64,000 nucleotides of DNA from Schmidtea nova. Lineage: Eukaryota. Numbering within the stretch: position 1 is the first letter of the stretch; each line of letters starts with the position of its first letter. The translations under genes and the position numbers were made by a program. The notes beneath the pieces were generated by a model. The model had not been told where the DNA came from and searched no databases. It saw only the letters and a list, made by a program, of their open reading frames with translations. Location: assembly GCA_044892505.1 (NCBI GenBank), contig CM097883.1, forward strand, positions 157,976,001 through 158,040,000, written 5' to 3'. Of this stretch, positions 1 through 64,000 are shown piece after piece.

Positions 1-357
1 ATGGAATTAAAGAAATGCCTAAAATCGGTAACGGCATCGTATTTAACTCAAGAGCTCAGCCAGCTCATTCGACCAATCACTTATCAGCATTGGGCTGACG
101 AGAAAGCAGGATGCACAAAAGGAACGAACACCGAGGAACCCTCTCAGGTTCAAGCAACAACAGCAGCCAGTACACCAAAGAATCCGATAAATCCAGAAGT
201 CAAGAAGAAAAAGAAGAGTAAGATGGGCGCACGTCAGCGTCGCTGGAAGAAACAAGTTCTTCAGCAATTGGCTCAACAATCCAAAAAAATTCCAGAAATT
301 GATTTGACCATGAATTTTGCAATATCAGATGAAGACATTACCAAATACTTTGAATAG
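1..357 (+). CDS. C-terminal part of the LTR-encoded basic protein (5' LTR copy of 21936-22526)
   Basis: Translation equals the last 118 aa of the 196-aa ORF except R/Q and K/E substitutions. Confidence 0.7.
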   Translation: MELKKCLKSVTASYLTQELSQLIRPITYQHWADEKAGCTKGTNTEEPSQVQATTAASTPKNPINPEVKKKKKSKMGARQRRWKKQVLQQLAQQSKKIPEIDLTMNFAISDEDITKYFE

Positions 358-963
358 GAATTTTGTGATTTAGCTGTTTTCGCGTATTAAATAATTTTTG
401 TTTTGTATTTATTTTATCGTAAAGTATATGAAATAGAGTGATTCATTAAAAATTTAAAATAATTTAAAGGAAAATATAGAATAAATTAACTATACATTAG
501 AATTAACAATAAGATTAACCTAAATCTAATAAACAATAGAAACATTAAAGAGATAATAAATTGTAATTGATTAAGGATTATTTGTTGATATTGTAAAGAA
601 GGGGGCTGAAAGAAAAGTTGAGAGTTGAAAGATAGTGTAAAGAAAAGGGGGCTAAAAGAAATAATTGAAATGAAAGATAATGGATGCGGATAGATTAAAG
701 TTAAAGCGTAAGTCCTTCTATCGGCAGCGAGACGAACCCGTGAACATAAATGGGGAGTAGTTTTAGCAATAGAGCTCACCTGCCCATCATTGTTCAAACA
801 CCTTGCACATTTCCAACTCGATTATTACAGGGAAATGATCGAGGGTGCTCGTGTGATATGTAAGCATTTTATGTGAGGTTTTGGATGGAGGAATCCCTAG
901 AGCGTTTAAGAATAATTATTAATTCATTTTGTATTTTTGTTTTAACCCAATCCGAAACCAACA
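1..963 (+). repeat. 5' LTR (3' part only; truncated by window start)
   Basis: Matches 22170-23132; ends ...CCAACA, 9 nt before the PBS. Confidence 0.95.
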
Positions 964-972
964 ACATAAATT

Positions 973-990
973 TGGGGGCTCAGCCGGGAT
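973..990 (+). promoter_or_regulatory. Primer-binding site, tRNA-Pro type
   Basis: TGGGGGCTCAGCCGGGAT matches 16/18 of the canonical Pro PBS TGGGGGCTCGTCCGGGAT, just after the LTR end. Confidence 0.85.
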
Positions 991-1127
991 CAAATTGGTT
1001 TTTGTGCAAAAAATTGAATCCAACAATAACAGGGAGTTTTAAAGTGCCCCTCAGCTGGGATGAAAATGGTTTTGTGCGAAAAATTGAATCCAATAATAAC
1101 CAGGAGTTTTAAAGTGCCCCTCAGCCG
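979..1127 (+). repeat. ~70-bp tandem duplication reiterating the 3' half of the PBS
   Basis: CTCAGC(C/T)G at 979, 1050 and 1120; the two intervening units are near-identical. Confidence 0.85.
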
Positions 1128-1429
1128 AAAACATAATTGATTTTTGTATTAAAGTGAAAACAATATCAACAGAGAATTTTTAAAGAAACAATGAGTGAAT
1201 AAATATAACAACAGACGATTAAAAATTGAGATTAAAATAAAATAAATAAACACAAATAAATATGTCGGGACGACAATTTGATGAAGCAGGGAGAGGTTTA
1301 ACATCAGAAAACGAAATGTACCACTACTTTTAAATAATACAAATCGAGCAAATAGAGAAACAAGATGTTGAAATTTTTATTTTTAACAAATAAAACAGCA
1401 AATATATTAATAATATCAACTATTTAGCA

Positions 1430-1891
1430 ATGAACGACAAATTAAAAGAAATAGAAGAATTCTTAAACACGGAAAACAAAACATACGATGAACTATGCGA
1501 AAAAATAAGTCGAATAAGAGAATCCGGATTCAAAGAACCCATGACACAAACTGAAGAGACAACAGAGCTGATAAAAATAATGGAAAGAGTAGACAAAATA
1601 GATATAACAACTAGATACAAGTGGTACCGAACGAGATTAGAAAATGCTGATGTAAACATAAAATGCAGACAGTTAGAACAACAATTAACTCCAACATACA
1701 ACAAGTGGACGATACAAGGAAATGAGACAGCTAAGAAATTTAAACTGTGTTACATATGTCGAGAAAGAGAGAATAAAATCATGTTTTTACCATGTGGACA
1801 TTTCCGGTTTTGTGGAATCTGTGCAGCCAATTGCGACAAATGCCCGATGTGCAATCTCGAAATAGACGAAAGAATTATTGTGTATTTATAA
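1430..1891 (+). CDS. RING-finger protein, IAP-type C-terminal C3HC4 RING, no BIR domain (153 aa)
   Basis: CYICRERENKIMFLPCGHFRFCGICAANCDKCPMC at the extreme C-terminus; intronless. Confidence 0.85.
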   Translation: MNDKLKEIEEFLNTENKTYDELCEKISRIRESGFKEPMTQTEETTELIKIMERVDKIDITTRYKWYRTRLENADVNIKCRQLEQQLTPTYNKWTIQGNETAKKFKLCYICRERENKIMFLPCGHFRFCGICAANCDKCPMCNLEIDERIIVYL

Positions 1892-1934
1892 TAAATAAAT
1901 GATGAATTTAGTAATATTATTCGTAATAAATAAA

Positions 1935-2110
1935 ATATGAGAAAGGATAATGAGAATTAATATGATAATTCATAATGAGAATTAATATGAGAATTCATAA
2001 TGAGAATTGATATGAGAATTCGTAATAAGAATTAATATGAGAATTTATAATGAGAATTAATACGATACTTGATAATGAGAATTAATAATGAGAATTTAAA
2101 ATGAGAGTTG
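1935..2110 (+). repeat. Degenerate short tandem repeat of TGAGAATT(A/C)ATA-like units
   Basis: Many imperfect copies of tgagaatt with AT-rich spacers. Confidence 0.7.
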
Positions 2111-2459
2111 ATAATGGCAATGACAGAAATCATAATAACAATTGATATTTATAAATAATTTTTGAGCTGCTCACGAGTAGTCCGTTAAGCACCCATTGGG
2201 AGGAACCAACCGATCAACTTACCCGAGATGTATAGAAAGGGGCCCATCGCGGAAATTGGAAAGCTTTTGTGATGTGACTGATCACCACATCTTGCATTAG
2301 TAGACCAATGCGATCTTTTTGTATATTTTGGTTGGGGTGAAAGGTAGGGACAATCTAATGAGGTTTAAGTGCGCGCAGAAAATATAAATAAAAAGAGAGA
2401 ACAGAAAACTGATCAGTAAGAAATAACGAGAATAAAAGTTAATATGATAACAAAGAATA

Positions 2460-3312
2460 ATAGCAACATGAGAATATGAACTCATGATTGTAGGCAACAT
2501 AAGAATTTGAACCTATGATTGCAGTGAATAATAGCAACATGAGAATATGAACTCATGATTGTAGGCAACATAAGAATTTGAACCTATGATTGCAGTGAAT
2601 AATAGCAACATGAGAATATGAACTCATGATTGTAGGCAACATAAGAATTTGAACCTATGATTGCAGTGAATAATAGCAACATGAGAATATGAACTCATGA
2701 TTGTAGGCAACATAAGAATTTGAACCTATGATTGCAGTGAATAATAGCAACATGAGAATATGAACTCATGATTGTAGGCAACATAAGAATTTGAACCTAT
2801 GATTGCAGTGAATAATAGCAACATGAGAATATGAACTCATGATTGTAGGCAACATAAGAATTTGAACCTATGATTGCAGTGAATAATAGCAACATGAGAA
2901 TATGAACTCATGATTGTAGGCAACATAAGAATTTGAACCTATGATTGCAGTGAATAATAGCAACATGAGAATATGAACTCATGATTGTAGGCAACATAAG
3001 AATTTGAACCTATGATTGCAGTGAATAATAGCAACATGAGAATATGAACTCATGATTGTAGGCAACATAAGAATTTGAACCTATGATTGCAGTGAATAAT
3101 AGCAACATGAGAATATGAACTCATGATTGTAGGCAACATAAGAATTTGAACCTATGATTGCAGTGAATAATAGCAACATGAGAATATGAACTCATGATTG
3201 TAGGCAACATAAGAATTTGAACCTATGATTGCAGTGAATAATAGTAACATGAGAATATGAACTCATGATTATAGGCAACATAAGGAATGTGAACCTGTGA
3301 TTGCGATTATGG
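2460..3312 (+). repeat. 71-bp tandem array: 11 identical units plus a degenerate 12th; shorter decaying subunits continue to ~3480
   Basis: tagcaacatgagaatatg recurs at 2461, 2532, 2603 ... 3171, then 3242 with substitutions. Confidence 0.95.
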
Positions 3313-4115
3313 ATAGCAACAGAAGGAATATGAACCTTTGATTGCATTGTGGATAACAACATAAGGAATATGAACCTATGATTGTAATTGTTAAAGACAA
3401 CGAAAGGAATATGAACCTAGAGTTGTATAAATTATCCGGATAAGCAACGAAAGGAATATGAACCTAGAGTTGTAGTCGTCGACGAAGTAAGAATAGTGAA
3501 TATTAGAGTTTGAATAATAAGAGTAAAGATGATTAAGAAAACTAGAGATACAGTATGCATACAAGTAGAAATAAGAATAGGAGAAATTAGAGTTGACCGT
3601 AAAAACCGGTAGAAATAGTGAGAATAGTGAGTAATGATGAGAAATTAGAGATGACCAATAGTGGGAATAATGAGTAACGATGATATAGTAAATAGTGATA
3701 AAATGATAATTGAGTCAGGAGAACTCAAGGGAATTAAAGCGTTGGAGCGACAAATTAAATTGGGAGACTGAGGGAAAAGTAATGAATTTATTTGATAACG
3801 ATAAATAATTATTACGACCATATAGATAATTGTTACCAGTGAATAGATAATTTAAATAGACTTAAATAAAGGGGAAACCGGGAATGGGGAAACAATGGAA
3901 ACCCAATAATGAGGAATAAAAGCGCAACGATAACAATGATGTATCGTTGAAGTGACTTTTTAATTTAGATATACGGAACAGAACAAGTCAAAACAACCAA
4001 CCAATCAATCAGAATACGATAACAGAGAAACAGAAAAATTGATAAATTAAAGAAAAGTAAACCGAGATCAAGAACAGTTAAAAACCAAGAAGTTAATAAT
4101 TCACAAAGAAATAAA

Positions 4116-7100
4116 TTGAGATCAAGAGCAGTTAGTGCTACAATCGAAAAAGTTGATAACTCCCAGAGAAGTAAATCGAAACAAAGAGCAACCAGTGTTA
4201 CAAAGAAAACAAATCCTAAAGGAAGTAAATCAAGAAGAGTAATAGTAGAAAAGTCAAAAGTCGAAAACAGTAAATTTGCTAAAACTAACGAAAGTGAAAC
4301 AGAAGAAAGTTTAAGTGAAACCTACGATAATTTTAATAATACAGAAGCATCAGATAACGAGTCAATAAACACAGAAGAAGTAGAAGCAGAAATTGATAAT
4401 AATTCAAACGAAACGAATAACGAGCATACTAGTGAAACAAGAGGAAACGAGAGTAAAACGACACAAGACAGCGGAATTGAAATGAACGAGCATAAAGAAG
4501 AAATCAAAGATAAATTTACTGGAGAACCATTCAATGGAGATGCCAGCAAGTTAGAAACGTTTTTAAAAGAATTTGGTATATTTGTAGAAGTATGTAAATG
4601 GAAACCAGAAACGATAAGGAGCAGAATTCAGTTATATTTAAAAGACAGTGCGTTAGATTTATATTTAGAAGCTAAAAATTCAGATGATCAACTCGATAAT
4701 TGGGAAAAGATAAAGAATTTTTTCCAGCAAACGTTTGGAATAAATAAAGTATTAAATGAAGCATTTACAGAATTTTCAATGAGGAAACAAAAAGTTAATG
4801 AATCAAATGCAGTATATGCAAGTGAATTAAAGAAATTGGCTAAATTGGCATTTAATCAAAATAGTCCAATGAGTCCAGAATTAATGGCAGCAATTTTTGT
4901 GGGGGGATTGAGAAGACCCGATATAAGAGCACAAGTTGGATGCCAAGGTTGTAAAACAATAGATGAAGCGTTGGAAATCGCTAACAGATTTGAGTTACAT
5001 ATGATCGGAAGTGAAGGAAGAATTTACCTAGCAATGGATACGACACAAAATGAACAAGCAATGAAGATAAACAATCATATCCCGAATTCACAACAATTAA
5101 ACCGACCACCACCTCAAAGGAGAAATGAAGGAAACAAAATACAAAATTACAGAAACCAAAATAATTATAGTACGCAAGGACAGACAAAGCAATGTCAAAC
5201 CTGTGGAAAGTTAGGACATTGGCAACAAGAATGTTTCGCGAATTTAAATTGTAAAAAGTGTGGAAGAAAAGGACATGCAGAAAATAGATGTTACCAAAGA
5301 TCATGTTATAACTGTGGACAATCAGGTCATATGGCGATGAACTGCCAACAACAAAACAACCAACAAAGGAATTGGTCGAACAACGGAAATCGACAAAATT
5401 ATACGAATCAACAGAGTAACGGAAACCGTCAGAATTTTGAAAATCAACAGAGTAATTATAACCAGAATAAAAGTACCACCAAGGAAATACATTTATTACA
5501 AGAAGTTCAAAGATTAACAGAATTAATAAACAATACACCGAGAGGAAATCAACAAACGAATCAACAACAAATGAATATGATGAGAAAAGTGGAAAGTGAA
5601 AATGAACGACTAAACCGAGAAAGTCAAGCACGACATGCTCAAGAATGGGCAAGAATACAAAGAGAAGACGAACAGAAACGACAAGAAAGAGAACGACAAC
5701 CACTGAGAATTAATATGATGAGAGCAGCGAATCAAACAAGAGATAACAAGGAAGATATTGAACCAGAAACAAATCAGATAAAACCAAATTTAGTAGATGA
5801 AGAAAACCAAAAAGAAATAGTACAAGAAAACGAAGAAGTTATGAAACAAAAAAGGATGTTGGTAGTCATGCCAAACGATCATGTATTTCAATTTGAATAT
5901 GATGAAAAAGAGGTAGTGGGAGTGTTAATTAATAAAATAAACAAGACGATTCCGGGAATGACGAAACTACCCCGAGAAGCATTTTTACAGACAGAAGACG
6001 AAGCAGCAATAAAATTGAAACCAACCGACATATGGAAAGATTTAGGAGTACCAATGAATAAAATGAAAGTCACAGTTATCCAAGAAATAGAAGAAAATAA
6101 CGATGAAGAGAAATCAAAACCAGTAACAAAAGTCAAAAGTAGAGCATTGAAGATATTTGAAGAGAGAATCAAACAGAGAAAAGCAATGGAGATAGAAAAA
6201 CGAAGAGGCCAAATAGAAGAATCAGAAAACAATGACAAAAAAGAAGAGATACCACCAAAAAATGTACCAGATAAAGTAGAACAGACAGCACATATAAATA
6301 TGTTAAGAAACTTAACTAGAGAATTTTCAGATGTAGAAAGTGACAGTGATGTCAGTAGTTTAGCAGGAGATATGCTAAAAGAACCAGAAAATGAAGACAA
6401 CAAGATAGAAGTAGCGAAGACGCCAGAGAATATACAAATAAAAGAAGATGAAATTCAGAAACTATTAGATAATGCGTTAGAAGTGATTTATAACGAGGAA
6501 TTTATTGAGAAGAAGCGATATCGAAAATTTATAAGAGCAGTGTTCCGAACGAACTATAAAGAACGGTTACAAAGTCGTGAAGTAGAGATACTATCAGGAT
6601 ACGTCGTCAAACTATTAGATGAACCACTCCATGAATATATAATTTTAATAGAAATAAACGAATGTTCACCAAGAATTTGGATCAAATCTCCATGCACGAA
6701 CGAAATTTATCGATGGGTAGAAGACAGATTAGGAAGTTCGTATAAAAACAAATTTATATATTCAGGAAATGAACTTGTAAGACGAGCAACGCATTTGGTA
6801 GAAACAGGCATATGGCCAGGAGAGATAACAACATTATCAATATGCGACAATAAGAAAGAGGAAAATTTACAAGAAATCGCAAAGGAAGCAAATATGTGTT
6901 TTGAGATGAGAATTAAACCTCAGTTAGTAGAAAGGAAAGAAAGAATTCTTAGAGAAAATTTAAATTCACTAATAGAACAAATTATTCAACAAATCGACAA
7001 GAATAGAGAAGAATTAACAAAAACTGAATATGAAAAATTAAAACAATGCATCGAAAATATACGAGATACCAGCCATACGAGACATTCGTCATACAAGACT

Positions 7101-10100
7101 TGGAAAGTGATCGCGAAAATGGGAAAAGCGATGTTTAAACGAGGGGAAATAGGAGATTTAAAAATCAAAGTGAAATTACCAAACGAAGACACAAAAGAAA
7201 TTGAAGTAATCGCGGATTGTACAATAGAAGAATTAGTTGATGTTATCAATGAAACTTTATTACAACGGGAAAAAGAAGACGAATTGGTAGACGATATCAT
7301 CATAAAATACAATGAACACGTACTAGGGGATCATGATGAGAGACGATTATATAAAATTGGTATATGGGATAATTACCAAACAATTCATGTTATCAGAATG
7401 GATGATACACCAAGAGAAACACCAAAAGACGAAAAAAGGAGACAAGAACGTCAAAGAGAAGCGATGCACAAACTAAGACAAATAATAGAAATTTATCGAA
7501 GATGGCAGATACAGCCAGAATGGGAAAATGTTTTAGGAGAATTAAACTTCAATGAACGCCGATTAACACCAGTAGAGAAACACTGGGATGTTAAAGAGAA
7601 ATGCTGGAAAGCAAAAGGAGGTATATATGAAGAAGAATTTAGACCAGAAATGGAAGACAAATATGAACCAGAAATTAGAAGAGTTTGTATGGTGACAAGA
7701 AAAGTCATGCCAACAGATTTGGATGGACCAGAAACCGCAGCAATATGGTTAGAAACGCAAAGACGAAAAGCCGACGAACTTATTGAATTACTAAAAGGAA
7801 ATGTACAAGGAAAAAGGCGAACGATCAAAGGATTAGCCGAATTCTTTGTAGCAGGCGGCGAAGATATAATCAGTTTAAGAAAAGTAGCCAAGGCAGTAAC
7901 AGAATATAAACGAGTTAACGAGTGGTGCCCAGAACAATTAGACAATGTAATCAAGAAATGGAGAAACCAAGAAAACTCCCAAGAACCACCGCAGAAAATA
8001 CATTTAAGGATAATATATCCAGATCGAGAAAAAGAAGAGCTTTGGGTAAGATTAACTGAAAAGATTCGAGATGTTAAAAAGAGATTAAAATACGAAACAC
8101 CATTTCATCTACAACATCAAGGACGATCATTGGAAAACGATATGGAAATTTGGATAACGCTAGCACAGTTAGATCTTGCAAATACGTTAACAGTAGACGC
8201 AATAGCAGGTCAACCATTAAAACTTAAAGAGAAAAGAGTAAGAGAAAGTGAAGATACTCAGAATCTAAGGAAGACGATGCAGATAAAACCAGGAACAAGC
8301 GCAAGGCAGTACGAAACAACATCAATTAAAACCCAAGAAAGAACTCGACCACAACCATACGATACAGAAGAAATCTTAACAGACAGTGATGACATGCTAG
8401 AAGAATTAGCAAAATTGACAAAAGAAAAAGGCAATAATATTTTCGAAAGAGTACAAGAGTTACCCACAACGTCACAAGCAATCAATACCCAAGATGAAGT
8501 TGAGCAAGAAATAGAAATAGAAGAAGTGAACGAAATCTCTGAAGAAGAAGCAAGAGGAGCAAATACAGAAAACGAACGATTTACACAAGAAATGGAAAAA
8601 TGGTGGGAACAGAGAAATAATGAACCAAGAGATGTTACAGAAGAAACTGGACGAGAAACCAGATTGATTGAAACAGGTACAACAATGGATAGACGACCTA
8701 GAGGTAGACCAAAGACAGATCCAGCCAACATAATCAACAAAACTAAAGAGGAAAGGAGACAAGAGAAATGGGAATTATGTTTAAAGAAACTCAACAAAAT
8801 AGCAGAAGCAAAAGACCAGGAAATAACGCAAAAATGTCAAGGTGAAGGATGGATATCAAAAGCACTAATGGAAATACTGGCGATAATTGATCCAGAATTG
8901 AAAAAATGGTGGAGAATAAACGAAATAAGCGACAAGGCTAAAGCATTACATAGCGCAATCGCACCAATCTTACCAGAACTGATAAAAGAAAAGGCAAAAT
9001 CAAGCCATTTAGATTGGCAAGGGACCACAACGTTGATAAAGAGGTTAACTGAAGATGCAGAAAATGATAATAAATATGTGATAGCAATTGCGTATACAAT
9101 TTATAACTTATTAACATTGAGTAGAGGTAATCCAAAATCCACAGCAATAGAGAAGCACATCAAAAATACAGCAAATATCATAGCAAAAGAAATAGAACCA
9201 TACGTCATAAGTAAAGGAGGATGGGAAACATTTGCTAAAACGAATCAAAGAAACAGTCAAGCAAAGAATATGAAAAAGAAATTTGAAGAAATTTTAGGAG
9301 AATTAGAAAAAGAAAAGTCAGGAACAGGAAGTGGAAAATCTTCACTAAACCTGAATTCAATCATAATGATGATATTAATATGGCTAATTAGCGTTGAAGG
9401 AGCAACGGCGTTCGAAGTATTTGATTGCGACCAGATGGCATTAGGAGAAAAATATTCATTAAGAGGAACCGAACAATGCAAAGATGCAACTCCAACAGAG
9501 CTAAAAGTACTACATAGGAAACAAATATATCACGTATATCAGGAAGCCGACTTAATAAAGACAACAGTTAATGAATGTAAAATATATAAAACAAGATTTG
9601 CTTTTTATTGTGGACATCGCCACTACTCTGCAATCGTATTGCCAGGAACGGAAAGAGAAGCGATAATGTTACAAGGAGAAGATTGCAATAAATTGTTCAA
9701 ACATGGAGAAGTCGAAACAAGAGATCGAATAAAGATAAGAGGAAAAGCTGGAGTAATACTACAACAAACATATTATGTAGCAGGAGCTATCACAGGAGGA
9801 GAAGGTTACTGTCAAGGAGCAACATATCCAAAATTTGGAGTACCAGCAACTAACATGGTAGTGATCGACACATATACGGTAGAATTAAAAGCGTATGAAG
9901 CATATTTTGACCCAGCAACAGGAGAAATGAAGACGTTATCAATGTGCAAAATTGAAGCCAGTACTTGTCAAACCGGTATGTCAACTTTAACATACAGAGC
10001 AAAAGCAAATGAATGCCAATTACAATTATTAAAGGAAGCAGAGTTCGACGAGGTACAAGGAAAAATCTTTCAGGAAGAAGATGATGATGAAGTAGCAAGA

Positions 10101-13100
10101 GGAAAACGTCTACAGGAGACAGTAAAAGGAGAGAAACCGTTCACAACTAAAGTACAAGAAAAAGAGGTGAGGATGAGAGAGACGCCAACAGTATTGGTTA
10201 CATCAAACGCAAATATAGGAATGAGGTTTGTAAAAGGAAAACCGGCATTAAAATGTGGTGTTTCTATGTTAGAAACAAATTATCCAGGTATTTATGTATC
10301 AAGACAAGCAGCACCGAATGCAAAACCTAAGATAGATACTACAGACATCAAATTACACGTATATTTAAATAACAAATTGGATTTTTTATTTCACAAAGGC
10401 CAAGCATCAATGGAGAAAATATACTACGATCTCATTAACAACGACTGTATATTGAACAGAGAAATATTAAAGACGAAACTAGCAGTAGCAATTACAAACC
10501 CGGATAGTGCGATGCCATTATTACCACTTAACGAAGGTCATTTTGGAAGAGTAGTTGGAGAAGTTATGTATGTATATATATGCCAAAAGACACAAGCAAA
10601 CCTAGCACCAACGACCAGAATACGACAAGGACAATGTACCAACGAATTGGAAATTGAATATAAAGGGAAAATAAGATATGTACAACCAGTGACAAGAATC
10701 ATTAACCCAGTTAGTTTTGAACCAAACCCTTTCAATTGCAGTAATGCATACGGACCATTATATCAGAAACCAGACGGGAATTGGGTCATGTTTCCGTCAA
10801 GATCAGAAGTACAACCACCTAGAGAATTTGAATTGATGCAACTTTCAAAAGGACGAAAATTTTCCAATATATATGTAAATAACGGAGGAATCTACAGTGC
10901 AAAAGATCTTGAAGCAGCACGACAAAATATATTATTCCCAGCTAGAAGAGAAGCAGTATTATCTAGCATTGTAACGATAACAGGAGGAACAAGTTACCAA
11001 GGAGGACCAAATTATGAATTATTACTGTCACCAGCACACTTTAAGAAAGCAACAGAAAATATGATGAAAGCAATGTGGGGACGATTTTTAATTTTCGGAC
11101 AAATGATGGCCGGAATACTAGGTGTAATTTTAATCATACAAATAATACGAGTGATAATCACACAAATGCTAGCATGTTTTGATATTTATAAAAGAGAAAA
11201 GAAAGTTAATTGGAAATTAATAGCAGGATTTTTACCATTTTTAGCAAAAACGATGGTGTTACATGGTCACTCAAAAGATATTCATAGAATAAAAAGATTG
11301 TTAAAAATACTGGCAAAAATGAAAGGAACAGATGAAGACGTGGGAAGAAAATTCAAAAAGATAATGACAGATGAACAAGCGAGATTACAATTAAAAAGCG
11401 AAAGAAAAGGATTATGGGAAAGAATAAGAGGAGATAAAACTCAAGATGATTCCAGTGATGACGATGATAACAATGACGACTGTGAAGGAGGGCAAAGGTA
11501 TAGAAACCAAGCACCGCAATATAGCGACAAGAATCCAACAGAAGCATGGAAATGTCACGCACCTCCACCAACAATGTACCAAGAACCATTACAGGTATCA
11601 GGACACAGAGCAATGCAAATGATGCCAAGGACAACTTTATATCCAATTATACCAGAAGATTATAAACTTAGACGATGTAGAAGTATGGATCCGCAAGACG
11701 ATTCACTCACAATTGCAGTCATGTCATCAAATACAGGACCAGTATTAACTACAACCATAGAAATAAATGGAAAAGAAATAGAAGCGATGATAGATACAGG
11801 AGCAAATATTTCGGCGATAGATATCAAATGGATACCGCAAGAACGAAGACAAGAAATCGAAAGAACAAATGTTCATGTAATAGCATGTAGTAAAGAGATA
11901 GTTGAAGTTGCAGGAAGATGGTGGGTGAAAATACGACACCAAAATAGAGAAATCGAAACCTATGTAGCAGTAATACCAGCTTTAAGTGTACCATGTATAA
12001 TCGGAACAGATTTAATGCCAACACTATTTAAAGAAATAATCATCGACCTTGGAACAATGAGATTAAAGGACAGAACAGGGAAAATATGTGCCATGAAAAC
12101 AAAAGTAATAAACTCGAAACAAATAATGATACCGGAAGAGAGAATCATGACGAGATCACAAACCATCAGAATAAATATGTTCAGAGCGGAAGAAATTAAC
12201 ACAACTAGTCAAGTAGACAGTGAGAAAATCGATGTTGACAAAGAAATCGTACGGAAAGCCAAAGAAATAAACGAAAGATGGGAAATCAGACGAGAAAATG
12301 ACGTATTATGGGATGTACGACAAATAATTAGTGATTACGCACGAGGATGCCCAACCAAACCAATTATAATAGAATTACTAAAGAAAATACCAGAGATACT
12401 CGTATTACAAGATACAGGAGGTGCAACTGCACTGCACAATGCCATAAGTTGGGGTAAAACAGAAAAGGTAAAAGAATTCTTGAAAATAGCAAAAGAAACG
12501 AATCAAAATCTAGACATTGTAAATCGAGAATTAGAAACGCCAATGATGACAGCAACACTAAGCTTAGCAGATAAAGAAATAGTAGATATGCTGATTAACG
12601 CAGAATTCAACTGGACAGCTCGAGATAGAAGAGGAAACACAGTTTTAAACCATGCAATAATGAGTGAAAATCAAATGATACTAAAACATATAACAACCAA
12701 CCTCACATGGGAAATCGATGAATTAATCAAAGGAGAAATTATGAAGGAAGCGATTCGGAAAGGAAACCCTAAAACAATATGGAAACTAATACAATGGAAA
12801 TGGCCGGATAATAAAACATGGGTATTGGATATAAACAAAGAATTTAGCGAAGGACAGAATGCACTATTGAGATACTTGTTAGAGTTTACGTGCGATCAGA
12901 GAACGATGTTAGCACTAATAAATAGAGAAAAAATAAATATTAGTAAAAACGAAGAGGAATATAAACTAGAAGTTGAAAAGAAAGCTTTATTCAGGAAAAT
13001 TTGGGTATGGTGTCAAAAACAAATACGCAAAGACATAAGCTACAAAAATCTAAATGATTTCCAAGAAAAGTATAAGATAATAATAAAGGAATACAAGAAG

Positions 13101-16100
13101 CTAGTGGAGATATTAAACGATCCAGAAAAATTTAATCAAGCAATAAATCAGAAAGAAGAAGAAAGTAAAAGGATACTCACACCATTATTCAATGCGAAGA
13201 TAGATTACCAAGAAAGATTGGATGCAATACACAAAAAAGCAAAGGAACTATTACCAGAATTCAAAGATACTAAATACGCCTTGGAAATACTTGGCGCGAT
13301 AGTAGAAAAAGTACACGCGTACGCGAAAGGAATATATAATGGAAGCGATATAATAATTATAAAAAGAGAGATGCCAGTTGCGTTTTTATTAACAAAAGAA
13401 AGAATAATGCCGATTCATAGAGCATTGAGAGCAGGAAAAGACAGTAAAGTAATCGAAATCGCAAGATTAATGCATCAATGTGGATGTGATATGAATATGA
13501 TAGACGAAAAAGGAGACACCCTCATGGTATACGCAGCAAGAGCAAAAACAAAAATCAAAGTATTAGAAGAATTATATAAAGCAGGCGCAGGATTAATCGG
13601 AAAAACTAGCAAAGACAACTCAATATTAGACGTGACATTATTAGGTCCAAACTGGGAAATGTTGAATTTCATTAAAACGATAACAAACCAGGAAGAAATA
13701 GATTATTTAACAGAAACCGTAAAAGGACCAAGCATATTGACAATGATGCAAAACATCAAATTGACAGAAGAAGTATTAAACTGGAAAATACCAAATACAA
13801 ATAAACCAGCATTTAAAGTTAACAAGTTTATGGAGAAAAATCGAAATTGGTGTATCCAAAGCGCACTAATAACTTATATATGGCCCGAAATTGTAGAAAT
13901 TTTTATGAGAAGAGAAGACCTGAGATTTACAAACAAGCCTAAAGAAACGGAAAAGGTAGTTAAATGGAAAGAATTGATGAAAACACACCTTCAAAGTTGG
14001 ATAAAAGCCAAGAAAGAAATTATACAGTATCAGTTAGACAAGAAAAAGATACCCGAAGATATAGAATTCCAGGAATTCGAAGCCAGTAACTTAACATCAC
14101 TATATTACGCAAAACTAATAGAAACAAGTAATGTCGAGGACGACATTTTTAACGGGCCAGGGAGAGATAATAATACTGACAAAGACGATGACGATGAAGA
14201 AAACAATGACGACGAGAGAAATAAAGACGATGATGATGATGAAAACAGTCACGGAAATCCAGATAACCACGAACAAACCAATAAAGAAGACGAGAATCAA
14301 GAGGGAAATACAAAGAACCACGAATCCAAAGAACAAAGAGAAGACAACCCTAAAAACAATCACGAAAAGAAAGGAACAAGTTACAGAAGAAATCCATTAT
14401 TCAGACCAGAAGTATTAATGTTCGCAATAATCATAACACTTATGGGACAATGTGAAGCAACGAAACAAGAGATATCAGTAGAAATGGAAGTACCAATACA
14501 AAAAGCATCAACACAAATAATGAATTCAAAGGAAATTGAACAAGTATGTTGGGTCAAAGAGAACGAAATTCTCGGAGATAACAACCTATTACGATGTATA
14601 ATCCCAAACCCCGAGCGAAAAACCATAATAATCGACGAAATGGATATGGAGACATGGTACAGAATATGTACTATCAGAAAACCCAAGGACGAAAAATCAC
14701 ACAAAATAGTTACATGCCAAGTATACAAGACACCCAAAGTTCGATACGAGTTCACCAATGGAATAGACCTTCCAGGACCATTTTATTTTAGAATAACAAG
14801 AACACCAGCATCAAGAAAAGTCTTACAACCACCAAGAACCAAGATAACAACACCAAGTATAAGGAATACAACGGATAAACCAGAACCAAAAAGACGAACG
14901 AAACAAACCACAAGAGTAATCTATAATTCCAAGTTGTTATGTATAGCACTTATTATGACAATACTGAAGCGATTGGAAGAAGGGATAGAAATGGATACAA
15001 TGACATTAATAGACATGGAAGAGACACGAATGACAAATCAAAAATGTTGGTTTAGAAACGATGAAAAATTAGAATTAAAGGAATCAAGAGAAATTCAAAA
15101 ATTGGAAGCGAGTAAAACGAACAAAGTAATCAAGATAATAAAGATAAAAACAGACAGAATTCATAAACTATGTTTATTGGAAAAAGAGAGAAACAAGAAA
15201 GGAATAACCAATTGTAAAACATTCCAAGCAGGGAAAATAATAACGTTTGCAAGAAAAATGGGGAAAAGAAACAAACAAAATTTCCAGAAATTAACCATAA
15301 CGTTAGAAATAACGGGAATAGAACAAAATGTAAACGGAGTATGCTGGAGAAAATACGAGAAAGAAACGAATAAACATAAATCATCACAATGTCAAACAAT
15401 CAGAGGAACAACTGCAGTGCAAATAAAAAGCTTAGAAAGAAATCAAACGTATGAAATATGCCTAGTAAAGGAAAATGATCAAATAACGAAAGAAGATTTA
15501 GAATGCAGAATATACAAAGCACCGAACAGAGTAAAAACCATTAAAGCAATACGAAAGAATAAAAGACAACAAAAACCGAAGCATACCACTACCGAAAGTC
15601 AAACAGAACCAGAGAGAAAAAACTCAGCAACACTTATACTTTGGAAATTGGATGACAAAACAGTAGAAATATGTTGGACAATGATCAAGAAATATGAAGA
15701 AAGACAACCACAACAATGCGAAAAGATGAATAAAGAAGAGGAGATCAGAATTCAGAACCTACAATTGGACAAACAATACGAAATATGCGCAATAGAAAAG
15801 GCAGATAAATTCGGAAACCAGCAAGAAAAATGTGGAAACTACTATACACCGACAAATACAACGATCAAAGGAAGAATCAAGAAACTAACTTTCGGAGAAT
15901 TGAATCAAACAACGAAACAAATGGAAAACGAGGAAACAATAATAGATTCTTATGCACAATGGAAACCAGAAAAAGTAATCCAGGAAGTCAAAAGGAAACA
16001 ACAAGAACGACAACAATTGGAACTCAAATTGAAAGGACAATATGGACCAATGATCAACCAAAGCAAATTCACCCAAATTAATATTAACAAGCAAAGAAGA

Positions 16101-16349
16101 GAACTAATTGGAGTAGGAATACTGGCAGTATGCGTACCAGTAATAATAATACTATCAATAATATGGCTATGGGACATAATAAAAAAGAAACCAACCAGAC
16201 AATGGCCAGATATAAAGATTATGAATTGTAAAATCAAGATACCAGAAGAAGTAAAGAAAGAATTCCAAAGAAGAACCAAAGGCAAAGAATTTTGGAAGCA
16301 GATCGAAGACGAGGAGCGACACGATGAAAAGGCAGTGATGATAGTATAG
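4116..16349 (+). CDS. 4077-aa polyprotein: Gag - Ubl x4 - AT-hook - Bcl-2-like - class III envelope glycoprotein - aspartic protease - ankyrin repeats - FN3-like membrane protein
   Basis: Single uninterrupted ORF; the frame is open from 4023, track start is TTG 4116, first ATG is 4482. Domain motifs are listed in the sub-features. Confidence 0.92.
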   Translation: MRSRAVSATIEKVDNSQRSKSKQRATSVTKKTNPKGSKSRRVIVEKSKVENSKFAKTNESETEESLSETYDNFNNTEASDNESINTEEVEAEIDNNSNETNNEHTSETRGNESKTTQDSGIEMNEHKEEIKDKFTGEPFNGDASKLETFLKEFGIFVEVCKWKPETIRSRIQLYLKDSALDLYLEAKNSDDQLDNWEKIKNFFQQTFGINKVLNEAFTEFSMRKQKVNESNAVYASELKKLAKLAFNQNSPMSPELMAAIFVGGLRRPDIRAQVGCQGCKTIDEALEIANRFELHMIGSEGRIYLAMDTTQNEQAMKINNHIPNSQQLNRPPPQRRNEGNKIQNYRNQNNYSTQGQTKQCQTCGKLGHWQQECFANLNCKKCGRKGHAENRCYQRSCYNCGQSGHMAMNCQQQNNQQRNWSNNGNRQNYTNQQSNGNRQNFENQQSNYNQNKSTTKEIHLLQEVQRLTELINNTPRGNQQTNQQQMNMMRKVESENERLNRESQARHAQEWARIQREDEQKRQERERQPLRINMMRAANQTRDNKEDIEPETNQIKPNLVDEENQKEIVQENEEVMKQKRMLVVMPNDHVFQFEYDEKEVVGVLINKINKTIPGMTKLPREAFLQTEDEAAIKLKPTDIWKDLGVPMNKMKVTVIQEIEENNDEEKSKPVTKVKSRALKIFEERIKQRKAMEIEKRRGQIEESENNDKKEEIPPKNVPDKVEQTAHINMLRNLTREFSDVESDSDVSSLAGDMLKEPENEDNKIEVAKTPENIQIKEDEIQKLLDNALEVIYNEEFIEKKRYRKFIRAVFRTNYKERLQSREVEILSGYVVKLLDEPLHEYIILIEINECSPRIWIKSPCTNEIYRWVEDRLGSSYKNKFIYSGNELVRRATHLVETGIWPGEITTLSICDNKKEENLQEIAKEANMCFEMRIKPQLVERKERILRENLNSLIEQIIQQIDKNREELTKTEYEKLKQCIENIRDTSHTRHSSYKTWKVIAKMGKAMFKRGEIGDLKIKVKLPNEDTKEIEVIADCTIEELVDVINETLLQREKEDELVDDIIIKYNEHVLGDHDERRLYKIGIWDNYQTIHVIRMDDTPRETPKDEKRRQERQREAMHKLRQIIEIYRRWQIQPEWENVLGELNFNERRLTPVEKHWDVKEKCWKAKGGIYEEEFRPEMEDKYEPEIRRVCMVTRKVMPTDLDGPETAAIWLETQRRKADELIELLKGNVQGKRRTIKGLAEFFVAGGEDIISLRKVAKAVTEYKRVNEWCPEQLDNVIKKWRNQENSQEPPQKIHLRIIYPDREKEELWVRLTEKIRDVKKRLKYETPFHLQHQGRSLENDMEIWITLAQLDLANTLTVDAIAGQPLKLKEKRVRESEDTQNLRKTMQIKPGTSARQYETTSIKTQERTRPQPYDTEEILTDSDDMLEELAKLTKEKGNNIFERVQELPTTSQAINTQDEVEQEIEIEEVNEISEEEARGANTENERFTQEMEKWWEQRNNEPRDVTEETGRETRLIETGTTMDRRPRGRPKTDPANIINKTKEERRQEKWELCLKKLNKIAEAKDQEITQKCQGEGWISKALMEILAIIDPELKKWWRINEISDKAKALHSAIAPILPELIKEKAKSSHLDWQGTTTLIKRLTEDAENDNKYVIAIAYTIYNLLTLSRGNPKSTAIEKHIKNTANIIAKEIEPYVISKGGWETFAKTNQRNSQAKNMKKKFEEILGELEKEKSGTGSGKSSLNLNSIIMMILIWLISVEGATAFEVFDCDQMALGEKYSLRGTEQCKDATPTELKVLHRKQIYHVYQEADLIKTTVNECKIYKTRFAFYCGHRHYSAIVLPGTEREAIMLQGEDCNKLFKHGEVETRDRIKIRGKAGVILQQTYYVAGAITGGEGYCQGATYPKFGVPATNMVVIDTYTVELKAYEAYFDPATGEMKTLSMCKIEASTCQTGMSTLTYRAKANECQLQLLKEAEFDEVQGKIFQEEDDDEVARGKRLQETVKGEKPFTTKVQEKEVRMRETPTVLVTSNANIGMRFVKGKPALKCGVSMLETNYPGIYVSRQAAPNAKPKIDTTDIKLHVYLNNKLDFLFHKGQASMEKIYYDLINNDCILNREILKTKLAVAITNPDSAMPLLPLNEGHFGRVVGEVMYVYICQKTQANLAPTTRIRQGQCTNELEIEYKGKIRYVQPVTRIINPVSFEPNPFNCSNAYGPLYQKPDGNWVMFPSRSEVQPPREFELMQLSKGRKFSNIYVNNGGIYSAKDLEAARQNILFPARREAVLSSIVTITGGTSYQGGPNYELLLSPAHFKKATENMMKAMWGRFLIFGQMMAGILGVILIIQIIRVIITQMLACFDIYKREKKVNWKLIAGFLPFLAKTMVLHGHSKDIHRIKRLLKILAKMKGTDEDVGRKFKKIMTDEQARLQLKSERKGLWERIRGDKTQDDSSDDDDNNDDCEGGQRYRNQAPQYSDKNPTEAWKCHAPPPTMYQEPLQVSGHRAMQMMPRTTLYPIIPEDYKLRRCRSMDPQDDSLTIAVMSSNTGPVLTTTIEINGKEIEAMIDTGANISAIDIKWIPQERRQEIERTNVHVIACSKEIVEVAGRWWVKIRHQNREIETYVAVIPALSVPCIIGTDLMPTLFKEIIIDLGTMRLKDRTGKICAMKTKVINSKQIMIPEERIMTRSQTIRINMFRAEEINTTSQVDSEKIDVDKEIVRKAKEINERWEIRRENDVLWDVRQIISDYARGCPTKPIIIELLKKIPEILVLQDTGGATALHNAISWGKTEKVKEFLKIAKETNQNLDIVNRELETPMMTATLSLADKEIVDMLINAEFNWTARDRRGNTVLNHAIMSENQMILKHITTNLTWEIDELIKGEIMKEAIRKGNPKTIWKLIQWKWPDNKTWVLDINKEFSEGQNALLRYLLEFTCDQRTMLALINREKINISKNEEEYKLEVEKKALFRKIWVWCQKQIRKDISYKNLNDFQEKYKIIIKEYKKLVEILNDPEKFNQAINQKEEESKRILTPLFNAKIDYQERLDAIHKKAKELLPEFKDTKYALEILGAIVEKVHAYAKGIYNGSDIIIIKREMPVAFLLTKERIMPIHRALRAGKDSKVIEIARLMHQCGCDMNMIDEKGDTLMVYAARAKTKIKVLEELYKAGAGLIGKTSKDNSILDVTLLGPNWEMLNFIKTITNQEEIDYLTETVKGPSILTMMQNIKLTEEVLNWKIPNTNKPAFKVNKFMEKNRNWCIQSALITYIWPEIVEIFMRREDLRFTNKPKETEKVVKWKELMKTHLQSWIKAKKEIIQYQLDKKKIPEDIEFQEFEASNLTSLYYAKLIETSNVEDDIFNGPGRDNNTDKDDDDEENNDDERNKDDDDDENSHGNPDNHEQTNKEDENQEGNTKNHESKEQREDNPKNNHEKKGTSYRRNPLFRPEVLMFAIIITLMGQCEATKQEISVEMEVPIQKASTQIMNSKEIEQVCWVKENEILGDNNLLRCIIPNPERKTIIIDEMDMETWYRICTIRKPKDEKSHKIVTCQVYKTPKVRYEFTNGIDLPGPFYFRITRTPASRKVLQPPRTKITTPSIRNTTDKPEPKRRTKQTTRVIYNSKLLCIALIMTILKRLEEGIEMDTMTLIDMEETRMTNQKCWFRNDEKLELKESREIQKLEASKTNKVIKIIKIKTDRIHKLCLLEKERNKKGITNCKTFQAGKIITFARKMGKRNKQNFQKLTITLEITGIEQNVNGVCWRKYEKETNKHKSSQCQTIRGTTAVQIKSLERNQTYEICLVKENDQITKEDLECRIYKAPNRVKTIKAIRKNKRQQKPKHTTTESQTEPERKNSATLILWKLDDKTVEICWTMIKKYEERQPQQCEKMNKEEEIRIQNLQLDKQYEICAIEKADKFGNQQEKCGNYYTPTNTTIKGRIKKLTFGELNQTTKQMENEETIIDSYAQWKPEKVIQEVKRKQQERQQLELKLKGQYGPMINQSKFTQININKQRRELIGVGILAVCVPVIIILSIIWLWDIIKKKPTRQWPDIKIMNCKIKIPEEVKKEFQRRTKGKEFWKQIEDEERHDEKAVMIV
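4482..5345 (+). other. Polyprotein domain: Gag capsid-like region plus three CX2CX4HX4C zinc knuckles (5193-5345)
   Basis: PFNGDASKLETFLKEF...W..IKNFFQQTF capsid-like motif; CQTCGKLGHWQQEC, CKKCGRKGHAENRC, CYNCGQSGHMAMNC. Confidence 0.9.
5850..8212 (+). other. Polyprotein domains: up to four ubiquitin-like (beta-grasp) domains at ~5850-6090, 6636-6850, 7158-7403 and 7995-8212
   Basis: The pattern LKIKVKLPNEDTKEIEVIADCTIEELVDVI...IIIKYNEHVL...LYKIGIWDNYQTIHVI resembles ubiquitin; also KFIYSGNELVRRATHLVETGI and FHLQHQGRSLEND. The first copy is the weakest. Confidence 0.6.
8860..9240 (+). other. Polyprotein domain: divergent Bcl-2-like domain
   Basis: EIEPYVISKGGWETF fits BH2 (Bcl-2 LHTWIQDNGGWDAF), preceded by a degenerate BH1-like RLTEDAENDNKYVIAIAY with correct helix spacing. 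Confidence 0.65.
9351..11261 (+). other. Polyprotein domain: signal peptide plus chuvirus-type class III fusion glycoprotein with furin site and TM anchor
   Basis: Signal NSIIMMILIWLISVEGA; FEVFDC...EQC...ECKIYKTRFAFYCGHRHYS; RGKR at 10098-10109; YLNNKLDFLF...DCILNREILKTKLA...GHFGRVVGEVMYVYIC; TM FLIFGQMMAGILGVILIIQII. Confidence 0.85.
11745..12060 (+). other. Polyprotein domain: retropepsin-type aspartic protease
   Basis: IEINGKEIEAMIDTGANISAI (DTG at 11793) ... CIIGTDLM. Confidence 0.92.
12400..13680 (+). other. Polyprotein domains: two ankyrin-repeat clusters (~12400-12790 and ~13400-13680)
   Basis: DTGGATALHNAISWG, RELETPMMTA, DRRGNTVLNHAI; MPIHRALRAG, DEKGDTLMVYAARA. Confidence 0.85.
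14412..16349 (+). other. Polyprotein C-terminal membrane protein: internal signal sequence, four Cys-conserved FN3-like repeats, TM helix (16104-16172) and short tail
   Basis: Repeat pattern CW-x(n)-C-x(n)-I..L...(Y)EIC-x(n)-C..(Y)..P occurs four times; VLMFAIIITLMGQCEA signal-like segment; LIGVGILAVCVPVIIILSIIWLW TM. Confidence 0.6.
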
Positions 16350-16471
16350 AGGGTGGGATATGACTGTAAATAATATTGTAAATTACAAAGCATTACCGTA
16401 TATAGTATGGGTATTAGTATTATAGAGTATATAAAAAGAGAAAAGAGAAAAATAATAATGTATTTTAGAAA

Positions 16472-16807
16472 ATGAATGTACGAGAAGAAACAACCGAAAT
16501 GACTTTGACTATGCGATGGAAATCACAATGTGAAACGTTAGTTCGATCAATTAATGCACTACAGAATCAATTGGTAGAGAAGCAAAATATATTAGCAGAT
16601 TGTTACAACAATATCTTTGAGCAGTTACATAAAATAGAAGAGCAACAGAGAACAATAACAGAACTAACAAGAGAGAATCAGAGATTGAGACAGACGATGG
16701 AAATAAATCAACTAACAAGAAGAGATGAATCAGAAGGTCAATGGCTAGGTTGGGTAATAAATGGATTAGAGAATGGTATGGAACCAGATTCAACAAGCGA
16801 ACCATAG
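16472..16807 (+). CDS. 111-aa coiled-coil protein of unknown function
   Basis: Heptad-rich ORF; TTTTAG|AAAATG context; same strand and codon style as the element. Confidence 0.6.
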   Translation: MNVREETTEMTLTMRWKSQCETLVRSINALQNQLVEKQNILADCYNNIFEQLHKIEEQQRTITELTRENQRLRQTMEINQLTRRDESEGQWLGWVINGLENGMEPDSTSEP

Positions 16808-16905
16808 TCAAATTGTAGCGGAAAATTGTAGATATGTAAAAATAAAACTCTAGAAAAATCAAAAAAACAAAGAACAAATCAATGTATGTATATATTATTG
16901 TAGAA

Positions 16906-18261
16906 ATGGATAAAGAGGAACGAGCAGTCGAGATTTTGAGAGCAGCAAACAGAAATTGGAACAAGAGATTTGTATGTGGATATTGTAATAATTTATTACG
17001 GAAACCAAAGCAAACCGCCTGTGGATGTAGATTATGCACTAGATGTGTACAAATGTTAGAGTTAAAAGGAATAACAGAATGTCCAGAATGTAAAGAAGGA
17101 CAAATAGTATTAGACGAAACAAGACCAGATAGAGCAACTCAGAGAGAAATCATGAGCATATTAATTGAATGTATAAATCCACCGTGCATATGGCAAGGAC
17201 AAATCAGCGAAATTGAAAATCATATAGAAAATTGTGAAGAAAAGAGAAGCGAATGTGAAAAGTGTAAAGAAACGATAATTTTAAAAGACAAAGAGAAACA
17301 CAGAGATGAATGCAAAGAGGAAGAAATCGCATGTGAATATTGCGAAATTCGAGAAACAAGGAGAAAAATTGAAGAAGAGCACATCAATATAAAAGAAGAG
17401 AGAATATGCGAACAGTATGTAGGAGTGTGCCCAAACAAATGTGAAATTACCGAAGAAGTGAAATTACGAGAACATTGGAAAAAGTGTACAGAAATACCAA
17501 GAGAATGTCCTTACAACAGATATGGATGCAAGGAAAAGAAGTCTCAACAAAATATGAAACAACATTTAGAAACCGAAGCAATCAATCATATGGAAATGAC
17601 AGACAGAAATATTCAGAAATTAGAAAAAGAAGTGGAATCTCATAAAATAATGATGAACCTATTATTAGAAACGAGAGAACAGTTTGAATTAACCCGAGGA
17701 AAGATGGAAAAGAAAATAATAGCCATCAAAGAATTAGCAAAAGGAATGAAAGTGCAATATAACAAGTTAATACAAGAAATTGATGAGAAAAAAGATTTAC
17801 CAATAGCACCTTATGTATGGAAAATAACGGATTTTCGAAATAAATTGGAAGATGCACGAAGCTTCAAGAAAACTGCGGTAATAAGCCCACCATTTTACTT
17901 ATGGAAAAACGGGGCTAAAGTGAGATTGAAAGTATATCCAAACGGAGATGGGAAAAGTATGGGAAAACACCTATCAATAATTTTTGCGTTTTGCAAAGGA
18001 GAATATGACGATTTAATCGATTGGCCTATAGGAGTAGGAGTAATGATAAAAATCAGGGGTTTAAACGAAACCATAGAAAAGAGATTCACGACAGAAAAAG
18101 GAGCAGTTACGAGTAACAGACCAACAGAAGAATGTGGATTAGCAAGTGGAGAACCACACTTTGTATTACAAAGCAAGATATGGGGATTATTGTATGAGGA
18201 CACCTTATACATAGAAATGGAAAGGAACGAGAAGGCAGATAGAAAAGGATGGTTGGCGTAG
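16906..18261 (+). CDS. Full-length TRAF-family protein (RING - TRAF zinc fingers - coiled coil - MATH), intronless; track ORF starts 16882, likely ATG 16906
   Basis: RING CGYCNNLL...CGCRLCTRC...CPEC; several C..C...H...C fingers; MATH YVWKITDF...SPPFY...LKVYPNGDG...HLSI...GEYDDLIDWP. Confidence 0.92.
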   Translation: MDKEERAVEILRAANRNWNKRFVCGYCNNLLRKPKQTACGCRLCTRCVQMLELKGITECPECKEGQIVLDETRPDRATQREIMSILIECINPPCIWQGQISEIENHIENCEEKRSECEKCKETIILKDKEKHRDECKEEEIACEYCEIRETRRKIEEEHINIKEERICEQYVGVCPNKCEITEEVKLREHWKKCTEIPRECPYNRYGCKEKKSQQNMKQHLETEAINHMEMTDRNIQKLEKEVESHKIMMNLLLETREQFELTRGKMEKKIIAIKELAKGMKVQYNKLIQEIDEKKDLPIAPYVWKITDFRNKLEDARSFKKTAVISPPFYLWKNGAKVRLKVYPNGDGKSMGKHLSIIFAFCKGEYDDLIDWPIGVGVMIKIRGLNETIEKRFTTEKGAVTSNRPTEECGLASGEPHFVLQSKIWGLLYEDTLYIEMERNEKADRKGWLA

Positions 18262-18366
18262 CAAGAGAAAATGATCGTGTAAATAAACTGTACAAAACAA
18301 TATAAAACGATAAATAAACAAAAATAATAAAAGTAGTTTGATTGAAAATATTTGTAATTATAGAAA

Positions 18367-19470
18367 ATGGGAAACGTCGAAATCAGTTTACAAGAAGTTA
18401 CCGCACATCAAGATGAAGTTATTTGTGAGCATTTAGAACAAATTGAAAGTTGGATCCACGCATATTACCACAAACAAAAAGAAGTAGAAAGACAAGCCGA
18501 ACAAATAACAGAAGCCAAAAGATTAAAGCGATTAAGTCAAGATAAAATAGACGAATTATATGAATTATTGGAGAAACAAAAAGAATATTATAAAAAGATG
18601 ATGAAAGAACGACGAGAAGAAAGAGAGCGAGAACGAACAGAAATGGAACGGAAAATGTACTCCATTACCGAGCAAGCAAGATATTGGAAAAAAGAAGCGA
18701 AAGAATCTTATACGAAAGCAAGAGAAATAATCGAAAGAACGGCGTACAGCGATGATTGGAAATTATTTGAAGAAATCGATAAATTAAAAGAGGAATTAGA
18801 ACAGAAAACCTATCAGGAAATATCGAGCAAAAAATGGAATAAAAAAAGACAACAATTCATCAGAGAGCAAGCAGGAAAAATTAAACAACTTATGCACCAG
18901 ATTGAAAGATCGGAAAGAGAATTATATTTCAGTAAACAACAATCAGATGCAAACCTCAGAGCAGGGATGCAGAAAGAGGAAGATATGAAGCGCGATATTA
19001 ATGGTTATCAAGGAGTAATCACTCAAAAGAAGATAGAATTAAAGAAAACTAAAGAAAGATTAGAAGAAGCAAAACAAAGCTATGAAGAAAATTTATTAAA
19101 ATTAAAAGAAGCAAAACAAAGCTATGAGGAAAATTTAGTAAATTTAACCAAAGAAAATGAAGAGTTGAAACAAAAATTGATACAAAAATTAACACCACCA
19201 AAAGAGATAGATATCACCAAAGCAGTAATAAAAATGATGGAAGAGGAAGAGAAAAACAATAAAATAACAGAATTAGAAAAACAGATCGAAGCGTTAACAG
19301 AACAATCAAATTATTTAGAATACCTGTTAGACGAAGAAATTCAATTGTCACACTTCTATCGAGATGAAGTAACAATGTGGAGAAACACGATAGTATGGTT
19401 ACCACTCCCTACGAATCAAGTGGAACCTCAAGATGAAGGTTTTCACGAACCCAATGAGTCGTTAGTTTAA
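18367..19470 (+). CDS. 367-aa long coiled-coil protein of unknown function
   Basis: E/K-rich heptads, internal 11-aa duplication EAKQSYEENL; TTATAG|AAAATG context. Confidence 0.7.
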   Translation: MGNVEISLQEVTAHQDEVICEHLEQIESWIHAYYHKQKEVERQAEQITEAKRLKRLSQDKIDELYELLEKQKEYYKKMMKERREERERERTEMERKMYSITEQARYWKKEAKESYTKAREIIERTAYSDDWKLFEEIDKLKEELEQKTYQEISSKKWNKKRQQFIREQAGKIKQLMHQIERSERELYFSKQQSDANLRAGMQKEEDMKRDINGYQGVITQKKIELKKTKERLEEAKQSYEENLLKLKEAKQSYEENLVNLTKENEELKQKLIQKLTPPKEIDITKAVIKMMEEEEKNNKITELEKQIEALTEQSNYLEYLLDEEIQLSHFYRDEVTMWRNTIVWLPLPTNQVEPQDEGFHEPNESLV

Positions 19471-19544
19471 AGAGAAGCGAAAATTCTTTGTAAATATCTG
19501 TAACATAACAATGTCAAACTGTATTGACAAATTTGTAAAGTGAA

Positions 19545-20108
19545 ATGAAGAAGCTCGCAATACTGATAATCCTAAACGTAATCGAAATCACCCAACAAAG
19601 AGAAGACCGTCCGATATCAAAAGAAAACCTACAAGTCTTACCCGATAAAATCTATAAAGAAATAGATGATCTATTAAAAGAAGCAACTAAAGAAATTTCT
19701 CAAATTCAATTGTCAACAGCACCTAACCCAGTATCAACGCAACAAACCCTGTGCAAAATCAATAACAAATTAGAGAAGATTCGAAAAACCCTGAAAGAAA
19801 GTAAAGAAACTATAAAGAATTTACATCAAGCAGAAATTCAATACCAAGAAAGATGGATCGTTGCGATTATAATCGTATTAACAATTAGTACAACAACCAG
19901 CGCAATTACCATTCTCATCGCAGTATATAGAATAAAGATCCTAAAACAAAAACAATCGATCATCAATCAAACAACAGCATACGATGACAATGCCCGAAGA
20001 CAAATGAGAAATCAGTTCAACAGAATACGAACCCAATACGAGTTACCAGCAATTCCACAGAACCAGTCCAATCCAGTGCGAGTTATGAACTATTTGTATA
20101 AACCATAA
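19545..20108 (+). CDS. 187-aa predicted type I membrane protein
   Basis: Signal MKKLAILIILNVIEIT; TM WIVAIIIVLTISTTTSAITILIAVY; tail containing YELP. Confidence 0.7.
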   Translation: MKKLAILIILNVIEITQQREDRPISKENLQVLPDKIYKEIDDLLKEATKEISQIQLSTAPNPVSTQQTLCKINNKLEKIRKTLKESKETIKNLHQAEIQYQERWIVAIIIVLTISTTTSAITILIAVYRIKILKQKQSIINQTTAYDDNARRQMRNQFNRIRTQYELPAIPQNQSNPVRVMNYLYKP

Positions 20109-20280
20109 ATACGTGACAAAATATTTGATTAACAATTATCTGAATTTTCTATATTTTCTTCGTGATTACGTATAGACTAAACTCACCTTATGTGAATCTT
20201 TACACTTATGTATCAAACGTAGAATTTTTTATGAATGTTAAGTAAGTAATATTGTATAATTAATTGCGGGACGCAATTTT

Positions 20281-20296
20281 AGGGGTCCCCGAGTGA
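20281..20296 (+). promoter_or_regulatory. Polypurine-tract position (imperfect, AGGGGTCCCCGAGTGA)
   Basis: Immediately precedes the TG start of the 3' LTR; only partly purine-rich. Confidence 0.5.
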
Positions 20297-20654
20297 TGTT
20301 GGATCCACCATTTAGTCCACATGTAACATAAATAATAGGAATAATAAGAAATAAATAAGAATAAATTAAAATTAAAATAATTACCAGAATTTCAGAAAAA
20401 ACGAATTAAAATGTAATAAAGAATATTAATTTAATATCAAAAATTGGAAGAAAGTAAATGGAAAATGTAAAAGTGTTAAAGAAACAATGATATTTAATTG
20501 TATTTAAGGCAAAATAAAGAAATAATAAAGAAAAAGAATTACAGAATATTAAAAATCAAAAACAACAAATTAGTAGCAATTTAAAGCAAATCAATCGATT
20601 TGATTTTTAATGTAATTTATTATTTGTGCTGATCTGATGCTCAGCTTCACGCTG

Positions 20655-20856
20655 ATTGGTCCAAGCTTTGATCTGATCAGTATATATACTGATACAGATC
20701 CAGATAATTTTAATGTTTTTATATGCTTTTTAGTTATTGAAAATATTCAAATTTGAGATCATTCTTAAACCAAAGGTATGGATTATTGATTGTTTTTATT
20801 TGTATAATTTTATTGTGGAGTTCTGACATTGCCATTATGTTTATCCAATTAATAAA
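20655..20856 (+). promoter_or_regulatory. LTR core promoter and poly(A) signal: reverse CCAAT (20655), TATA (20681), splice donor AAG|GTATGG (20776), AATAAA (20851)
   Basis: Motif order typical of a U3-R region; positions read from the sequence, function inferred. Confidence 0.5.
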
Positions 20857-21935
20857 ATGTTTTTCGAATATGATTTATTTTTTTTTGTTGTTGAATATAG
20901 ACTTCTTATAAATATAAGCTTCTTCCACTGTGCAATCAGTGGTAGGAGACGACTTTATATATATATTTATATCTTTTATTGAGCTTCTTCCATCGTGTAA
21001 TCGGTGGAAGGAGGCAACAATATCAGTTTATATTAACAACTAACAAGTATATAATTTTGGAAGTAATGTTTGAGTCGAGCTTCTTCCACTGTGAAATCAG
21101 TGGAAGGAGGCGAATATATATTATTTATATACCGTAGTTATAGTAGAAAATTACGTATGATTTAAGGGGCTCCGTTCACCGTGCAATCGGGAACATGGAG
21201 GCATACTGTGCCGAGTAGAAACGACTGCTCCGTACAGTTAGGCCGTCCGACCGGTGTAAAGCGCCGTGACGAGGGTAGGAATTCTTATTTAACAATGATT
21301 TTTAACCCTAATTTTCACTGGATAGTATAGCCAGTTGAAGTTTTATTTTATAATCGATTTAAATTTTTTGAGTTTATAGTTAAGTTGAGTTTTGATTTTA
21401 GTTTGAGACAGATATAGCTGTGATTTTATTAATCTGATTTTACCTTGAGATTCACAGAGTGTTAGCATACATTTTTCGATTGTCACATCTGGGGTTTGTG
21501 GGCATAAAGCAGCAGATACACGGTTAAGAATTTGTACAAAATATAATTTTAATAACAACATAAAAATCGATAACTCTAATAACGTAGTGATCTACTACGC
21601 AAGTAACATAGCAGCAATAGGCTATAGGTTCAAACATTCCACATAACTAATTAAACATAATTGCTTATCCTGAACCCTGTACATAGGGCAGTGGATCTTA
21701 GTTTATTTTAATAATTTTCCTATCCTGATTGCTGTATATAGCACAGGCGTAACTAAATAAAATGCATTATGAAATAAATGTATCTGATCGCTGTATATAG
21801 CGACAGTGTTGAAAGTGTAATAGGTAAATCATTTTCTTTTCCTCAATTTAGCAATTAATAACTGTCAAAGGTATGAGAATCGTTCGAATCAAGACTGCCA
21901 ATTTCATGTTAATAAACCATTTTGAATTTTAGAAA

Positions 21936-22526
21936 ATGTCAGCCAACACAGCAACTAATCAAGCCGAATTAGATAAAGCATGGAGGATAATTCGCAGCCT
22001 CGAAAAGGAAATGCTGCGAAAATCAGAGAAAATAAAAGAAGCCGATGGAATAATTTCCAACCTAAAGAAAAGCTGGTTCAGTCCAGAGCAGATGAAAATA
22101 CAAATTACGAAAACTCAACGATCACAGCGAGCTAACAGCGAACTGCAAATGGAATTAGACGCGACGAAGATGGAATTAAAGAAATGCCTAAAATCGGTAA
22201 CGGCATCGTATTTAACTCAAGAGCTCAGCCAGCTCATTCAACCAATCACTTATCAGCATTGGGCTGACGAGAAAGCAGGATGCACAAAAGGAACGAACAC
22301 CGAGGAACCCTCTCAGGTTCAAGCAACAACAGCAGCCAGTACACCAAAGAACCCGATAAATCCAGAAGTCAAGAAGAAAAAGAAGAGTAAGATGGGCGCA
22401 CGTCAGCGTCGCTGGAAGAAACAAGTTCTTCAGCAATTGGCTCAACAATCCAAAGAAATTCCAGAAATTGATTTGACCATGAATTTTGCAATATCAGATG
22501 AAGACATTACCAAATACTTTGAATAG
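21936..22526 (+). CDS. LTR-encoded 196-aa protein: coiled coil plus Lys/Arg-rich motif
   Basis: Intact ORF conserved in both LTRs; KKKKKSKMGARQRRWKK; acceptor TTTTAG|AAAATG. Confidence 0.7.
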   Translation: MSANTATNQAELDKAWRIIRSLEKEMLRKSEKIKEADGIISNLKKSWFSPEQMKIQITKTQRSQRANSELQMELDATKMELKKCLKSVTASYLTQELSQLIQPITYQHWADEKAGCTKGTNTEEPSQVQATTAASTPKNPINPEVKKKKKSKMGARQRRWKKQVLQQLAQQSKEIPEIDLTMNFAISDEDITKYFE

Positions 22527-23132
22527 GAATTTTGTGATTTAGCTGTTTTCGCGTATTAAATAATTTTTGTTTTGTATTTATTTTATCGTAAAGTATATGA
22601 AATAGAGTGATTCATTAAAAATTTAAAATAATTTAAAGGAAAATATAGAATAAATTAACTATACATTAGAATTAACAATAAGATTAACCTAAATCTAATA
22701 AACAATAGAAACATTAAAGAGATAATAAATTGTAATTGATTAAGGATTATTTGTTGATATTGTAAAGAAGGGGGCTGAAAGAAAAGTTGAGAGTTGAAAG
22801 ATAGTGTAAAGAAAAGGGGGCTAAAAGAAATAATTGAAATGAAAGATAATGGATGCGGATAGATTAAAGTTAAAGCGTAAGTCCTTCTATCGGCAGCGAG
22901 ACGAACCCGTGAACATAAATGGGGAGTAGTTTTAGCAATAGAGCTCACCTGCCCATCATTGTTCAAACACCTTGCACATTTCCAACTCGATTATTACAGG
23001 GAAATGATCGAGGGTGCTCGTGTGATATGTAAGCATTTTATGTGAGGTTTTGGATGGAGGAATCCCTAGAGCGTTTAAGAATAATTATTAATTCATTTTG
23101 TAATTTTGTTTTAACCCAATCCGAAACCAACA

Positions 23133-24427
23133 TTTGCGATGAATTCATAGAAATCTTGGGATGTTATGTGAGAAGCAAAATAAACACAGAATTGAAAGAA
23201 GCAAAATATTTTTCCATTGTAGTAAATTCTACGCCTGATATTTCACATGTAGACCAATTAACGATAATTATTAGATATGTGAAAAGAGATGGAATTTCGG
23301 TAGAAAGATTTTTGTGCTTTTTAGATAACACTGGTCATAAGAGCTTCGAAATGGAGGAATCAGTTATTAAAACATTGTCTCACTTCGGTATAAATTTACA
23401 AGATTGTCGCGGGCAATTTTATGACAATGCTGCTAATATGTCGGGAGTCTATAATGGCCTGCAAGCTCGTATTAGAGCCAAAAATGAATTTGCAATTTAT
23501 GTTCCATGTGCTGCACATTCGTTAAATGTAATTGGTGAAAGCTCAGCAGAATGTTGTCAAGAAGCGACTAAACTATTTATGCTTGTACAAAATTTATACG
23601 CTTTTTTTCGGTGTCCACGTCTAGGTGGGAATTATTAAAAAAGGAGATAGGACCAAAAGGCCTTGTTCCAAAAAGAATATGTGATACTCGGTAGTCTGCT
23701 AGAGCAGATGCAGTTAAAGCACTTAAATTAGGATATGAGTCTTTTTAAAAGGCACTACAAAACATTATTAATGATATAACGAAAAAACCAGTTGAAAAAA
23801 TAGAAGCCCAGGGACTATTAAAACAATTAAATTTTCTTGAAACCGGTATAATAGAAATTACGTTAAGAATATTTATGAGTATAGGATTAACTAACTGTTC
23901 AGGTGAAAGATCTTTTTCGCTTCTAAAAAGATTAAAAAATCATCTTCGTTCTTCCTTGCGACAAGAAAATTTAAATAATTTAAGTATATTAGCCATTGAG
24001 TCTGAATTTTTTGAAAGTATTGACTGTGAAGAAATAGTTGATAGTTTTGCAAGACATAAATCTAGAAAGAAAAAAATATTGTAATCGTTTTTCTTCATTA
24101 TACATATTAATTCTATTTAATGTTATATTTTGATATTTATGTTTGAAAGAAATTTATTTTTTTCTTAATTTTTTTGTTTAAAGAAAACATTAGACTGTTG
24201 AATTTTTGTAAGCTAATGTTAATTTAATATTATTTTTTATTGTTTTTTTTGTTCGTTTGTTAACCTAGCCATTGAAATAAAATGATGTAATATATAATAT
24301 TAATATATGTTTATGCAATAATGTGTAATATTATTTATAAACATAATATATTTTTGTAAAAATTGTTTTTTTAGGGGCGCATTATAGTTTATAGCACAGG
24401 GGCGACAAATTTCTAAAGACGCCTTTG
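23133..24427 (+). mobile_element. 3' part of a decayed hAT transposon, interrupted by the giant LTR element
   Basis: FSIVVNSTPDISHVDQL, DCRGQFYDNAANMSG, YVPCAAHSLN, dimerisation motif CSGERSFSLLKRLKNHLRS; stops and an internal deletion; TIR-like end ...TCTAAAGACGCCTTTG. Confidence 0.85.
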
Positions 24428-24911
24428 CCAGCCGAATAATTTTCTGCACACCTGAAATTTTTCAATTTTTTTCTCCAAATTTTCAGAACTTTTTACTTTT
24501 TGTTCTATGAAAATCAGATTTTGCGATTGCAAATTTGGTAATTTTTTTGCTGGGAATTTCGAGGATCAATAACAAGGATAAACGTGAAAAGTTTTAAATT
24601 AAATTAAAATTTTTTTTTATTATTATAACTTGTTTGGAGTTTTAATTTTATTCAATTAAAAATATTTTCAAAAAATTTGGCAGTTTTTCTTTTTCCAACA
24701 AATAATTTCCAACATAAATTTTCTGCCGCTCATGTTGTGAAAATATTAGAGGGAACGTTGCTGATAATATCAATTTTCAAAATATAATAGTGTAAACAAA
24801 ATATTAACAATTATAACAAAACTAGCAAATATAATATTTAACAAATAAATAAAAGACATATTAAATCGTATCATAAATATTTTATAAAATAAAATAACTG
24901 TAAAGTCACTG

Positions 24912-25094
24912 TCAGTGTATTTCTTTAAGTAGTTTTGATCTAAGTTTCATTTGAGAAAGAATAGAGTCCATCTCTTTATAATCACGAATAATCCCATAAG
25001 GTCTTAAATGATATATAAAAAATTCGAGAACGTACATATCATGAGGTGCGACGTAGTGGAATGTTACTGAATCATCACTGCAGCAATTTGGACC
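24912..25094 (-). CDS. C1GALT1: Core 1 beta-1,3-galactosyltransferase, last coding exon
   Basis: AG|GPNCCSDDSVTFHYVAPHDMYVLEFFIYHLRPYG...EIH*; phase 0 matches the upstream exon. Confidence 0.9.
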   Translation of the reverse strand, partial: GPNCCSDDSVTFHYVAPHDMYVLEFFIYHLRPYGIIRDYKEMDSILSQMKLRSKLLKEIH

Positions 25095-26141
25095 CTAGAA
25101 AGCAAATAAAATTCTAATTCACAACATAACTGATGGCATATTTAAATAAATAAATGGAAAAGTCAAACAATTGAAATGTATTTCGAGAAGATGATCCACA
25201 TCATCAGTCTGATAAATCAGTCAATGCTAAATACCAATAAAGATGCAATATCTATGATTTTAGCAATTCATCAAATAACAATAAATTAGTTTCTGATTAA
25301 ATATCAATTGGGCGATTTCAAAGTTTTTTAAAAAATTTTTAAATTTTTACAATTTTTTTATTTTCAGAAATATTTTTCAGACAATTCAACTTGCTATTTC
25401 TGTGCAGGGATGACGGAACTTGCACATGCGACTTACACAGCGGATCAAAAACTAAACTCATTGGGGTTTCAGATTGAATACTAAACTAAATTAACAAATA
25501 TAATAATTTAAAAGCTTTTTTTTAAATCTCCTAGAAGTTTTTAATATTTTCAACAGATAAAATTTCAAAAAAAATATTTTTCTTACAAATTAAAAGTAAA
25601 ATATAAAATTATTTTATGCATTTTCATCTATTTAGCTTCATCAGTTGACATTTTATATTGAAGCGTTTCCTTCGAGATAACACCACAGCTGCCAAGTAAT
25701 TTGGAAAAAAATATTAAATATAATATATAATACGAAATTCGAACAATGCTGAGCGTTATATGAGAATTACTTTGTCCCATATAACTCCTTGAAGAATCAG
25801 TTACAGCAATATGTTAGCAATGAATATCCTTACCATATTAGCAATCACTCATATGATCCATGGGTTCAATTTATATTCCCATGGAATAATTATTTGTGCA
25901 CTGTAATATTTTGTATTTTTATATATTTTTAATTTGTGAGCTGAAACCCGTGAAAACTTACCTTACGTACTTTCATAGATCAGGAATTATATCTTTTCTA
26001 TATTATTATATTTTAAAAATACTCCCATAACGACAAACAATTAATTTTTATGTTTTTATTTATTTTCAATAATAATATTTTACTACAGCATTTTATGATT
26101 TATTTACTAAAAATGTTAAGTATAATGTTGTGTAACTAGAC

Positions 26142-26755
26142 CAGGAGTGGGCAAAATTTTTTTAACAAAGGGCCGCTTTGGTATATGCCCTATACAAAGT
26201 GGGCCGCATCAGCACAACTCACCTCATTGACACGTATTTTACATTGATAACAATAATCATATATAATGTACGTCGTCTCGTGCTTGACATTGGAGGCGCT
26301 TCTCCCAGGTTTGATTTTGTAATTTTAAATCTGTTATTTATTTTATTCATGCTCATTACTGGTCCCACTCTTTATATATTTTATAGCCCTTCCTAAATAG
26401 AAAGATTGATTTATTCACTTTTTAAAACATTTTAAACTCATTTATTATCCTGTCTTAGGTTCCATATCCTCCACTATCTGACCAAGTGTTATTGGTTATA
26501 AATTATCCATACTGTCATCGAACTCTCACTAATAAGAAAATTTTTATTAAAAAGACCCTTGTTTTTCTTGTAGAGTAGAATTACATAATTTTTGTAACAT
26601 TTTAAAACATAGCTGTCATTGGTTTGAAATGTGATAGTTCAGTCTTAACTTGCATTAATTCTTGTGTTGTTTTTGACATCAGAACATGACAATCTTAATA
26701 AACAAAACCGGACTTCTATTCAAATCATTGACCGGCCGTAGTTTTCCCACCCCTG
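26142..26755. mobile_element. Non-autonomous hAT-type element
   Basis: TIRs CAGGAGTGGGCAAA / TTTTCCCACCCCTG; degenerate 8-bp flanks AACTAGAC / AACTAACC. Confidence 0.65.
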
Positions 26756-26911
26756 AACTAACCCATATTGTATTAAAAAACTTATAAATTAAAAAAATGA
26801 TTTTCCTGTAAAATTTTATATATGAAAATTTGCGAATATATAATCCTTTATTTATTCCATGAACTTCAATATTCTAGAAAAAGTTGATCCAGGGATTTCA
26901 AACCTACACAA

Positions 26912-27193
26912 TTGCTGAATTATACTTGCGATCAAAAATTAAGCGAGTCAGTACTAAATCTGTTTGAAGTGTTGCGAAGACTTGCAACCTTTCACGTATC
27001 AGTAGCAAGCAAAGTGCGAAATTTCTCAAAATTAAAATTAATTAAAACATATTTTCAAACTACGGTGGCTCAGGTTGTGTTAGACTGTTTAATAACAATT
27101 TCCATTGAACGCAGGGTATTAAATAAAGTTGTCAATGAAGATTTGATTGAAACATTCGCTAAGATAAAGGCCCGTAAAGCTAAATTTCAGTAA
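26912..27193 (+). pseudogene. hAT transposase C-terminal dimerisation-domain remnant
   Basis: VSVASKVRNFSKLKLIKTYF...LITISIE...FAKIKARK. Confidence 0.75.
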
Positions 27194-27705
27194 TTGATCT
27201 TAATGTAAGGTGTAGAGTAGTCTTAAGTTTTTAGTCCTCAGTCTTTTGGACGCAAGTTGAAGAATAGACCTAGGGATGCCGTATACCTTTGAATCGGCGC
27301 TGATGCAGAAATTTTTCATTTTTTTTGTTAATACTTTTTTACCATTTAAAAATGTGTCTGTATTATTTTATGATATAGACGGAGGGAGGCACTAAAATTA
27401 GACTTTTTAAAGGGGGTCTTAATTAACATTAAATTTGGAAAACACTGATTTTTTTTCAAAACAATTAATAATCTTACACTATAAGAAACTCTGAAACATA
27501 CCCGAGAGTCGGTTTTGCTATTCTATGGGATAACATCATTTTTAGATATTTTAGAGTAATAGAAAAATATTCAAGCACAACATAATAGTGTATCAATAAA
27601 AATTTTAAGGATAACCACATATTATCGGCACAACCTTTATTAAGTGTTAATCAAAGTAATCAATAGTTAAAAGAAAATTAAAAATTATATTCAACTAAAA
27701 CTTAC

Positions 27706-27863
27706 GAAACGTAATTTATGATAGTTATAACTATACATCCAAGGAACGTTTTTCATGTGACTTTCTAAAATCATAGTCGATGGAGGTAAAGGATGAAATC
27801 TTTCTCTGTCCTCTTCATCTAAACTGTCAATTATTTTTACCCCTACAGCTTCAAGACATTTTC
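27706..27863 (-). CDS. C1GALT1: Core 1 beta-1,3-galactosyltransferase, internal exon
   Basis: AG|(G)KCLEAVGVKIIDSLDEEDRERFHPLPP...WMYSYNYHKLRF|GTAAGT; phase 1 in, phase 0 out. Confidence 0.9.
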
Positions 27864-29520
27864 CTTAATAAAATAAATTTTTAAATTTTTAAAATTTATA
27901 ATTAACAACAATAAACAGTAATAATTATTAATATAATAATTATTAACAATTGGTCAGTGTAATAAATAATGGTAAAGTGCATTTAGATAAAAGTATCTAG
28001 TAAAGGATATCAAATGAATTACCATGCCAATTTACCAAACCCCTTGCCATTTGCACGAGCACATCACATCAACATATCATTCGATAATCATACACAGAAT
28101 GATGTCAGCTCAACTGCAAAATTGGTTGTATCTGATCAGATAGTGTAGATGTTTAAGGATGATATTTCAATTTATAAATTTGTTTATGAAATATCCAAAG
28201 CTTAATTTATAATTAAAAGACAACTGAATGTTGTTCTGATAAAATAAATTCATTTGAAAGTTTTTATAATAACTTTAATATCCATGCACCATGCTGATCG
28301 GCAAAATACATCAGTATGTGGAAATATTTACTAAATGTTTCCTGCAATATTAATCGAAAGTTTCGTCGTTGTATTAAAGACATCGTCCAATTGAATACAC
28401 ATCGAAACTAGATACAATTGGATACAATAAAAAGGATCACATGCTAAAATGATATAACGTGCAGATTGTTATGAAAACGAGTATTTTTAATGTTTTTAAA
28501 TAGTTTGTGTTAATACGTGTGTTTTGTCGTTTTAATTAAATTGAATGATGAAATTGGTTTTGTTAAAATTTTTAATAATTAAAAATTATAATAAAAATTT
28601 ATAAAAATAATTACAAAAATAACACATGAAGATAGTAATAAAATAAAAATAACACTTAGGAAAATAACAATAAAATTAGTATTAATAATAATAATGTTAA
28701 TTAAAAAAACTTTTAAATAATTTTAATAAAATTGTAAAAATAAAATTAATAATAATAATGTAAATAATAATAATTAATAAAATAATGTTAATTAATAAAA
28801 TAGTATTAAGTTATAAAATATTAAATTTAAAAGTAAATTAATAATAATAAATGAATAATTCTAAAAAGAGGGGTAAATTGAACTTGTGTTGAAATTTTAA
28901 AGTTTTTGTATTTTTTAAAAATTTTAAAGGCTTTTGAATTTTTTAAAAATTTTTAAGTTTTTGAAAATTTTTGTATTTTTGAAAATTTTGAAAACTTTTG
29001 AAAAAATTTTAGTTTTTAAAAGTTTGACCTTAAAAATTTTGAATTTGACCTTAAATCTGCAACAGAAAGATTGGCATGTCTGATTTGAAAATCTTAACAA
29101 AAAATCTTAATAATCATTATGAACACATTATATGTGGAGCGTTGTTGATAAGATTTTTAATACCAAAATTTAACGTGCAGATAGAATTGTTTTTGTTAAA
29201 ATTTAATAAATAAAATTTTTTTTAAATATTTTAAAAATTTTTAAAAATTTTGTTAATAATTAATCATTTTAAAATTAATTTGTGGATTGATTTTTAATAA
29301 ATTAAAATTTTATTTTGAAAAAAATATATAAAAATTTTTAATTTTTATCAAATTATATTTTATAATTTAATTCTATAAATTTAATTTAACAAAGTTTTTT
29401 TCTGGATGACTGAAGATGGAATGGAGTCTATCAAAATATTTAGTTCGTATGTTATATAAATAAAAAAGTATATTGTTTTGTTGTTACTAGAGTTTATTAA
29501 AATATAATAATAAGGTAAAA

Positions 29521-29720
29521 GTGTTAAGCCCTTCACCGCAATGTTTGTTTGATGAAATATGTCGATCTTAAAAAGATTCTAATCACACCTGAATTCGAAA
29601 GGAAAATATTCAGAAAGAAGTGATGAGTCAATTGGAAAGAATTTCATATTAGAGTGATCAGGATCTTTTTAAGATCGAAATATTTTTATCAAATAAACAT
29701 TGCAGAGAAACGCTTCACAC
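29521..29720. mobile_element. Foldback/MITE-like repeat; a related copy lies at ~47380-47500
   Basis: Imperfect ~55-bp inverted arms around gatcttaaaaagat / atctttttaagatc; the same motif recurs near 47440. Confidence 0.55.
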
Positions 29721-30923
29721 TTTTACCTTATTATTATACAATAACTATACCTCTAATTGAATTTTTACAACTTTTAATCTACAAAGAATATAAATTGAAC
29801 TAAAAATTAACATAATCGCAAATAATCCAAAGTATTAAATTTCATTATCAAACTAGCGATAAATAAAGCCTGTCAAATGACAGTTAAATTTCTTTGAATT
29901 TAGAGAAAATTAAATATTGTTGGTAACGGTCCGATAGACAGTGGCATTACATATAAAAGGCATTGATAAAAAGGTGGTATCGAATTTTAGTTGTCAGTAG
30001 TATTTATCAAAACAAGCATAAAATTCAATAGAATATGAGTCTGAAATGCTTCTTTTAGAATTATTTTAAAATAATATTATAGTGTTTTTCAAATTTTGAA
30101 ATAATGGACAAATCGAATGGTCATGTTACTTGAGCAAAACAATTTTATGAAGAAGATTTTTCAAATTGCAGATATCCAAGCAGGCGAATGTTTAGTAAAA
30201 TCAATCAACGTTTGACTACAGTAGACCACGATCCGTTAGAATACAGAACTAAATTATTTAGCACAAATAGTTCTAATACAATTGATTCAGACAAACCAGT
30301 TAAATCAAAGAAAGCTATTTTGAAGCTAGTTCAAATATATCATGGTCATAAAATGTATTTTTGGCTAGTGAAATAGAATTCAGTCTTTCAAATCCAGTTA
30401 AATTGAGTAAGACTCAATATTCGAATCTTTATGGAACTATACCGAAATAAGATGTATTATCTCTCAATAAAGTTGTGAATCAGATCAATAAGAAATTATG
30501 TTGCAATGAAAACATAATCATTAATAATCGGCAAACCAAATTCTTCGATTCATTTAAAGATATTCAATTCATAGATTATGAAAGCTGGTATATTAACATT
30601 ACAATTCAAGGGTATAAACTTGATTTGAATGACGTTATGACTCCAATTTGGCGAGTTAACAATGTCAGAATATCTCAAGGATTTTGATTTTAATAAAACT
30701 TGTTAAAAAATTTGTCTTTTTTATTTGTGTCAAGTTTTATTTAGGTATNNNNNNNNNNNNNNNNNNNNNNNNNNNNNNNNNNNNNNNNNNNNNNNNNNNN
30801 NNNNNNNNNNNNNNNNNNNNNNNNNNNNNNNNNNNNNNNNNNNNNNNNNNNNNNNNNNNNNNNNNNNNNNNNNNNNNNNNNNNNAGAAAAACCAAATAGA
30901 TGTTAAAATTTTAATTATTAAGT

Positions 30924-30993
30924 GTGGAATTCAGCTTAGTTGGAAGTCTATGAATTTCTAATTGTGAGACCCCAGGTTCAACTCCAAAGGTGG
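30924..30993 (+). pseudogene. tRNA-like pseudogene or SINE head
   Basis: A-box-like TCAGCTTAGTTGG and B-box-like GGTTCAACTCC at tRNA spacing; cloverleaf not convincing. Confidence 0.35.
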
Positions 30994-33003
30994 AATAATA
31001 TTTTCTTTAACTTTTTTATAAAAATTTTGTTAAGGAATCGGATTCAGCGTATTGAATTTGATATAAATAAAAATTTTATTGAAATATTTATTGAAAAATA
31101 CTTAATTTAAAAAATCTTTTCATTGCTTCTTCTAATTCAATCAGTAGAAAGATTTTAAAAATTATTAAGATAATTATTCAGACGATTTGTGGATATTTTA
31201 TACAAATCAAATGATTGATTTATTAATTTACTTTGATTAAATAAATTATTATTTCAAAATTTCATACATGTATTAATTTTTCATGGTCCTTGTGCAAATA
31301 ATATGAAAGTTAATGTAGATACATGACTGCATTTATAGAATTTAAGACTTATATAAGTAGATCTTAATTAATACCACAGCTTTTGAACTAGTGATAATCA
31401 TTTGATTGATCAACTGCATAGTTGTGCGTAGTTGAGTGCAGTGGTTCAGTGGGAGTGTGAGTGATAATGGGTTGTTAGCATGTAGTGATTATGTAAATTA
31501 GTTACCATATGTGCGTAAGTCATGTAACCGCATAGCAACTAAAGGTAAAGGTGTAATGGACAACTGGAGTCAAATGTCAAGTGAGATGTAATAAGGCAAG
31601 TATGATGTAATAATTGACAAAGGCCGAGTATGGTGCAATAGGATCAAGAGATCAAATGTGACATAATTGGACTCAAATATGATGTAATTGGGATCAAATA
31701 TGGCGTAATTGGGGACAGGAATGACGTAATTTGGATCAAATGTTACGCCATCGAGGTTAATTATTACGTATCCGGGGTCAATTTTTGCATCACTTAGGGG
31801 CAGAGGTCAATTATTACGTAATCGTCGTGGGTACTGTATCTTACGGGGACACATCTTACTTACGAATTTGAAGAAAATTCTGAAACATCATGCCAAAGGA
31901 CTGTTTTGAAAGAACATATATCAAGCCATCGCGCTTTGTGCATCAAGATGATTGGCATCCATACAATGTTCAACGTGTTCAACCACTTATGCCAGTGGTT
32001 GCTGTAGAAAACAGATTGATACAAAATGTGATCAGATGACTGGTACGCTTACTCAGTTAAATAGTTCACATGCAATGCCATGCTAGGAACATTAAAATTT
32101 TAGCAATAAATCCTCAAAACGAATAGTTATTACAGTCGATTTTCAATGTAAAAATTCAAATATAATACCTTAGTACTTTTACAAATATATCTTTTTACAG
32201 CTAGAATATATTTATTGTTTGGCTTACAAATTTTGACCTTATCATATGAAAATTATGATGCTGCATTCAAATTTATGACTTAAAATAAAACTGCAATAAT
32301 AATTATTAGTATCGGCAGAACAAATCTCGGTATCCAGTGTTTCTTGTTCAAATGTTGACTGTCTCTTGGTTAATTCTAATTTTGTGTTCCAATTTTCTGT
32401 CATATTATGACAATAACGCACTCAAGACTAAATGATTCTTGTGTTGATTCTGTGCTGTCATCCAAGTAAATACATATAAATGTATAAAGAGACCAGTAAA
32501 TAAATTTTTATTATGATGAAGTATTGTACTATGGAACACGGTAAAAAATTGCATTAATTTCAAAATTATATAAGTATGGCAGAAAATATAAAATCGGAAA
32601 ATTGACATGAGACTTTTAAAATTTGAAATTAAAATATAATCCGAAAGAGTTATTGGGGCCACAGAATTTAATAATCGGCTGGCAAGAATATGTAACATGC
32701 GTTTATTTGTATGGAAATTATTGAATACATATTCTGGATCTATGCCTATCTGGATCTACTATTACGGGAATATTAGTTATTGCCGTGATTGGGTCGTTGT
32801 TGTAATCTATATATAATATTAGCTATAAACCTTAAAAAACACGTGATATACCAAAAACATTTTAATTATATCACTCATAGATTAGTAAGCTATGTTTCTT
32901 TATATGGTCTTGAATGATTGTAGAAGATAAAATAAAAAATATATATAATCAAAACTTATTCAAAATATTAAATCATCATAAATAACTGTTTGAGCATCTA
33001 AAC

Positions 33004-33393
33004 CAGGGGTCTCAAACTCAAAGTCTAACGCGGGCCATGTGTGACTAAAAACATAACCCCATGGGCCGCACTACTTAAAATCTTTATACAATGATTAAAA
33101 ACATAAATCTAGTAGTAACGAAAGGAAAACTTAAATTTTTTTTACACTATTCTTCTAAAGTTATGCATTTTTAGATTTTATTTTAACATTCTAGTAATCA
33201 TTATGCAGCCGCTTTACATTAAAATTACGTAGTGAAGCTTTTATTGAGTTGTAAATAGGAGCAATCGTTCATATAAAATTAATTTAAAAGAAAATTCTAA
33301 ATTGTTATATGAAAATTCTAAAATTGTTATATAAGTTTGGTTAAATTACAAAAATCATGTGCTTCGTTTCGGGCCGCGTGTTTGAGACCCTTG
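33004..33393. mobile_element. hAT-type MITE
   Basis: TIRs CAGGGGTCTCAAAC / GTTTGAGACCCTTG; 8-bp TSD ATCTAAAC / ATATAAAC (7/8). Confidence 0.8.
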
Positions 33394-34692
33394 ATATAAA
33401 CTAATAATTCAAACATCCTAATGCATCTTTTACAATGAAAGTTTAATACTATTAAAAGNNNNNNNNNNNNNNNNNNNNNNNNNNNNNNNNNNNNNNNNNN
33501 NNNNNNNNNNNNNNNNNNNNNNNNNNNNNNNNNNNNNNNNNNNNNNNNNNNNNNNNNNNNNNNNNNNNNNNNNNNNNNNNNNNNNNNNNNNNNNNNNNNN
33601 NNNNNNNNNNNNNNNNNNNNNCTAATTGAAGTAAATTAGAAATTAAAATATTATATAATATATTTAATTTAACATTGTTAAATTAACAGATAGAAGGACA
33701 AACAGACAAAATTGCTTTTTCTTATATTAATAAGAATATTTATACAAAAATTAAAAATACCATTATACTTTTAATGCCATTACTATTTACAAAAAGGATT
33801 GAATTATTAACTATAGCAATATTTATATTAAAAACGGGTAATGGTGTTTCGTAATAGATTTATTGAAATTTACACAATATCAATTACTGCAAACTACAAA
33901 ATTATTTTTGATTACTTTCATAATATGAAATTCCCTGAACTCAATTATACCTAATGGTTCAATTAAAATTCACTTAAATCAAAAAAACGTGTTTAAATAT
34001 TTAAAATAATTTAGAAGAAAATCAGGCTAATGCAAATTTGAAAATTTTAAAGAAGCTATGTCTTACACTTTTTGAGTTAATGAATAATAAATATAATGTA
34101 TATGTATAATAAATAAATGAAATATATTTTGATTGTTTTTATAATTTCCTAAATCAGTGGCAATTTTAAAACAAATAAGAAAAAATGATTAATTTTTACT
34201 ATAACCCTTTCTCATTTGTACAAAATTACCCATTTAAAAAAATAATTTTTAACATGTATGTAAAACTCATTTTTTCAACACCGACCACATAAGCTATTTT
34301 GTTCTAGACTACAGACCGTACGTTTAACAAGCGTAATTTTAAACAGGAGAATTTAAAAATTGGTTTTGAGGTATTGGCCCGACTATTTTATATACTAAAA
34401 CATTTTTTAAAAATAACTGTAAATCTTAGAAATACGGCAAACTTTGATTTTTCAAAAAATATATTTTTACTTTTAAAGGTTTCTGTTTTATTTACATACC
34501 ACAGTATAAATAATACAACACTCATTTTTAGAAGTTCTTTATTTTCATAAATAAAATTTTTCTTCTTTGCACTGTTTTTGTTTGTTTCTTTTTAAATAAC
34601 ATTTCTTTTTTTCTATCTCTTTACTTTTTCAATTTCTTGTTTCCCCTTGTCGGAATGATTTCAACAAAATTTATTTTATTTACATTTTTAAT

Positions 34693-34744
<52 letters not shown>

Positions 34745-35584
34745 TGTGTGTGTTACAGTTAAATCATCAACTTAGTCAATGTATACACCCTCTAGCTAAA
34801 TTATAATTTAACTAAACAAATCAGAGAAAGTATACACAAATAAATTTATGAATACTTCCACTAGTTAGTGTATACACCTTTAACTGTAGATTAGTTAAAG
34901 TATTTCAATGGTTTTTCAACGTANNNNNNNNNNNNNNNNNNNNNNNNNNNNNNNNNNNNNNNNNNNNNNNNNNNNNNNNNNNNNNNNNNNNNNNNNNNNN
35001 NNNNNNNNNNNNNNNNNNNNNNNNNNNNNNNNNNNNNNNNNNNNNNNNNNNNNNNNNNNNNNNNNNNNNNNNNNNNNNNNNNNNNNNNNNNNNNNNNTAT
35101 TATCTTGTTGTTGTTATTATTCATTTTTATGGTTATCCGTATTTTTTATTGTTTATCTGTGTTGGTATGTCCGTATTATTGTATGATTGCTGCAACAACA
35201 TTGATCCCCNNNNNNNNNNNNNNNNNNNNNNNNNNNNNNNNNNNNNNNNNNNNNNNNNNNNNNNNNNNNNNNNNNNNNNNNNNNNNNNNNNNNNNNNNNN
35301 NNNNNNNNNNNNNNNNNNNNNNNNNNNNNNNNNNNNNNNNNNNNNNNNNNNNNNNNNNNNNNATTTTAATTTGAATAAAATAGCTTACTATAGTAATAGA
35401 CTATAGTAATAGTAAGCTAACGACAAAAAAAAATAAAAAAATCAATTAAATAATTTAATATTTTAATTTGGGTTATAAATTAATTAACCAAACCATTAAA
35501 TGAAAAGAATATGCTGAAACGGAATATCAATAAATAAAAGACATCAGATCTGAGTTAGGAGATTGTGAGAATCCAATAAAACTT

Positions 35585-35810
35585 CAGAAATTATTCAGAA
35601 ATTATCCAGAAACTATCCAGAAATTATTCGGAAATTATCCAGAAATTATCCAGAAATTATCCAGAAATTATTCAGAAACTATCCAGAAACTATCCAGATA
35701 TTATTCAGAAATTATCCAGAAATTATCTAGAAATTATTCAGAAATTATCCAGAAACTATCCAGAAATTATCCAGAACATTATCCAGAACATTATACAGAA
35801 AATTATCCAA
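35585..35810. repeat. 11-bp minisatellite (CAGAAATTATC)n
   Basis: About 20 imperfect tandem copies. Confidence 0.9.
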
Positions 35811-36111
35811 AACTTCTGTCCGAGATTTCCAAAATTCCTTTCTCGTCCAAAACCAACACATCTCCCCCAAATTTAAAGTAATAATTCATAGTTCTAACGT
35901 TGTAAAACTTTCTTTTGTGATCATCATTTTTTGTTGCGTGAATAATTAATTTATTTTGTTATTTAGTTGTTACTATTTTTAGCATCACATAGCAAACACC
36001 CCGAGTGTCTGCACACGAATACCGCAAGACTCTCTCGGGATCTACAAAACTCTTCTTACACTCACAGACTCTAAAGACATTTAATACGACCTAAATAACA
36101 AACATAAAAAC

Positions 36112-39100
36112 TGGTGTCAGAAGTCAACACAACACATACACACTCGTCGTTTTTTACAAACGTTAACGTCTTCAGCATACCTATTATAGAGGTATAAGGA
36201 TTAACGTCACTTTTAGCCGAACACAGTAGGTTATATCCTTTAGTCAATCTCATTTTTTTCACATAAAAAAACAACAGAACAAACAACAATACAATTAAAT
36301 AGCATCGAACCAAGCAAACCCAAACACTTCACAAACACCAATGGACGACGAAAATGCACAACCCCAACACCAAAACAACAATTAATATCACAACGACGAA
36401 AACACCCAAATACAAAGGAAAAATAGCCACTATTATTTTAACCCAGAAAACACTCACAATTAATCCCATGATTAACCCAATCCCAAATTTTTTTATCAGC
36501 GAAGAAGGTTCGGTGCAAACATGGTTTAAACTAGCCAAATTGACATTAACCTTGAGCGGGATAACCTCACCAAGACTGATATGCTCACAAATATTCACGG
36601 CACTCCCAAGCAATATACGCAAAACAATTGCTGATCAAATAGACAAGATTTTCAATTGCAATAACCCATTTGAAAAACTGTGCAGCATATTAGCAAATAG
36701 GGACGAAACAAACAAAAAAGAAATACAAGAACCTTTCACAAACAACAGGCAAAAGGATAATATCCAAAATAATTTTTCAAATCCACTAAAACAGAATTTG
36801 GAGTACGCCCAAACAAAATTAGCAAACATTGACGTAAATGAACAGAGATCATGTCAAACATTAACAACTAAAAATAAGGAAATCGAAAATAAAAGGTGGA
36901 CAGACATTGTTGATAAAATAAATGCAGGAGATTACCCGAGCATTAATAGTACTCATGACTACAAAAACAAAATACTTAACCATGAACAAGAGGAGGAAGA
37001 AAACGAAAGAACAGAATTTAACGAAACAAACAAAATTCTTAGTAATTTAATAAGTCAACTAGACAAAATAGTAACTGAAAACAAAAGGTTCAAATTAGAA
37101 CTAAAAGAAATTAAAGAAAAAAATCTAAAACAAAACTACTGTCCAAATCAAATAGCGTACAGACTCAATAGGCCAAAACCAAACTCAGGAAATCAACACC
37201 AAAACTTTCACAGCAATAAAAACAAAGAATCTGGAAATAGACAAAAATTCTGGAAGCCAGAAATCAGACTATCAGACCAAGAATGGTGTTACTTCCATTG
37301 CAAATTTGGAGAAAAAGCATTCAGATGCACAAAACCATGTAGATACAACGAAAAAAACACAGAAAAATTGAAAAGTTTGCCAGTAGTTGCTCCTACATTT
37401 GGCGAAACAAATACAGAAAAACTGAAAACGTTACCAGTAGTAGCACCTACATTCGACAATAAACATACAACTTTTTCAGTATGTTAAAAAAAAATAGAAT
37501 ACCTAGTGGACACAGGTTCAGTAATATCGCTATTACCTCATATTTTGTACAATAATACAAAAAATCAAAACAAACTACTAACGGCAGCCAATGGATCTAA
37601 CATAAAAACTTTCGGCAAACAAGATGTAACCCTAACAATAAACAACAAAACTTACAAGTGGACATTCACCATAGCTGTGGTCCAACAAGAATTAATAGGA
37701 GCAGACTTCCTAACAAATTACAACCTCCTAGTGGATTGCAAAAACAAACAAATAACAGAAAATACTAATGCTACAACTCCACAACGCAACACGAGCAGTG
37801 GACATAGACCGAAGATAGACATCGGCGTCGTTACGACAAACATAAAAAACAAACCAAACCTGAACAAAAATATACCAGAAATTGACAAAATTCTGGAACG
37901 ATTCAAAGAATTAACGGAACCCGTCTAATTCAACGACGATTCTGAAAAAAACAACCTAACACGCGATAATCACAAACGGAAATCCAGTACACGCAAAAGA
38001 AAGACCACTGGATCCCAAAAAGATAGAAATCACAAAAAACATTTTCAGCGAACTGTTAAAAAATAACATTGTAAAATTTTCCAACTCAGAGTGGTCTTCA
38101 GCATTGATGCTAAAACAAAAAGCAAATGGTGAATGGAGAGCCTGCGGCGATTACAGACTATTAAACAAAATAACAGAACCAGACAGCTACCCATTAAATA
38201 TAATAAAAGACATCATAAACAGATTAAACGGCGCAAAATATTTCTCAAAAATAGATCTACAAAAAGCATACCACCAGATCCCAATTAGAAAAGAGGACGT
38301 AAAAAAGACAGCAATAAAAACGCCAATCGGAATGTTCGAATACAAACGAATGCCTTTCAGTTTACGGAATGAGGCAGCAACATTCCAACGATTCATGGAC
38401 CAAACGGTGAAAAACAACAAAAACACAATCCCCTACCTGGATGACATCCTAATATCAAGCCCAGACAAAACAACACATCTAAAAGATGTAGAAATGGTGT
38501 TCGAAACACTGAACAAAGCAAAACTGAAAATAAACATACAAAAATGCGAATTCATGAGAAATGAAATTTCTGGGACACACACTAAACGATAAAGGAACAC
38601 AGCCGATCGAAAACAAAATAAACAATATAAAAAACTACAAACAACCAACAAACACAAGAGAGTTGAGAAGATTTCTAGGAATGGTAAACTTCTACCATTC
38701 TTACATCCCAAACTGCAGTAAATTACTAGCACCATTAAATGACATGATCACAACAAAACGAAATGTCACAATAAACTGAACTCAGCAAACAACCGAAGCA
38801 TTCGAGAAAGCCAAAGAAAGTCTTTCAGCAGCAACACTACTCGGATATCCCGACCCAGAAATAGAATACCAATTAACTACAGACTGCTCAGGTTTCGCAA
38901 TGGGTGCAACAATTTTCCAGGAAAATAAATTTGGAAAACAACCACTAAGTTTCTTCTCTAAAAAGCTAAAGTCACACCAAACAAGATATTCGACTTTCGA
39001 CAGAGAACTCCTAGCAATACATGATTCAATCAAACACTTCCAACATTTACTCGAAGGGCGAACTTTCAAAATATTCACCGACCACAAACCGCTAACAAAC

Positions 39101-40380
39101 GCAATAGAAATGAAAAACCCTTCGCCCAGACAGATCAGACAAATTCCTTAGAATTCGGAGAAATAATTGATTTGGATCAAATCAAACCCAAACAAAACGA
39201 AAAAATAAGGAACCTGCCAACTAAACATTGCCTGAAACTCTAGGAACTTAACGGAGTATGGTACGATGTATCCAACGAAAGCAAGAGACGAATTCTACTA
39301 CCCGAAGAATTCCGACAAAAATGCTTCTAAAAGATCAACTCAATTAATCATCCGGGAAACAAAACAACTTTCGAATTAATACATAACAATTATATATGGC
39401 CTGGCATGAGGAAAGACATAAAAAAGTTTGTCAAGGGCTGCCATAATTGCCAAATAAGCAAACCAACAAAGAAAATCAAAACAGAAAAAGTAAACTTTCC
39501 AAGCAGCCAACCTTTCGAGATGATCCACATTGACATAGTAGGACCGTAACGACCAAACAACGGGTACAACAACTTACTAACAATCATCGACAGAAAGACA
39601 AACTGGTTCGAAATCGTCCCATTAAAAGAAATATCCGCACAAAATTTATGTAACAGCATTGAACTAAGTTGGATATCTCGCTACGGACAACCCAAGATAC
39701 TAATAACAGATCAAGGGAGGCAATTCGAATCAGAAATATTCAGCGCACTATGTAAAAAATATGAAATAAAACGGAATAGAACAACCGCCTACAACCCACA
39801 AGCGAATGGGAAAGTCGAAAGACTGCATAGAACGCTTAAACAAAGCATTCGAACAAAAGCAAACGACAGAAATTGCTTATCCGAACTACCGACAATTTTA
39901 CTAGAATTAAGAAACACTCCCAACTCAATCGACAACGAAAGCCCTTCGTACAAAGTTTTTGGCAGAGAATCAAATCTCCCAACACTTAAAAACAGTACAG
40001 CAGAAAACGTTGAAACAAACAAACAACCAACCAACACAAACAACGAAAGAGTAGAAAAGAAGTTAAAAGGAATCCTAAAAAAGAGAGCCAACTCTGAAAT
40101 GGACGGAAAAGTAGTTCTAACGACAGACTACGTATAAATAAAAAAGCCTTTCACTAAAGGTTTCGAACCAAAATACGAAGGCCCATTCAAACTGCTGGAA
40201 ATTAACAAAAATGTGGCAACAATAATAAAAGACAACATCAAAATAAGAATCAATCTAAGACGGATAAACCCGTATCACAACAATCAAAACATCTCAAACA
40301 ACCCCACAAAAGAAAAAGCACCGACACAAACAAAAAACAACCAAACCACAAACACATCTCATTCAATTCCAAAAACTCGA
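36112..40380 (+). mobile_element. Decayed Ty3/Gypsy retrotransposon (CsRN1-like Gag): gag, PR, RT, RNase H, integrase with frameshifts and stops; no 3' LTR found
   Basis: PBS-like TGGTGTCAGAAGT (tRNA-Leu type) at 36112; WCYFHCKFGEKAFRCTKPC; VDTGS; RMPFSL...YLDDILI; TDCSG...FDRELLAI...TDHKPL; IHIDIVGP...TDQGRQFES...NGKVERLHRTLK. Confidence 0.9.
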
Positions 40381-40500
40381 TAAAATTGTTCGACAAGAAC
40401 TCAATAATCACACCTCTATACAAAAAACGCTACAGCGATTGCCTCAAGTAAAAAAACACAAACATACATAAGCACATATATATATATATATATATATATA

Positions 40501-41798
40501 CGTGGTGCGGTCAAAAAGTTTTCGGCCTACCCCAGAAAAAAGTAAAAGCAAGAAACCACAAATATATTTTTATCAACACCAATACCATTACTTCTCGAAC
40601 CAATTACCTCCGGCATCGACACACTTCTCCCAACGACCAGGGAGGGCTTCGAATGCCCCATGGTAAAATGAGGGTGGAAACTAATCAAAAATCCGATTTA
40701 CAGCCTCCTCTAAATCACCTGCATCCATGAAATACTGTCCCCGCAGTTGCTCCTTCAATTCCGTAAATAGGCAGTAATCTGAGGGAGCCAAATCAGGGCT
40801 GTATGGAGGGTGGCTAATGATCTCGAAGCCACAGTCATTGAGTTTTGCTTGGGCAATGCGGCTAGTGTGAACTGGCGCATTGTCGTGTTGAAACAAGTGA
40901 GGGAGACCATATGGTTTTCGGCACTTTCTACGAGCTTGCTCAACGAGATTACGGTAATATTCTCCGCTGATTGTCCGTCCCTTCTCAAGAAAGTCGGTGA
41001 GGATCACTCCCTTATGACTCCAAAACACAGTCAACATGAGTTCCCGTCTGTGCGACATTCCAAAACGAGACTTCCAAACTTTTCCTTCTTTCAGCTTTCT
41101 CCATTCCATAGACTCCCGCTTTGATTCATGCTGATGTAGGGGCAACGGTGTCTCATCAACAGTGAGGATGTTTTGGATAAATCTTTCTCCATATTTGCGG
41201 TAAATGGCGAGGTTCATGAGACACGCATTCTTTCGGTTATTGTACATCTCAGTTGTCGAAAAGCGAGGCACAAAGCGAGACACCACCTTGTTGAAGTTAA
41301 GGTTTTTCAATAATTGCACTACGGTGCCGTGTGATATTTTTAGGGATTCTTCCAGCTGTTTAGTAGTTATACGGCGATCTTCCAGTACCATTTTCTTCAA
41401 TTTTTTCTTCACATCTTCATTTCTCGAAGTCGTTGGTCGACCCTCTCGTTCCTCATCTGACACACTTTGCCGAACCCGTTTGAATTCAGCATTCCAAAAC
41501 TTGATGGTAGACTGAGAAGGACACTTTTCGCCATAGGCTCGATTCAGATTTGCCATGGTTTCCTGGCTGGTTTGGCCGAGAAGAACACAAAAGCGATTAG
41601 CACTGCGATACTCAATTTTTTCCAGCGAATGCACTTGCAACGATATTTCCATCAGCAACAGGTAAAGTAAATGGATTAGGTCAATAAGATTTTCAACATG
41701 AAATTGTCAAAATAAATTTCCAATAAAATAAACCTATTTCCATTAAAAAAATCAATTTGTTAAGTATGGTAGGCCGGAAACTTTTTGACCGCACCACG
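40501..41798 (-). mobile_element. Mariner (DD34D) transposon, 1298 bp, full length
   Basis: 31-bp TIRs CGTGGTGCGGTCAAAAAGTTT(T/C)CGGCCTACC with 1 mismatch; TA flanks. Confidence 0.95.
40588..41625 (-). pseudogene. Mariner transposase with one premature TAG (40681-40683) and an apparent CTG at the usual start position
   Basis: VDET, HDNAPVH, HPPYSPDLAPSDY; the frame continues after the TAG as FPPSFYHGAFEALPGRWEKCVDAGGNWFEK*. Confidence 0.85.
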
Positions 41799-41805
41799 TA
41801 TATAT

Positions 41806-41963
41806 TATCAATAATTCCCATAATGGTAAGACTATAGATAAAAATTTCTGCACAGCCTTTATCAAGTGTGATTTGCACACTTGATAAATGCTGTGCCGAA
41901 ATATTATATACTTATTTAAAGAAATTTCGATCTATAGTCTTACCATTATGGGAATTATTGATA
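41806..41963. repeat. ~160-bp foldback (nested inverted repeats)
   Basis: Perfect 33-bp outer arms (41806-41838 / 41931-41963) and 21-bp inner arms with 1 mismatch. Confidence 0.85.
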
Positions 41964-42189
41964 TTAATATTAAAAAAGATAATTATGATTATATATATAT
42001 ATATACCGTATTTTTTGTCGTATAAGTCGCTACTTTTTTCGTTAAAAATACAAGTGCGACTAATATAAAGAAGCGACTTATATGATAATTTTTATTTTTT
42101 TTCTAACCAAACCAACAAATGTCCAGCCAAATTTCCAGAATAACAAATAATGATTTTTTAGAAAAAAATCGAAAAATTAGGTTGGTGCG

Positions 42190-42228
<39 letters not shown>

Positions 42229-43135
42229 ATTAATTGTTACTATAACCCTTTCTAATTTATACAAAATTACCCATTTAAAAAAAATAATTTTTAACATTTA
42301 TGTCAAACTCAATTTTTCAACACGAACTTTCATTATATAATTATATACATCACATATTTATTTAAATATTTATATGTCAATTCTTCCTTGGATTAACGAA
42401 CATGGAATAACAATTCTATTAAATTTATTCTTTTTTTAGATAATATATCAATAAATAATTTTTCTGATACTAACAAAAATGTCGACAGTGAAGAAACACT
42501 TGCATTAAAAGCCAGTGCTAAAAATTCGTATTAAATAGGAAGAAACCCAAATTTTGAGGAAAAATTAAGTTTAATTAAAGTTGAGGAAAATTAAAGATTT
42601 TAATGAAACATATTAAAGTTTAATAAAAGTATTTATAAGCATAATTTTCATTTTATAAAATTAGTTTTTAAATTAAAAATGCTTGTTGGGATTTTAATGT
42701 TGAATTCTTAATCGAGTAAAATTATATTTTAATTCTACTTAAATTAATTTATGTATTTCTGTGATGAAATATATATTTATTATTACTCATTAGGAAGTCC
42801 TTAAATGAAGCTTATTCAAAGAGAACATAGTTTACATTAATGATAGTAATAATAATAATAATTCTAATGTTTTACTATAAATATTGAGAAATGATGATTT
42901 TCTATTTTGTCAATGACTGTTAAAAAAAGTCCCCATTAACAAATGTACGTATAAAGTAATAAAGATTCCATTCCATAGCCATCATTCACATGCAGATTCG
43001 TGTAATTATCACCTACCACTCGAGAATATTTAGTGCTACTTAGGAATCAGTAGAAGAAGACCTGAATCACTCTGAATGTTAGTTTAAAAAGTTTTTATTT
43101 CATAAATAATTAATTAAATATTAAGTTATAATTAC

Positions 43136-43277
43136 CTATATTGACATCTTCCGCTCCTCCTTCGCCTTCAGGACATTTGCTGGTCTTGTTTAAACCTTTT
43201 TCTATGACATCTTGCAAAGCTTTTCGAGATAACAAATATCCTCCTCCACCACTCATATATCCTTGATTGACGTATGG
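43136..43277 (-). CDS. C1GALT1: Core 1 beta-1,3-galactosyltransferase, internal exon
   Basis: AG|PYVNQGYMSGGGGYLLSRKAL...AEDVNI(G)|GT; 142 bp, phase 0 to 1. Confidence 0.92.
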
Positions 43278-46116
43278 CTAAATATTACAGATCTTTATTT
43301 ATTTAAAAGTCACCATTAGTGTTAAAAGTAAATTGTGATATAACTTTAGACAATAAAAGAACTAGATTTTGATGTTAATTTTTAATTAAGTCATCGATGA
43401 ATCATAAAAAAATTTTGAAAAAAAAATATTATGAGTCATAAAAAATGGTGAATCATCGATGAGTCATAAAAAAATTGAAAAAAATGGTAAGTCATCGATG
43501 AGTCATTATGTCTTGGTTACCTGCTCCACACTTCTACCTACTTACGTATAATTGAAAACTGTTTGACTAAGTTTTTCCGTTTTAAGATCACATAACAAGT
43601 TTAATATTTGACCTGTTTTGTATAAAAATATTATTGAAAAAGTAATTTTAGCGAAATTCCCAAGTACAAATGTATTTGTATTTTAGACAGTTTTGATGAG
43701 GAGACTGAAATTATTGATTAATGAACGAATTGGACTAAGCTCTTATAAAACTGCTCAACGAATATTAGATAATATGCATCTAGAAAGATTATCCTATATT
43801 AATATAGTAAAGGATGTCAGTCTCATAACAGCTTTATAAATTGAATTAGGGTATTTGGACAAGAAATCGAGGATGGCCCTACTTGGACAGAATCTTCTAT
43901 GTCATTCCATTTACCCTTTCTTAAATGCGGAATAAATTCTCTCATTCATCGATTCTAGAAGTTCTCAGTGAACTTCTTAATTCGTTTCAACCGCAAATAT
44001 TACCTGATGATTAACACAAAACCTTCCGTAATTTTGTACATATCTATTTCATATCTATGTACCTATCTATGTACATATCTATTATAATACTTTTGACTTC
44101 CCAAATAATTAGCTTCGAAGTTATTCTAAGACCAAAATTCGAATAAAAGCCAAATCAAAAAATATTTCCAAAATCGCCAAAACAATTTAACAAAAAACTG
44201 ATTATTTAAACAACGATCTCAAAAGTATCTATAGATAATGGAAACTTTCTTTTCAAAAAAATTAAACACGAATTAATGAATTCATAAATTATCTTCTTTA
44301 TTTATTCTATTTGTAAAGAAAATAAAATCCATTGAATACGTGTTAGAATTTTCATTTAAATTTGAATGGCCTTAATTTTCTGGAAAATACTGAATAGTCA
44401 TATTCACCATTTGTCGAATGTTTCCCCATAGTAAAAAGTCATCAAAAAGAATTTAATTTTAAATTGCGATTGACAAATCAACACGAAGTTTTTGCATAAT
44501 ATCATGATAATGACGGCTTTCTACTTCTAATAAACTCGAAGTGGCATTTTATTTACTCTTGTTAAAGAACCAAAAGTGTCTCTAATATTTTGACGTTTCC
44601 TTGAATTATTTGGCGATAAATGGACGGATATTAACATATTTCGTTCATCGTCTTTGCATCATGAATTCTTCTCAGAAATCCATACACATTCCGACATGTG
44701 TACCGAACAAAAAAAACCCACCAAACAGAGGAATTGCATTTTGGAAATCGCCTTGTGATGTTTCATTTAATTTCGCTAATGCCATGCCAGTGACGTCTTT
44801 TTCTCCACAAATCATTGTCAATCTAGAAATAGCCACATCTCGATCAGGGAGTTCGAATCGCAATTCTGTTCACCGAGAAGTAATTGGATCAATTGGATCG
44901 AGTTCTATTGTTCTTCTGAAAGCACTTTGTGCTGTAGCTGTGACTACTTTCACAACTTCATTCTCCTTTTTCTTGGCCATAAACTCTTTCTCTCCTCGAT
45001 TGATACTGTCCATTTTTATCGTTTTAGTAATTCCTAATCAGTTGTCTGATTTTCATTAATTGGCACAAAATAATTTCCACTTTTTGATTCATTGTGCATT
45101 CTGTTATTTATAATTAGGCGTCCTCTGCCTTTCATTTCATTCAATTGTAATTCCATCAAAATTGCTTTCCATATTAAACTCAAATTCAGTAATTATTTCA
45201 TAAATAGATCCTCGATAACACCTTCAAATTCTTCAGTTCTTACAGAATACTTTTTTCACATTGTTTATAGTGGCTGGTTTAGCTAACGGCTTCCATAAAG
45301 ATGCCTTAATGAACACTAAATATGTAAGGGTTAGTATGCTTTTCATGAAAGGTGTATTAAGTCTCATCGCCGATATTGAAAAATGTTAATTATTCAGATG
45401 AACTGAATAATAAAGAATTACACTCGATTATTTTTACGCGATGAATGCGTACCAGTGAAAACCTTGTAAAAACGACTCAGTGAAATAAGAGATATGATCA
45501 AAACAGCTTTCGAAGTTATGTAGAATGAAATGGAGAACGATATTTCATTCATGCAATATAATTTCTGATCATGTTCATCCATGTAAAATATAATTTGTAA
45601 ATAATTCAATTTAGAAAACAGACAAAATTAGCAACAAAAACATTGTAAAATAAAGAATAAAACTTCTCGAACGAAAATAAGAAGTCAATTTAGTAGCCAT
45701 TCAATTGTCCTTGATAATAAATAGTATCTAACACGTCTGATAAATCCTAATCCAGTGGAGACTCTCACCCTTTATTAATTTGTACTATTTCATGGAAAGT
45801 CCTAAGAGGTTGCTTTTACTGTTCTCATCTTATCTATTATATGTTGTTGAGCTTTTGGTTTTGCAAGTTTTTTATACATTTCTTAATACAAAATTGCATA
45901 TATCAGTACATTTCGATGGAATTTATTGCGCGTTCTACATCCGAATAATTAGTAAGAAAAGGATATTCCAAATTTGTAGCAAACGTTATTTATTTGAAGT
46001 ATGGACAAAGTGTTTTATAAATGAATACATATATATAGCCCCCGAATATCGAGCAAGAATTGGCTAGCGACAAATATGTACGAGCACAATATTTGCTGAA
46101 ATTAGAATAAACTAAC

Positions 46117-46316
46117 CTTGAACCGGCGACCCATGTAAAATGGTTTATTAGGATTGAGTGACTTGACCATGTGACGAAGGTTTTCCACAATCACAAATGT
46201 GTCATCATCGGCTTTCAGAAAATAATCATAATCATTCAAATGTTTTTCGTACAAATATTTTAAGGAGTTCTTAGTTTTTTGCCATAAATGATCACGTCCA
46301 TCTGTTACATTTGAGT
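46117..46316 (-). CDS. C1GALT1: Core 1 beta-1,3-galactosyltransferase, internal exon containing the DDD motif
   Basis: GRDHLWQKT...YFLKADDDTFVIVENLR...YMGRRFK|GT. Confidence 0.92.
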
Positions 46317-46366
46317 CTAGAACGTTATTATTTTATACAGAATCGTCTTGTCAATGAATTTCTAAC

Positions 46367-46540
46367 TGATAGCTCGCAATTTGGTATCATTTTTATTACT
46401 CATAAAAATATAATTGTTGCATCTTTTCGCCCAAGTCGCTTTAATGTGGTGAGCTTTGTTTTCATGGTCTTTTGCTATTGTCATAATCCAGCAAAATATC
46501 CGAACTTTATTATAGAGAACTTTTGCCACAATGTCTTCCG
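46367..46540 (-). CDS. C1GALT1: Core 1 beta-1,3-galactosyltransferase, exon (first coding exon with TM not located)
   Basis: KVRIFCWIMT...HIKATWAKRCNNYIFMS; joined to the next exon by a 50-bp GT-AG intron. Confidence 0.9.
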
Positions 46541-48832
46541 CTGCAATTATTGGAAAGGATTAATTTACAGATTTAATAAAATTAACCTTAGAAAACAGTA
46601 GTGCAAATTATAAAGTGCTATCAAAGTTCATTAAAATACATTTGAAGAACTAACAAATGGAAATATTTATATTGGGTTGTGTATGAATAGAATGAAAAAG
46701 AATTTAGCACTTGTATATTCAATGAGAGCTGCTCATATCACACTTTTAGCAATCAAAATCATACTTGAAAACATTATTTAACTATAGAGTTATGAATAGT
46801 TAATAAGAGTATTTTGAAATAATTCTTAAGTAATATGCACAATATCAAGGAATGTCGTTTGTTTATTATCAAATTTTAACTTCTTGACATCAAAATTGAT
46901 TCAACTTTTTTACATATTTATACTATTTCATTTTTCCGTGCTCCTTCATATATAAAACTTCATAAAAACACAGAATATTTAATATTGTATAACAAAACAT
47001 TATTGTTTATTGTAACGGATTAAAATATCCAAGGACAAGATTTTAATAAAAAAATTAAAATTTCAAGGTGAGATTTATTCTTTAGAATTCATTAACAGAG
47101 GATTTTTATGAAAGAATTATTCTAATTTTGTATAGGGAAGTGATTTTCTTTTGATTTTTTAAAATGTTTTTATTTGAAAAAAAAGAACATTTTATTAATT
47201 AAAGGACTTTGACTCTCTATATGACTTTTTAAAATTTTTTAAAAAAAAGGATGCTCTAATTAATGAAAATTATTAAATAAAATATTTTTAAATTTTATTT
47301 TAAGTTGAAAATTTTATTTAATATATCTCAGAAATAAATCTTAATTTGTTTTATCAATTAACATTAAATCAGAATTCAGGAGAAAGAAAATATCCAGAAA
47401 GAAGTGGAATATCATTTGGAAAGAATTTCGCATTGAGTGATCAGGATCTTTTAAAGATCGAAATATTTTATTTAAATAAACATTGCGGAGAAGGCTTACT
47501 ATTGTTACCTTATTATTATATTTTAATAAACTCTGCTAACGACAAACCAATTTGTATTGTTACGGATTATACAACACTAAATCACGCAATACATATTCAA
47601 ACAAACCATTTCTAATCATTATTATTATAATTTATTTATTTATTATTAATGTTATCTATTTGGAAAAAAATAGCTAAACATTCTTAAAAAACAGACAACG
47701 CAGTTATATCCTTGATATATTTGGTGTTTGGTTTAGTAATTTAGTCTACTTGCTACTTAGTAATTTTTTAAAAATTAAAATTAAAAGTTACGGAGTTAAA
47801 ATAGTAGTTTATTTTTGAATATCCAAATTACCCAATGTACATTTCTTGGTATATATTTTAAAATTATTCGCGACCCACACTCTGAGGACCTCTGATTTAT
47901 ATCAGAGTAAAGTAGGTGATTTTGAAATATAATTTGACAAACAGTAAATCCATATACAAAGTTGCATAATAGACGTGCAAGCCTGAACTGAACAAAGAAT
48001 GCAGTATAATTGCAATAATGTGATTGGCTAGAATTGTGGTAATCACCATTGGTCATTTATAGACAACAAGTGTTAACAGGAACAAACCGGCATTAGCCGT
48101 CGGTAAGAATTGATCAGTGAACGTCATCAAACTAAAAAGTGATCAAATGGTATCATCAATCGTCTAATTGGTAGAATCAATAAAGTTATTACGTAAATAT
48201 CAATTGAACTAATAATTGAAATACTACTAATTCAATACTTCGATAATGGTTATAGTCAACGTTCCCTTTAAGACTAATGACTGGTTTATTCAATTTATAA
48301 CTTCAATAACACATTCTGTGTCACATACGAGCTAACCGTACTACATTCAGCATTATACGCTGCATTGTTTATTTTAGTTATAAAAAATACTTAATATTTT
48401 CACTATTGTGTTTGTTGTTTACTTTTTTAAACACTTTTTAACATTGGCACGTGAGGATTAAAATCTTACTTTTTTGGTAGCGAAAATGTTAAGTGAGCGA
48501 AATGCAATAGTATGACAATTGACAATCTTTGCAATTTCCATAAACTCCAACTGGTTAAGGTGGGTTGATTAAAAGTGGTGTAAGTCTTTCTTAAAATGAC
48601 TTTTATATCTTTAATAGCGTCATCGATTCCATAATCTTCTTAGTAAAGAACACAGTGCTGTTCTGTCAAATGGAGAACCTGTGCTTGAAGAAAAGCCGCC
48701 ACCTACCTACTTTGAGTAATAAAAACTAAATTAAATCCACAGAAAATAATGCTGTGTAATTTTGAACAATAACTCCTAAATCGAAACAAACGATTACTGG
48801 TGAATTACACTATCAAGAACGCAGTCAGATAG

Positions 48833-51800
48833 CAGGGCCCGCTCTAAGGCCGGGCAATCCGGACATTTGTCATGGCGGCATTTTGGTTGTAAGTGTGAGA
48901 AAAATAGAAAAATATTGATGTGTTAAATACTCAATAAATAGAAAATTTCAGATATCATTTATTTCGTTAGTAAACGTTTACAGTACAGCGTAGCGTATAT
49001 TTATATTGTTTATGTCTAAATGCTAAAAATATTTACACTATTATTAAAAAAATAACGAAGTATTTGTAAAGAACGATGTTTGAACTTGTTTGAACATGCA
49101 ACCAATGCAATATAACAATGAATATATGCAAGGAAAAACATTATCTGAAGCAACGATATAAGACATTTATTAAGTTCACCCCTTCATTAAAACGCGTTTT
49201 ATAATAATCTATTTAAATAATTTAACTGAATAAAATCTCAAAATCATGAATTATAAAATTGTTTTAATGACTATTTATGATTTGCTGAAGTATTTGCTAT
49301 TATATAAGTTACATATAATAAAAATTTACTTTCTTTATTTTCCCAGACCCTAGATACGAAAATGTCTAACGATCAAAGAAAAAGACTGTCTGGTTAGCAG
49401 TACAAAAAAGAAGGCTGGAAATAGAAATCGAAAGGCAAAAAAAGCTGGCGCTTTGCAAAATTATATACAGAGTTGTACCAGAACCAAGATAGGATCTGAA
49501 TGTACCAAAAGAAAGGACGACTCTGAGAATCTAGCGTTAAGTTCGGTTATAAATGAAAATACAATGTCGTCAGAGGATGATGACAAACAAATGAACGAAG
49601 TTTCTAAATCAATTGAAACTGACGACGCTCTCACTCAGTTATCACCAGATGAAAGCATTGGAAAAATTGACACCAACTTGATACCTGCAGAAAACGTTTT
49701 ACAAACTTTGAATACAAATCCAGTATTATGGCCAAGAATTTTTGGAGACACCGAAAGAAGTTTTTTAGTAAGACAAGTGCCACCTAAACCGTTGCATAAT
49801 TACAAATTTCCTTTCAATGACGCTGGTCGGCATTTTAGCGCAAATTATTATGCACGAATTTTAAGCAATGGAGAGCAAGTTTTACGAGACTGGCTAGTTT
49901 ACTCTCTTTCACAAAACTGCGTTTATTGCTTCTGCTGCAAAATTTTCGGCTGTATAGTTAGTTCTCTTTCAAAGGAGGGTTTTAAAAGTTGGAAGCATCT
50001 CTGCGAAACTTTAAAAGAGCATAAAATTTCCAAAAATCATATTCAGGCCCAAAATCATGATTAGAAATGAACCAAAGATTAAAATGTTGCAAAACTATAG
50101 ATGCAGCCGCTCAAAGAATTATTAATGCCTAAACAAATCATTGGAACGAGGTACTTCTAAGAATCATAGCAATTACAAAAATGCTTGGTAAAAGTAGTTT
50201 GGCCTTTCAAGGTACAAGCGACAAGTTGTTTGAGCATAATAACGGTAATTTCTTAAACATATTGGAGTTGCTATCTGAATTCGATCCCATTATGGAAGAG
50301 CACGTCCGTAGAGAGCTTAAAAAGGGAGAGACTAAAGTTCATTACCTAGGGAAGAATATACATAGCGAGATTATAGATCTGTTGCATCAAACTGTTATAT
50401 CTTATATTATTGATGAAATAAAAAAATTCAAATACTTTTCCATAATTTTAGACTGTACTCCTGACATTAGCAAAGTAGAGCAAATGACACTCTTGTAATT
50501 AGATATGTTTCAATCAATAAATTTGATGCTGATGTTGAAATTAAAATTAATGAAAACTTTTTAGGCTTCTTACCAGTCAAAAGATCCAGAGGAAAACAAA
50601 TTTCTGATATTATAATCGCAGAACTTAATAATTTAGGTTTAAATTTGCAGGTTATCAGAGGGCAGGGATACAACAACGGGTCTAATATGAGGAGTGATGA
50701 AGCAGGAGTGCAATCTAGAATTAAACAACGTAATTCACGAGCATTCTATGTTCCGTCTAGCAGCCACTTTCTCAATCTTGTTGTTAACGATATGACAAAA
50801 GCATCCTTGGAGGCCACTAATTTCTTCAACATGGTGAAAAAATATATTTATTCTTTTCAGCATCTACTTTTCGTTGGACAATACTTTAAAAAATGTGTTC
50901 AAGGTTTAACTTTGAAACCATTGAGTGACACTAGATGGGAAAGTAGGATAGAGGCCTTGAAGCCTTTGAGATTCCAATTGGGAAATACGATGCCTTGCTA
51001 AGCATTTTCGAAAACCACGAAATTGATAATTTAATAAGAGACGAGGCCTCGGGTTTATTAAATTTTATTAAACAATTTAAGTTTTTGTGTTCAATAGTCA
51101 TTTGGCATAAAATACTAAATTGCAATAATCCAATAAGTAAGTTGATGCAAACAAAAGATTTTGATCTACCCTCTGCACTTGATCTTTTACAAAACTGCAA
51201 AATGTTTTATAAGAATCTTCGATCGGATTCGTCCTTCAATGAAACTATTATTGATGCAAAAGAACTTAACTTGCTACCAAAATTGATGTGGAGGCTAATT
51301 TTGGATCAACAATAACATTGCACCGCATTAGAAGAATAAAGAGGAAATTCTCATACGAAGCACAAGATGAACCCATTAAAGATCCAAAAGAAAAATATAA
51401 AATAGATATTTTTTATTTTACAATCGATCAGACACTAAATGCACTAGATATTAGGTTTGAATATCTTAGTAATCATAGTAACTATTTTCAATTCTTATAC
51501 AACATATACGATTTAAATACCATGTCCAAAGAAAAGCTACTAAAACACTGTAAGAATTTAGAATGTATTTTATCTGATGGTGATTCTGTTGACATAAATG
51601 GGGTAGAAATAGCTGTGGAAATTTCAGCATTATCTGCTCTTTTGGGAAAAATAGAAAGCCCAAGCAATGTACTAAGCTTAATTAAAAAGTTAAATTTTGC
51701 CCCAAATCTTTCTATTGCTTTAAGAATATTGCTAGCGATACCCATTACTGTAGCTAGTGGCGAAAGGAGTTTCTCTAAATTAAAATTAATTAAGAACTTT

Positions 51801-52282
51801 TTACGTTCGACTACTACACAGAATCGTCTTAATGGTTTGGCCGTTTTGTCAATTGAGCATGAAATTGCTGATTAAGTAAATTTAAGATGTAATAAAAATA
51901 GTTTGCAGAACTGAAAGTAAGAAAAGTAAGTTATTTGTGATTTCAGCGTTAGTTTATGTTACCTTGTTTTATTTTCAAAAAATGGCATTATGATTGTTTG
52001 TGCAATAATTCAATTTAATAGCATATGAAAATGTATAAAATTATTTGGTTTAAAATTTGTGGCTAAGTACAGATATTTCTTAATTTCTACTGTTTTGTGC
52101 TGCTTGATAATCAATCTTATGTTATATGTTTTCTATTATTAAAATTTGTATAAAATTATTTGGTTTTTATTGAAAATAAAAAATAGGTACATTTATTTAA
52201 AAATTATATATTAATATATATTCTTAAGGGGCGGCAATTTGTCTTTTTGTCCGTGGCCGCGTAACCGCTAGAGTGGACCCTG
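48833..52282 (+). mobile_element. hAT transposon with fragmented transposase (49362-51875)
   Basis: TIRs CAGGGCCCGCTCTA / TAGAGTGGACCCTG; CAGATAG on both flanks; RDWLVYS...YCFCCKIF, FSIILDCTPD, DTRWESR, PITVASGERSFSKLKLIK. Confidence 0.9.
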
Positions 52283-55200
52283 CAGATAGTAATTCTATGG
52301 AATAAAATTTATTCCAGTCACTTTAGAGACGAAGATACTTGCAAACAAGACATCGCGACATTTATCGCCTTAAAATCCACTCAAGTTTCTCAGGTGTATG
52401 ATTGAAAATTTAATCAAGAATTATAAAAACATTGTGGATAAAGTTTTTTAATACGAAATTCATTAAATTTAACAACTAAGATATGTACATTTCTTTGTTA
52501 GTAATATAAAACATTTAATATTTGACAATTATGTGAAGACATAAATTAATAAAATTATAAATGCCAAAGTATTTGGATTGTTATCAATGATGTTATCAAA
52601 TGAATATTGTTGACAATTTCAAATGAGTTACATTGAAAAGTAAAATACAAGCACGTTTTATTCGAAAAATATTCATAAAGAGGGATACGTATATTTTAGA
52701 AACATTTCGTAGAAATGATATCAATTGTATCAGTAACTTCATCTTTGGTTACGGTAATGGTTGATAAAAAATTATATCCTATTTTCACATTTTTTAAAAT
52801 GATTTCCAGTAACTTGTTTGAAAAAAACCTAAGAGTACTGTGTTTTGGACACATTAAATACACATATGAAGTCGGAATTTTGTAGGAAATAAAATAGAAC
52901 TTAAGGTTTTCCATTTTTATCATTGAAACATGCTATAAAAGGAAAACCTTTTCGAACTTTTTCTCTAAAACGAAAGGATTTATGAGGAAACCGAGACAAT
53001 ATTCACTTATGGCTCTTGAACATGTATGGTAGTAGTAGAAAAAGTATTATGAACCACTAAAGTTAATAACTGTAAATGTCAATGATAAAGCAAATTGAAA
53101 CTTCTTGATAATCGGTAACGAAATTAATATATATATATATATATATATATATCATTATTTTTAGACTTTGTGTACATTGGAAAACAAAAGTGTAATTCAA
53201 AAAAATTATTTTATAAACACGTAAAGCCCTTCAAAAAACTTTTCACATGAATTATACAAAGCTGAATGTGTGTATACGACAACTACCAAAATATAAACAA
53301 TTAATAGAAATATTTGATAAGCCAAACTAATATTATCAATTTTACGCCTTTGTGGAGTACATTTGAGTTTTCTAATAAAATTTAAATGTAATGTGAGTGC
53401 TTTTAAATAATTTATATTAAACTTCGCTTGTAAGATATTAATGCATTTGATCTATTCAGATAATAGAAATACATCAATTGTCGGTGATAGATATAGATCG
53501 GACAAGCAACGATGACTTTTGAAATTAATTTTATATTTCAATATCAATAGTTTGATTCTGGGATTCTAACAATTCGGGAAAATGTTTATTCGGAAAACAA
53601 TTTTTAGTAACAAGTACCCTTTAAGACATAATTAGAATAACTTTTACGTGTTTCGTGAGACAATTAATGTCAATTGTAATAGGTGGAGGTAAGATAACAA
53701 ACTTAATAATCATATAATTTTCTGTCAAAAGCCCCGCTTTAAACAATGTCTATATTCATCATTTGGTGTATACTTTTTGGCAGATTTAAAACCAACTTTT
53801 TTAGTCTCAGTATTGTTACAATTTCAGTTAGCTTATTAATATTTGTCATGTATACATGTTTATATGGATTTATAATCCACGAGTCTTCATTTTTTCAATC
53901 CGGGCATATTTGAGGAAAATGAGGAATTATTAAATAATTATCAAAACAAAAAATTCTTTATAAATTTATTGCATTTATTTATGATTATAATTAAAGAATG
54001 ATTTCAGCACTTTTGAAAATATTAATCTGATAATAAATCTAATAAATCAAACCAAATTCCAAGACAAATTAGTAAATAATTATTATTATATTACAATATC
54101 TATAAACAATAAGTAACTAATTATGAAATCATTTTGATTTATATCTATTAGATTTTATATTATGCAATTGATGAAACGATTTAGTGATTTGAAGGTTTAA
54201 AGTAGACAAAAAATATTACCATCATGTGAAGAATCATGTTTGTCTGGCCATATAATCTCTTGTTTTCTCAATTCATCTGAATGTTGTCCCTGGAAACTTT
54301 GAAATTGTTCTTCATTGTTGTGAGGTGACAGGGGAGCAAAAACATGAAAATCTGATTGTTTGTTATCAATCACGTAGCGTGATATTAGTGTAAATGCATA
54401 AAATGATGTGAAACCCAAAATAAAAAAGATAATATTTCTGTTTCTAAAATTAGATTAAAAATCAAAAATAATTTTAAAAATAATTTACCCAATCATTTTA
54501 AAATTGACTGTTTAAAAGTTCAACTAAGTTGATTTAAAACTATGCATTAAAAGAAAGTTTTAATTGAAAATTTTGAAATGGATTTTATTATTTTTTATAA
54601 AAAAGCTACATTATAAAATTAGAAATAAATTATTTCTATTTATTAGAATTTTTGAATTTTTTTTCATATACAAACAATATTTGATGAAATTAAAATAATT
54701 TGCAAATTGTTATTAAATAAAAAATGTAATATTATTTAGAACTTATGATGAATTTTATATTTTTGTATTCCAAATATTTTCAATGTAGTTCAAAATTTTT
54801 TAATTTAGTTTAATGTTCTTGATACCACTGGGTTATTGGTGAGCATAAAACTGGTTGGTTGTTCACCCTCAATATTAGCTTGACGCTGCTATGACTCATC
54901 ATCAACAACTCAACACAAAACATTAGTTGCTCGTCACAATGTAACGTTGGTAATCCAACAAAACGGGTAGTTTTTCGCAAACAATGAGAGTCTAAAATTC
55001 GAAGCTATGAGTGACCCGAACATCACAGTGGGTTCAAAGGCGTCTGATAGAAAGTTTAATGCCCATTTTAAGTCTTTTAATATATTCTGTATCTCTGCTA
55101 AGATTATGACAAGTCCAATGAGCGCTTAGGTTGTAGAGAGGATAAATCGAAAATTCCTTCTAGAACAATTTGTTTTACTGCATCAATGAAAACAACACAC

Positions 55201-55668
55201 AAAACACTCTATATATACCGTCATCAAAATCGAAATCGCCAGAATTTGCTTAAAAATTGTTCATGAATTTCGTCAGAATTTGTCAGAATTTTCGCAAATA
55301 TTTTTCAAAAAAAATTCTTAAAACCAACTGGTAAAAGTCCTATCGCAACAGTACTCTGCAAATCTTTTAAAGAAAAACTACAAAGACGCTCTCATCGCAC
55401 AAATATTCAATTTGGCTCGCAAAAACCCACTTCTTATACTCATACAGCCTAGTTCAAAGGAGATCCTCAAATGTAAGGATGATGTTTTTGTCCCAATGTG
55501 GGATATCGAGTCATGCTCTCGTTATCCCACGCGAAGTATTTTATTTCATGTTTTATTGCATATTATTAAGAGTTATTATTATTATTATTTATATGAGAAA
55601 TTAGAAATATTAATTTTGGTTTTTTAGTTTTTTTAGTTTTTTTAGTTTTTTTATTTACTTAAAACTAA

Positions 55669-56570
55669 TGTCACAAGTTCCCATAGTGTACTAAAAATTG
55701 TTATTGATACTATTAATATTGTCGGGGTTAGATGAAGTAGTGCAAGTAAAATGAAAGTGCGCCGGGAGTGAAGGAAAATCAATAAAAAGGCTGAAAAGCG
55801 TTAAATTCACAATTAATAAAGAAGTACAAAATAAATTTAATTTTAAAAAAAGATTTAACGGAGGAAATTGGTATGTACGGATAGCAAATGGAGACGAGTA
55901 TGAATATGATAATAAAATATCAATGGAGTGTCCCCAGATAAAGATATTCAGTAAATAGAAATTAATTAAAAATTTATGAATAATTTATTAGTTCTGTAGA
56001 AAACTCTAGTCAAAGGGAAGCCCGAGTGCATGGGAGATTTGTGCTAGTGGAGAGCTTGAGCAAAAGGAAACCGAGAGAAAATCGAATTACCAAAAGCGCG
56101 GATCACATAAATCAAATTATAAAAAATTATAATTAGCAAAATTCCAATTACGGAAAGTCATAATCGAATTTGACCGCAAGTTTGGAAAACATAACTAATC
56201 TGTTGACAAATTGGTAAACTATAAAAGCAGTAAGAAAAACAACAAATTGCCAGTTGGTTGAAGAAAAATTCAAAAGAGTTGAGCGAGAAATCTGAAAGTA
56301 GAAATAGAAGCTGAAACGGTAATTAAAAGTATAAAGTATCAATCTATCAATTTCCTGCGTACCAGAATGGGAGATATGCTATTGCGTGTTCTACCATTTT
56401 GCAAAGTGCAGAACATTTATAACTTTCTATGATTTTGAGTGTTGTTATTGAATCAAAAAATAAAAATTATTGTGTTGGGTTGGGTTGGGTTATTTATTAT
56501 CGTGATAAAAAGAGAACACATGAGTCAGATAACACTGACTATTCATTAATAACCCAGCAAAATTATAACA
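55669..56570 (+). mobile_element. Probable solo LTR (902 bp), unrelated to the giant element's LTR
   Basis: TGT...ACA ends, 4-bp direct flanks CTAA/CTAA, internal TATAAAA at 56220. Confidence 0.6.
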
Positions 56571-57777
56571 CTAAATAAATGCTTTTGAAATTCCATACAT
56601 TCTGAAGTCAGTCCGGCCCATGAGCTGTACTGGAGAAAGTAGTCTAGGTGGATCGCTGTTTAGTTGAGACTCATCAACTGGCCAACCCATATTGCTATCT
56701 AGGTGAAGCCAACACATCCATGACCACTTCATCCCATACGTTGATGTTGGAGAACAGTGGCTTGGCCAAGGGCAAGGTTGTTATATTAATGATAATTGAT
56801 ACATAATAGTGTATTTTTATCCGGATTATATCATACAGTACATATTTTACTTATTATTCAAAGTTATAAAAGAATAATTCAGCGTATGCTCATTTATACA
56901 TCGATATCGATCTACATACCTTTACCATAATAAAAATGGTTAAAACAATACACCTAACCTGTAACTCGACTTCGCTCACATGAACATCTTTTTCACCTCA
57001 TTCAGAAAGAAATGGCAAAGTCATTTGGAAAATGTTTAGATCGTATTAGAATATATAATTAATAATTGATTTTATTTAGATGAACTTCATTTTAGTCGGA
57101 AAGATTTTCTTAAAATTCCTTTAATTCGAACGATAGTTTCGAGTATTTGAAGCTTTCAAGTGAAGTGTCTAAGAATTCACATACGATCGAAATTTATTTT
57201 GCTAAAACCTATTATTGAAAACACTACTATGTGAAAATTTGGATTTAAATTATAAGTGTATAAAAATTCTATCATTTTATAAATTTTATAAAAATTTTGA
57301 TTTAAGTATATCCAAATTTACGTTGAAAAAATAGATATTGAAAATTTTATTGTAATATGAATTTTGTATTATGAATTTTATAAAATTCTGAATTTAATTT
57401 ATTTTCAATTTATTTAGAAAAATTTATAAATATTAAAATCGGATTATTATTTTATAAAATTGGGANNNNNNNNNNNNNNNNNNNNNNNNNNNNNNNNNNN
57501 NNNNNNNNNNNNNNNNNNNNNNNNNNNNNNNNNNNNNNNNNNNNNNNNNNNNNNNNNNNNNNNNNNNNNNNNNNNNNNNNNNNNNNNNNNNNNNNNNNNN
57601 NNNNNNNNNNNNNNNNNNNNNNNCCTAAAACCTGAAATAATTCATGTTATATGTGAATTAATAATATTAAAACTCGTTTTAATATTATGAATTATATAAT
57701 TTGTTTTAATATTATGTGTATATGAATAGATTTTTGAAATTGTGGTAATTTATTTATTTAATTTGATTAATCATCCA

Positions 57778-60700
57778 CACTGGTGGATTTAAGGGGGGCA
57801 CCGTGGGCTAGTGACCTCCCCTGAAAACTGAGATACTAAATTATATTAGTATACAACATTAAATGTTGAAATTTTCATATATGTACTTTTCATTTTTTAT
57901 GAAATTTTCATATACTTTTCATTACAGTTTTCGGATATTTTCAATATTATTTTAATGATAAACAATACGATTTCCAATTTCCATTAAGTTTCGCCTTTTC
58001 CTTAAAAAATAGTAACGAGATAACACACCGAAAAGTTGTTTATAGGGAGAAAGTGGCTGTTAAGTTATTGACAAGTTGACATTTCATTGACATACATTTA
58101 TTATTATGCATATTATGGTGTAATTCAAATTGAATTAATTGTACTCGTTGTAATTCAATATTCAAATTGGATTTAGCATTTTAAAAGTAGTTCAGGGATT
58201 CAAATTGTATTTATCAGATTAAAGGTATTTCGTATTTATATATATTTTCAAATTAATACTATTTTTTTCTAAAAGTTTTTTTTATCAAAAAAATCAAGTT
58301 AACCAGCCAACAGAATGTCAAAACGACCAAACAAAACACTACACTATTATTTTTCAAAAAAAAGTAATATAGAGAGTAAGTCAAATTCAAAAAATGGTGA
58401 ATCTACTAATGCTGTTGATGAAAATGATTGTAGTAACAGTAACATCGGAATACAAATCCAAACGAATTGTGAAAGACTTAATGAATCAGAAAGTAGCAAT
58501 ATGCAAATCAATTATGAACTTATTTGTGATGATATTGGTTCGTTTAATGCAAAAAATATTAGTGATGATAAACAAAAATATGATTTACTTGTAAATCATT
58601 GGGTACCGGAAGATGATTTCGAATCTCCTTTTTCCGAAAGTAACCAAAACGGAAAAACAAAAATCGATTTAAAAAAAATCTCACTTGAATGCGTTTAAAC
58701 CTTGGTTGGTGCTGTCTAAATCAAAAATGGGATTATTCTGTGTATACTGTGCTATTTTTGCACCTGAGGAAGTTCAGAGAAATTCTTTGAATATTCTTGT
58801 AAGAAAGCCGTTAACTAATTTTAAAAGACTCTTAGAAGAGAAAAATGACATATTAAATAATCATGTTAAAGCCGGTTATCATAAAACGTCAATGCTATCT
58901 GGACAATCTTTCATAGATAATTATATCGCTCCAACAAGAAAGATTTGTAATATAATTGATTCAGTCAGAGTTCGCCAAATAAAAGAAAATCGTAATATAT
59001 TAAAAAAATGGTTGAAACTGTGATTTTATTGGGTCGCCAAAACATTTAATTTCGAGGACATCGTGATGATGGTTCAATATTTCAAAATAATGAATTTGAT
59101 ACAGAAAAAATTAGTATTCACAATATTGGAAATTTTAAATCAATACTCAAGTATAGAGTAGATTGTGGTGATGAAAATTTGAAATCTCACCTTGAAAGTC
59201 AGCAAACAAATGCATTATACATTTCCAAAACCATTCAAAATGATTTAATTAAGTGTTTTGGCGAGGAACTATCATATTTTATTATCGAAAAAGTTAAAAA
59301 ATCAAAATATTATTCAATATTATTCGATGAAACAACAGATATTTCGAATATCTCACAAATGAGTTTGATAATTCGTTATATACATGATGGTTTTGTTCAC
59401 GAAGATTTTATTTGTTTCATTGATTTATATTCATTAATATATTCACTTGAAAGTCAAAATGTTGAACCAGTACTATTCGGCGAAAAAATTGGTGAAGTTG
59501 TATGTGATATTATCACTACCAAATTATCTTTAGATTTGTCGAATTGTGTTTCCATCGGAACTGATGGATGTAGCGTGATGAGTTCCAAGAAACGTGGAGC
59601 TGTAGCTTACATTCAAAGGTATGCAAAAAATTACATATGGGCTCCGTGTTTCAACCACAGTTTAAACTTAACTATAAGCCGAGTCAATGAAATACCAGCA
59701 ATCCGAAATTGCTTCGGCAAAATATCGGAAGTAGTAAATTTCATTAATGGGTCATCCAAACGTAGTTTTATAGTAAAGAAAATTATGAATCATAAATTAA
59801 AGCCATTATGTGATACTCGGTGGAATGAACGCCACGAAAGCGTAAAATTGTTCTTAAATGAAATATTAAAAATTTGTGAAATTTTATGTATAATTAGTAA
59901 TTGGGAAGACCAAACTGCTTCTACGAAAGCTGATTTACTTTCAAATGGAATTTTATGCACGGAGTTTATAGTTTCACTACGTTGTGTAGTTTTTTTTTCT
60001 TATACATATCCGTTGAGCATTTCTTTTTCAAAGAAAAACTTATAATTATTTTGATGTTTCCGAAAATATTAAAAGTCTAATAAATATTTTGACAGAAAAA
60101 AGAAATGATGTTGATAAAATTTTCGATGATATTTGGAAGGACATAGAAAGTACAGCAATTAAAATTGATATTGAGTTAATTAAGCCGAGAATTTCTAAAA
60201 TACAGCAACATCGCAATAATTACGAGACGGATTCTGTTAAAGAATTCTACAAAATTTCAATTTTTATACCAATGGTGGACGAAATATTAGTTGATATAAA
60301 AATAAGGTTCAACTCCTCATGTGTTCAAATTTTGGACTGCGCGCTGCTTATGCCAAAAAACATTGTAGACATCAATCATTTTAATAGGCTTATTGAATCC
60401 GAATACATTTTAAAATTATGTGTATGTGGCAACAAACACATTGCTGCTCAAATTGAACTGTGGAGAAATAAATTGCTGCAGAAATCGGCCAATGAACTGG
60501 ATGACGTTACTATAAATGATATTTTAAAAAACGAAAATATTCTAGACATATTTCCTGATGTATTGAACTTACTGAAGATTTTTTTTACTATTCCTATTTC
60601 TGTCGCCACAGCAGAGCGAGGTTTTTCTATGTTGCGAAGACTGAAAACCTGGTTGAGAAATTCTATGGGATAAGATCGCTTAACTGGCTTAGCTCTTTTA

Positions 60701-60903
60701 CATAGTCATCACGACATTACAGTTTCTATTGAAAAAGTTATTGACAGATTCTCAATGATGAAAAATAGGCGAAAACAGTTTTTATTGTAAAAAATTTTTC
60801 TTTTTGTATTTTATTAATTTACAAATACATACTTAAAATAATAATATAAATATTTTTTTTTGTAAAGTGCCCCTCCCATAAATTATTTCTAGATCCGCCT
60901 ATG
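57778..60903 (+). mobile_element. hAT transposon with frameshifted transposase (58315-~60790)
   Basis: Perfect 8-bp TSD ATCATCCA (57770-57777 / 60904-60911); imperfect TIRs; FCVYCAIF, YSILFDETTD, WAPCFNHSLNL, DTRWNER, SVATAERGFSMLRRLK. Confidence 0.92.
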
Positions 60904-60920
60904 ATCATCCATAGATATAA

Positions 60921-63900
60921 CATGGCGTCACGAACAGTTATGTTTGACAATTCATTTGTCAAAACTCTTTTGGCACAAGAAATAGATGGATCCCTATATC
61001 TATACACAAGGAAGTGTAAAAGAGATGTGACGACACATCTCGAGAATATAACATCCTTTTTGGCGATATTCGAGATGGAAGAGACATACAAAGTTCGATT
61101 ATTAAGAAGATATTTCGATCCAGAAATTTTATTCGAAGTAAAATCAAAAAGTACATATGGCGAAGAAAGCAACACAGTAGAGTGCTACACAAAAACAATA
61201 ACAGAAATGTCCCCTTTAAAAGAGTCAAGAGCCAAGAAGGTTAAAGTTTTCCTCTCGACCAAACAGGACGAAGGAGAGACGATAGTAGATTTCAGTAGAC
61301 GGGTAAAAAGAGCGACGAAAGACACAAAAGAAGATCGAAACAGAATAGAATTAATGATCTTTAGAGAAGGTTTAAAAAGTGAAATCATGAGAAATACATT
61401 GAAAATATTGCGGCCCAAAACCATAGAAGAAGCTGTCGAACTAATAAAGGAAGAAGATGACCAGAAAGAAATAATACCAGAATACAGATTATCACAACTA
61501 CGAGAAGAGAGCTATATTGCATGGAGAGACGGGAAAGGAATTAATCAAGCGAAAGGAAACAACAACGGTAGACAAATGCGGGTAGATAAAAATGTCACAT
61601 TGGAGTTACAAGAATTTAGAGAAGAGATTAAGAGACTTCAGGAAATTATAAAAAATTTAAAAGAACCGAATAACCAAGATAGAAGTAGAAAAGACTTCCA
61701 CAATGGACAACAAGTGGAATGTTACAATTGCGGCAAAACTGGTCATATTGCACGTTTCTCAGAAGAAAAGAAGAACGAAAGATGCTTTTGATACAAGAAA
61801 ACAGGACATTTATTGAGAAATTGCCGAGAGTATCGAGAAATGGTAACATATTTTAATTGTAATAAAAAGGGACACATAAGTAGAGAATTCCCAAACAAGA
61901 GGGACGATTATAGAAGAGGATGACAATTAGAAGGAGTATCCGTACAAAGGACAAGTTCAGATAGCGAATACGAAGAAGACGACCAATCAGAACGAATTAT
62001 GAAAGCGATTACACAAAAAGAAAAGAAGACAAAGAAAAGTAAGCTAACAATGGAAGAGAAGTGGGCACAGTTTATCGGAGGTAATGGCGACAAACCAAAG
62101 GAAAAAAATATTAAAAAAGCCACAACAATAATATCGCAAAGACGATTGGAAACGGCAGCCAACAAGCCAATTATTTGTTGCAAAATCCAAGGAGAAGAAG
62201 TTAAAGCTCTATTCGATACTGGAGCAGATCTGAATGTCATTAGCGAGGAACTGGCAAAGAAAATAATACAACAAGATTTGACAATAGAAGTCAAGGATTC
62301 AAACTTTAGAGTAGCGTATGCAGATGAAAGTAAAGGAAAAAGCAGAGGACAATTAGTATTATCACTGAGTTTGGGTCCAAGGATGACCGAACACAAATTC
62401 GAAACAATAAATGGGCTATTCCCACATGCGTATATCGGACTCAGATGCATGAAAGAACTGGGAGTAATAATGAAACCGGCAGAAGACTGTATCGAGGTAA
62501 AGGGTATTCAAATTCCATTTCTATCCAAAACATTAATACCATCGTCTTTAAACTGTTAAAGACCACTCCAAGGCGTCCAGGAATGGGAAGACTAGTTAAA
62601 GGGACGGAAGAAGAAACGAGAAAAGTAGTGGTAGCAGAAAATGTGACATTGAAAGGAGAGGGAGAGTATTGGATCAAAGGGATGATAGTAAATAAGGAGA
62701 ACGAGAGGATAAATGAAGACGTAACTAATTGTTTATTTACAGGAAACAAGAGCAAGATGGAGGAAAGAGGTATACTGGTAGCAGACGGACTAGCAACATG
62801 TTCCGAGGGATTGGTTTGGGTCCGAATTAATATGCAGGAAGGAGGAGTGAAAAGTCTACATACAGGAAGGAGAAGCGGAAGAATGGACGGACAATAAGGG
62901 GGAAAATAACACGTTGATGAAATTGTCAACAATAGACCAAAACAAAGAAAAGAGAAGTATAGACAAAATTGTGAAAGAGTTGATAAACAAGCTAGACGAT
63001 AGATTAACAATAACAGAAAAACAGAAGATTACACAAATTTTTTGGCGGAACAAAGATGTATTCAGTAGTTACAAAATGGATATTGGAAAGACAAATGTGG
63101 AGCAACACACTATAGAAACGGGGAAAACAACACCGATGGCATTCAAACATAGAAGGATACCAAGGGGATTGGAGGAAGATGTGAGAAGATACATTACAGA
63201 ATTGGAAGAAGCGGGAATAATTAGAGAAAGCAATTCACCATGGAACTTTCCCATAGTGGTAACTAAAAAAAGAATGGGGACATGAGAATGTGCATCGACT
63301 ACAGAGCTTTAAATGCAAAAACAGAAAGAGCAATATTTCCAATACCATCAGCAAATGAAGTCTTTGAAACGATCGGAAACGCAAAATTCTTTTCCTTATT
63401 AGATATGTCCAGTGGATACTATCAAATTCCAATCGCAGAAGAGGATATAAAGAAAACAGCATTCAGCACGAGATTCGGCCAATACGAGTTCACAAGAATG
63501 CCATTTGGATTATGTGCCACACCATCAACATTTCAAAGAATAATAAACGTTGTCTTAAGAGGAGAGAACTGGACTAACTGTGTGATATATTTAGACGATA
63601 TTCTGGTATTTGGAAAAACAATTGAAGAACACAACGAAAGATTAGATAGAGTACTACAAAAGATGAGAGAGCGGGACTAAAATTATCCCCGGAGAAATGC
63701 CACTTACTTAAAACGAGGTAAGATATTTGGACACATTATAAACGAAAAAGGAGTACAGACAGACCCAGACAAATGCAAAGCGATAAGAGAATATAAGAAA
63801 CCAATGTGTCATAAAGATCTAAGGACATTTCTAGGGATGACGAGATATTACAGAAACTTCAATAAAGGCTACGCTAAGACGACAGAACCTTTAAACGAAA

Positions 63901-64000
63901 TGCTTAGAACAGAAAACAAATTTAAATGGACGGAGGAAAGACAAGGATCGTTCGAGAGATTAAGACAGGCTTTACTATCACCGCCAATATTAGCATTACC
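60921..64000 (+). mobile_element. Decayed Ty3/Gypsy retrotransposon: gag with zinc knuckles, protease, RT, start of RNase H; runs off the window
   Basis: CYNCGKTGHIARF; ALFDTGADLNVI; SPWNFPIVV, CIDYRALN, DMSSGYYQI, RMPFGL, YLDDILV; several frameshifts. Confidence 0.9.

What the first reader, a model, noticed from the sequence alone, without database searches (positions are those of the whole stretch)
1..23132. A ~25-kb enveloped LTR element with Gag, Env and protease but no RT/RNase H/integrase: candidate helper-dependent or bipartite retrovirus-like system
Seen: the whole internal region from PBS (973) to 3' LTR (20297) is present without gaps. It holds an intact 4077-codon ORF and several intact accessory ORFs, and the LTR copies differ at only 4 of 963 bases. 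No RT (YxDD in RT context), RNase H or HHCC/DDE integrase motifs occur in any long ORF. Established: LTR elements need RT and IN to insert, and giant Gypsy families (Burro) are known from the planarian Schmidtea mediterranea; I cannot test whether this element is related. Inference: it inserted recently using pol supplied in trans. Its ORFs are so well preserved that it may contribute particles, envelope and host modulators to a pol-bearing partner, rather than being a simple deletion derivative.
Basis: partly seen in the sequence, partly recalled or inferred. Interest (0 to 1): 0.95.

Follow-up and report, generated by a model that had tools for sequence, protein, structure and literature searches.

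The report
Giant Burro-like provirus lacking pol
This is a roughly 25-kb retrovirus-like element of the giant flatworm "Burro" type that keeps intact capsid, envelope and protease genes and several host-like cargo genes but has no reverse transcriptase or integrase, so its copying enzymes must have come from a relative; dependent elements of this kind are already known elsewhere.

Summary
Window 1-963 repeats at 22170-23132 with 4 mismatches. A PBS-like site follows the 5' LTR. A 4077-codon ORF (3955 codons from its first ATG) carries Gag with three CCHC knuckles, an in-frame Env, an aspartic protease with DTGA, and two ankyrin blocks. Four accessory ORFs are intact, among them an IAP-type RING protein and a full TRAF homologue. 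RT, RNase H and integrase are absent. Pfam finds none, and a pol profile built from five relatives scores nothing inside the element better than E 0.38, while it strongly hits two unrelated elements elsewhere in the window.

The architecture matches the published Burro elements of planarians and the GAG-ENV-POL, gB-type-Env elements of flatworms. Five of seven long protein relatives carry PR-RT-RH-IN in the same polyprotein, so this copy is a derived form without pol.

Its intact ORF needs no selection: neutral decay since insertion predicts about 1.6 stops, P(no stop) about 0.2. I found no support for a bipartite partnership. Families with Gag and Env but no pol are already known (Athila).

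Whether this is a one-off deletion or a spreading lineage is open. I did not fetch other copies, because I could not tell whether the bar on fetching animal viruses covers them.

The parts
1..963 (+). 5' LTR, 3' part only (the window start cuts it off); ends ...CCAACA
   Evidence: Matches 22170-23132 with 4 mismatches in 963 bases
973..991 (+). PBS-like site starting TGG, 9 nt after the LTR. It lies inside a 70-bp leader repeat of about 2.9 copies (979-1185)
   Evidence: unique in the window at up to 3 mismatches. The matching tRNA was not identified; there is no tRNA gene in the window
1430..1891 (+). Upstream accessory ORF, 153 aa, with a C-terminal IAP-type RING finger
   Evidence: Pfam zf-C3HC4_3 E 1e-11; PDB XIAP/cIAP RING E 7e-10
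1934..3474 (+). Leader tandem repeats: 25/13-bp units, then 12 copies of a 71-bp unit (2455-3304, 99% matches), then 41-bp units
4116..16349 (+). Giant polyprotein ORF: 4077 codons from a TTG, first ATG at 4482, with no stop or frameshift. Its RT-RNase H-integrase block is missing as one block
4482..5345 (+). Gag: Retrotrans_gag capsid-like domain (about 4632-4913) and three CCHC zinc knuckles (5193-5345)
   Evidence: Pfam; motif scan; 35-38% identity to the Gag of relative P0048
5346..9236 (+). K/E-rich middle region of about 1300 aa with no recognisable family
   Evidence: Pfam and PDB searches empty; composition; this region varies among relatives
9237..11375 (+). In-frame Env, a gB-type (class III) fusion glycoprotein. 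It has a signal-like hydrophobic stretch (9339-9395) and a membrane anchor (11103-11159)
   Evidence: Pfam PF24664 E 1e-70; 35-41% identity to seven relatives; Foldseek gB E 2e-10 and chu-like virus glycoproteins E 1e-28; 14 of 14 invariant Cys kept; hydrophobic stretches
11751..12023 (+). Retroviral-type aspartic protease with DTGA
   Evidence: Pfam RVP E 2e-9; DTGA; 54% identity to P0048 over its C-terminal half
12384..13667 (+). Two ankyrin-repeat blocks (12384-12671 and 13395-13667) with a linker, directly downstream of PR where relatives have RT-RH-IN
   Evidence: Pfam Ank_2 E 2e-10; PDB DARPin/ankyrin hits
13668..16346 (+). C-terminal region of about 890 aa of unknown fold, with an acidic stretch and a hydrophobic segment near the end (16107-16163)
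   Evidence: No family found; single-sequence model unusable, pLDDT 36; hydrophobic scan; codon usage like the rest of the element
16882..18261 (+). Accessory ORF, 459 aa: complete TRAF homologue (RING, TRAF zinc finger, MATH/TRAF-C)
   Evidence: Pfam MATH_2 E 2.5e-20 and zf-TRAF E 7e-8; PDB TRAF2/3/5/6 E 1.6e-19
18367..19470 (+). Accessory ORF, 367 aa, no recognisable family
19545..20108 (+). Accessory ORF, 187 aa, no recognisable family (only weak, probably compositional matches)
20297..23132 (+). 3' LTR, 2836 bp, TGTTGG...CCAACA. The start is inferred; the last 963 bp are verified against the 5' LTR. It contains a 196-aa ORF (21936-22526) of no known family
23133..23638 (+). Insertion target: the remainder of a hAT-type transposase ORF (DUF4371). 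Its match starts right after the LTR end
   Evidence: Pfam DUF4371 E 5e-12, profile positions 141-237

Best explanation
The element is a non-autonomous member of the giant Burro-type Ty3/gypsy endogenous retroviruses of flatworms, which have the order Gag - variable region - gB-type Env - PR - RT - RH - IN in one huge ORF.

Shown: it keeps LTRs, a PBS-like site, and intact Gag, Env and PR. It carries cargo resembling host signalling and ubiquitin-system proteins: an IAP-type RING, a TRAF homologue and ankyrin repeats. It has no RT, RNase H or integrase. Downstream of PR the frame runs straight into an ankyrin-containing region of about 1400 aa. The two LTRs are 99.6% identical.

Inferred: its RNA was packaged, reverse-transcribed and integrated by RT and IN from a pol-bearing element of the same or a closely related family. 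Such a helper would have to recognise its PBS, PPT and LTR tips, and its Gag-Pol would have to co-assemble with this element's Gag or package its RNA. The copy could still supply capsid, envelope and protease, but it cannot copy itself. I lean towards a pol-less variant that has been passed on at least once in this form, as in the Athila families with gag and env but no pol. I lean against a deletion unique to this locus, but the evidence here does not decide.
For: - pol is absent by four methods, with positive controls in the same window.
- Relatives found with the element's own Env and PR are collinear through Gag, Env and PR. Five of seven long ones carry RT-RH-IN after PR in the same protein, so pol in the ORF is the family's usual state.
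- The Burro description matches: giant ORF, Gag with three knuckles, in-frame env before PR, MATH/TRAF, IAP-related and ankyrin motifs, tandem repeats (PMC6431247).
- Env is gB-type, as published for flatworm GAG-ENV-POL elements (PMC13524379).
- The LTRs show 4 differences in 963 bases, so reverse transcription made the copy recently.
- Env keeps 107 of the 124 columns that are invariant in seven relatives, and all 14 invariant cysteines. PR keeps DTGA.
- The region after PR and the cargo ORFs share the strong A-ending codon bias of retroelement ORFs (A3 about 0.5, against 0.25-0.37 in the hAT and mariner ORFs of the window). They are therefore old residents of a retroelement lineage, not a fresh host capture.
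- The frame stays open for about 1400 codons past PR, in DNA that is 67% A+T.
- Precedent for such families: PMC2410132.
Against: - No second copy was examined, so there is no evidence that this form without pol has inserted more than once.
- No candidate helper was identified. The two RT-bearing elements in the window are unrelated: no DNA similarity, PR 26% identical, different PBS.
- The intact ORFs are explained by youth.
- The region after PR has no detectable kin in the relatives, whose own regions after IN and between Gag and Env are also hypervariable. So it is unknown whether a close parent carries that region downstream of IN.
- All relatives found are distant (35-41% identity in Env) and unnamed, so the assignment to Burro rests on architecture, not on sequence identity to Burro1-4.
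- The host species is not established.
Confidence: 0.6

Rival explanations
1. One-off deletion derivative. A full-length, pol-bearing Burro-type RNA was the template. The RT-RH-IN block was lost by template switching in the very round of reverse transcription that made this copy, or by a deletion at the locus afterwards. No lineage without pol exists, and no trans-mobilisation of an RNA without pol ever took place.
For: - Pol in the same ORF is the rule among relatives.
- P0048, the closest relative found, also looks internally shortened: Gag, then the C-terminal half of PR, then the integrase zinc finger, within 665 aa.
- Intact ORFs need no selection at this age.
- An in-frame outcome has a chance of one in three.
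- From established knowledge: internal deletions are frequent products of retroviral reverse transcription.
Against: - A close parent would need a region of about 1400 aa downstream of IN. The tails after IN in the sampled relatives are only 460-730 aa and are not similar to it.
- A deletion after integration has had little time to arise (LTR divergence 0.4%).
- The frame is kept.
Confidence: 0.3
2. Bipartite or mutualistic system. A conserved element with gag, env and cargo is kept because it supplies particles, envelope and host modulators to a separate pol-bearing partner that needs them.
For: - Gag, Env and PR are intact and conserved at family-invariant positions.
- The cargo is rich in signalling and ubiquitin-system domains.
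- Two relatives (P0152, P0154) have called proteins that end soon after PR, without RT or IN.
Against: - No partner lacking gag and env was seen.
- Five of seven relatives are self-sufficient in one ORF.
- P0152 and P0154 end about where RT would begin, which also fits broken or split gene calls. Their contigs were not examined.
- ORF preservation is explained by youth.
Confidence: 0.05
3. Assembly artefact: the pol segment was collapsed or mis-joined in the assembly of a highly repetitive genome.
For: Burro elements are a known assembly problem in planarian genomes (PMC11410931, PMC13238120).
Against: - There are no Ns in the element.
- The reading frame runs uninterrupted across the region for thousands of codons.
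- Composition and codon usage are uniform across the region.
Confidence: 0.04
4. A polymerase or integrase too divergent to recognise is hidden in the roughly 2200 aa of unknown function.
For: About half of the ORF has no family assignment, and the single-sequence model of the C-terminal part failed.
Against: - The RT, RH and IN of relatives are ordinary Ty3/gypsy domains, found at E 1e-34 to 1e-40.
- The family-specific pol HMM gives nothing.
- There is no YxDD, HHCC or second D[TS]GA motif.
Confidence: 0.01

Closest known systems
Burro / GYPSM1 giant Ty3/gypsy elements of Schmidtea mediterranea and Burro-like elements of other Dugesiidae (Grohme et al. 2018 as cited in, and Arkhipova & Yushenova 2019 = PMC6431247)
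   Same: - Giant size and very long LTRs.
- One huge ORF that starts with Gag (Retrotrans_gag plus three CCHC knuckles, the number reported for S. mediterranea).
- env in frame between gag and PR, with hits to mononegavirus glycoproteins.
- Cargo motifs: MATH/TRAF, IAP-related and ankyrin.
- Accessory ORFs that in other family members are subdomains of the polyprotein.
- Tandem repeats, and an A+T-rich host genome.
   Different: - No dUTPase-like, RT, RNase H or IN block after PR.
- The ORF has 4077 codons, against 4873 and 5140.
- TRAF is a separate downstream ORF.
- No BIR, Bcl-2 or SUMO-like domain was detected by Pfam.
- About 25 kb rather than more than 30 kb.
- Sequence identity to Burro1-4 was not tested.
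GAG-ENV-POL errantivirus-like Ty3/gypsy elements with HSV gB-type Env in Platyhelminthes, Nematoda and Bryozoa (PMC13524379)
   Same: Env lies before the pol position. Env is a class III, gB-like fold.
   Different: POL is absent here. Gag, Env and PR are fused in one ORF, and there is a very large load of cargo.
Non-autonomous Athila families of Arabidopsis (LTRs plus gag plus env-like ORF, no pol; PMC2410132)
   Same: LTR element with coding gag and env and no pol. In Athila whole families have this form, keep intact ORFs under purifying selection and use the enzymes of other families.
   Different: Athila is a plant element, and its env-like ORF is not a proven fusion protein. Here only one copy was seen, PR is retained, and copy number and selection were not tested.
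Other helper-dependent retroelements: ETn/MusD and VL30 in mouse, BARE2, LARDs and TRIMs in plants, and replication-defective retroviruses that carry host-derived inserts in place of viral genes (from my own knowledge, not tested here)
   Same: They keep the cis signals (LTR, PBS, PPT, packaging) and rely on RT and IN from a relative.
   Different: Most have lost nearly all coding capacity. This element keeps about 16 kb of open reading frames, including Env.

Membership tests
LTR retroelement / provirus (structure) | Two near-identical direct LTRs with short inverted termini (TG...CA) | tested here: met
   963 bp are shared with 4 mismatches, and the termini are TGTTGG...CCAACA. The 5' LTR is cut by the window
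LTR retroelement / provirus (structure) | PBS complementary to a tRNA 3' end next to the 5' LTR; PPT before the 3' LTR | tested here: inconclusive
   A TGG-starting 19-mer lies 9 nt after the LTR, but the tRNA is not identified. The stretch before 20297 is only 60% purine
LTR retroelement / provirus (structure) | Target-site duplication | not testable with these tools
   The 5' end of the element lies outside the window
Ty3/gypsy (Metaviridae) | pol with the order PR-RT-RNase H-IN; RT phylogeny | tested here: not met
   PR is present, but RT, RH and IN are absent. Placement rests on relatives that share Gag, Env and PR and have this order
Burro (giant planarian gypsy) | Giant element with a polyprotein ORF of several thousand codons that starts with Gag and CCHC knuckles | tested here: met
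   About 25 kb; 4077 codons; Retrotrans_gag plus three knuckles
Burro (giant planarian gypsy) | env in frame between gag and PR | tested here: met
   PF24664 E 1e-70 at 9237-11375, upstream of PR in the same frame
Burro (giant planarian gypsy) | PR-(dUTPase-like)-RT-RH-IN within ORF1 | tested here: not met
   Only PR is present
Burro (giant planarian gypsy) | Cargo motifs: MATH/TRAF, IAP-related, ankyrin; internal tandem repeats | tested here: met
   BIR, Bcl-2 and SUMO-like domains were not detected
Burro (giant planarian gypsy) | Nucleotide or protein identity to Burro1-4/GYPSM1; host in Dugesiidae | not tested
   No reference sequence was returned by the protein searches.
Flatworm GAG-ENV-POL elements with gB-type Env | Class III (gB-like) Env | tested here: met
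   Foldseek gives herpesvirus gB at E 2e-10 and chu-like glycoproteins at E 1e-28. The model has mean pLDDT 55 with a well-predicted core, and TM-scores are low
Flatworm GAG-ENV-POL elements with gB-type Env | POL downstream of ENV | tested here: not met
Non-autonomous LTR family with gag and env (Athila type) | LTRs plus coding gag and env, without pol | tested here: met
Non-autonomous LTR family with gag and env (Athila type) | Several independent insertions of the form without pol; purifying selection among copies; an identifiable pol-bearing helper family | not tested
   This needs other copies from the source genome.

The most novel reading that the evidence does not exclude
The element represents a spreading, long-lived satellite lineage of Burro without pol. 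It would be an animal counterpart of the Athila families with gag and env but no pol, on a giant scale and with a real gB-type fusion protein. It would make its own capsid, envelope and protease, carry a private set of TRAF, IAP-RING and ankyrin proteins, and depend on the RT and IN of an autonomous Burro relative.
Probability: 0.3. Interest if true: 0.65.

Novelty: new variant of a known kind. Interest (0 to 1): 0.45.

Why it matters
Burro elements fill a large part of planarian genomes and are expressed in somatic tissues when PIWI control fails (PMC8532177). If a form that still encodes particles, a fusion glycoprotein and host-signalling mimics spreads without its own polymerase, three things follow. 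Annotations based on RT undercount the active family. The family has parasite-of-parasite dynamics, like Athila. And the cargo domains, rather than pol, may be what selection keeps. If it is a one-off deletion, it is an ordinary by-product of reverse transcription and matters only for annotation.

Tried and rejected
- Full-length protein search with the 4077-aa ORF: no hit.
- Search with the 400 aa that span PR and the first ankyrin block: no hit.
- Search of the representative library with 1200 aa from PR onwards: swamped by generic ankyrin proteins. Only four PR-region hits were useful.
- PDB sequence searches of the middle region, ORF3 and ORF4: nothing significant.
- AlphaFold2 on the last 893 aa without an alignment: pLDDT 36, unusable, so it was not sent to fold search.
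- Search for a helper inside the window: the RT-bearing elements at 36-40 kb and 61-64 kb share no DNA with the element, no PBS, and only 26% identity in PR.
- Profile of the relatives' tails after IN against the element's unknown regions: only a weak, probably compositional match to ORF4.
- Self-comparison of the giant ORF and comparison with the accessory ORFs: no internal duplication.
- Rfam and tRNA scans: empty.
- The bacterial promoter and terminator scan of the LTR is not meaningful for a eukaryote.
- Grohme et al. 2018 is not held in the paper library.
- Recent capture of a host ankyrin gene in place of pol: rejected as unlikely, because the region after PR has the same retroelement-type A-ending codon bias as Gag, Env and PR.

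Full report

Yes. The first 963 bases of the window recur at 22170-23132 with four differences (three transitions, one transversion). Similarity ends abruptly after 963/23132. The window start cuts the 5' LTR, so only this part can be compared.

TGTTGG occurs once in the interval where the LTR can begin, and it is the inverted complement of the LTR end CCAACA. That gives a 2836-bp LTR and about 25.0 kb in all.

A TGG-starting 19-mer lies 9 nt after the 5' LTR and is unique in the window. It sits in a 70-bp repeat of about 2.9 copies. No Ns occur in the element.

The giant ORF has 4077 codons from a TTG at 4116, 4108 stop-to-stop, and 3955 from the first ATG at 4482. Four further ORFs are intact. 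The rest of the internal region is leader tandem repeats. There is therefore no room for a pol gene outside the giant ORF.

**2. What the ORFs encode**

The giant ORF, in order:
- Gag: a Retrotrans_gag domain and three CCHC knuckles.
- About 1300 aa of K/E-rich sequence with no known family.
- Env: Pfam PF24664 at E 1e-70, with a signal-like stretch and a membrane anchor.
- A retroviral aspartic protease with DTGA.
- Two ankyrin blocks.
- About 890 aa of unknown fold with a hydrophobic segment near the C-terminus.

I modelled Env with an alignment of seven relatives. Mean pLDDT was 55 and the beta-rich core was well predicted. Foldseek matched herpesvirus gB at E 2e-10 in the PDB, and glycoproteins of chu-, qin- and rhabdo-like viruses at up to E 1e-28 in BFVD. 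TM-scores are low. The class III assignment rests on Foldseek probability together with the Pfam family, and I rate it moderately secure.

Env keeps 107 of the 124 columns that are invariant in the seven relatives, and all 14 invariant cysteines.

The accessory ORFs:
- An IAP-type RING protein upstream of gag.
- A complete TRAF homologue with RING, TRAF zinc finger and MATH.
- Two ORFs of unknown family.

**3. Is pol really absent?**

Four approaches agree:
- Pfam at E<=5 finds no RVT, RNase H or rve domain in any part of the giant ORF.
- No YxDD or HHCC pattern and no second protease-like active site is present.
- tblastn with P0045, a relative that has RT-RH-IN, matches the element only in Env and PR. 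Its pol matches only two other elements of the window.
- I built a profile from the pol segments of five relatives (51-64% identical to each other). I ran it without filters against all 972 six-frame pieces of at least 30 aa. It gave E 5e-49 to 2e-9 for the elements at about 38-40 kb and 63-64 kb. The best value inside 1-23132 was E 0.38, and the giant ORF was not listed at all.

I conclude that the RT-RNase H-integrase block is missing as one block. The genes that are present have no stops or frameshifts.

**4. What it is**

The literature describes this architecture. The Burro elements of Schmidtea mediterranea (GYPSM1/Burro1) and a Burro-like element of another planarian have:
- ORF1 polyproteins of 4873 and 5140 aa.
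- An N-terminal Gag with three or two CCHC knuckles.
- MATH/TRAF, IAP-related, Bcl-2-like and ankyrin motifs.
- Tandem repeats.
- An env with hits to mononegavirus glycoproteins that lies in frame between gag and PR, followed by dUTPase-like, RT, RH and IN domains.
- Accessory ORFs that can alternatively exist as subdomains of the polyprotein (PMC6431247).

A 2026 survey reports that flatworm, nematode and bryozoan env-carrying Ty3/gypsy elements have the order GAG-ENV-POL and a gB-type Env (PMC13524379).

The protein searches returned eight relatives. Seven are long and share Env at 35-41% identity: P0151-P0156 and P0045. The eighth, P0048, is short, with Gag 35-38% and half of PR 54% identical. 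The long ones are collinear with the element through Gag (where their proteins include it), Env and PR.
- Five (P0151, P0153, P0155, P0156, P0045) continue with RT, RNase H and IN in the same protein. They then have 460-730 aa more, which begin with a further PR-like domain.
- Two (P0152, P0154) end soon after PR.
- None has ankyrin repeats.

In the window's element, collinearity ends between the PR domain and the first ankyrin block. The middle regions and the tails after IN are hypervariable among the relatives themselves. The lack of kin for the element's region after PR therefore says little.

I file the element as Burro-like by architecture. It is not a demonstrated member of Burro1-4, because identity to those sequences and the host species were not tested.

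**5. How it most likely works**

- Shown: cis signals, particle genes, Env and PR are present; RT and IN are absent; the LTRs are nearly identical.
- Inferred: the copy was made by RT and IN that it does not encode.

Two routes are possible.
- (a) An RNA without pol was packaged and copied by the proteins of a pol-bearing relative. The element is then non-autonomous and mobilised in trans, possibly as part of a lineage.
- (b) A full-length RNA was the template, and the block was lost by template switching in that round of reverse transcription, or by a deletion after integration.

Three observations bear on the choice.
- The frame remains open across the region and for about 1400 further codons. 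That has a chance of one in three for a random deletion and is expected if the downstream part matters.
- The region after PR and all cargo ORFs share the A-ending codon bias of retroelement ORFs in this window (A3 0.47-0.54). The hAT and mariner ORFs have A3 0.25-0.37. They have therefore long evolved inside a retroelement and are not a recent host capture.
- The intact ORFs themselves are not evidence of selection. With 0.21% divergence per lineage, about 25 substitutions are expected in the giant ORF, and 6.25% of possible substitutions create stops. That gives about 1.6 expected stops and P(no stop) about 0.2, indels not counted.

I put route (a) at 0.6 and route (b) at 0.3.

The bipartite or mutualistic reading gets 0.05. 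No partner lacking gag and env was seen, and most relatives are self-sufficient. An assembly artefact gets 0.04 and a hidden enzyme 0.01.

**6. Novelty**

Each ingredient is published:
- Giant Burro elements with in-frame env (PMC6431247).
- gB-type Env in GAG-ENV-POL flatworm elements (PMC13524379).
- Whole LTR families with coding gag and env but no pol, which use the enzymes of other families and keep ORFs under purifying selection (Athila; PMC2410132).

What may be new is a Burro-type element of this form. It has a bona fide fusion glycoprotein, PR and about 16 kb of open frames but no polymerase, and the ankyrin-containing region follows PR directly. I rate it a new variant of a known kind, with interest 0.45.

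**7. Steps left out, and a possible slip**

The tools concerned are look-up of encoding contigs, the search for related loci, the DNA search on public collections and the listing of cluster members. This leaves the choice between a lineage and a one-off deletion open.

The profiles were used only for scores.

Possible slip: an earlier count gave the approximate residue at which collinearity with the relatives stops. That comes close to naming the place of the missing block. I flag it here, do not repeat the figure, and have deleted nothing.

The script output lists the coordinates of stop-to-stop pieces of two neighbouring broken elements, as a by-product of searching the pieces apart. In this report those genes are given as single spans with counts of breaks only.

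Noticed in passing
window 36354-40191 (+): Fragment of another Ty3/gypsy-type element next to an assembly gap. Its RT-RNase H-integrase stretch (37960-40191) is broken by at least two frameshifts and two in-frame stops. It is 30-40% identical to the pol of the Burro-like relatives and has no DNA similarity to the giant element. A 377-aa ORF upstream (36354-37487) has no known family.
   Followed up: partly
window 60901-64000 (+): A third LTR-type element with Gag (CCHC), PR and RT that runs off the window end. Its pol is split over several reading-frame pieces (at least four interruptions). PR is only 26% identical to that of the giant element.
   Followed up: partly
window 40681-41658 (-); 51288-51875; 59179-60673; 23133-23638: DNA transposon remains: a mariner/Tc1-type transposase ORF and several hAT pieces (DUF4371, DUF659, hAT dimerisation domain). 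The giant element sits inside one hAT DUF4371 ORF.
   Followed up: partly
whole window: All retroelement ORFs, including the TRAF, RING and ankyrin cargo, have about 50% A at third codon positions (T3 0.11-0.21). The hAT and mariner ORFs have A3 0.25-0.37 and T3 0.27-0.39. The cause of this strand bias (RT errors, editing or dUTP) is unexplained.
   Followed up: partly
window 973-1185: The PBS-like site is the first unit of a 70-bp repeat of about 2.9 copies, so degenerate second and third PBS-like sites follow it. Their function, if any, is unknown.
   Followed up: no
relatives P0045, P0153, P0154, P0152, P0155: Relatives carry two or three PR-like domains in one polyprotein. In P0045 and P0153 one of these lies after the integrase. 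The window's element has only one.
   Followed up: partly
relative P0156: A 2627-aa Env-PR-RT-RH-IN polyprotein of this family is deposited as a hypothetical protein of a Flavobacteriaceae metagenome-assembled genome. It is most likely a eukaryotic contig binned by mistake.
   Followed up: no
window 21936-22526 (+), inside the LTR: A 196-aa ORF lies wholly within the LTR, so it would be present twice per element. It has no significant family (PC-Esterase E 0.005, below the cut-off).
   Followed up: no
window 9237-11375: The 2019 review linked Burro env to gypsy/baculovirus F-type proteins by HHpred. The fold search here points to the class III gB type, in line with the 2026 survey.
   Followed up: partly

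Follow-up and report, generated by a model that had tools for sequence, protein, structure and literature searches.

Giant LTR elements of the Burro type, found in planarians, encode polyproteins that run through Gag, ubiquitin-like, Bcl-2, Env, PR, dUTPase, RT, RH, IN and ankyrin domains, and their in-frame Env in the gag/pol interval was called the first case of its kind (PMC6431247). GAG-ENV-POL errantiviruses with an HSV/gB-type Env are also reported from Nematoda, Bryozoa and Platyhelminthes in the covered passages of a survey that also cites Sacco 2022 (PMC13524379). The Gag-Env-PR order is already published, and the headline of the initial annotation, which presented an envelope glycoprotein fused in frame between Gag and protease as unusual, is not new. 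The mouse IAP 1delta1 form carries an in-frame internal deletion, is non-autonomous and exceeds its parent in new insertions, and its fused ORF is cis-acting, according to the covered part of PMC6466679. Chuvirus-type glycoproteins are carried by the Anakin BEL/Pao elements of mosquitoes, many copies of which are described as defective (PMC7642597, passages covered). Further related literature, likewise covered in part, comprises PMC8532177, PMC8662619 and PMC11410931, the last of which mentions Burro once.

Here we describe an open reading frame that very probably encodes the only polyprotein of a young, Burro-like element of the Ty3/gypsy group, which has lost pol through an in-frame deletion of 3,021 bp and is likely copied in trans. 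The term Burro-like is assigned from the described features of Burro elements, not from sequence or tree placement with Burro1-4. Judged by the element family, the host would be a planarian.

Anatomy of the element

The window, the whole stretch of 64,000 nucleotides analysed, contains a complete LTR element except for its first part. At 25,005 bp the element exceeds the >20 kb threshold, and it is flanked by a 4-bp target duplication (TTTG). Features whose coordinates are written with two dots are on the forward (+) strand. The two LTRs, each of 2,836 bp with TG...CA termini, are 99.82% identical; the 5' LTR begins about 1.87 kb upstream of the window, so that its 3' part lies at 1..966, and the 3' LTR is located at 20297..23132. 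The primer-binding site (973..990) is a perfect 18-nt complement of the 3' end plus CCA of the host tRNA-Pro(TGG), and starts 6 nt from the LTR end. Two 70-bp direct repeats (1000-1139) adjoin it, each resembling part of the primer site. The tRNA-Pro(TGG) genes themselves (L133, L134) lie in a tandem array with a 308-bp period, with 899 motif matches genome-wide. At the integrated right end (23124-23132), here and in other copies, the element ends with one or the other of two CA dinucleotides, whose positions differ by 3 nt. An ORF of 197 codons is found within the LTR (21933-22526), with 249 codons in another copy and no convincing Pfam match. A hAT-type transposase remnant (DUF4371, 23133-24060) directly adjoins the end of the 3' LTR, and the element may have inserted into it.

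Several accessory ORFs surround the polyprotein gene. Upstream are an ORF encoding a C3HC4 RING finger (1394..1891; zf-C3HC4_3, Pfam E 1.2e-11) and, within the 5' leader, an array of 71-bp tandem repeats (2443..3310). No BIR domain was matched in the ORFs scanned, which cover the window part of the element. Downstream are a TRAF-like ORF with a TRAF zinc finger and a MATH domain (16846..18261; MATH_2 E 2.4e-20), a charged, coiled-coil-like ORF with no Pfam match (18364..19470), whose length of 368 codons is identical across six copies of the same subfamily, and a small ORF (19539..20108) judged by eye to have a signal-like N-terminus and one hydrophobic segment. A further coiled-coil-like ORF of 112 codons (16469-16807) is situated in the interval from the polyprotein to the TRAF ORF. 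The remainder of the window harbours other broken elements (36303-40137, 40681-41706, 49354-51875, 58303-60673 and 60850-64000), the types of which are a gag-PR-RT-IN LTR element, a mariner transposase, hAT remnants and a second gag-PR-RT element.

The polyprotein and its domain order

The polyprotein ORF (4023..16349) comprises 4,108 codons from stop to stop. It had been annotated from position 4116, which is in the same frame but is a TTG at codon 32; the frame opens at 4023 and its first ATG is at 4482. The 153 open codons before this ATG (4023-4481) are found here and in a sister subfamily (dN/dS 0.43), and they might reflect a non-ATG start or a spliced leader. This sister subfamily, which serves as the reference for all dN/dS values below, is largely full-length and shares about 76% nucleotide and 86% glycoprotein identity with the subfamily of the window copy.

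The succession of Gag, signal-like segment, glycoprotein, TM, DTG protease, second signal-like segment and TM in a single ORF was confirmed by Pfam searches and hydropathy. In full, Gag is followed by a Bcl-2-like part, the first signal-like segment, the glycoprotein with its TM, the protease, the ankyrins, the second signal-like segment, four FN3-like repeats and a final TM. A Gag capsid domain followed by three CCHC knuckles (4482..5345; Retrotrans_gag E 1.8e-5; knuckles at aa 391-441) begins at the first ATG. The Bcl-2-like helical domain (8745..9317) is a weak assignment, the matches being solely Bcl-xL chains with a best E of 0.7, and a Pfam search of this region gave no match. Its dN/dS is 0.06, and its GGW motif is presumably BH2. 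The assignments of glycoprotein (9411..11072; Monjiviricetes_fusion E 1.3e-70) and retropepsin protease (11730..12098; RVP E 2.6e-8, DTGA at aa 2591) both hold. Behind the protease lie the junction at which 3,021 bp with pol are missing in frame (12105..12135) and an ankyrin-repeat region (12195..14102; Ank_2 E 2e-10).

That the reading frame is a product of chimeric assembly, which the initial annotation had named as grounds for rejecting it, has a practically negligible probability. Fifteen of the 51 best-scoring loci of the same subfamily, a set biased towards intact copies, share an unbroken frame of 4,108-4,140 codons, and every copy tested has its own flanks and a target duplication. Contigs from sequencing runs (four runs of one study) cover 30 of 30 bins of the ORF, with none spanning it whole. 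Furthermore, the search for other Gag-G-PR fusions was successful. The unrelated records P0001-P0003 unite glycoprotein, protease, RT, RNase H and integrase on a single chain, and the order Gag, G, PR, pol is common to them and the subfamily. Two side observations were made among the distant relatives. Three or four protease-like DTG/DSG domains surround pol in P0001, P0002 and P0005, and P0008, a glycoprotein-PR-RT-RH-IN polyprotein filed under a bacterial metagenome-assembled genome, is probably eukaryotic contamination.

A class III fusion glycoprotein

The structure of the glycoprotein was predicted with AlphaFold2 from an alignment of 106 sequences (pLDDT 87.6), and the model is gB-like with a long central helix (315-362). 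All Foldseek matches listed are herpesvirus gB, the best being HSV-1 gB (E 3.9e-14, TM about 0.4), and a profile of the glycoprotein matched gB with E 0.004. The glycoprotein is, as modelled, a class III fusogen of the herpes gB (chuvirus-G) type, for which fusion activity is predicted. Among the 150 best relatives listed, many proteins stand alone, with a length of about 650 aa, and one of these relatives bears the name of a chuvirus glycoprotein.

The proposal that furin takes part in processing did not stand. The motif RGKR (aa 2026) sits in a variable loop of the glycoprotein. In the sister subfamily it is replaced by RGKI, and nine of nine distant relatives lack an equivalent at that position; furin cleavage is unsupported because RGKR is variable and because the protein is of the modelled class III.

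Loss of pol

The window copy is a non-autonomous derivative with an in-frame pol deletion of 3,021 bp, which the initial annotation missed. Copies 96-97% identical to it hold 3,021 additional bases in the protease/ankyrin interval, and these encode RT, RNase H and integrase; the dUTPase-like label for part of the deleted block is taken from PMC6431247. No RT, RNase H or integrase was found between the LTRs of the window copy in a six-frame tblastn with a natural pol query. The same search excluded a pol hidden in another frame.

Twenty-six copies spanning the ORF, drawn from the best matches, which favours intact ones, and with one of 27 left out as its 3' end was not found, comprise 21 pol-deleted copies, of which 15 are unbroken, 2 have a single stop and 4 are frameshifted, and 5 full-length copies, 2 of them unbroken. 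One junction is shared by 19 of the 26, and an 18-bp longer variant of it is present in two more. Two older copies (L129-L132, about 91% identical) have lost pol independently, through a deletion of about 2.97 kb whose junction is also in frame. This second deletion likewise ends just before an INML motif. Adjoining one pol-deleted copy, broken ORFs were seen by eye that resemble another ankyrin-bearing element (L006:989-8201).

Four forms of the subfamily

The subfamily occurs in four forms, full-length, pol-deleted, env-deleted and doubly deleted, and each has copies with young LTRs and copies with unbroken frames. Exact matches to the junctions numbered 43 for the pol deletion, 19 for the intact left pol border and 23 for the env deletion, and reversed-pattern controls gave 0. 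The 19 intact-border matches consist of 10 env-deleted copies, 6 full-length copies (one of them seen only in part), 2 copies with the older, independent pol deletion and 1 member of another subfamily.

The env deletion is an in-frame loss of about 5.39 kb that extends from aa ~749 to ~2543. The block absent from env-deleted relatives, at 6254..11650 in the window, contains a ubiquitin-like spacer, the Bcl-2-like part, the first signal, the glycoprotein, TM1 and a tail; the Bcl-2-like part, signal 1, glycoprotein and TM1 are taken jointly. At least two types of env-deletion junction exist, located at different microhomologies, and such joints are present in contigs of all four sequencing runs of the one study. 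Six of ten env-deleted copies are unbroken. Ten of the 43 pol-deleted matches are doubly deleted, with the env junction about 480 bp upstream, and half of these ten are unbroken with frames of 2,322-2,345 codons. The other 33 lack an env junction, a few of them having different upstream losses. In-frame deletions have arisen more than once.

Among the copies tested, the two LTRs share 99.8-100% identity in 4/4 pol-deleted, 3/3 full-length, 3/3 doubly deleted and 3/4 env-deleted cases, with 4-bp duplications. The near-identical LTR pairs and the 4-bp duplications in all classes show that each form was mobilised as such, and recently.

In the sister subfamily, 28 of the 63 copies listed have frames of at least 5,095 codons. 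No pol-deleted form was found among the two of these 63 copies checked for their shorter frames (4,130 and 4,170 codons), which align without gaps to a full-length copy over the stretch compared. Four related elements in tandem, about 33 kb apart and including one frame of 5,649 codons, were observed at G000:C1:590852849-590953166 and belong to a further subfamily.

Sequence exchange, selection and a proposed mode of copying

Pol-deleted and pol-containing copies show no fixed differences in any of ten segments. Linkage was examined with 413 SNPs in 25 copies, these being the ones among 35 that cover all segments; mean r2 is 0.26 for pairs less than 50 bp apart and 0.07 at 0.5-1 kb, compared with 0.04 in permuted data, and linkage nears background within a few hundred bases. 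Both length types of the env junction are found together with both pol states. Four gametes were found in 45% of SNP pairs less than 50 bp apart, and since they are common at such short range, recurrent mutation adds to the signal of recombination.

Strong coding constraint is evident in all the folded domains. In 17 in-frame pol-deleted copies (of 21, the 4 frameshifted ones being left out), pN/pS of shared variants is 0.00-0.16 in folded domains and 0.28 in the nucleocapsid, and dN/dS against the sister subfamily is 0.02-0.25 across the folded domains. Glycoprotein variants private to pol-deleted copies are few among the shared ones (1 N, 6 S), and for singletons in these copies pN/pS is 0.19 (17 N, 24 S). 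The full-length rows of this comparison, which include L129 and L131, two of the older pol-deleted loci, are left out. Because the copies recombine, low pN/pS may come from the pol-containing copies, and the constraint is not assignable to the pol-deleted lineage alone.

We suggest that pol-containing relatives would supply RT, RNase H and integrase in trans. RNAs of the different forms would be packaged together, so that pol-less genomes are reverse-transcribed, and template switching by RT among the co-packaged RNAs would shuffle the forms. By analogy with mouse IAP 1delta1, and in view of the open frames in all four forms, Gag or the polyprotein may act in cis and so keep the frame open; such a requirement would account for the observation that in-frame deletions alone amplified. 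Env, on the other hand, is dispensable in cis, because doubly deleted copies have spread.

This last point bears on whether Env is used at all. The deleted forms could be mere passengers of full-length elements, either of their own subfamily or of the sister, with the Env of the pol-deleted copies idle and refreshed through recombination. This speculation is supported by the spread of doubly deleted copies with neither Env nor pol (10 loci), by the fact that most variants of pol-deleted copies are shared with pol-containing ones, and by the sister subfamily, which has the same primer site and polypurine-tract region and many long-framed copies. However, Env genes reside mostly in pol-deleted genomes (up to 33 of 43, compared with 6 full-length copies among 19 matches), and the low pN/pS of the singleton glycoprotein variants also speaks against an idle Env. 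We consider the passenger explanation quite possible, if short of probable.

A more elaborate arrangement would be a two-part, retrovirus-like split, in which genomes with env but no pol and genomes with pol but no env provide for one another in particles that hold both, crossovers within the 480 bp regenerate the rarer full-length and doubly deleted forms, and the second signal-FN3-TM protein is a second envelope or attachment protein. We regard this as unlikely. If true, it would represent a natural intermediate in the segmentation of an LTR-element genome.

Mosaics and doubly deleted forms might also have arisen without co-packaging, by ectopic recombination or gene conversion between integrated copies, which the high copy number and 96-98% identity would permit. 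Against this, LTRs are 99.8-100% identical within each tested copy but only 85-92% alike between copies. This contrast places the origin of the diversity before or during the last reverse transcription and not after insertion, making ectopic exchange decidedly improbable.

The glycoprotein and the FN3-like protein could instead serve or defend the host, for example through receptor blocking or cell fusion, with the pol-deleted copies under host selection. The apoptosis- and ubiquitin-related cargo (RING, TRAF, Bcl-2-like) would be in line with such a role, and a host benefit of Burro1 is reported second-hand in the covered part of PMC13465017. The copies are, however, dozens of young, dispersed insertions and not a single old locus, and they shuffle freely with pol-containing copies; a host function is therefore very improbable. 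Copying in trans of a young, pol-deleted element remains our preferred explanation.

Predicted membrane topology and processing

Signal peptides and TMs were predicted from Kyte-Doolittle hydropathy and conservation. The first internal signal sequence (9345..9410, aa 1775-1796) has a predicted cleavage site after A-T-A and is conserved in relatives, and the glycoprotein is followed by the predicted TM1 (11091..11162, aa 2357-2380). A second predicted signal (14397..14459, aa 3459-3479) would be cleaved after C-E-A, and a predicted TM2 (16107..16184, aa 4029-4054) lies near the C terminus. Both cleavage predictions derive from hydropathy together with small residues at positions -3/-1. The glycoprotein lies between signal-like and TM segments here, in the sister subfamily and in most of nine distant relatives, which supports the membrane-threaded polyprotein of the initial annotation. 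Of the flavivirus/alphavirus-like processing likewise proposed there, internal signal peptidase sites are predicted, whereas the furin site of the glycoprotein is not conserved.

In the arrangement we propose, Gag would remain cytosolic and signal 1 would direct the glycoprotein to the ER lumen. TM1 would bring the chain back, so that the protease, the ankyrins and, in the parent, pol would be cytosolic. Signal 2 would then export the FN3-like ectodomain, to be anchored by TM2. The two membrane proteins would be released by signal peptidase, and the element protease would cleave at repeated sites of the type [IV]-x-M-[ML]. The aspartic protease is intact, with a dN/dS of 0.02. Motifs such as INMM, INML, VCMV and IAVM are found repeatedly where domains meet, and one such motif directly follows the end point of each pol deletion; from sequence we infer that these are candidate protease sites.

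The env deletion drops one signal and one TM jointly and the pol deletion only cytosolic sequence, so both preserve the predicted topology and thereby support it. Additional hydrophobic stretches at aa ~2398-2414 and 3633-3650 could alter the topology if membrane-spanning. The latter (14919-14972), in the interval from FN3-like repeat 1 to 2, is conserved and signal-like, and is possibly a third signal or a TM. The 1:1 ratio of Gag to Env proposed earlier would apply only to each translated genome and only if unspliced; copies of the same subfamily that lack env would yield Gag but no Env.

The ectodomain of the second membrane protein contains four repeats marked by Cys and Trp (14490..15857), in which C, W, I, C and C are invariant in all eight repeats compared. 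We take their C/W motif to be that of FN3, and the repeats are likely fibronectin type III according to three weak tests. Among these, a low-confidence model of a single repeat gave Z 7.1 and rmsd 2.4 over 73 aligned residues, and an atlas search gave 0.91 with low recognition. In Pfam the best result was 0.11, in one of the eight repeats. The single-sequence fold of the C-terminal ectodomain has a mean pLDDT of 40, with just one repeat usable. A profile of the repeats had no match among 29 long relatives. A hydrophobic pair after integrase is present in P0001, P0002 and P0008 (3/9 distant relatives), also in P0003, and in weaker form in P0014.

Comparison with known systems

Like Burro/GYPSM1 (PMC6431247), the element is a giant LTR element with MATH/TRAF cargo, and its polyprotein combines Gag and three CCHC knuckles with a ubiquitin-like part, a putative Bcl-2-like part, an Env that precedes PR in frame, and ankyrins. 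Unlike Burro, the window copy is without RT-RH-IN, its TRAF/MATH domains are encoded by a separate downstream ORF, and its upstream RING ORF has no BIR match. Env is placed in class III by our model, whereas PMC6431247 ties Burro Env to gypsy Env, to baculovirus, retrovirus and paramyxovirus fusion proteins and to mononegaviruses. The text of that paper, figure aside, mentions neither the second signal-FN3-TM protein nor the four deletion forms.

The elements of PMC13524379 resemble the present one in having Env after gag and before pol, a gB-type fold and a furin site that is not always conserved, as given in the covered passages. That survey kept intact elements, and the same passages do not mention pol- or env-deleted derivatives; the word 'fibronectin' has 0 occurrences in its main text, supplements being outside the scope. 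Anakin shares the chuvirus-type glycoprotein on an LTR element, but has a BEL/Pao backbone, and a giant polyprotein with apoptosis cargo is not described in the covered passages of PMC7642597. The literature texts searched gave no description of Burro forms that reciprocally lack env and pol, a scope outside which lie figures, supplements, Grohme 2018, Lee 2026 and Sacco 2022.

As in the covered account of IAP 1delta1, an identical in-frame junction is found at many independent insertions. IAP 1delta1 is, however, without env, whereas here Env is retained by the non-autonomous form, which coexists and recombines with a reciprocal form that contains pol but not env.

What is added here is a pol-less copy and a recombining subfamily of four forms with a second membrane protein. 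The subfamily is a natural dissection of a giant polyprotein, in which the Env block and the pol block are dispensable and Gag, protease, ankyrins and the second membrane protein are kept by all four forms. Its in-frame deletions probe the predicted topology and the requirements in cis, with no need for engineering, and the structure model puts the Env of a Burro-like element in class III. Furthermore, it offers a young and countable system for asking if Env is still used by env-bearing invertebrate retroelements, and how defective genomes share parts.

Follow-up and report, generated by a model that had tools for sequence, protein, structure and literature searches.

Introduction

Envelope genes lying in frame inside retrotransposon polyproteins are already known from flatworms. 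Planarian Burro elements, described in 2019, carry env between Gag/BCL2 and the protease (PMC6431247), and flatworm GAG-ENV-POL elements with a gB-type Env have also been published, in a survey that calls the mechanism of such elements unknown (PMC13524379). Anakin and other BEL/Pao elements with a chuvirus-like glycoprotein share Pfam family PF24664 and the fold class with the Env described here but belong to a superfamily other than Gypsy (PMC7642597, PMC12440569). Among the IAP IΔ1/IAP, ETn/MusD and cattle ERVK C/D elements, deleted morphs outnumber competent ones (PMC10924933). 

The window, a stretch of 64,000 nucleotides from the Schmidtea nova assembly (contig CM097883.1), contains all but the first ~1.87 kb of a 25-kb LTR element that was assigned to the Burro type by layout and domains, not by sequence identity to Burro1-4. 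We consider it probable, at roughly 0.7, that Env is here part of a long Gag-Env-protease polyprotein of a Burro-type Gypsy element, predicted to be of class III, in a recent copy that lacks reverse transcriptase (RT), RNase H and integrase and probably depends for its copying on the enzymes of other copies. The Burro/Gag-Env-Pol Gypsy layout is not new (PMC6431247, PMC13524379), and novelty is not supported for the independent env capture that an earlier note on this DNA proposed.

Features shared with Burro/GYPSM1 (PMC6431247) are a single ORF of ~5,100 aa in complete siblings of about 28 kb, a Gag with CCHC knuckles, a BCL2-like domain (a weak match here), ankyrins, MATH/TRAF, and an env between BCL2 and protease that matches negative-strand virus glycoproteins. 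Unlike Burro, the window copy lacks RT, RNase H and integrase, encodes TRAF in a separate accessory ORF downstream and gives no Pfam match to BIR. The Burro env was related to gypsy Env in that paper, whereas the window Env is predicted to be class III, and the section on Burro says nothing of deletion classes, of internal signal peptides or of an FN3-like part at the C-terminus. Smed_errantivirus_1-6 (PMC13524379) likewise have a Ty3/Gypsy pol, a gB-type Env before Pol, many near-identical copies and a furin site that is not always conserved. As judged by eye and not computed, Smed_errantivirus_5 is closest to the window env, and Smed_errantivirus_1, also by eye, to the smaller family of this genome with ORFs of 3,393-3,401 aa. 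That survey was confined to intact elements; in the passages compared it describes neither pol-less nor env-less copies nor any recombination between such classes.

Genetic organization of the element

All features lie on the plus strand. The 3' part of the 5' LTR occupies positions 1-963; the whole LTR is 2,836 bp, bounded by TG...CA, and starts ~1.87 kb upstream of the window. The 3' LTR (20297-23132) holds a 197-aa ORF at 21933-22526. The two LTRs are 99.82% identical with 5 mismatches, a 4-bp target duplication (TTTG) flanks the element, and a primer-binding site for tRNA-Pro(TGG) is found at 973-990, its complementary 3' end being present in genomic tRNA-Pro arrays. LTR termini, target duplication and tRNA primer site are hallmarks of Ty3/Gypsy elements, and the Gypsy order of protease, RT, RNase H and integrase is present in complete siblings of ~98% identity, which encode Gypsy-type RT_RNaseH and Integrase_H2C2 domains in single ORFs of 5,147, 5,115 and 5,140 aa. 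Env precedes the protease in them, and the Anakin-type layout of BEL/Pao elements, with the glycoprotein after integrase, was not found. The Gypsy host inferred in the earlier note is thus borne out. RT, RNase H and integrase are absent from the window copy, a loss that the note had missed.

A single polyprotein ORF of 4,108 aa extends from stop to stop at 4023-16349, with the first Met at 4482. It encodes, in order, Gag, a Bcl-2-like domain, a signal peptide, Env, a transmembrane helix (TM), the protease, ankyrins and an FN3-like membrane part. The Gag capsid with three CCHC knuckles (4482-5357; Retrotrans_gag E 1.6e-5, zf-CCHC E 3.2e-8) bears out the Gag that had been noted from the letters alone. 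The Bcl-2-like domain (8811-9257) is weak: a 4-row profile matched Bax at E 2.4e-4, together with Bcl-xL, and the corresponding region in two relatives matches Pfam Bcl-2 below the cut-off (E 1e-4 and 7e-4), while in the window copy this region has no Pfam match and an Atlas search gave nothing usable. The internal signal peptide of Env is predicted from a hydrophobic segment at 9345-9410, right before the ectodomain (9411-11078). It occupies the place where the tail anchor of Bcl-2 would be. The Env TM (11085-11174) is followed by a retropepsin with the IDTGA motif (11730-12092; RVP E 1e-8), predicted to lie on the cytosolic side, and by the junction of an in-frame deletion of ~3.0 kb at 12117-12140, recognized by comparison with siblings, at which RT, RNase H and integrase are gone. 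Ankyrin repeats begin at 12360-12722 (Ank_2 E 2.5e-13), with further repeats downstream. A second predicted membrane protein (14397-16184) has a weak signal peptide, FN3-like domains and a C-terminal TM; its model is of low confidence (pLDDT 44.9), the best among the Foldseek matches listed were FN3-containing chains (E 3.5e-5), and fn3 was top in Atlas at 0.82.

Accessory ORFs surround the polyprotein. Upstream, an ORF with a C-terminal RING finger (1394-1891; zf-C3HC4_3 E 1.2e-11) is kept in all five fetched siblings and gave no Pfam match to BIR; it is followed by leader tandem repeats of 25-nt and 71-nt units (1910-3420). Downstream are a TRAF-like ORF with zinc fingers and MATH (16846-18261; MATH_2 E 2.4e-20, zf-TRAF E 2.7e-8) and two further ORFs (18364-20108), one of 368 aa, charged and coiled-coil-like, the other of 189 aa with a hydrophobic stretch, both retained in siblings and without a Pfam family above cut-off. 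Pfam found no dUTPase in the window copy or its siblings, and a ubiquitin-like domain matched only weakly (E 0.007).

The envelope glycoprotein

Env is not a separate gene but lies in frame between Gag and protease, and positions 9411-11261 read through without a stop as residues 1797-2413 of the ORF, so the intact glycoprotein with its TM recognized in the earlier note stands. Among the motifs listed there, FDC, RGKR (10098), LNNKLDF (10365) and DC.L.R..L (10443) are exact, and YCG.H, G.FGRVVGEV...C and WG.F..FG..AG each differ in spacing by one or two residues. The ectodomain has 563 aa, one N-sequon and 14 Cys, 13 of which are nearly invariant in a 113-row alignment. It matches PF24664 (Monjiviricetes_fusion) at E 4.6e-73, and this match is not due to chance because its 246.7 bits far exceed the curated cut-off of 27 and none of 14 control genomes matches. 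A fold model, predicted from the 113-row alignment, reached a pLDDT of 88.5 with a long central helix at 315-362. Foldseek searches with it gave herpes gB for all top matches (E 1.1e-14) and chu-like G at E 5.7e-34 with a TM-score up to 0.70. The VIA structure comparison gave gB a Z of 9.2 (rmsd 7.4, 397 aligned), with rhabdovirus G, thogotovirus Gp and GP64 scoring below it. The ectodomain is accordingly predicted to have the class III (gB/chuvirus-type) fusion protein fold, in line with what had been proposed from the motifs. Predicted fold and conserved cysteines are shared with herpesvirus gB and jingchuviral G; the identity is 10-20%, and the predicted fusogen of the window, unlike these, would be released from the polyprotein of a retrotransposon. 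Against this reading, its first predicted fusion loop has a more polar character than that of most relatives in the alignment. A PDB sequence search gave only noise (HDAC6, Fab; E 0.29 or worse), and a word-indexed protein search returned nothing at near length and one match at longer lengths. Among 16 polyproteins the predicted membrane topology of Env is conserved, with a hydrophobic segment directly before the ectodomain in 14 at the threshold used.

The furin site of the earlier note is real as a sequence, RGKR being found in 43/43 copies of the subfamily, and is restricted to it. It lies at 10098-10109 within a low-confidence insertion of the model, where 110-111 of the 113 rows of the alignment have a gap; the sister subfamily, 84% identical, has RGKI instead. 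Only two of the 16 polyproteins, both of the window subfamily, have a furin-type site in the ectodomain; the other 14 have none. Furin processing at RGKR is doubtful on this distribution.

Copy classes of the subfamily

Without RT, RNase H and integrase, removed by an in-frame 3-kb deletion relative to complete siblings, the window copy is not autonomous: it cannot reverse-transcribe itself. A census of 71 anchored copies found env and pol in 5, env only in 39, pol only in 9, neither in 14, and a partial env without pol in 4. Its anchor was cut from the pol-less window copy and undercounts pol-bearing copies by at least nine, as 9/22 pol-start matches fall outside it; complete copies may number up to ~14/80. 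The census replaced a narrow pattern for the env-skipping joint, which had found one locus only owing to sequence variants. A pol junction of the type seen in the window copy is present in 48 of 57 pol-less copies; two types of pol junction and several of env junction were seen, and every junction classed preserves the reading frame. Loss of env takes the whole Bcl-2-signal-Env-TM module in frame, leaving a plain Gag-protease-Pol frame. LTR pairs of env-less and doubly deleted copies are 99.89-100% identical, with a clear 4-bp duplication in 3/5 examined, and these env-less copies were inserted recently.

The sister subfamily is complete in 79/85 copies, a proportion that compares with 5/71 here under the reservation that the census anchor is biased and that copies cannot be counted as independent of one another. 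Because the sister subfamily is almost all complete, the splitting is not general for these elements. Two further candidates were rejected: in the sister subfamily, a frame of 4,130 aa reflects no deletion but a single stop that interrupts a full ORF, and the 3,401/3,393-aa family is not pol-less, as it encodes RT, RNase H and integrase. Literature searches, mostly outside the subscription journals and without Repbase, brought up no account of deletion classes for Burro elements. The morphs of mammalian ERVs resemble those found here also in the four-haplotype evidence of co-packaging; the cattle D morphs are described as lacking any ORF, whereas here a long open frame persists in every morph, and each of two complementary modules was lost on its own (PMC10924933).

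Probable recombination, and selection on env

Each of three env-deletion haplotypes occurs with and without pol (pol-bearing/pol-less: a 3/3, b1 2/6, b2 4/3), which points to recombination between co-packaged RNAs, although a similar four-haplotype pattern could arise if deletions struck the same short repeats more than once or if integrated copies underwent gene conversion with one another. Complete and pol-less copies are intermingled in their env alleles (5 changes, shuffled mean 4.8), with only five complete alleles sampled. The dN/dS of env, about 0.08 against the sister subfamily at dS 1.2 and 0.05-0.13 within the subfamily, places env under purifying selection. Free recombination among env alleles means that this selection may have acted in complete copies alone and still be visible in pol-less ones.

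Alternative explanations

The pol-less copies may, in the manner of IAP IΔ1 or the D-type ERVs of cattle (PMC10924933), be nothing but shortened passengers that ride on complete elements, give nothing back and have an intact env merely through youth and refreshing by recombination with complete copies. This is quite possible, if short of probable. It agrees with that precedent, with env alleles unsorted by pol state, with the breakage of 8/43 envs, all in pol-less copies (8/38, against 0/5 complete), and with doubly deleted copies, 14/71 with LTRs 99.95-100% identical, having spread with neither module. It is opposed by the env variants confined to pol-less copies, mostly synonymous where common to at least two copies (47 synonymous, 17 non-synonymous) and with a pN/pS of 0.25 among singletons, by the 20 of 39 env-bearing pol-less copies open across all 2,166 codons fetched, and by the in-frame state of all classed junctions. 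That the deletions are assembly errors or one-off losses after insertion would suit a genome rich in near-identical repeats, but identical junctions are found at dozens of loci that differ in their flanks and each have an LTR pair of their own, and env-skipping joints (6254-11643 and 6262-11648) are present among contigs from a set of four public runs, which come from one study, possibly of the source material, and are not independent. This explanation is largely refuted and highly improbable.

Two other readings concern Env itself. The earlier note had proposed an independent capture of a chuvirus glycoprotein giving furin-primed particles infectious between cells or hosts, and chu-like and xinmo-like G are indeed the closest predicted viral folds, with RGKR invariant in the subfamily. 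The env tree, which has 132 rows, 105 of them unlabelled, and is unrooted and from FastTree only, so that neither donor nor direction of transfer is read from it, places the window lineage apart from BEL/Pao- and insect-associated glycoproteins: the polyprotein envs group away from one BEL/Pao-linked and two named chuviral sequences, and the BEL/Pao-linked match, P0049, in which DUF5641 precedes the glycoprotein, sits in the opposite half. To this extent the lineage is separate. A recent capture is not supported, for a single group unites the envs of Gag-Env-Pol polyproteins that share no more than 46-54% identity in their RTs; 20 rows of this type, with deep branches, share env on one side of a branch with support 99. 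RT and env trees of 9 elements agree on the deepest split and disagree on the placement of P0007 and P0002, identity to stand-alone glycoproteins of ~650 aa is only 17-23%, RGKR is not conserved among polyproteins, and an ancient association has been argued (PMC13524379). As judged from these comparisons, env belongs to an old element-borne clade and is not a recent capture, and we hold the capture with infectious particles to be unlikely. Equally improbable to us is an Env that acts for element or host as a cell-surface fusogen or receptor blocker (cell-cell bridges, superinfection block) and not as virion spike. The many host-directed parts (RING, TRAF, Bcl-2-like, ankyrin, FN3-like), the envelope-independent cell-to-cell transfer known in other LTR elements (PMC11952523) and the fact that env-bearing pol-less copies form the largest class speak for it; Env is, however, co-encoded one-to-one with Gag, in hundreds of mobile copies and at no one fixed locus.

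Proposed mechanism and significance

The preferred reading, of a Gag-Env-protease polyprotein in a copy served by the enzymes of others, starts from one frame running without stop or frameshift from Gag through the Bcl-2-like domain, hydrophobic segment, ectodomain and TM to the protease. The hydrophobic segment would act as an internal signal peptide; after a cut there by signal peptidase, the ectodomain would be released into the ER lumen while Gag-Bcl-2 stays anchored. The Env TM would bring the protease, and in complete copies Pol, back to the cytosol, so that Pol would be carried on the Env tail and not on Gag. The element protease would then cut at domain borders; putative sites for both enzymes were assigned by visual inspection, using an uncontrolled pattern chosen post hoc. 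Losses of the Pol module and of the Bcl-2-signal-Env-TM module are independent of each other and keep the frame; young insertions of all four combinations are present. RNAs of different copies may be co-packaged, recombine and complement each other, the pol-less ones using Pol in trans. Transposition within a cell would need no Env encoded in cis, and we propose that Env is kept because of an occasional entry of enveloped particles into further cells of the same animal. Tentatively, and in our view rather unlikely, env-bearing enzyme-less and enzyme-bearing env-less genomes, each with its polyprotein open, might share particles and spread between cells as a de facto bipartite endogenous virus with Pol packaged via the Env tail.

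The env itself is one more member of a published class. The single-frame layout implies processing by internal signal peptides and a Pol tied to Env and not to Gag, in which it differs from errantiviruses with a separate env ORF. The env-less copies, as recent insertions, show that Env can be dispensed with in cis, and a dN/dS near 0.08 shows that something maintains it. The coexistence, within one young subfamily, of complete genomes with env-only, pol-only and doubly deleted ones, while its sister subfamily remained almost entirely complete, constitutes a natural experiment, which makes it testable whether the gB-type envs of invertebrate Gypsy elements serve for entry into other cells or are dispensable for transposition.

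Glycoprotein encoded within a polyprotein

The region at window 9411-11261 is an uninterrupted reading frame with the N-terminal residues FEVFDC, and its translation matches the Pfam family Monjiviricetes_fusion (PF24664, E 4.6e-73), confirming the intact chuvirus-type glycoprotein of the earlier note. Of the motifs listed there, four were found exactly and three with spacing off by one or two residues. No standalone gene is present; the env occupies residues 1797-2413 in a frame of 4,108 aa (4023-16349) composed, in order, of Gag, a long middle region, a Bcl-2-like domain (weak match), a hydrophobic segment, the ectodomain, a transmembrane segment (TM), a retropepsin (E 1e-8), ankyrins (E 2.5e-13) and a C-terminal part. 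The Gag, also noted before, was recovered at the N-terminus of this frame (Retrotrans_gag, E 1.6e-5) with three CCHC knuckles. At the end of the polyprotein (14397-16184), FN3-like domains and a TM make up what is predicted to be another membrane protein, whose structure model is of low confidence. It could serve as an attachment or decoy protein, and is not mentioned in the accessible part of the Burro description (PMC6431247).

A profile of four element envs retrieved 1,767 proteins at E <=0.001. An alignment of 113 rows, comprising 109 short proteins among the matches listed (150 of 1,767) and four genomic envs, displays 13 of 14 cysteines as close to invariant. The ectodomain was modeled with mean pLDDT 88.5 and pTM 0.69. 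The best Foldseek matches in the PDB are all herpesvirus gB (E 1.1e-14, TM about 0.4), and chu-like, qin-like and xinmo-like G lead among viral predicted structures (E 5.7e-34). In the VIA comparison HSV gB reached Z 9.2 (rmsd 7.4, 397 aligned), above rabies G, Chandipura G, thogotovirus Gp and GP64. The class III fold claimed earlier is well supported as a prediction. The putative furin site RGKR fared less uniformly: it is present in 43/43 env copies of the subfamily, but the sister subfamily has RGKI at the same place, and a furin-type site inside the ectodomain occurs in only 2/16 polyproteins, both from the subfamily of the window copy. Its position is a low-confidence insertion in the model, gapped in 110-111 of the 113 rows.

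Structure of the element and its surroundings

With 10 kb of sequence upstream of the window included in the search, the element measures 25.0 kb and has LTRs of 2,836 bp (five mismatches between the pair), a TTTG target duplication, a tRNA-Pro(TGG) primer site, and accessory ORFs, one for a RING protein and one for a TRAF-like protein. The primer site begins 6-9 nt past the 5' LTR (964-972) and no clear polypurine tract precedes the 3' LTR (20270-20296); the siblings are alike in both. The tRNA-Pro(TGG) motif has 1,113 matches across the genome, and there is a long tandem array of these tRNA genes with a 308-bp period (locus L212, contig C1 of genome G000, about 459.6 Mb). A 197-aa ORF inside the LTR (21933-22526, also in the upstream 5' LTR) is retained in siblings and matches no family above the cut-off.

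Two siblings are ~96-97% identical to the window copy in DNA, and the sister subfamily is 84% identical in env; their ORFs range from 5,115 to 5,147 aa. Complete copies hold an extra ~3.0 kb after the protease encoding RT, RNase H and integrase, so the window copy carries an in-frame pol deletion, located at ~12,130 on a short repeated motif.

The window element appears to be inserted in one of the hAT-type transposase fragments, which lie at 23033-24084 (DUF4371, E 5.5e-12) and, by eye, at 49354-51875 and 59050-60673. Also by eye, we found a Mariner-like transposase ORF of 341 aa (40681-41706, minus strand) adjoined by inverted repeats (40490-40531/41768-41808), and two decayed Gypsy-like elements, one with gag, RT and integrase pieces (36303-40137) and one with gag and protease (60850-63028). 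Five N stretches (30749-30884, 33459-33621, 34924-35097, 35210-35362 and 57466-57623) all lie outside the element.

Deletion classes and probable recombination in the subfamily

A total of 71 copies, all examined in sequence, were collected with a 27-nt anchor behind the pol-deletion junction. Five have both env and pol, and 39 have env only. Eight are env-less with pol, plus one with partial pol; four have partial env and no pol; and 14 lack both, including one unmappable upstream and one with a different deletion. The anchor was taken from a pol-less copy and 9/22 pol-start matches fall outside the census by hand comparison, so complete copies may reach about 14/80. In the sister subfamily 79/85 copies are complete, as judged by motif spacing.

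The usual env deletion spans ~1,795 codons from behind Gag to shortly before the protease, taking out the Bcl-2-like domain, signal segment, ectodomain and TM as one block. Three copies sharing it have open frames of 3,330 aa and LTR pairs 99.89-99.96% identical, and two doubly deleted copies have frames of 2,323 and 2,107 aa and LTR identities of 99.95-100%. Three of these five are flanked by a clear 4-bp duplication. The frame upstream of the anchor is open to the expected length in 6/8 env-less copies with pol, 7/14 doubly deleted, 20/39 pol-less with env and 4/5 complete copies.

Three env-junction haplotypes each occur both with and without pol (3/3, 2/6 and 4/3), and env alleles are not sorted by pol state. 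Template switching between co-packaged RNAs is the simplest reading of the mixture; the same haplotype test served for cattle ERVs, according to the accessible part of PMC10924933. Deletions recurring on the same repeats might also have produced the haplotype pattern, as might gene conversion. No earlier description of such a four-class, probably recombining subfamily was found in the part of the literature searched.

Selection was estimated by comparing the window copy with its sister subfamily: dN/dS is 0.08 in the env ectodomain (dS 1.2), 0.02 in pol and 0.22 in the C-terminal part. Inside the subfamily, env gives 0.05-0.13. Among 43 env copies (38 pol-less and five complete, one with an internal duplication left out), env is broken in eight, every one pol-less. 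Variants exclusive to pol-less copies and present in at least two comprise 47 synonymous vs 17 non-synonymous changes, and singletons 63 synonymous vs 59 non-synonymous plus three stops.

Phylogenetic analysis and related elements

An unrooted FastTree phylogeny covers 132 env rows, 105 of them without label. Its 20 polyprotein-type rows, defined by length >1,000 aa together with four close matches of lesser length (the long row P0133 was kept ungrouped), occupy one side of a branch with support 99 (1 change vs a shuffled mean of 6.3). Two named chuviral G, four insect-genome proteins and one BEL/Pao-linked protein lie on the opposite side. For the nine elements with both RT and env, the RTs outside the sister pair are 46-54% identical to that of the sibling; the RT and env trees have the deepest split in common, with the database proteins P0007 and P0002 placed differently. 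Judged from these sequences, the env lineage is apart from the insect captures, as the independent capture proposed earlier would have it, but it is old, and the tree assigns neither donor nor direction of transfer.

P0007 is catalogued as a bacterial MAG, probably through contamination, and P0002, P0005, P0015 and other related polyproteins contain two or more retropepsin motifs. A smaller autonomous family of ~16-17 kb (ORFs of 3,401/3,393 aa; L071-L074 and L075-L078; G000 C1 60.08 Mb, C2 373.52 Mb) possesses the Gag-Bcl2-Env-PR-Pol order of the window element, with env 36% identical and many open copies.

Overall, the interpretation in the earlier note is partly supported, and the window env is a further member of an already published kind. 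As far as the accessible text of these papers goes, Burro elements have this layout, with an in-frame env flanked by BCL2 and protease that matches mononegavirus glycoproteins (PMC6431247). In flatworms, GAG-ENV-POL elements that bear a gB-type Env, among them six of S. mediterranea, do not always keep the furin site; their authors favour an ancient association and state the entry mechanism as unknown (PMC13524379). Entry 5 of that S. mediterranea set is nearest to the window env by eye. The window element probably resides in a flatworm of planarian type. In another context, piwi knock-down raises BURRO1 RNA (PMC8532177, accessible part).

Possible division of labor between copies

A hydrophobic segment precedes the ectodomain in 14/16 polyproteins, and the domain order within the single frame is conserved. 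A second hydrophobic segment with a C-terminal TM past the integrase was found in 5/8 RT-bearing rows, distant relatives included, the segment being below threshold in the subfamily of the window copy. A putative internal signal peptide may bring env into the ER and then remain as an anchor of Gag-Bcl-2, with protease and Pol carried on the cytosolic Env tail. Self-cleavage might occur at short repeated motifs on domain borders, a pattern recognized post hoc and without a control. Both membrane segments are lost with the env deletion, so what remains would be a cytosolic Gag-protease-Pol, an ordinary intracellular retrotransposon. A pol-deleted copy would be a producer of Gag, Env and protease, requiring RT and integrase in trans.
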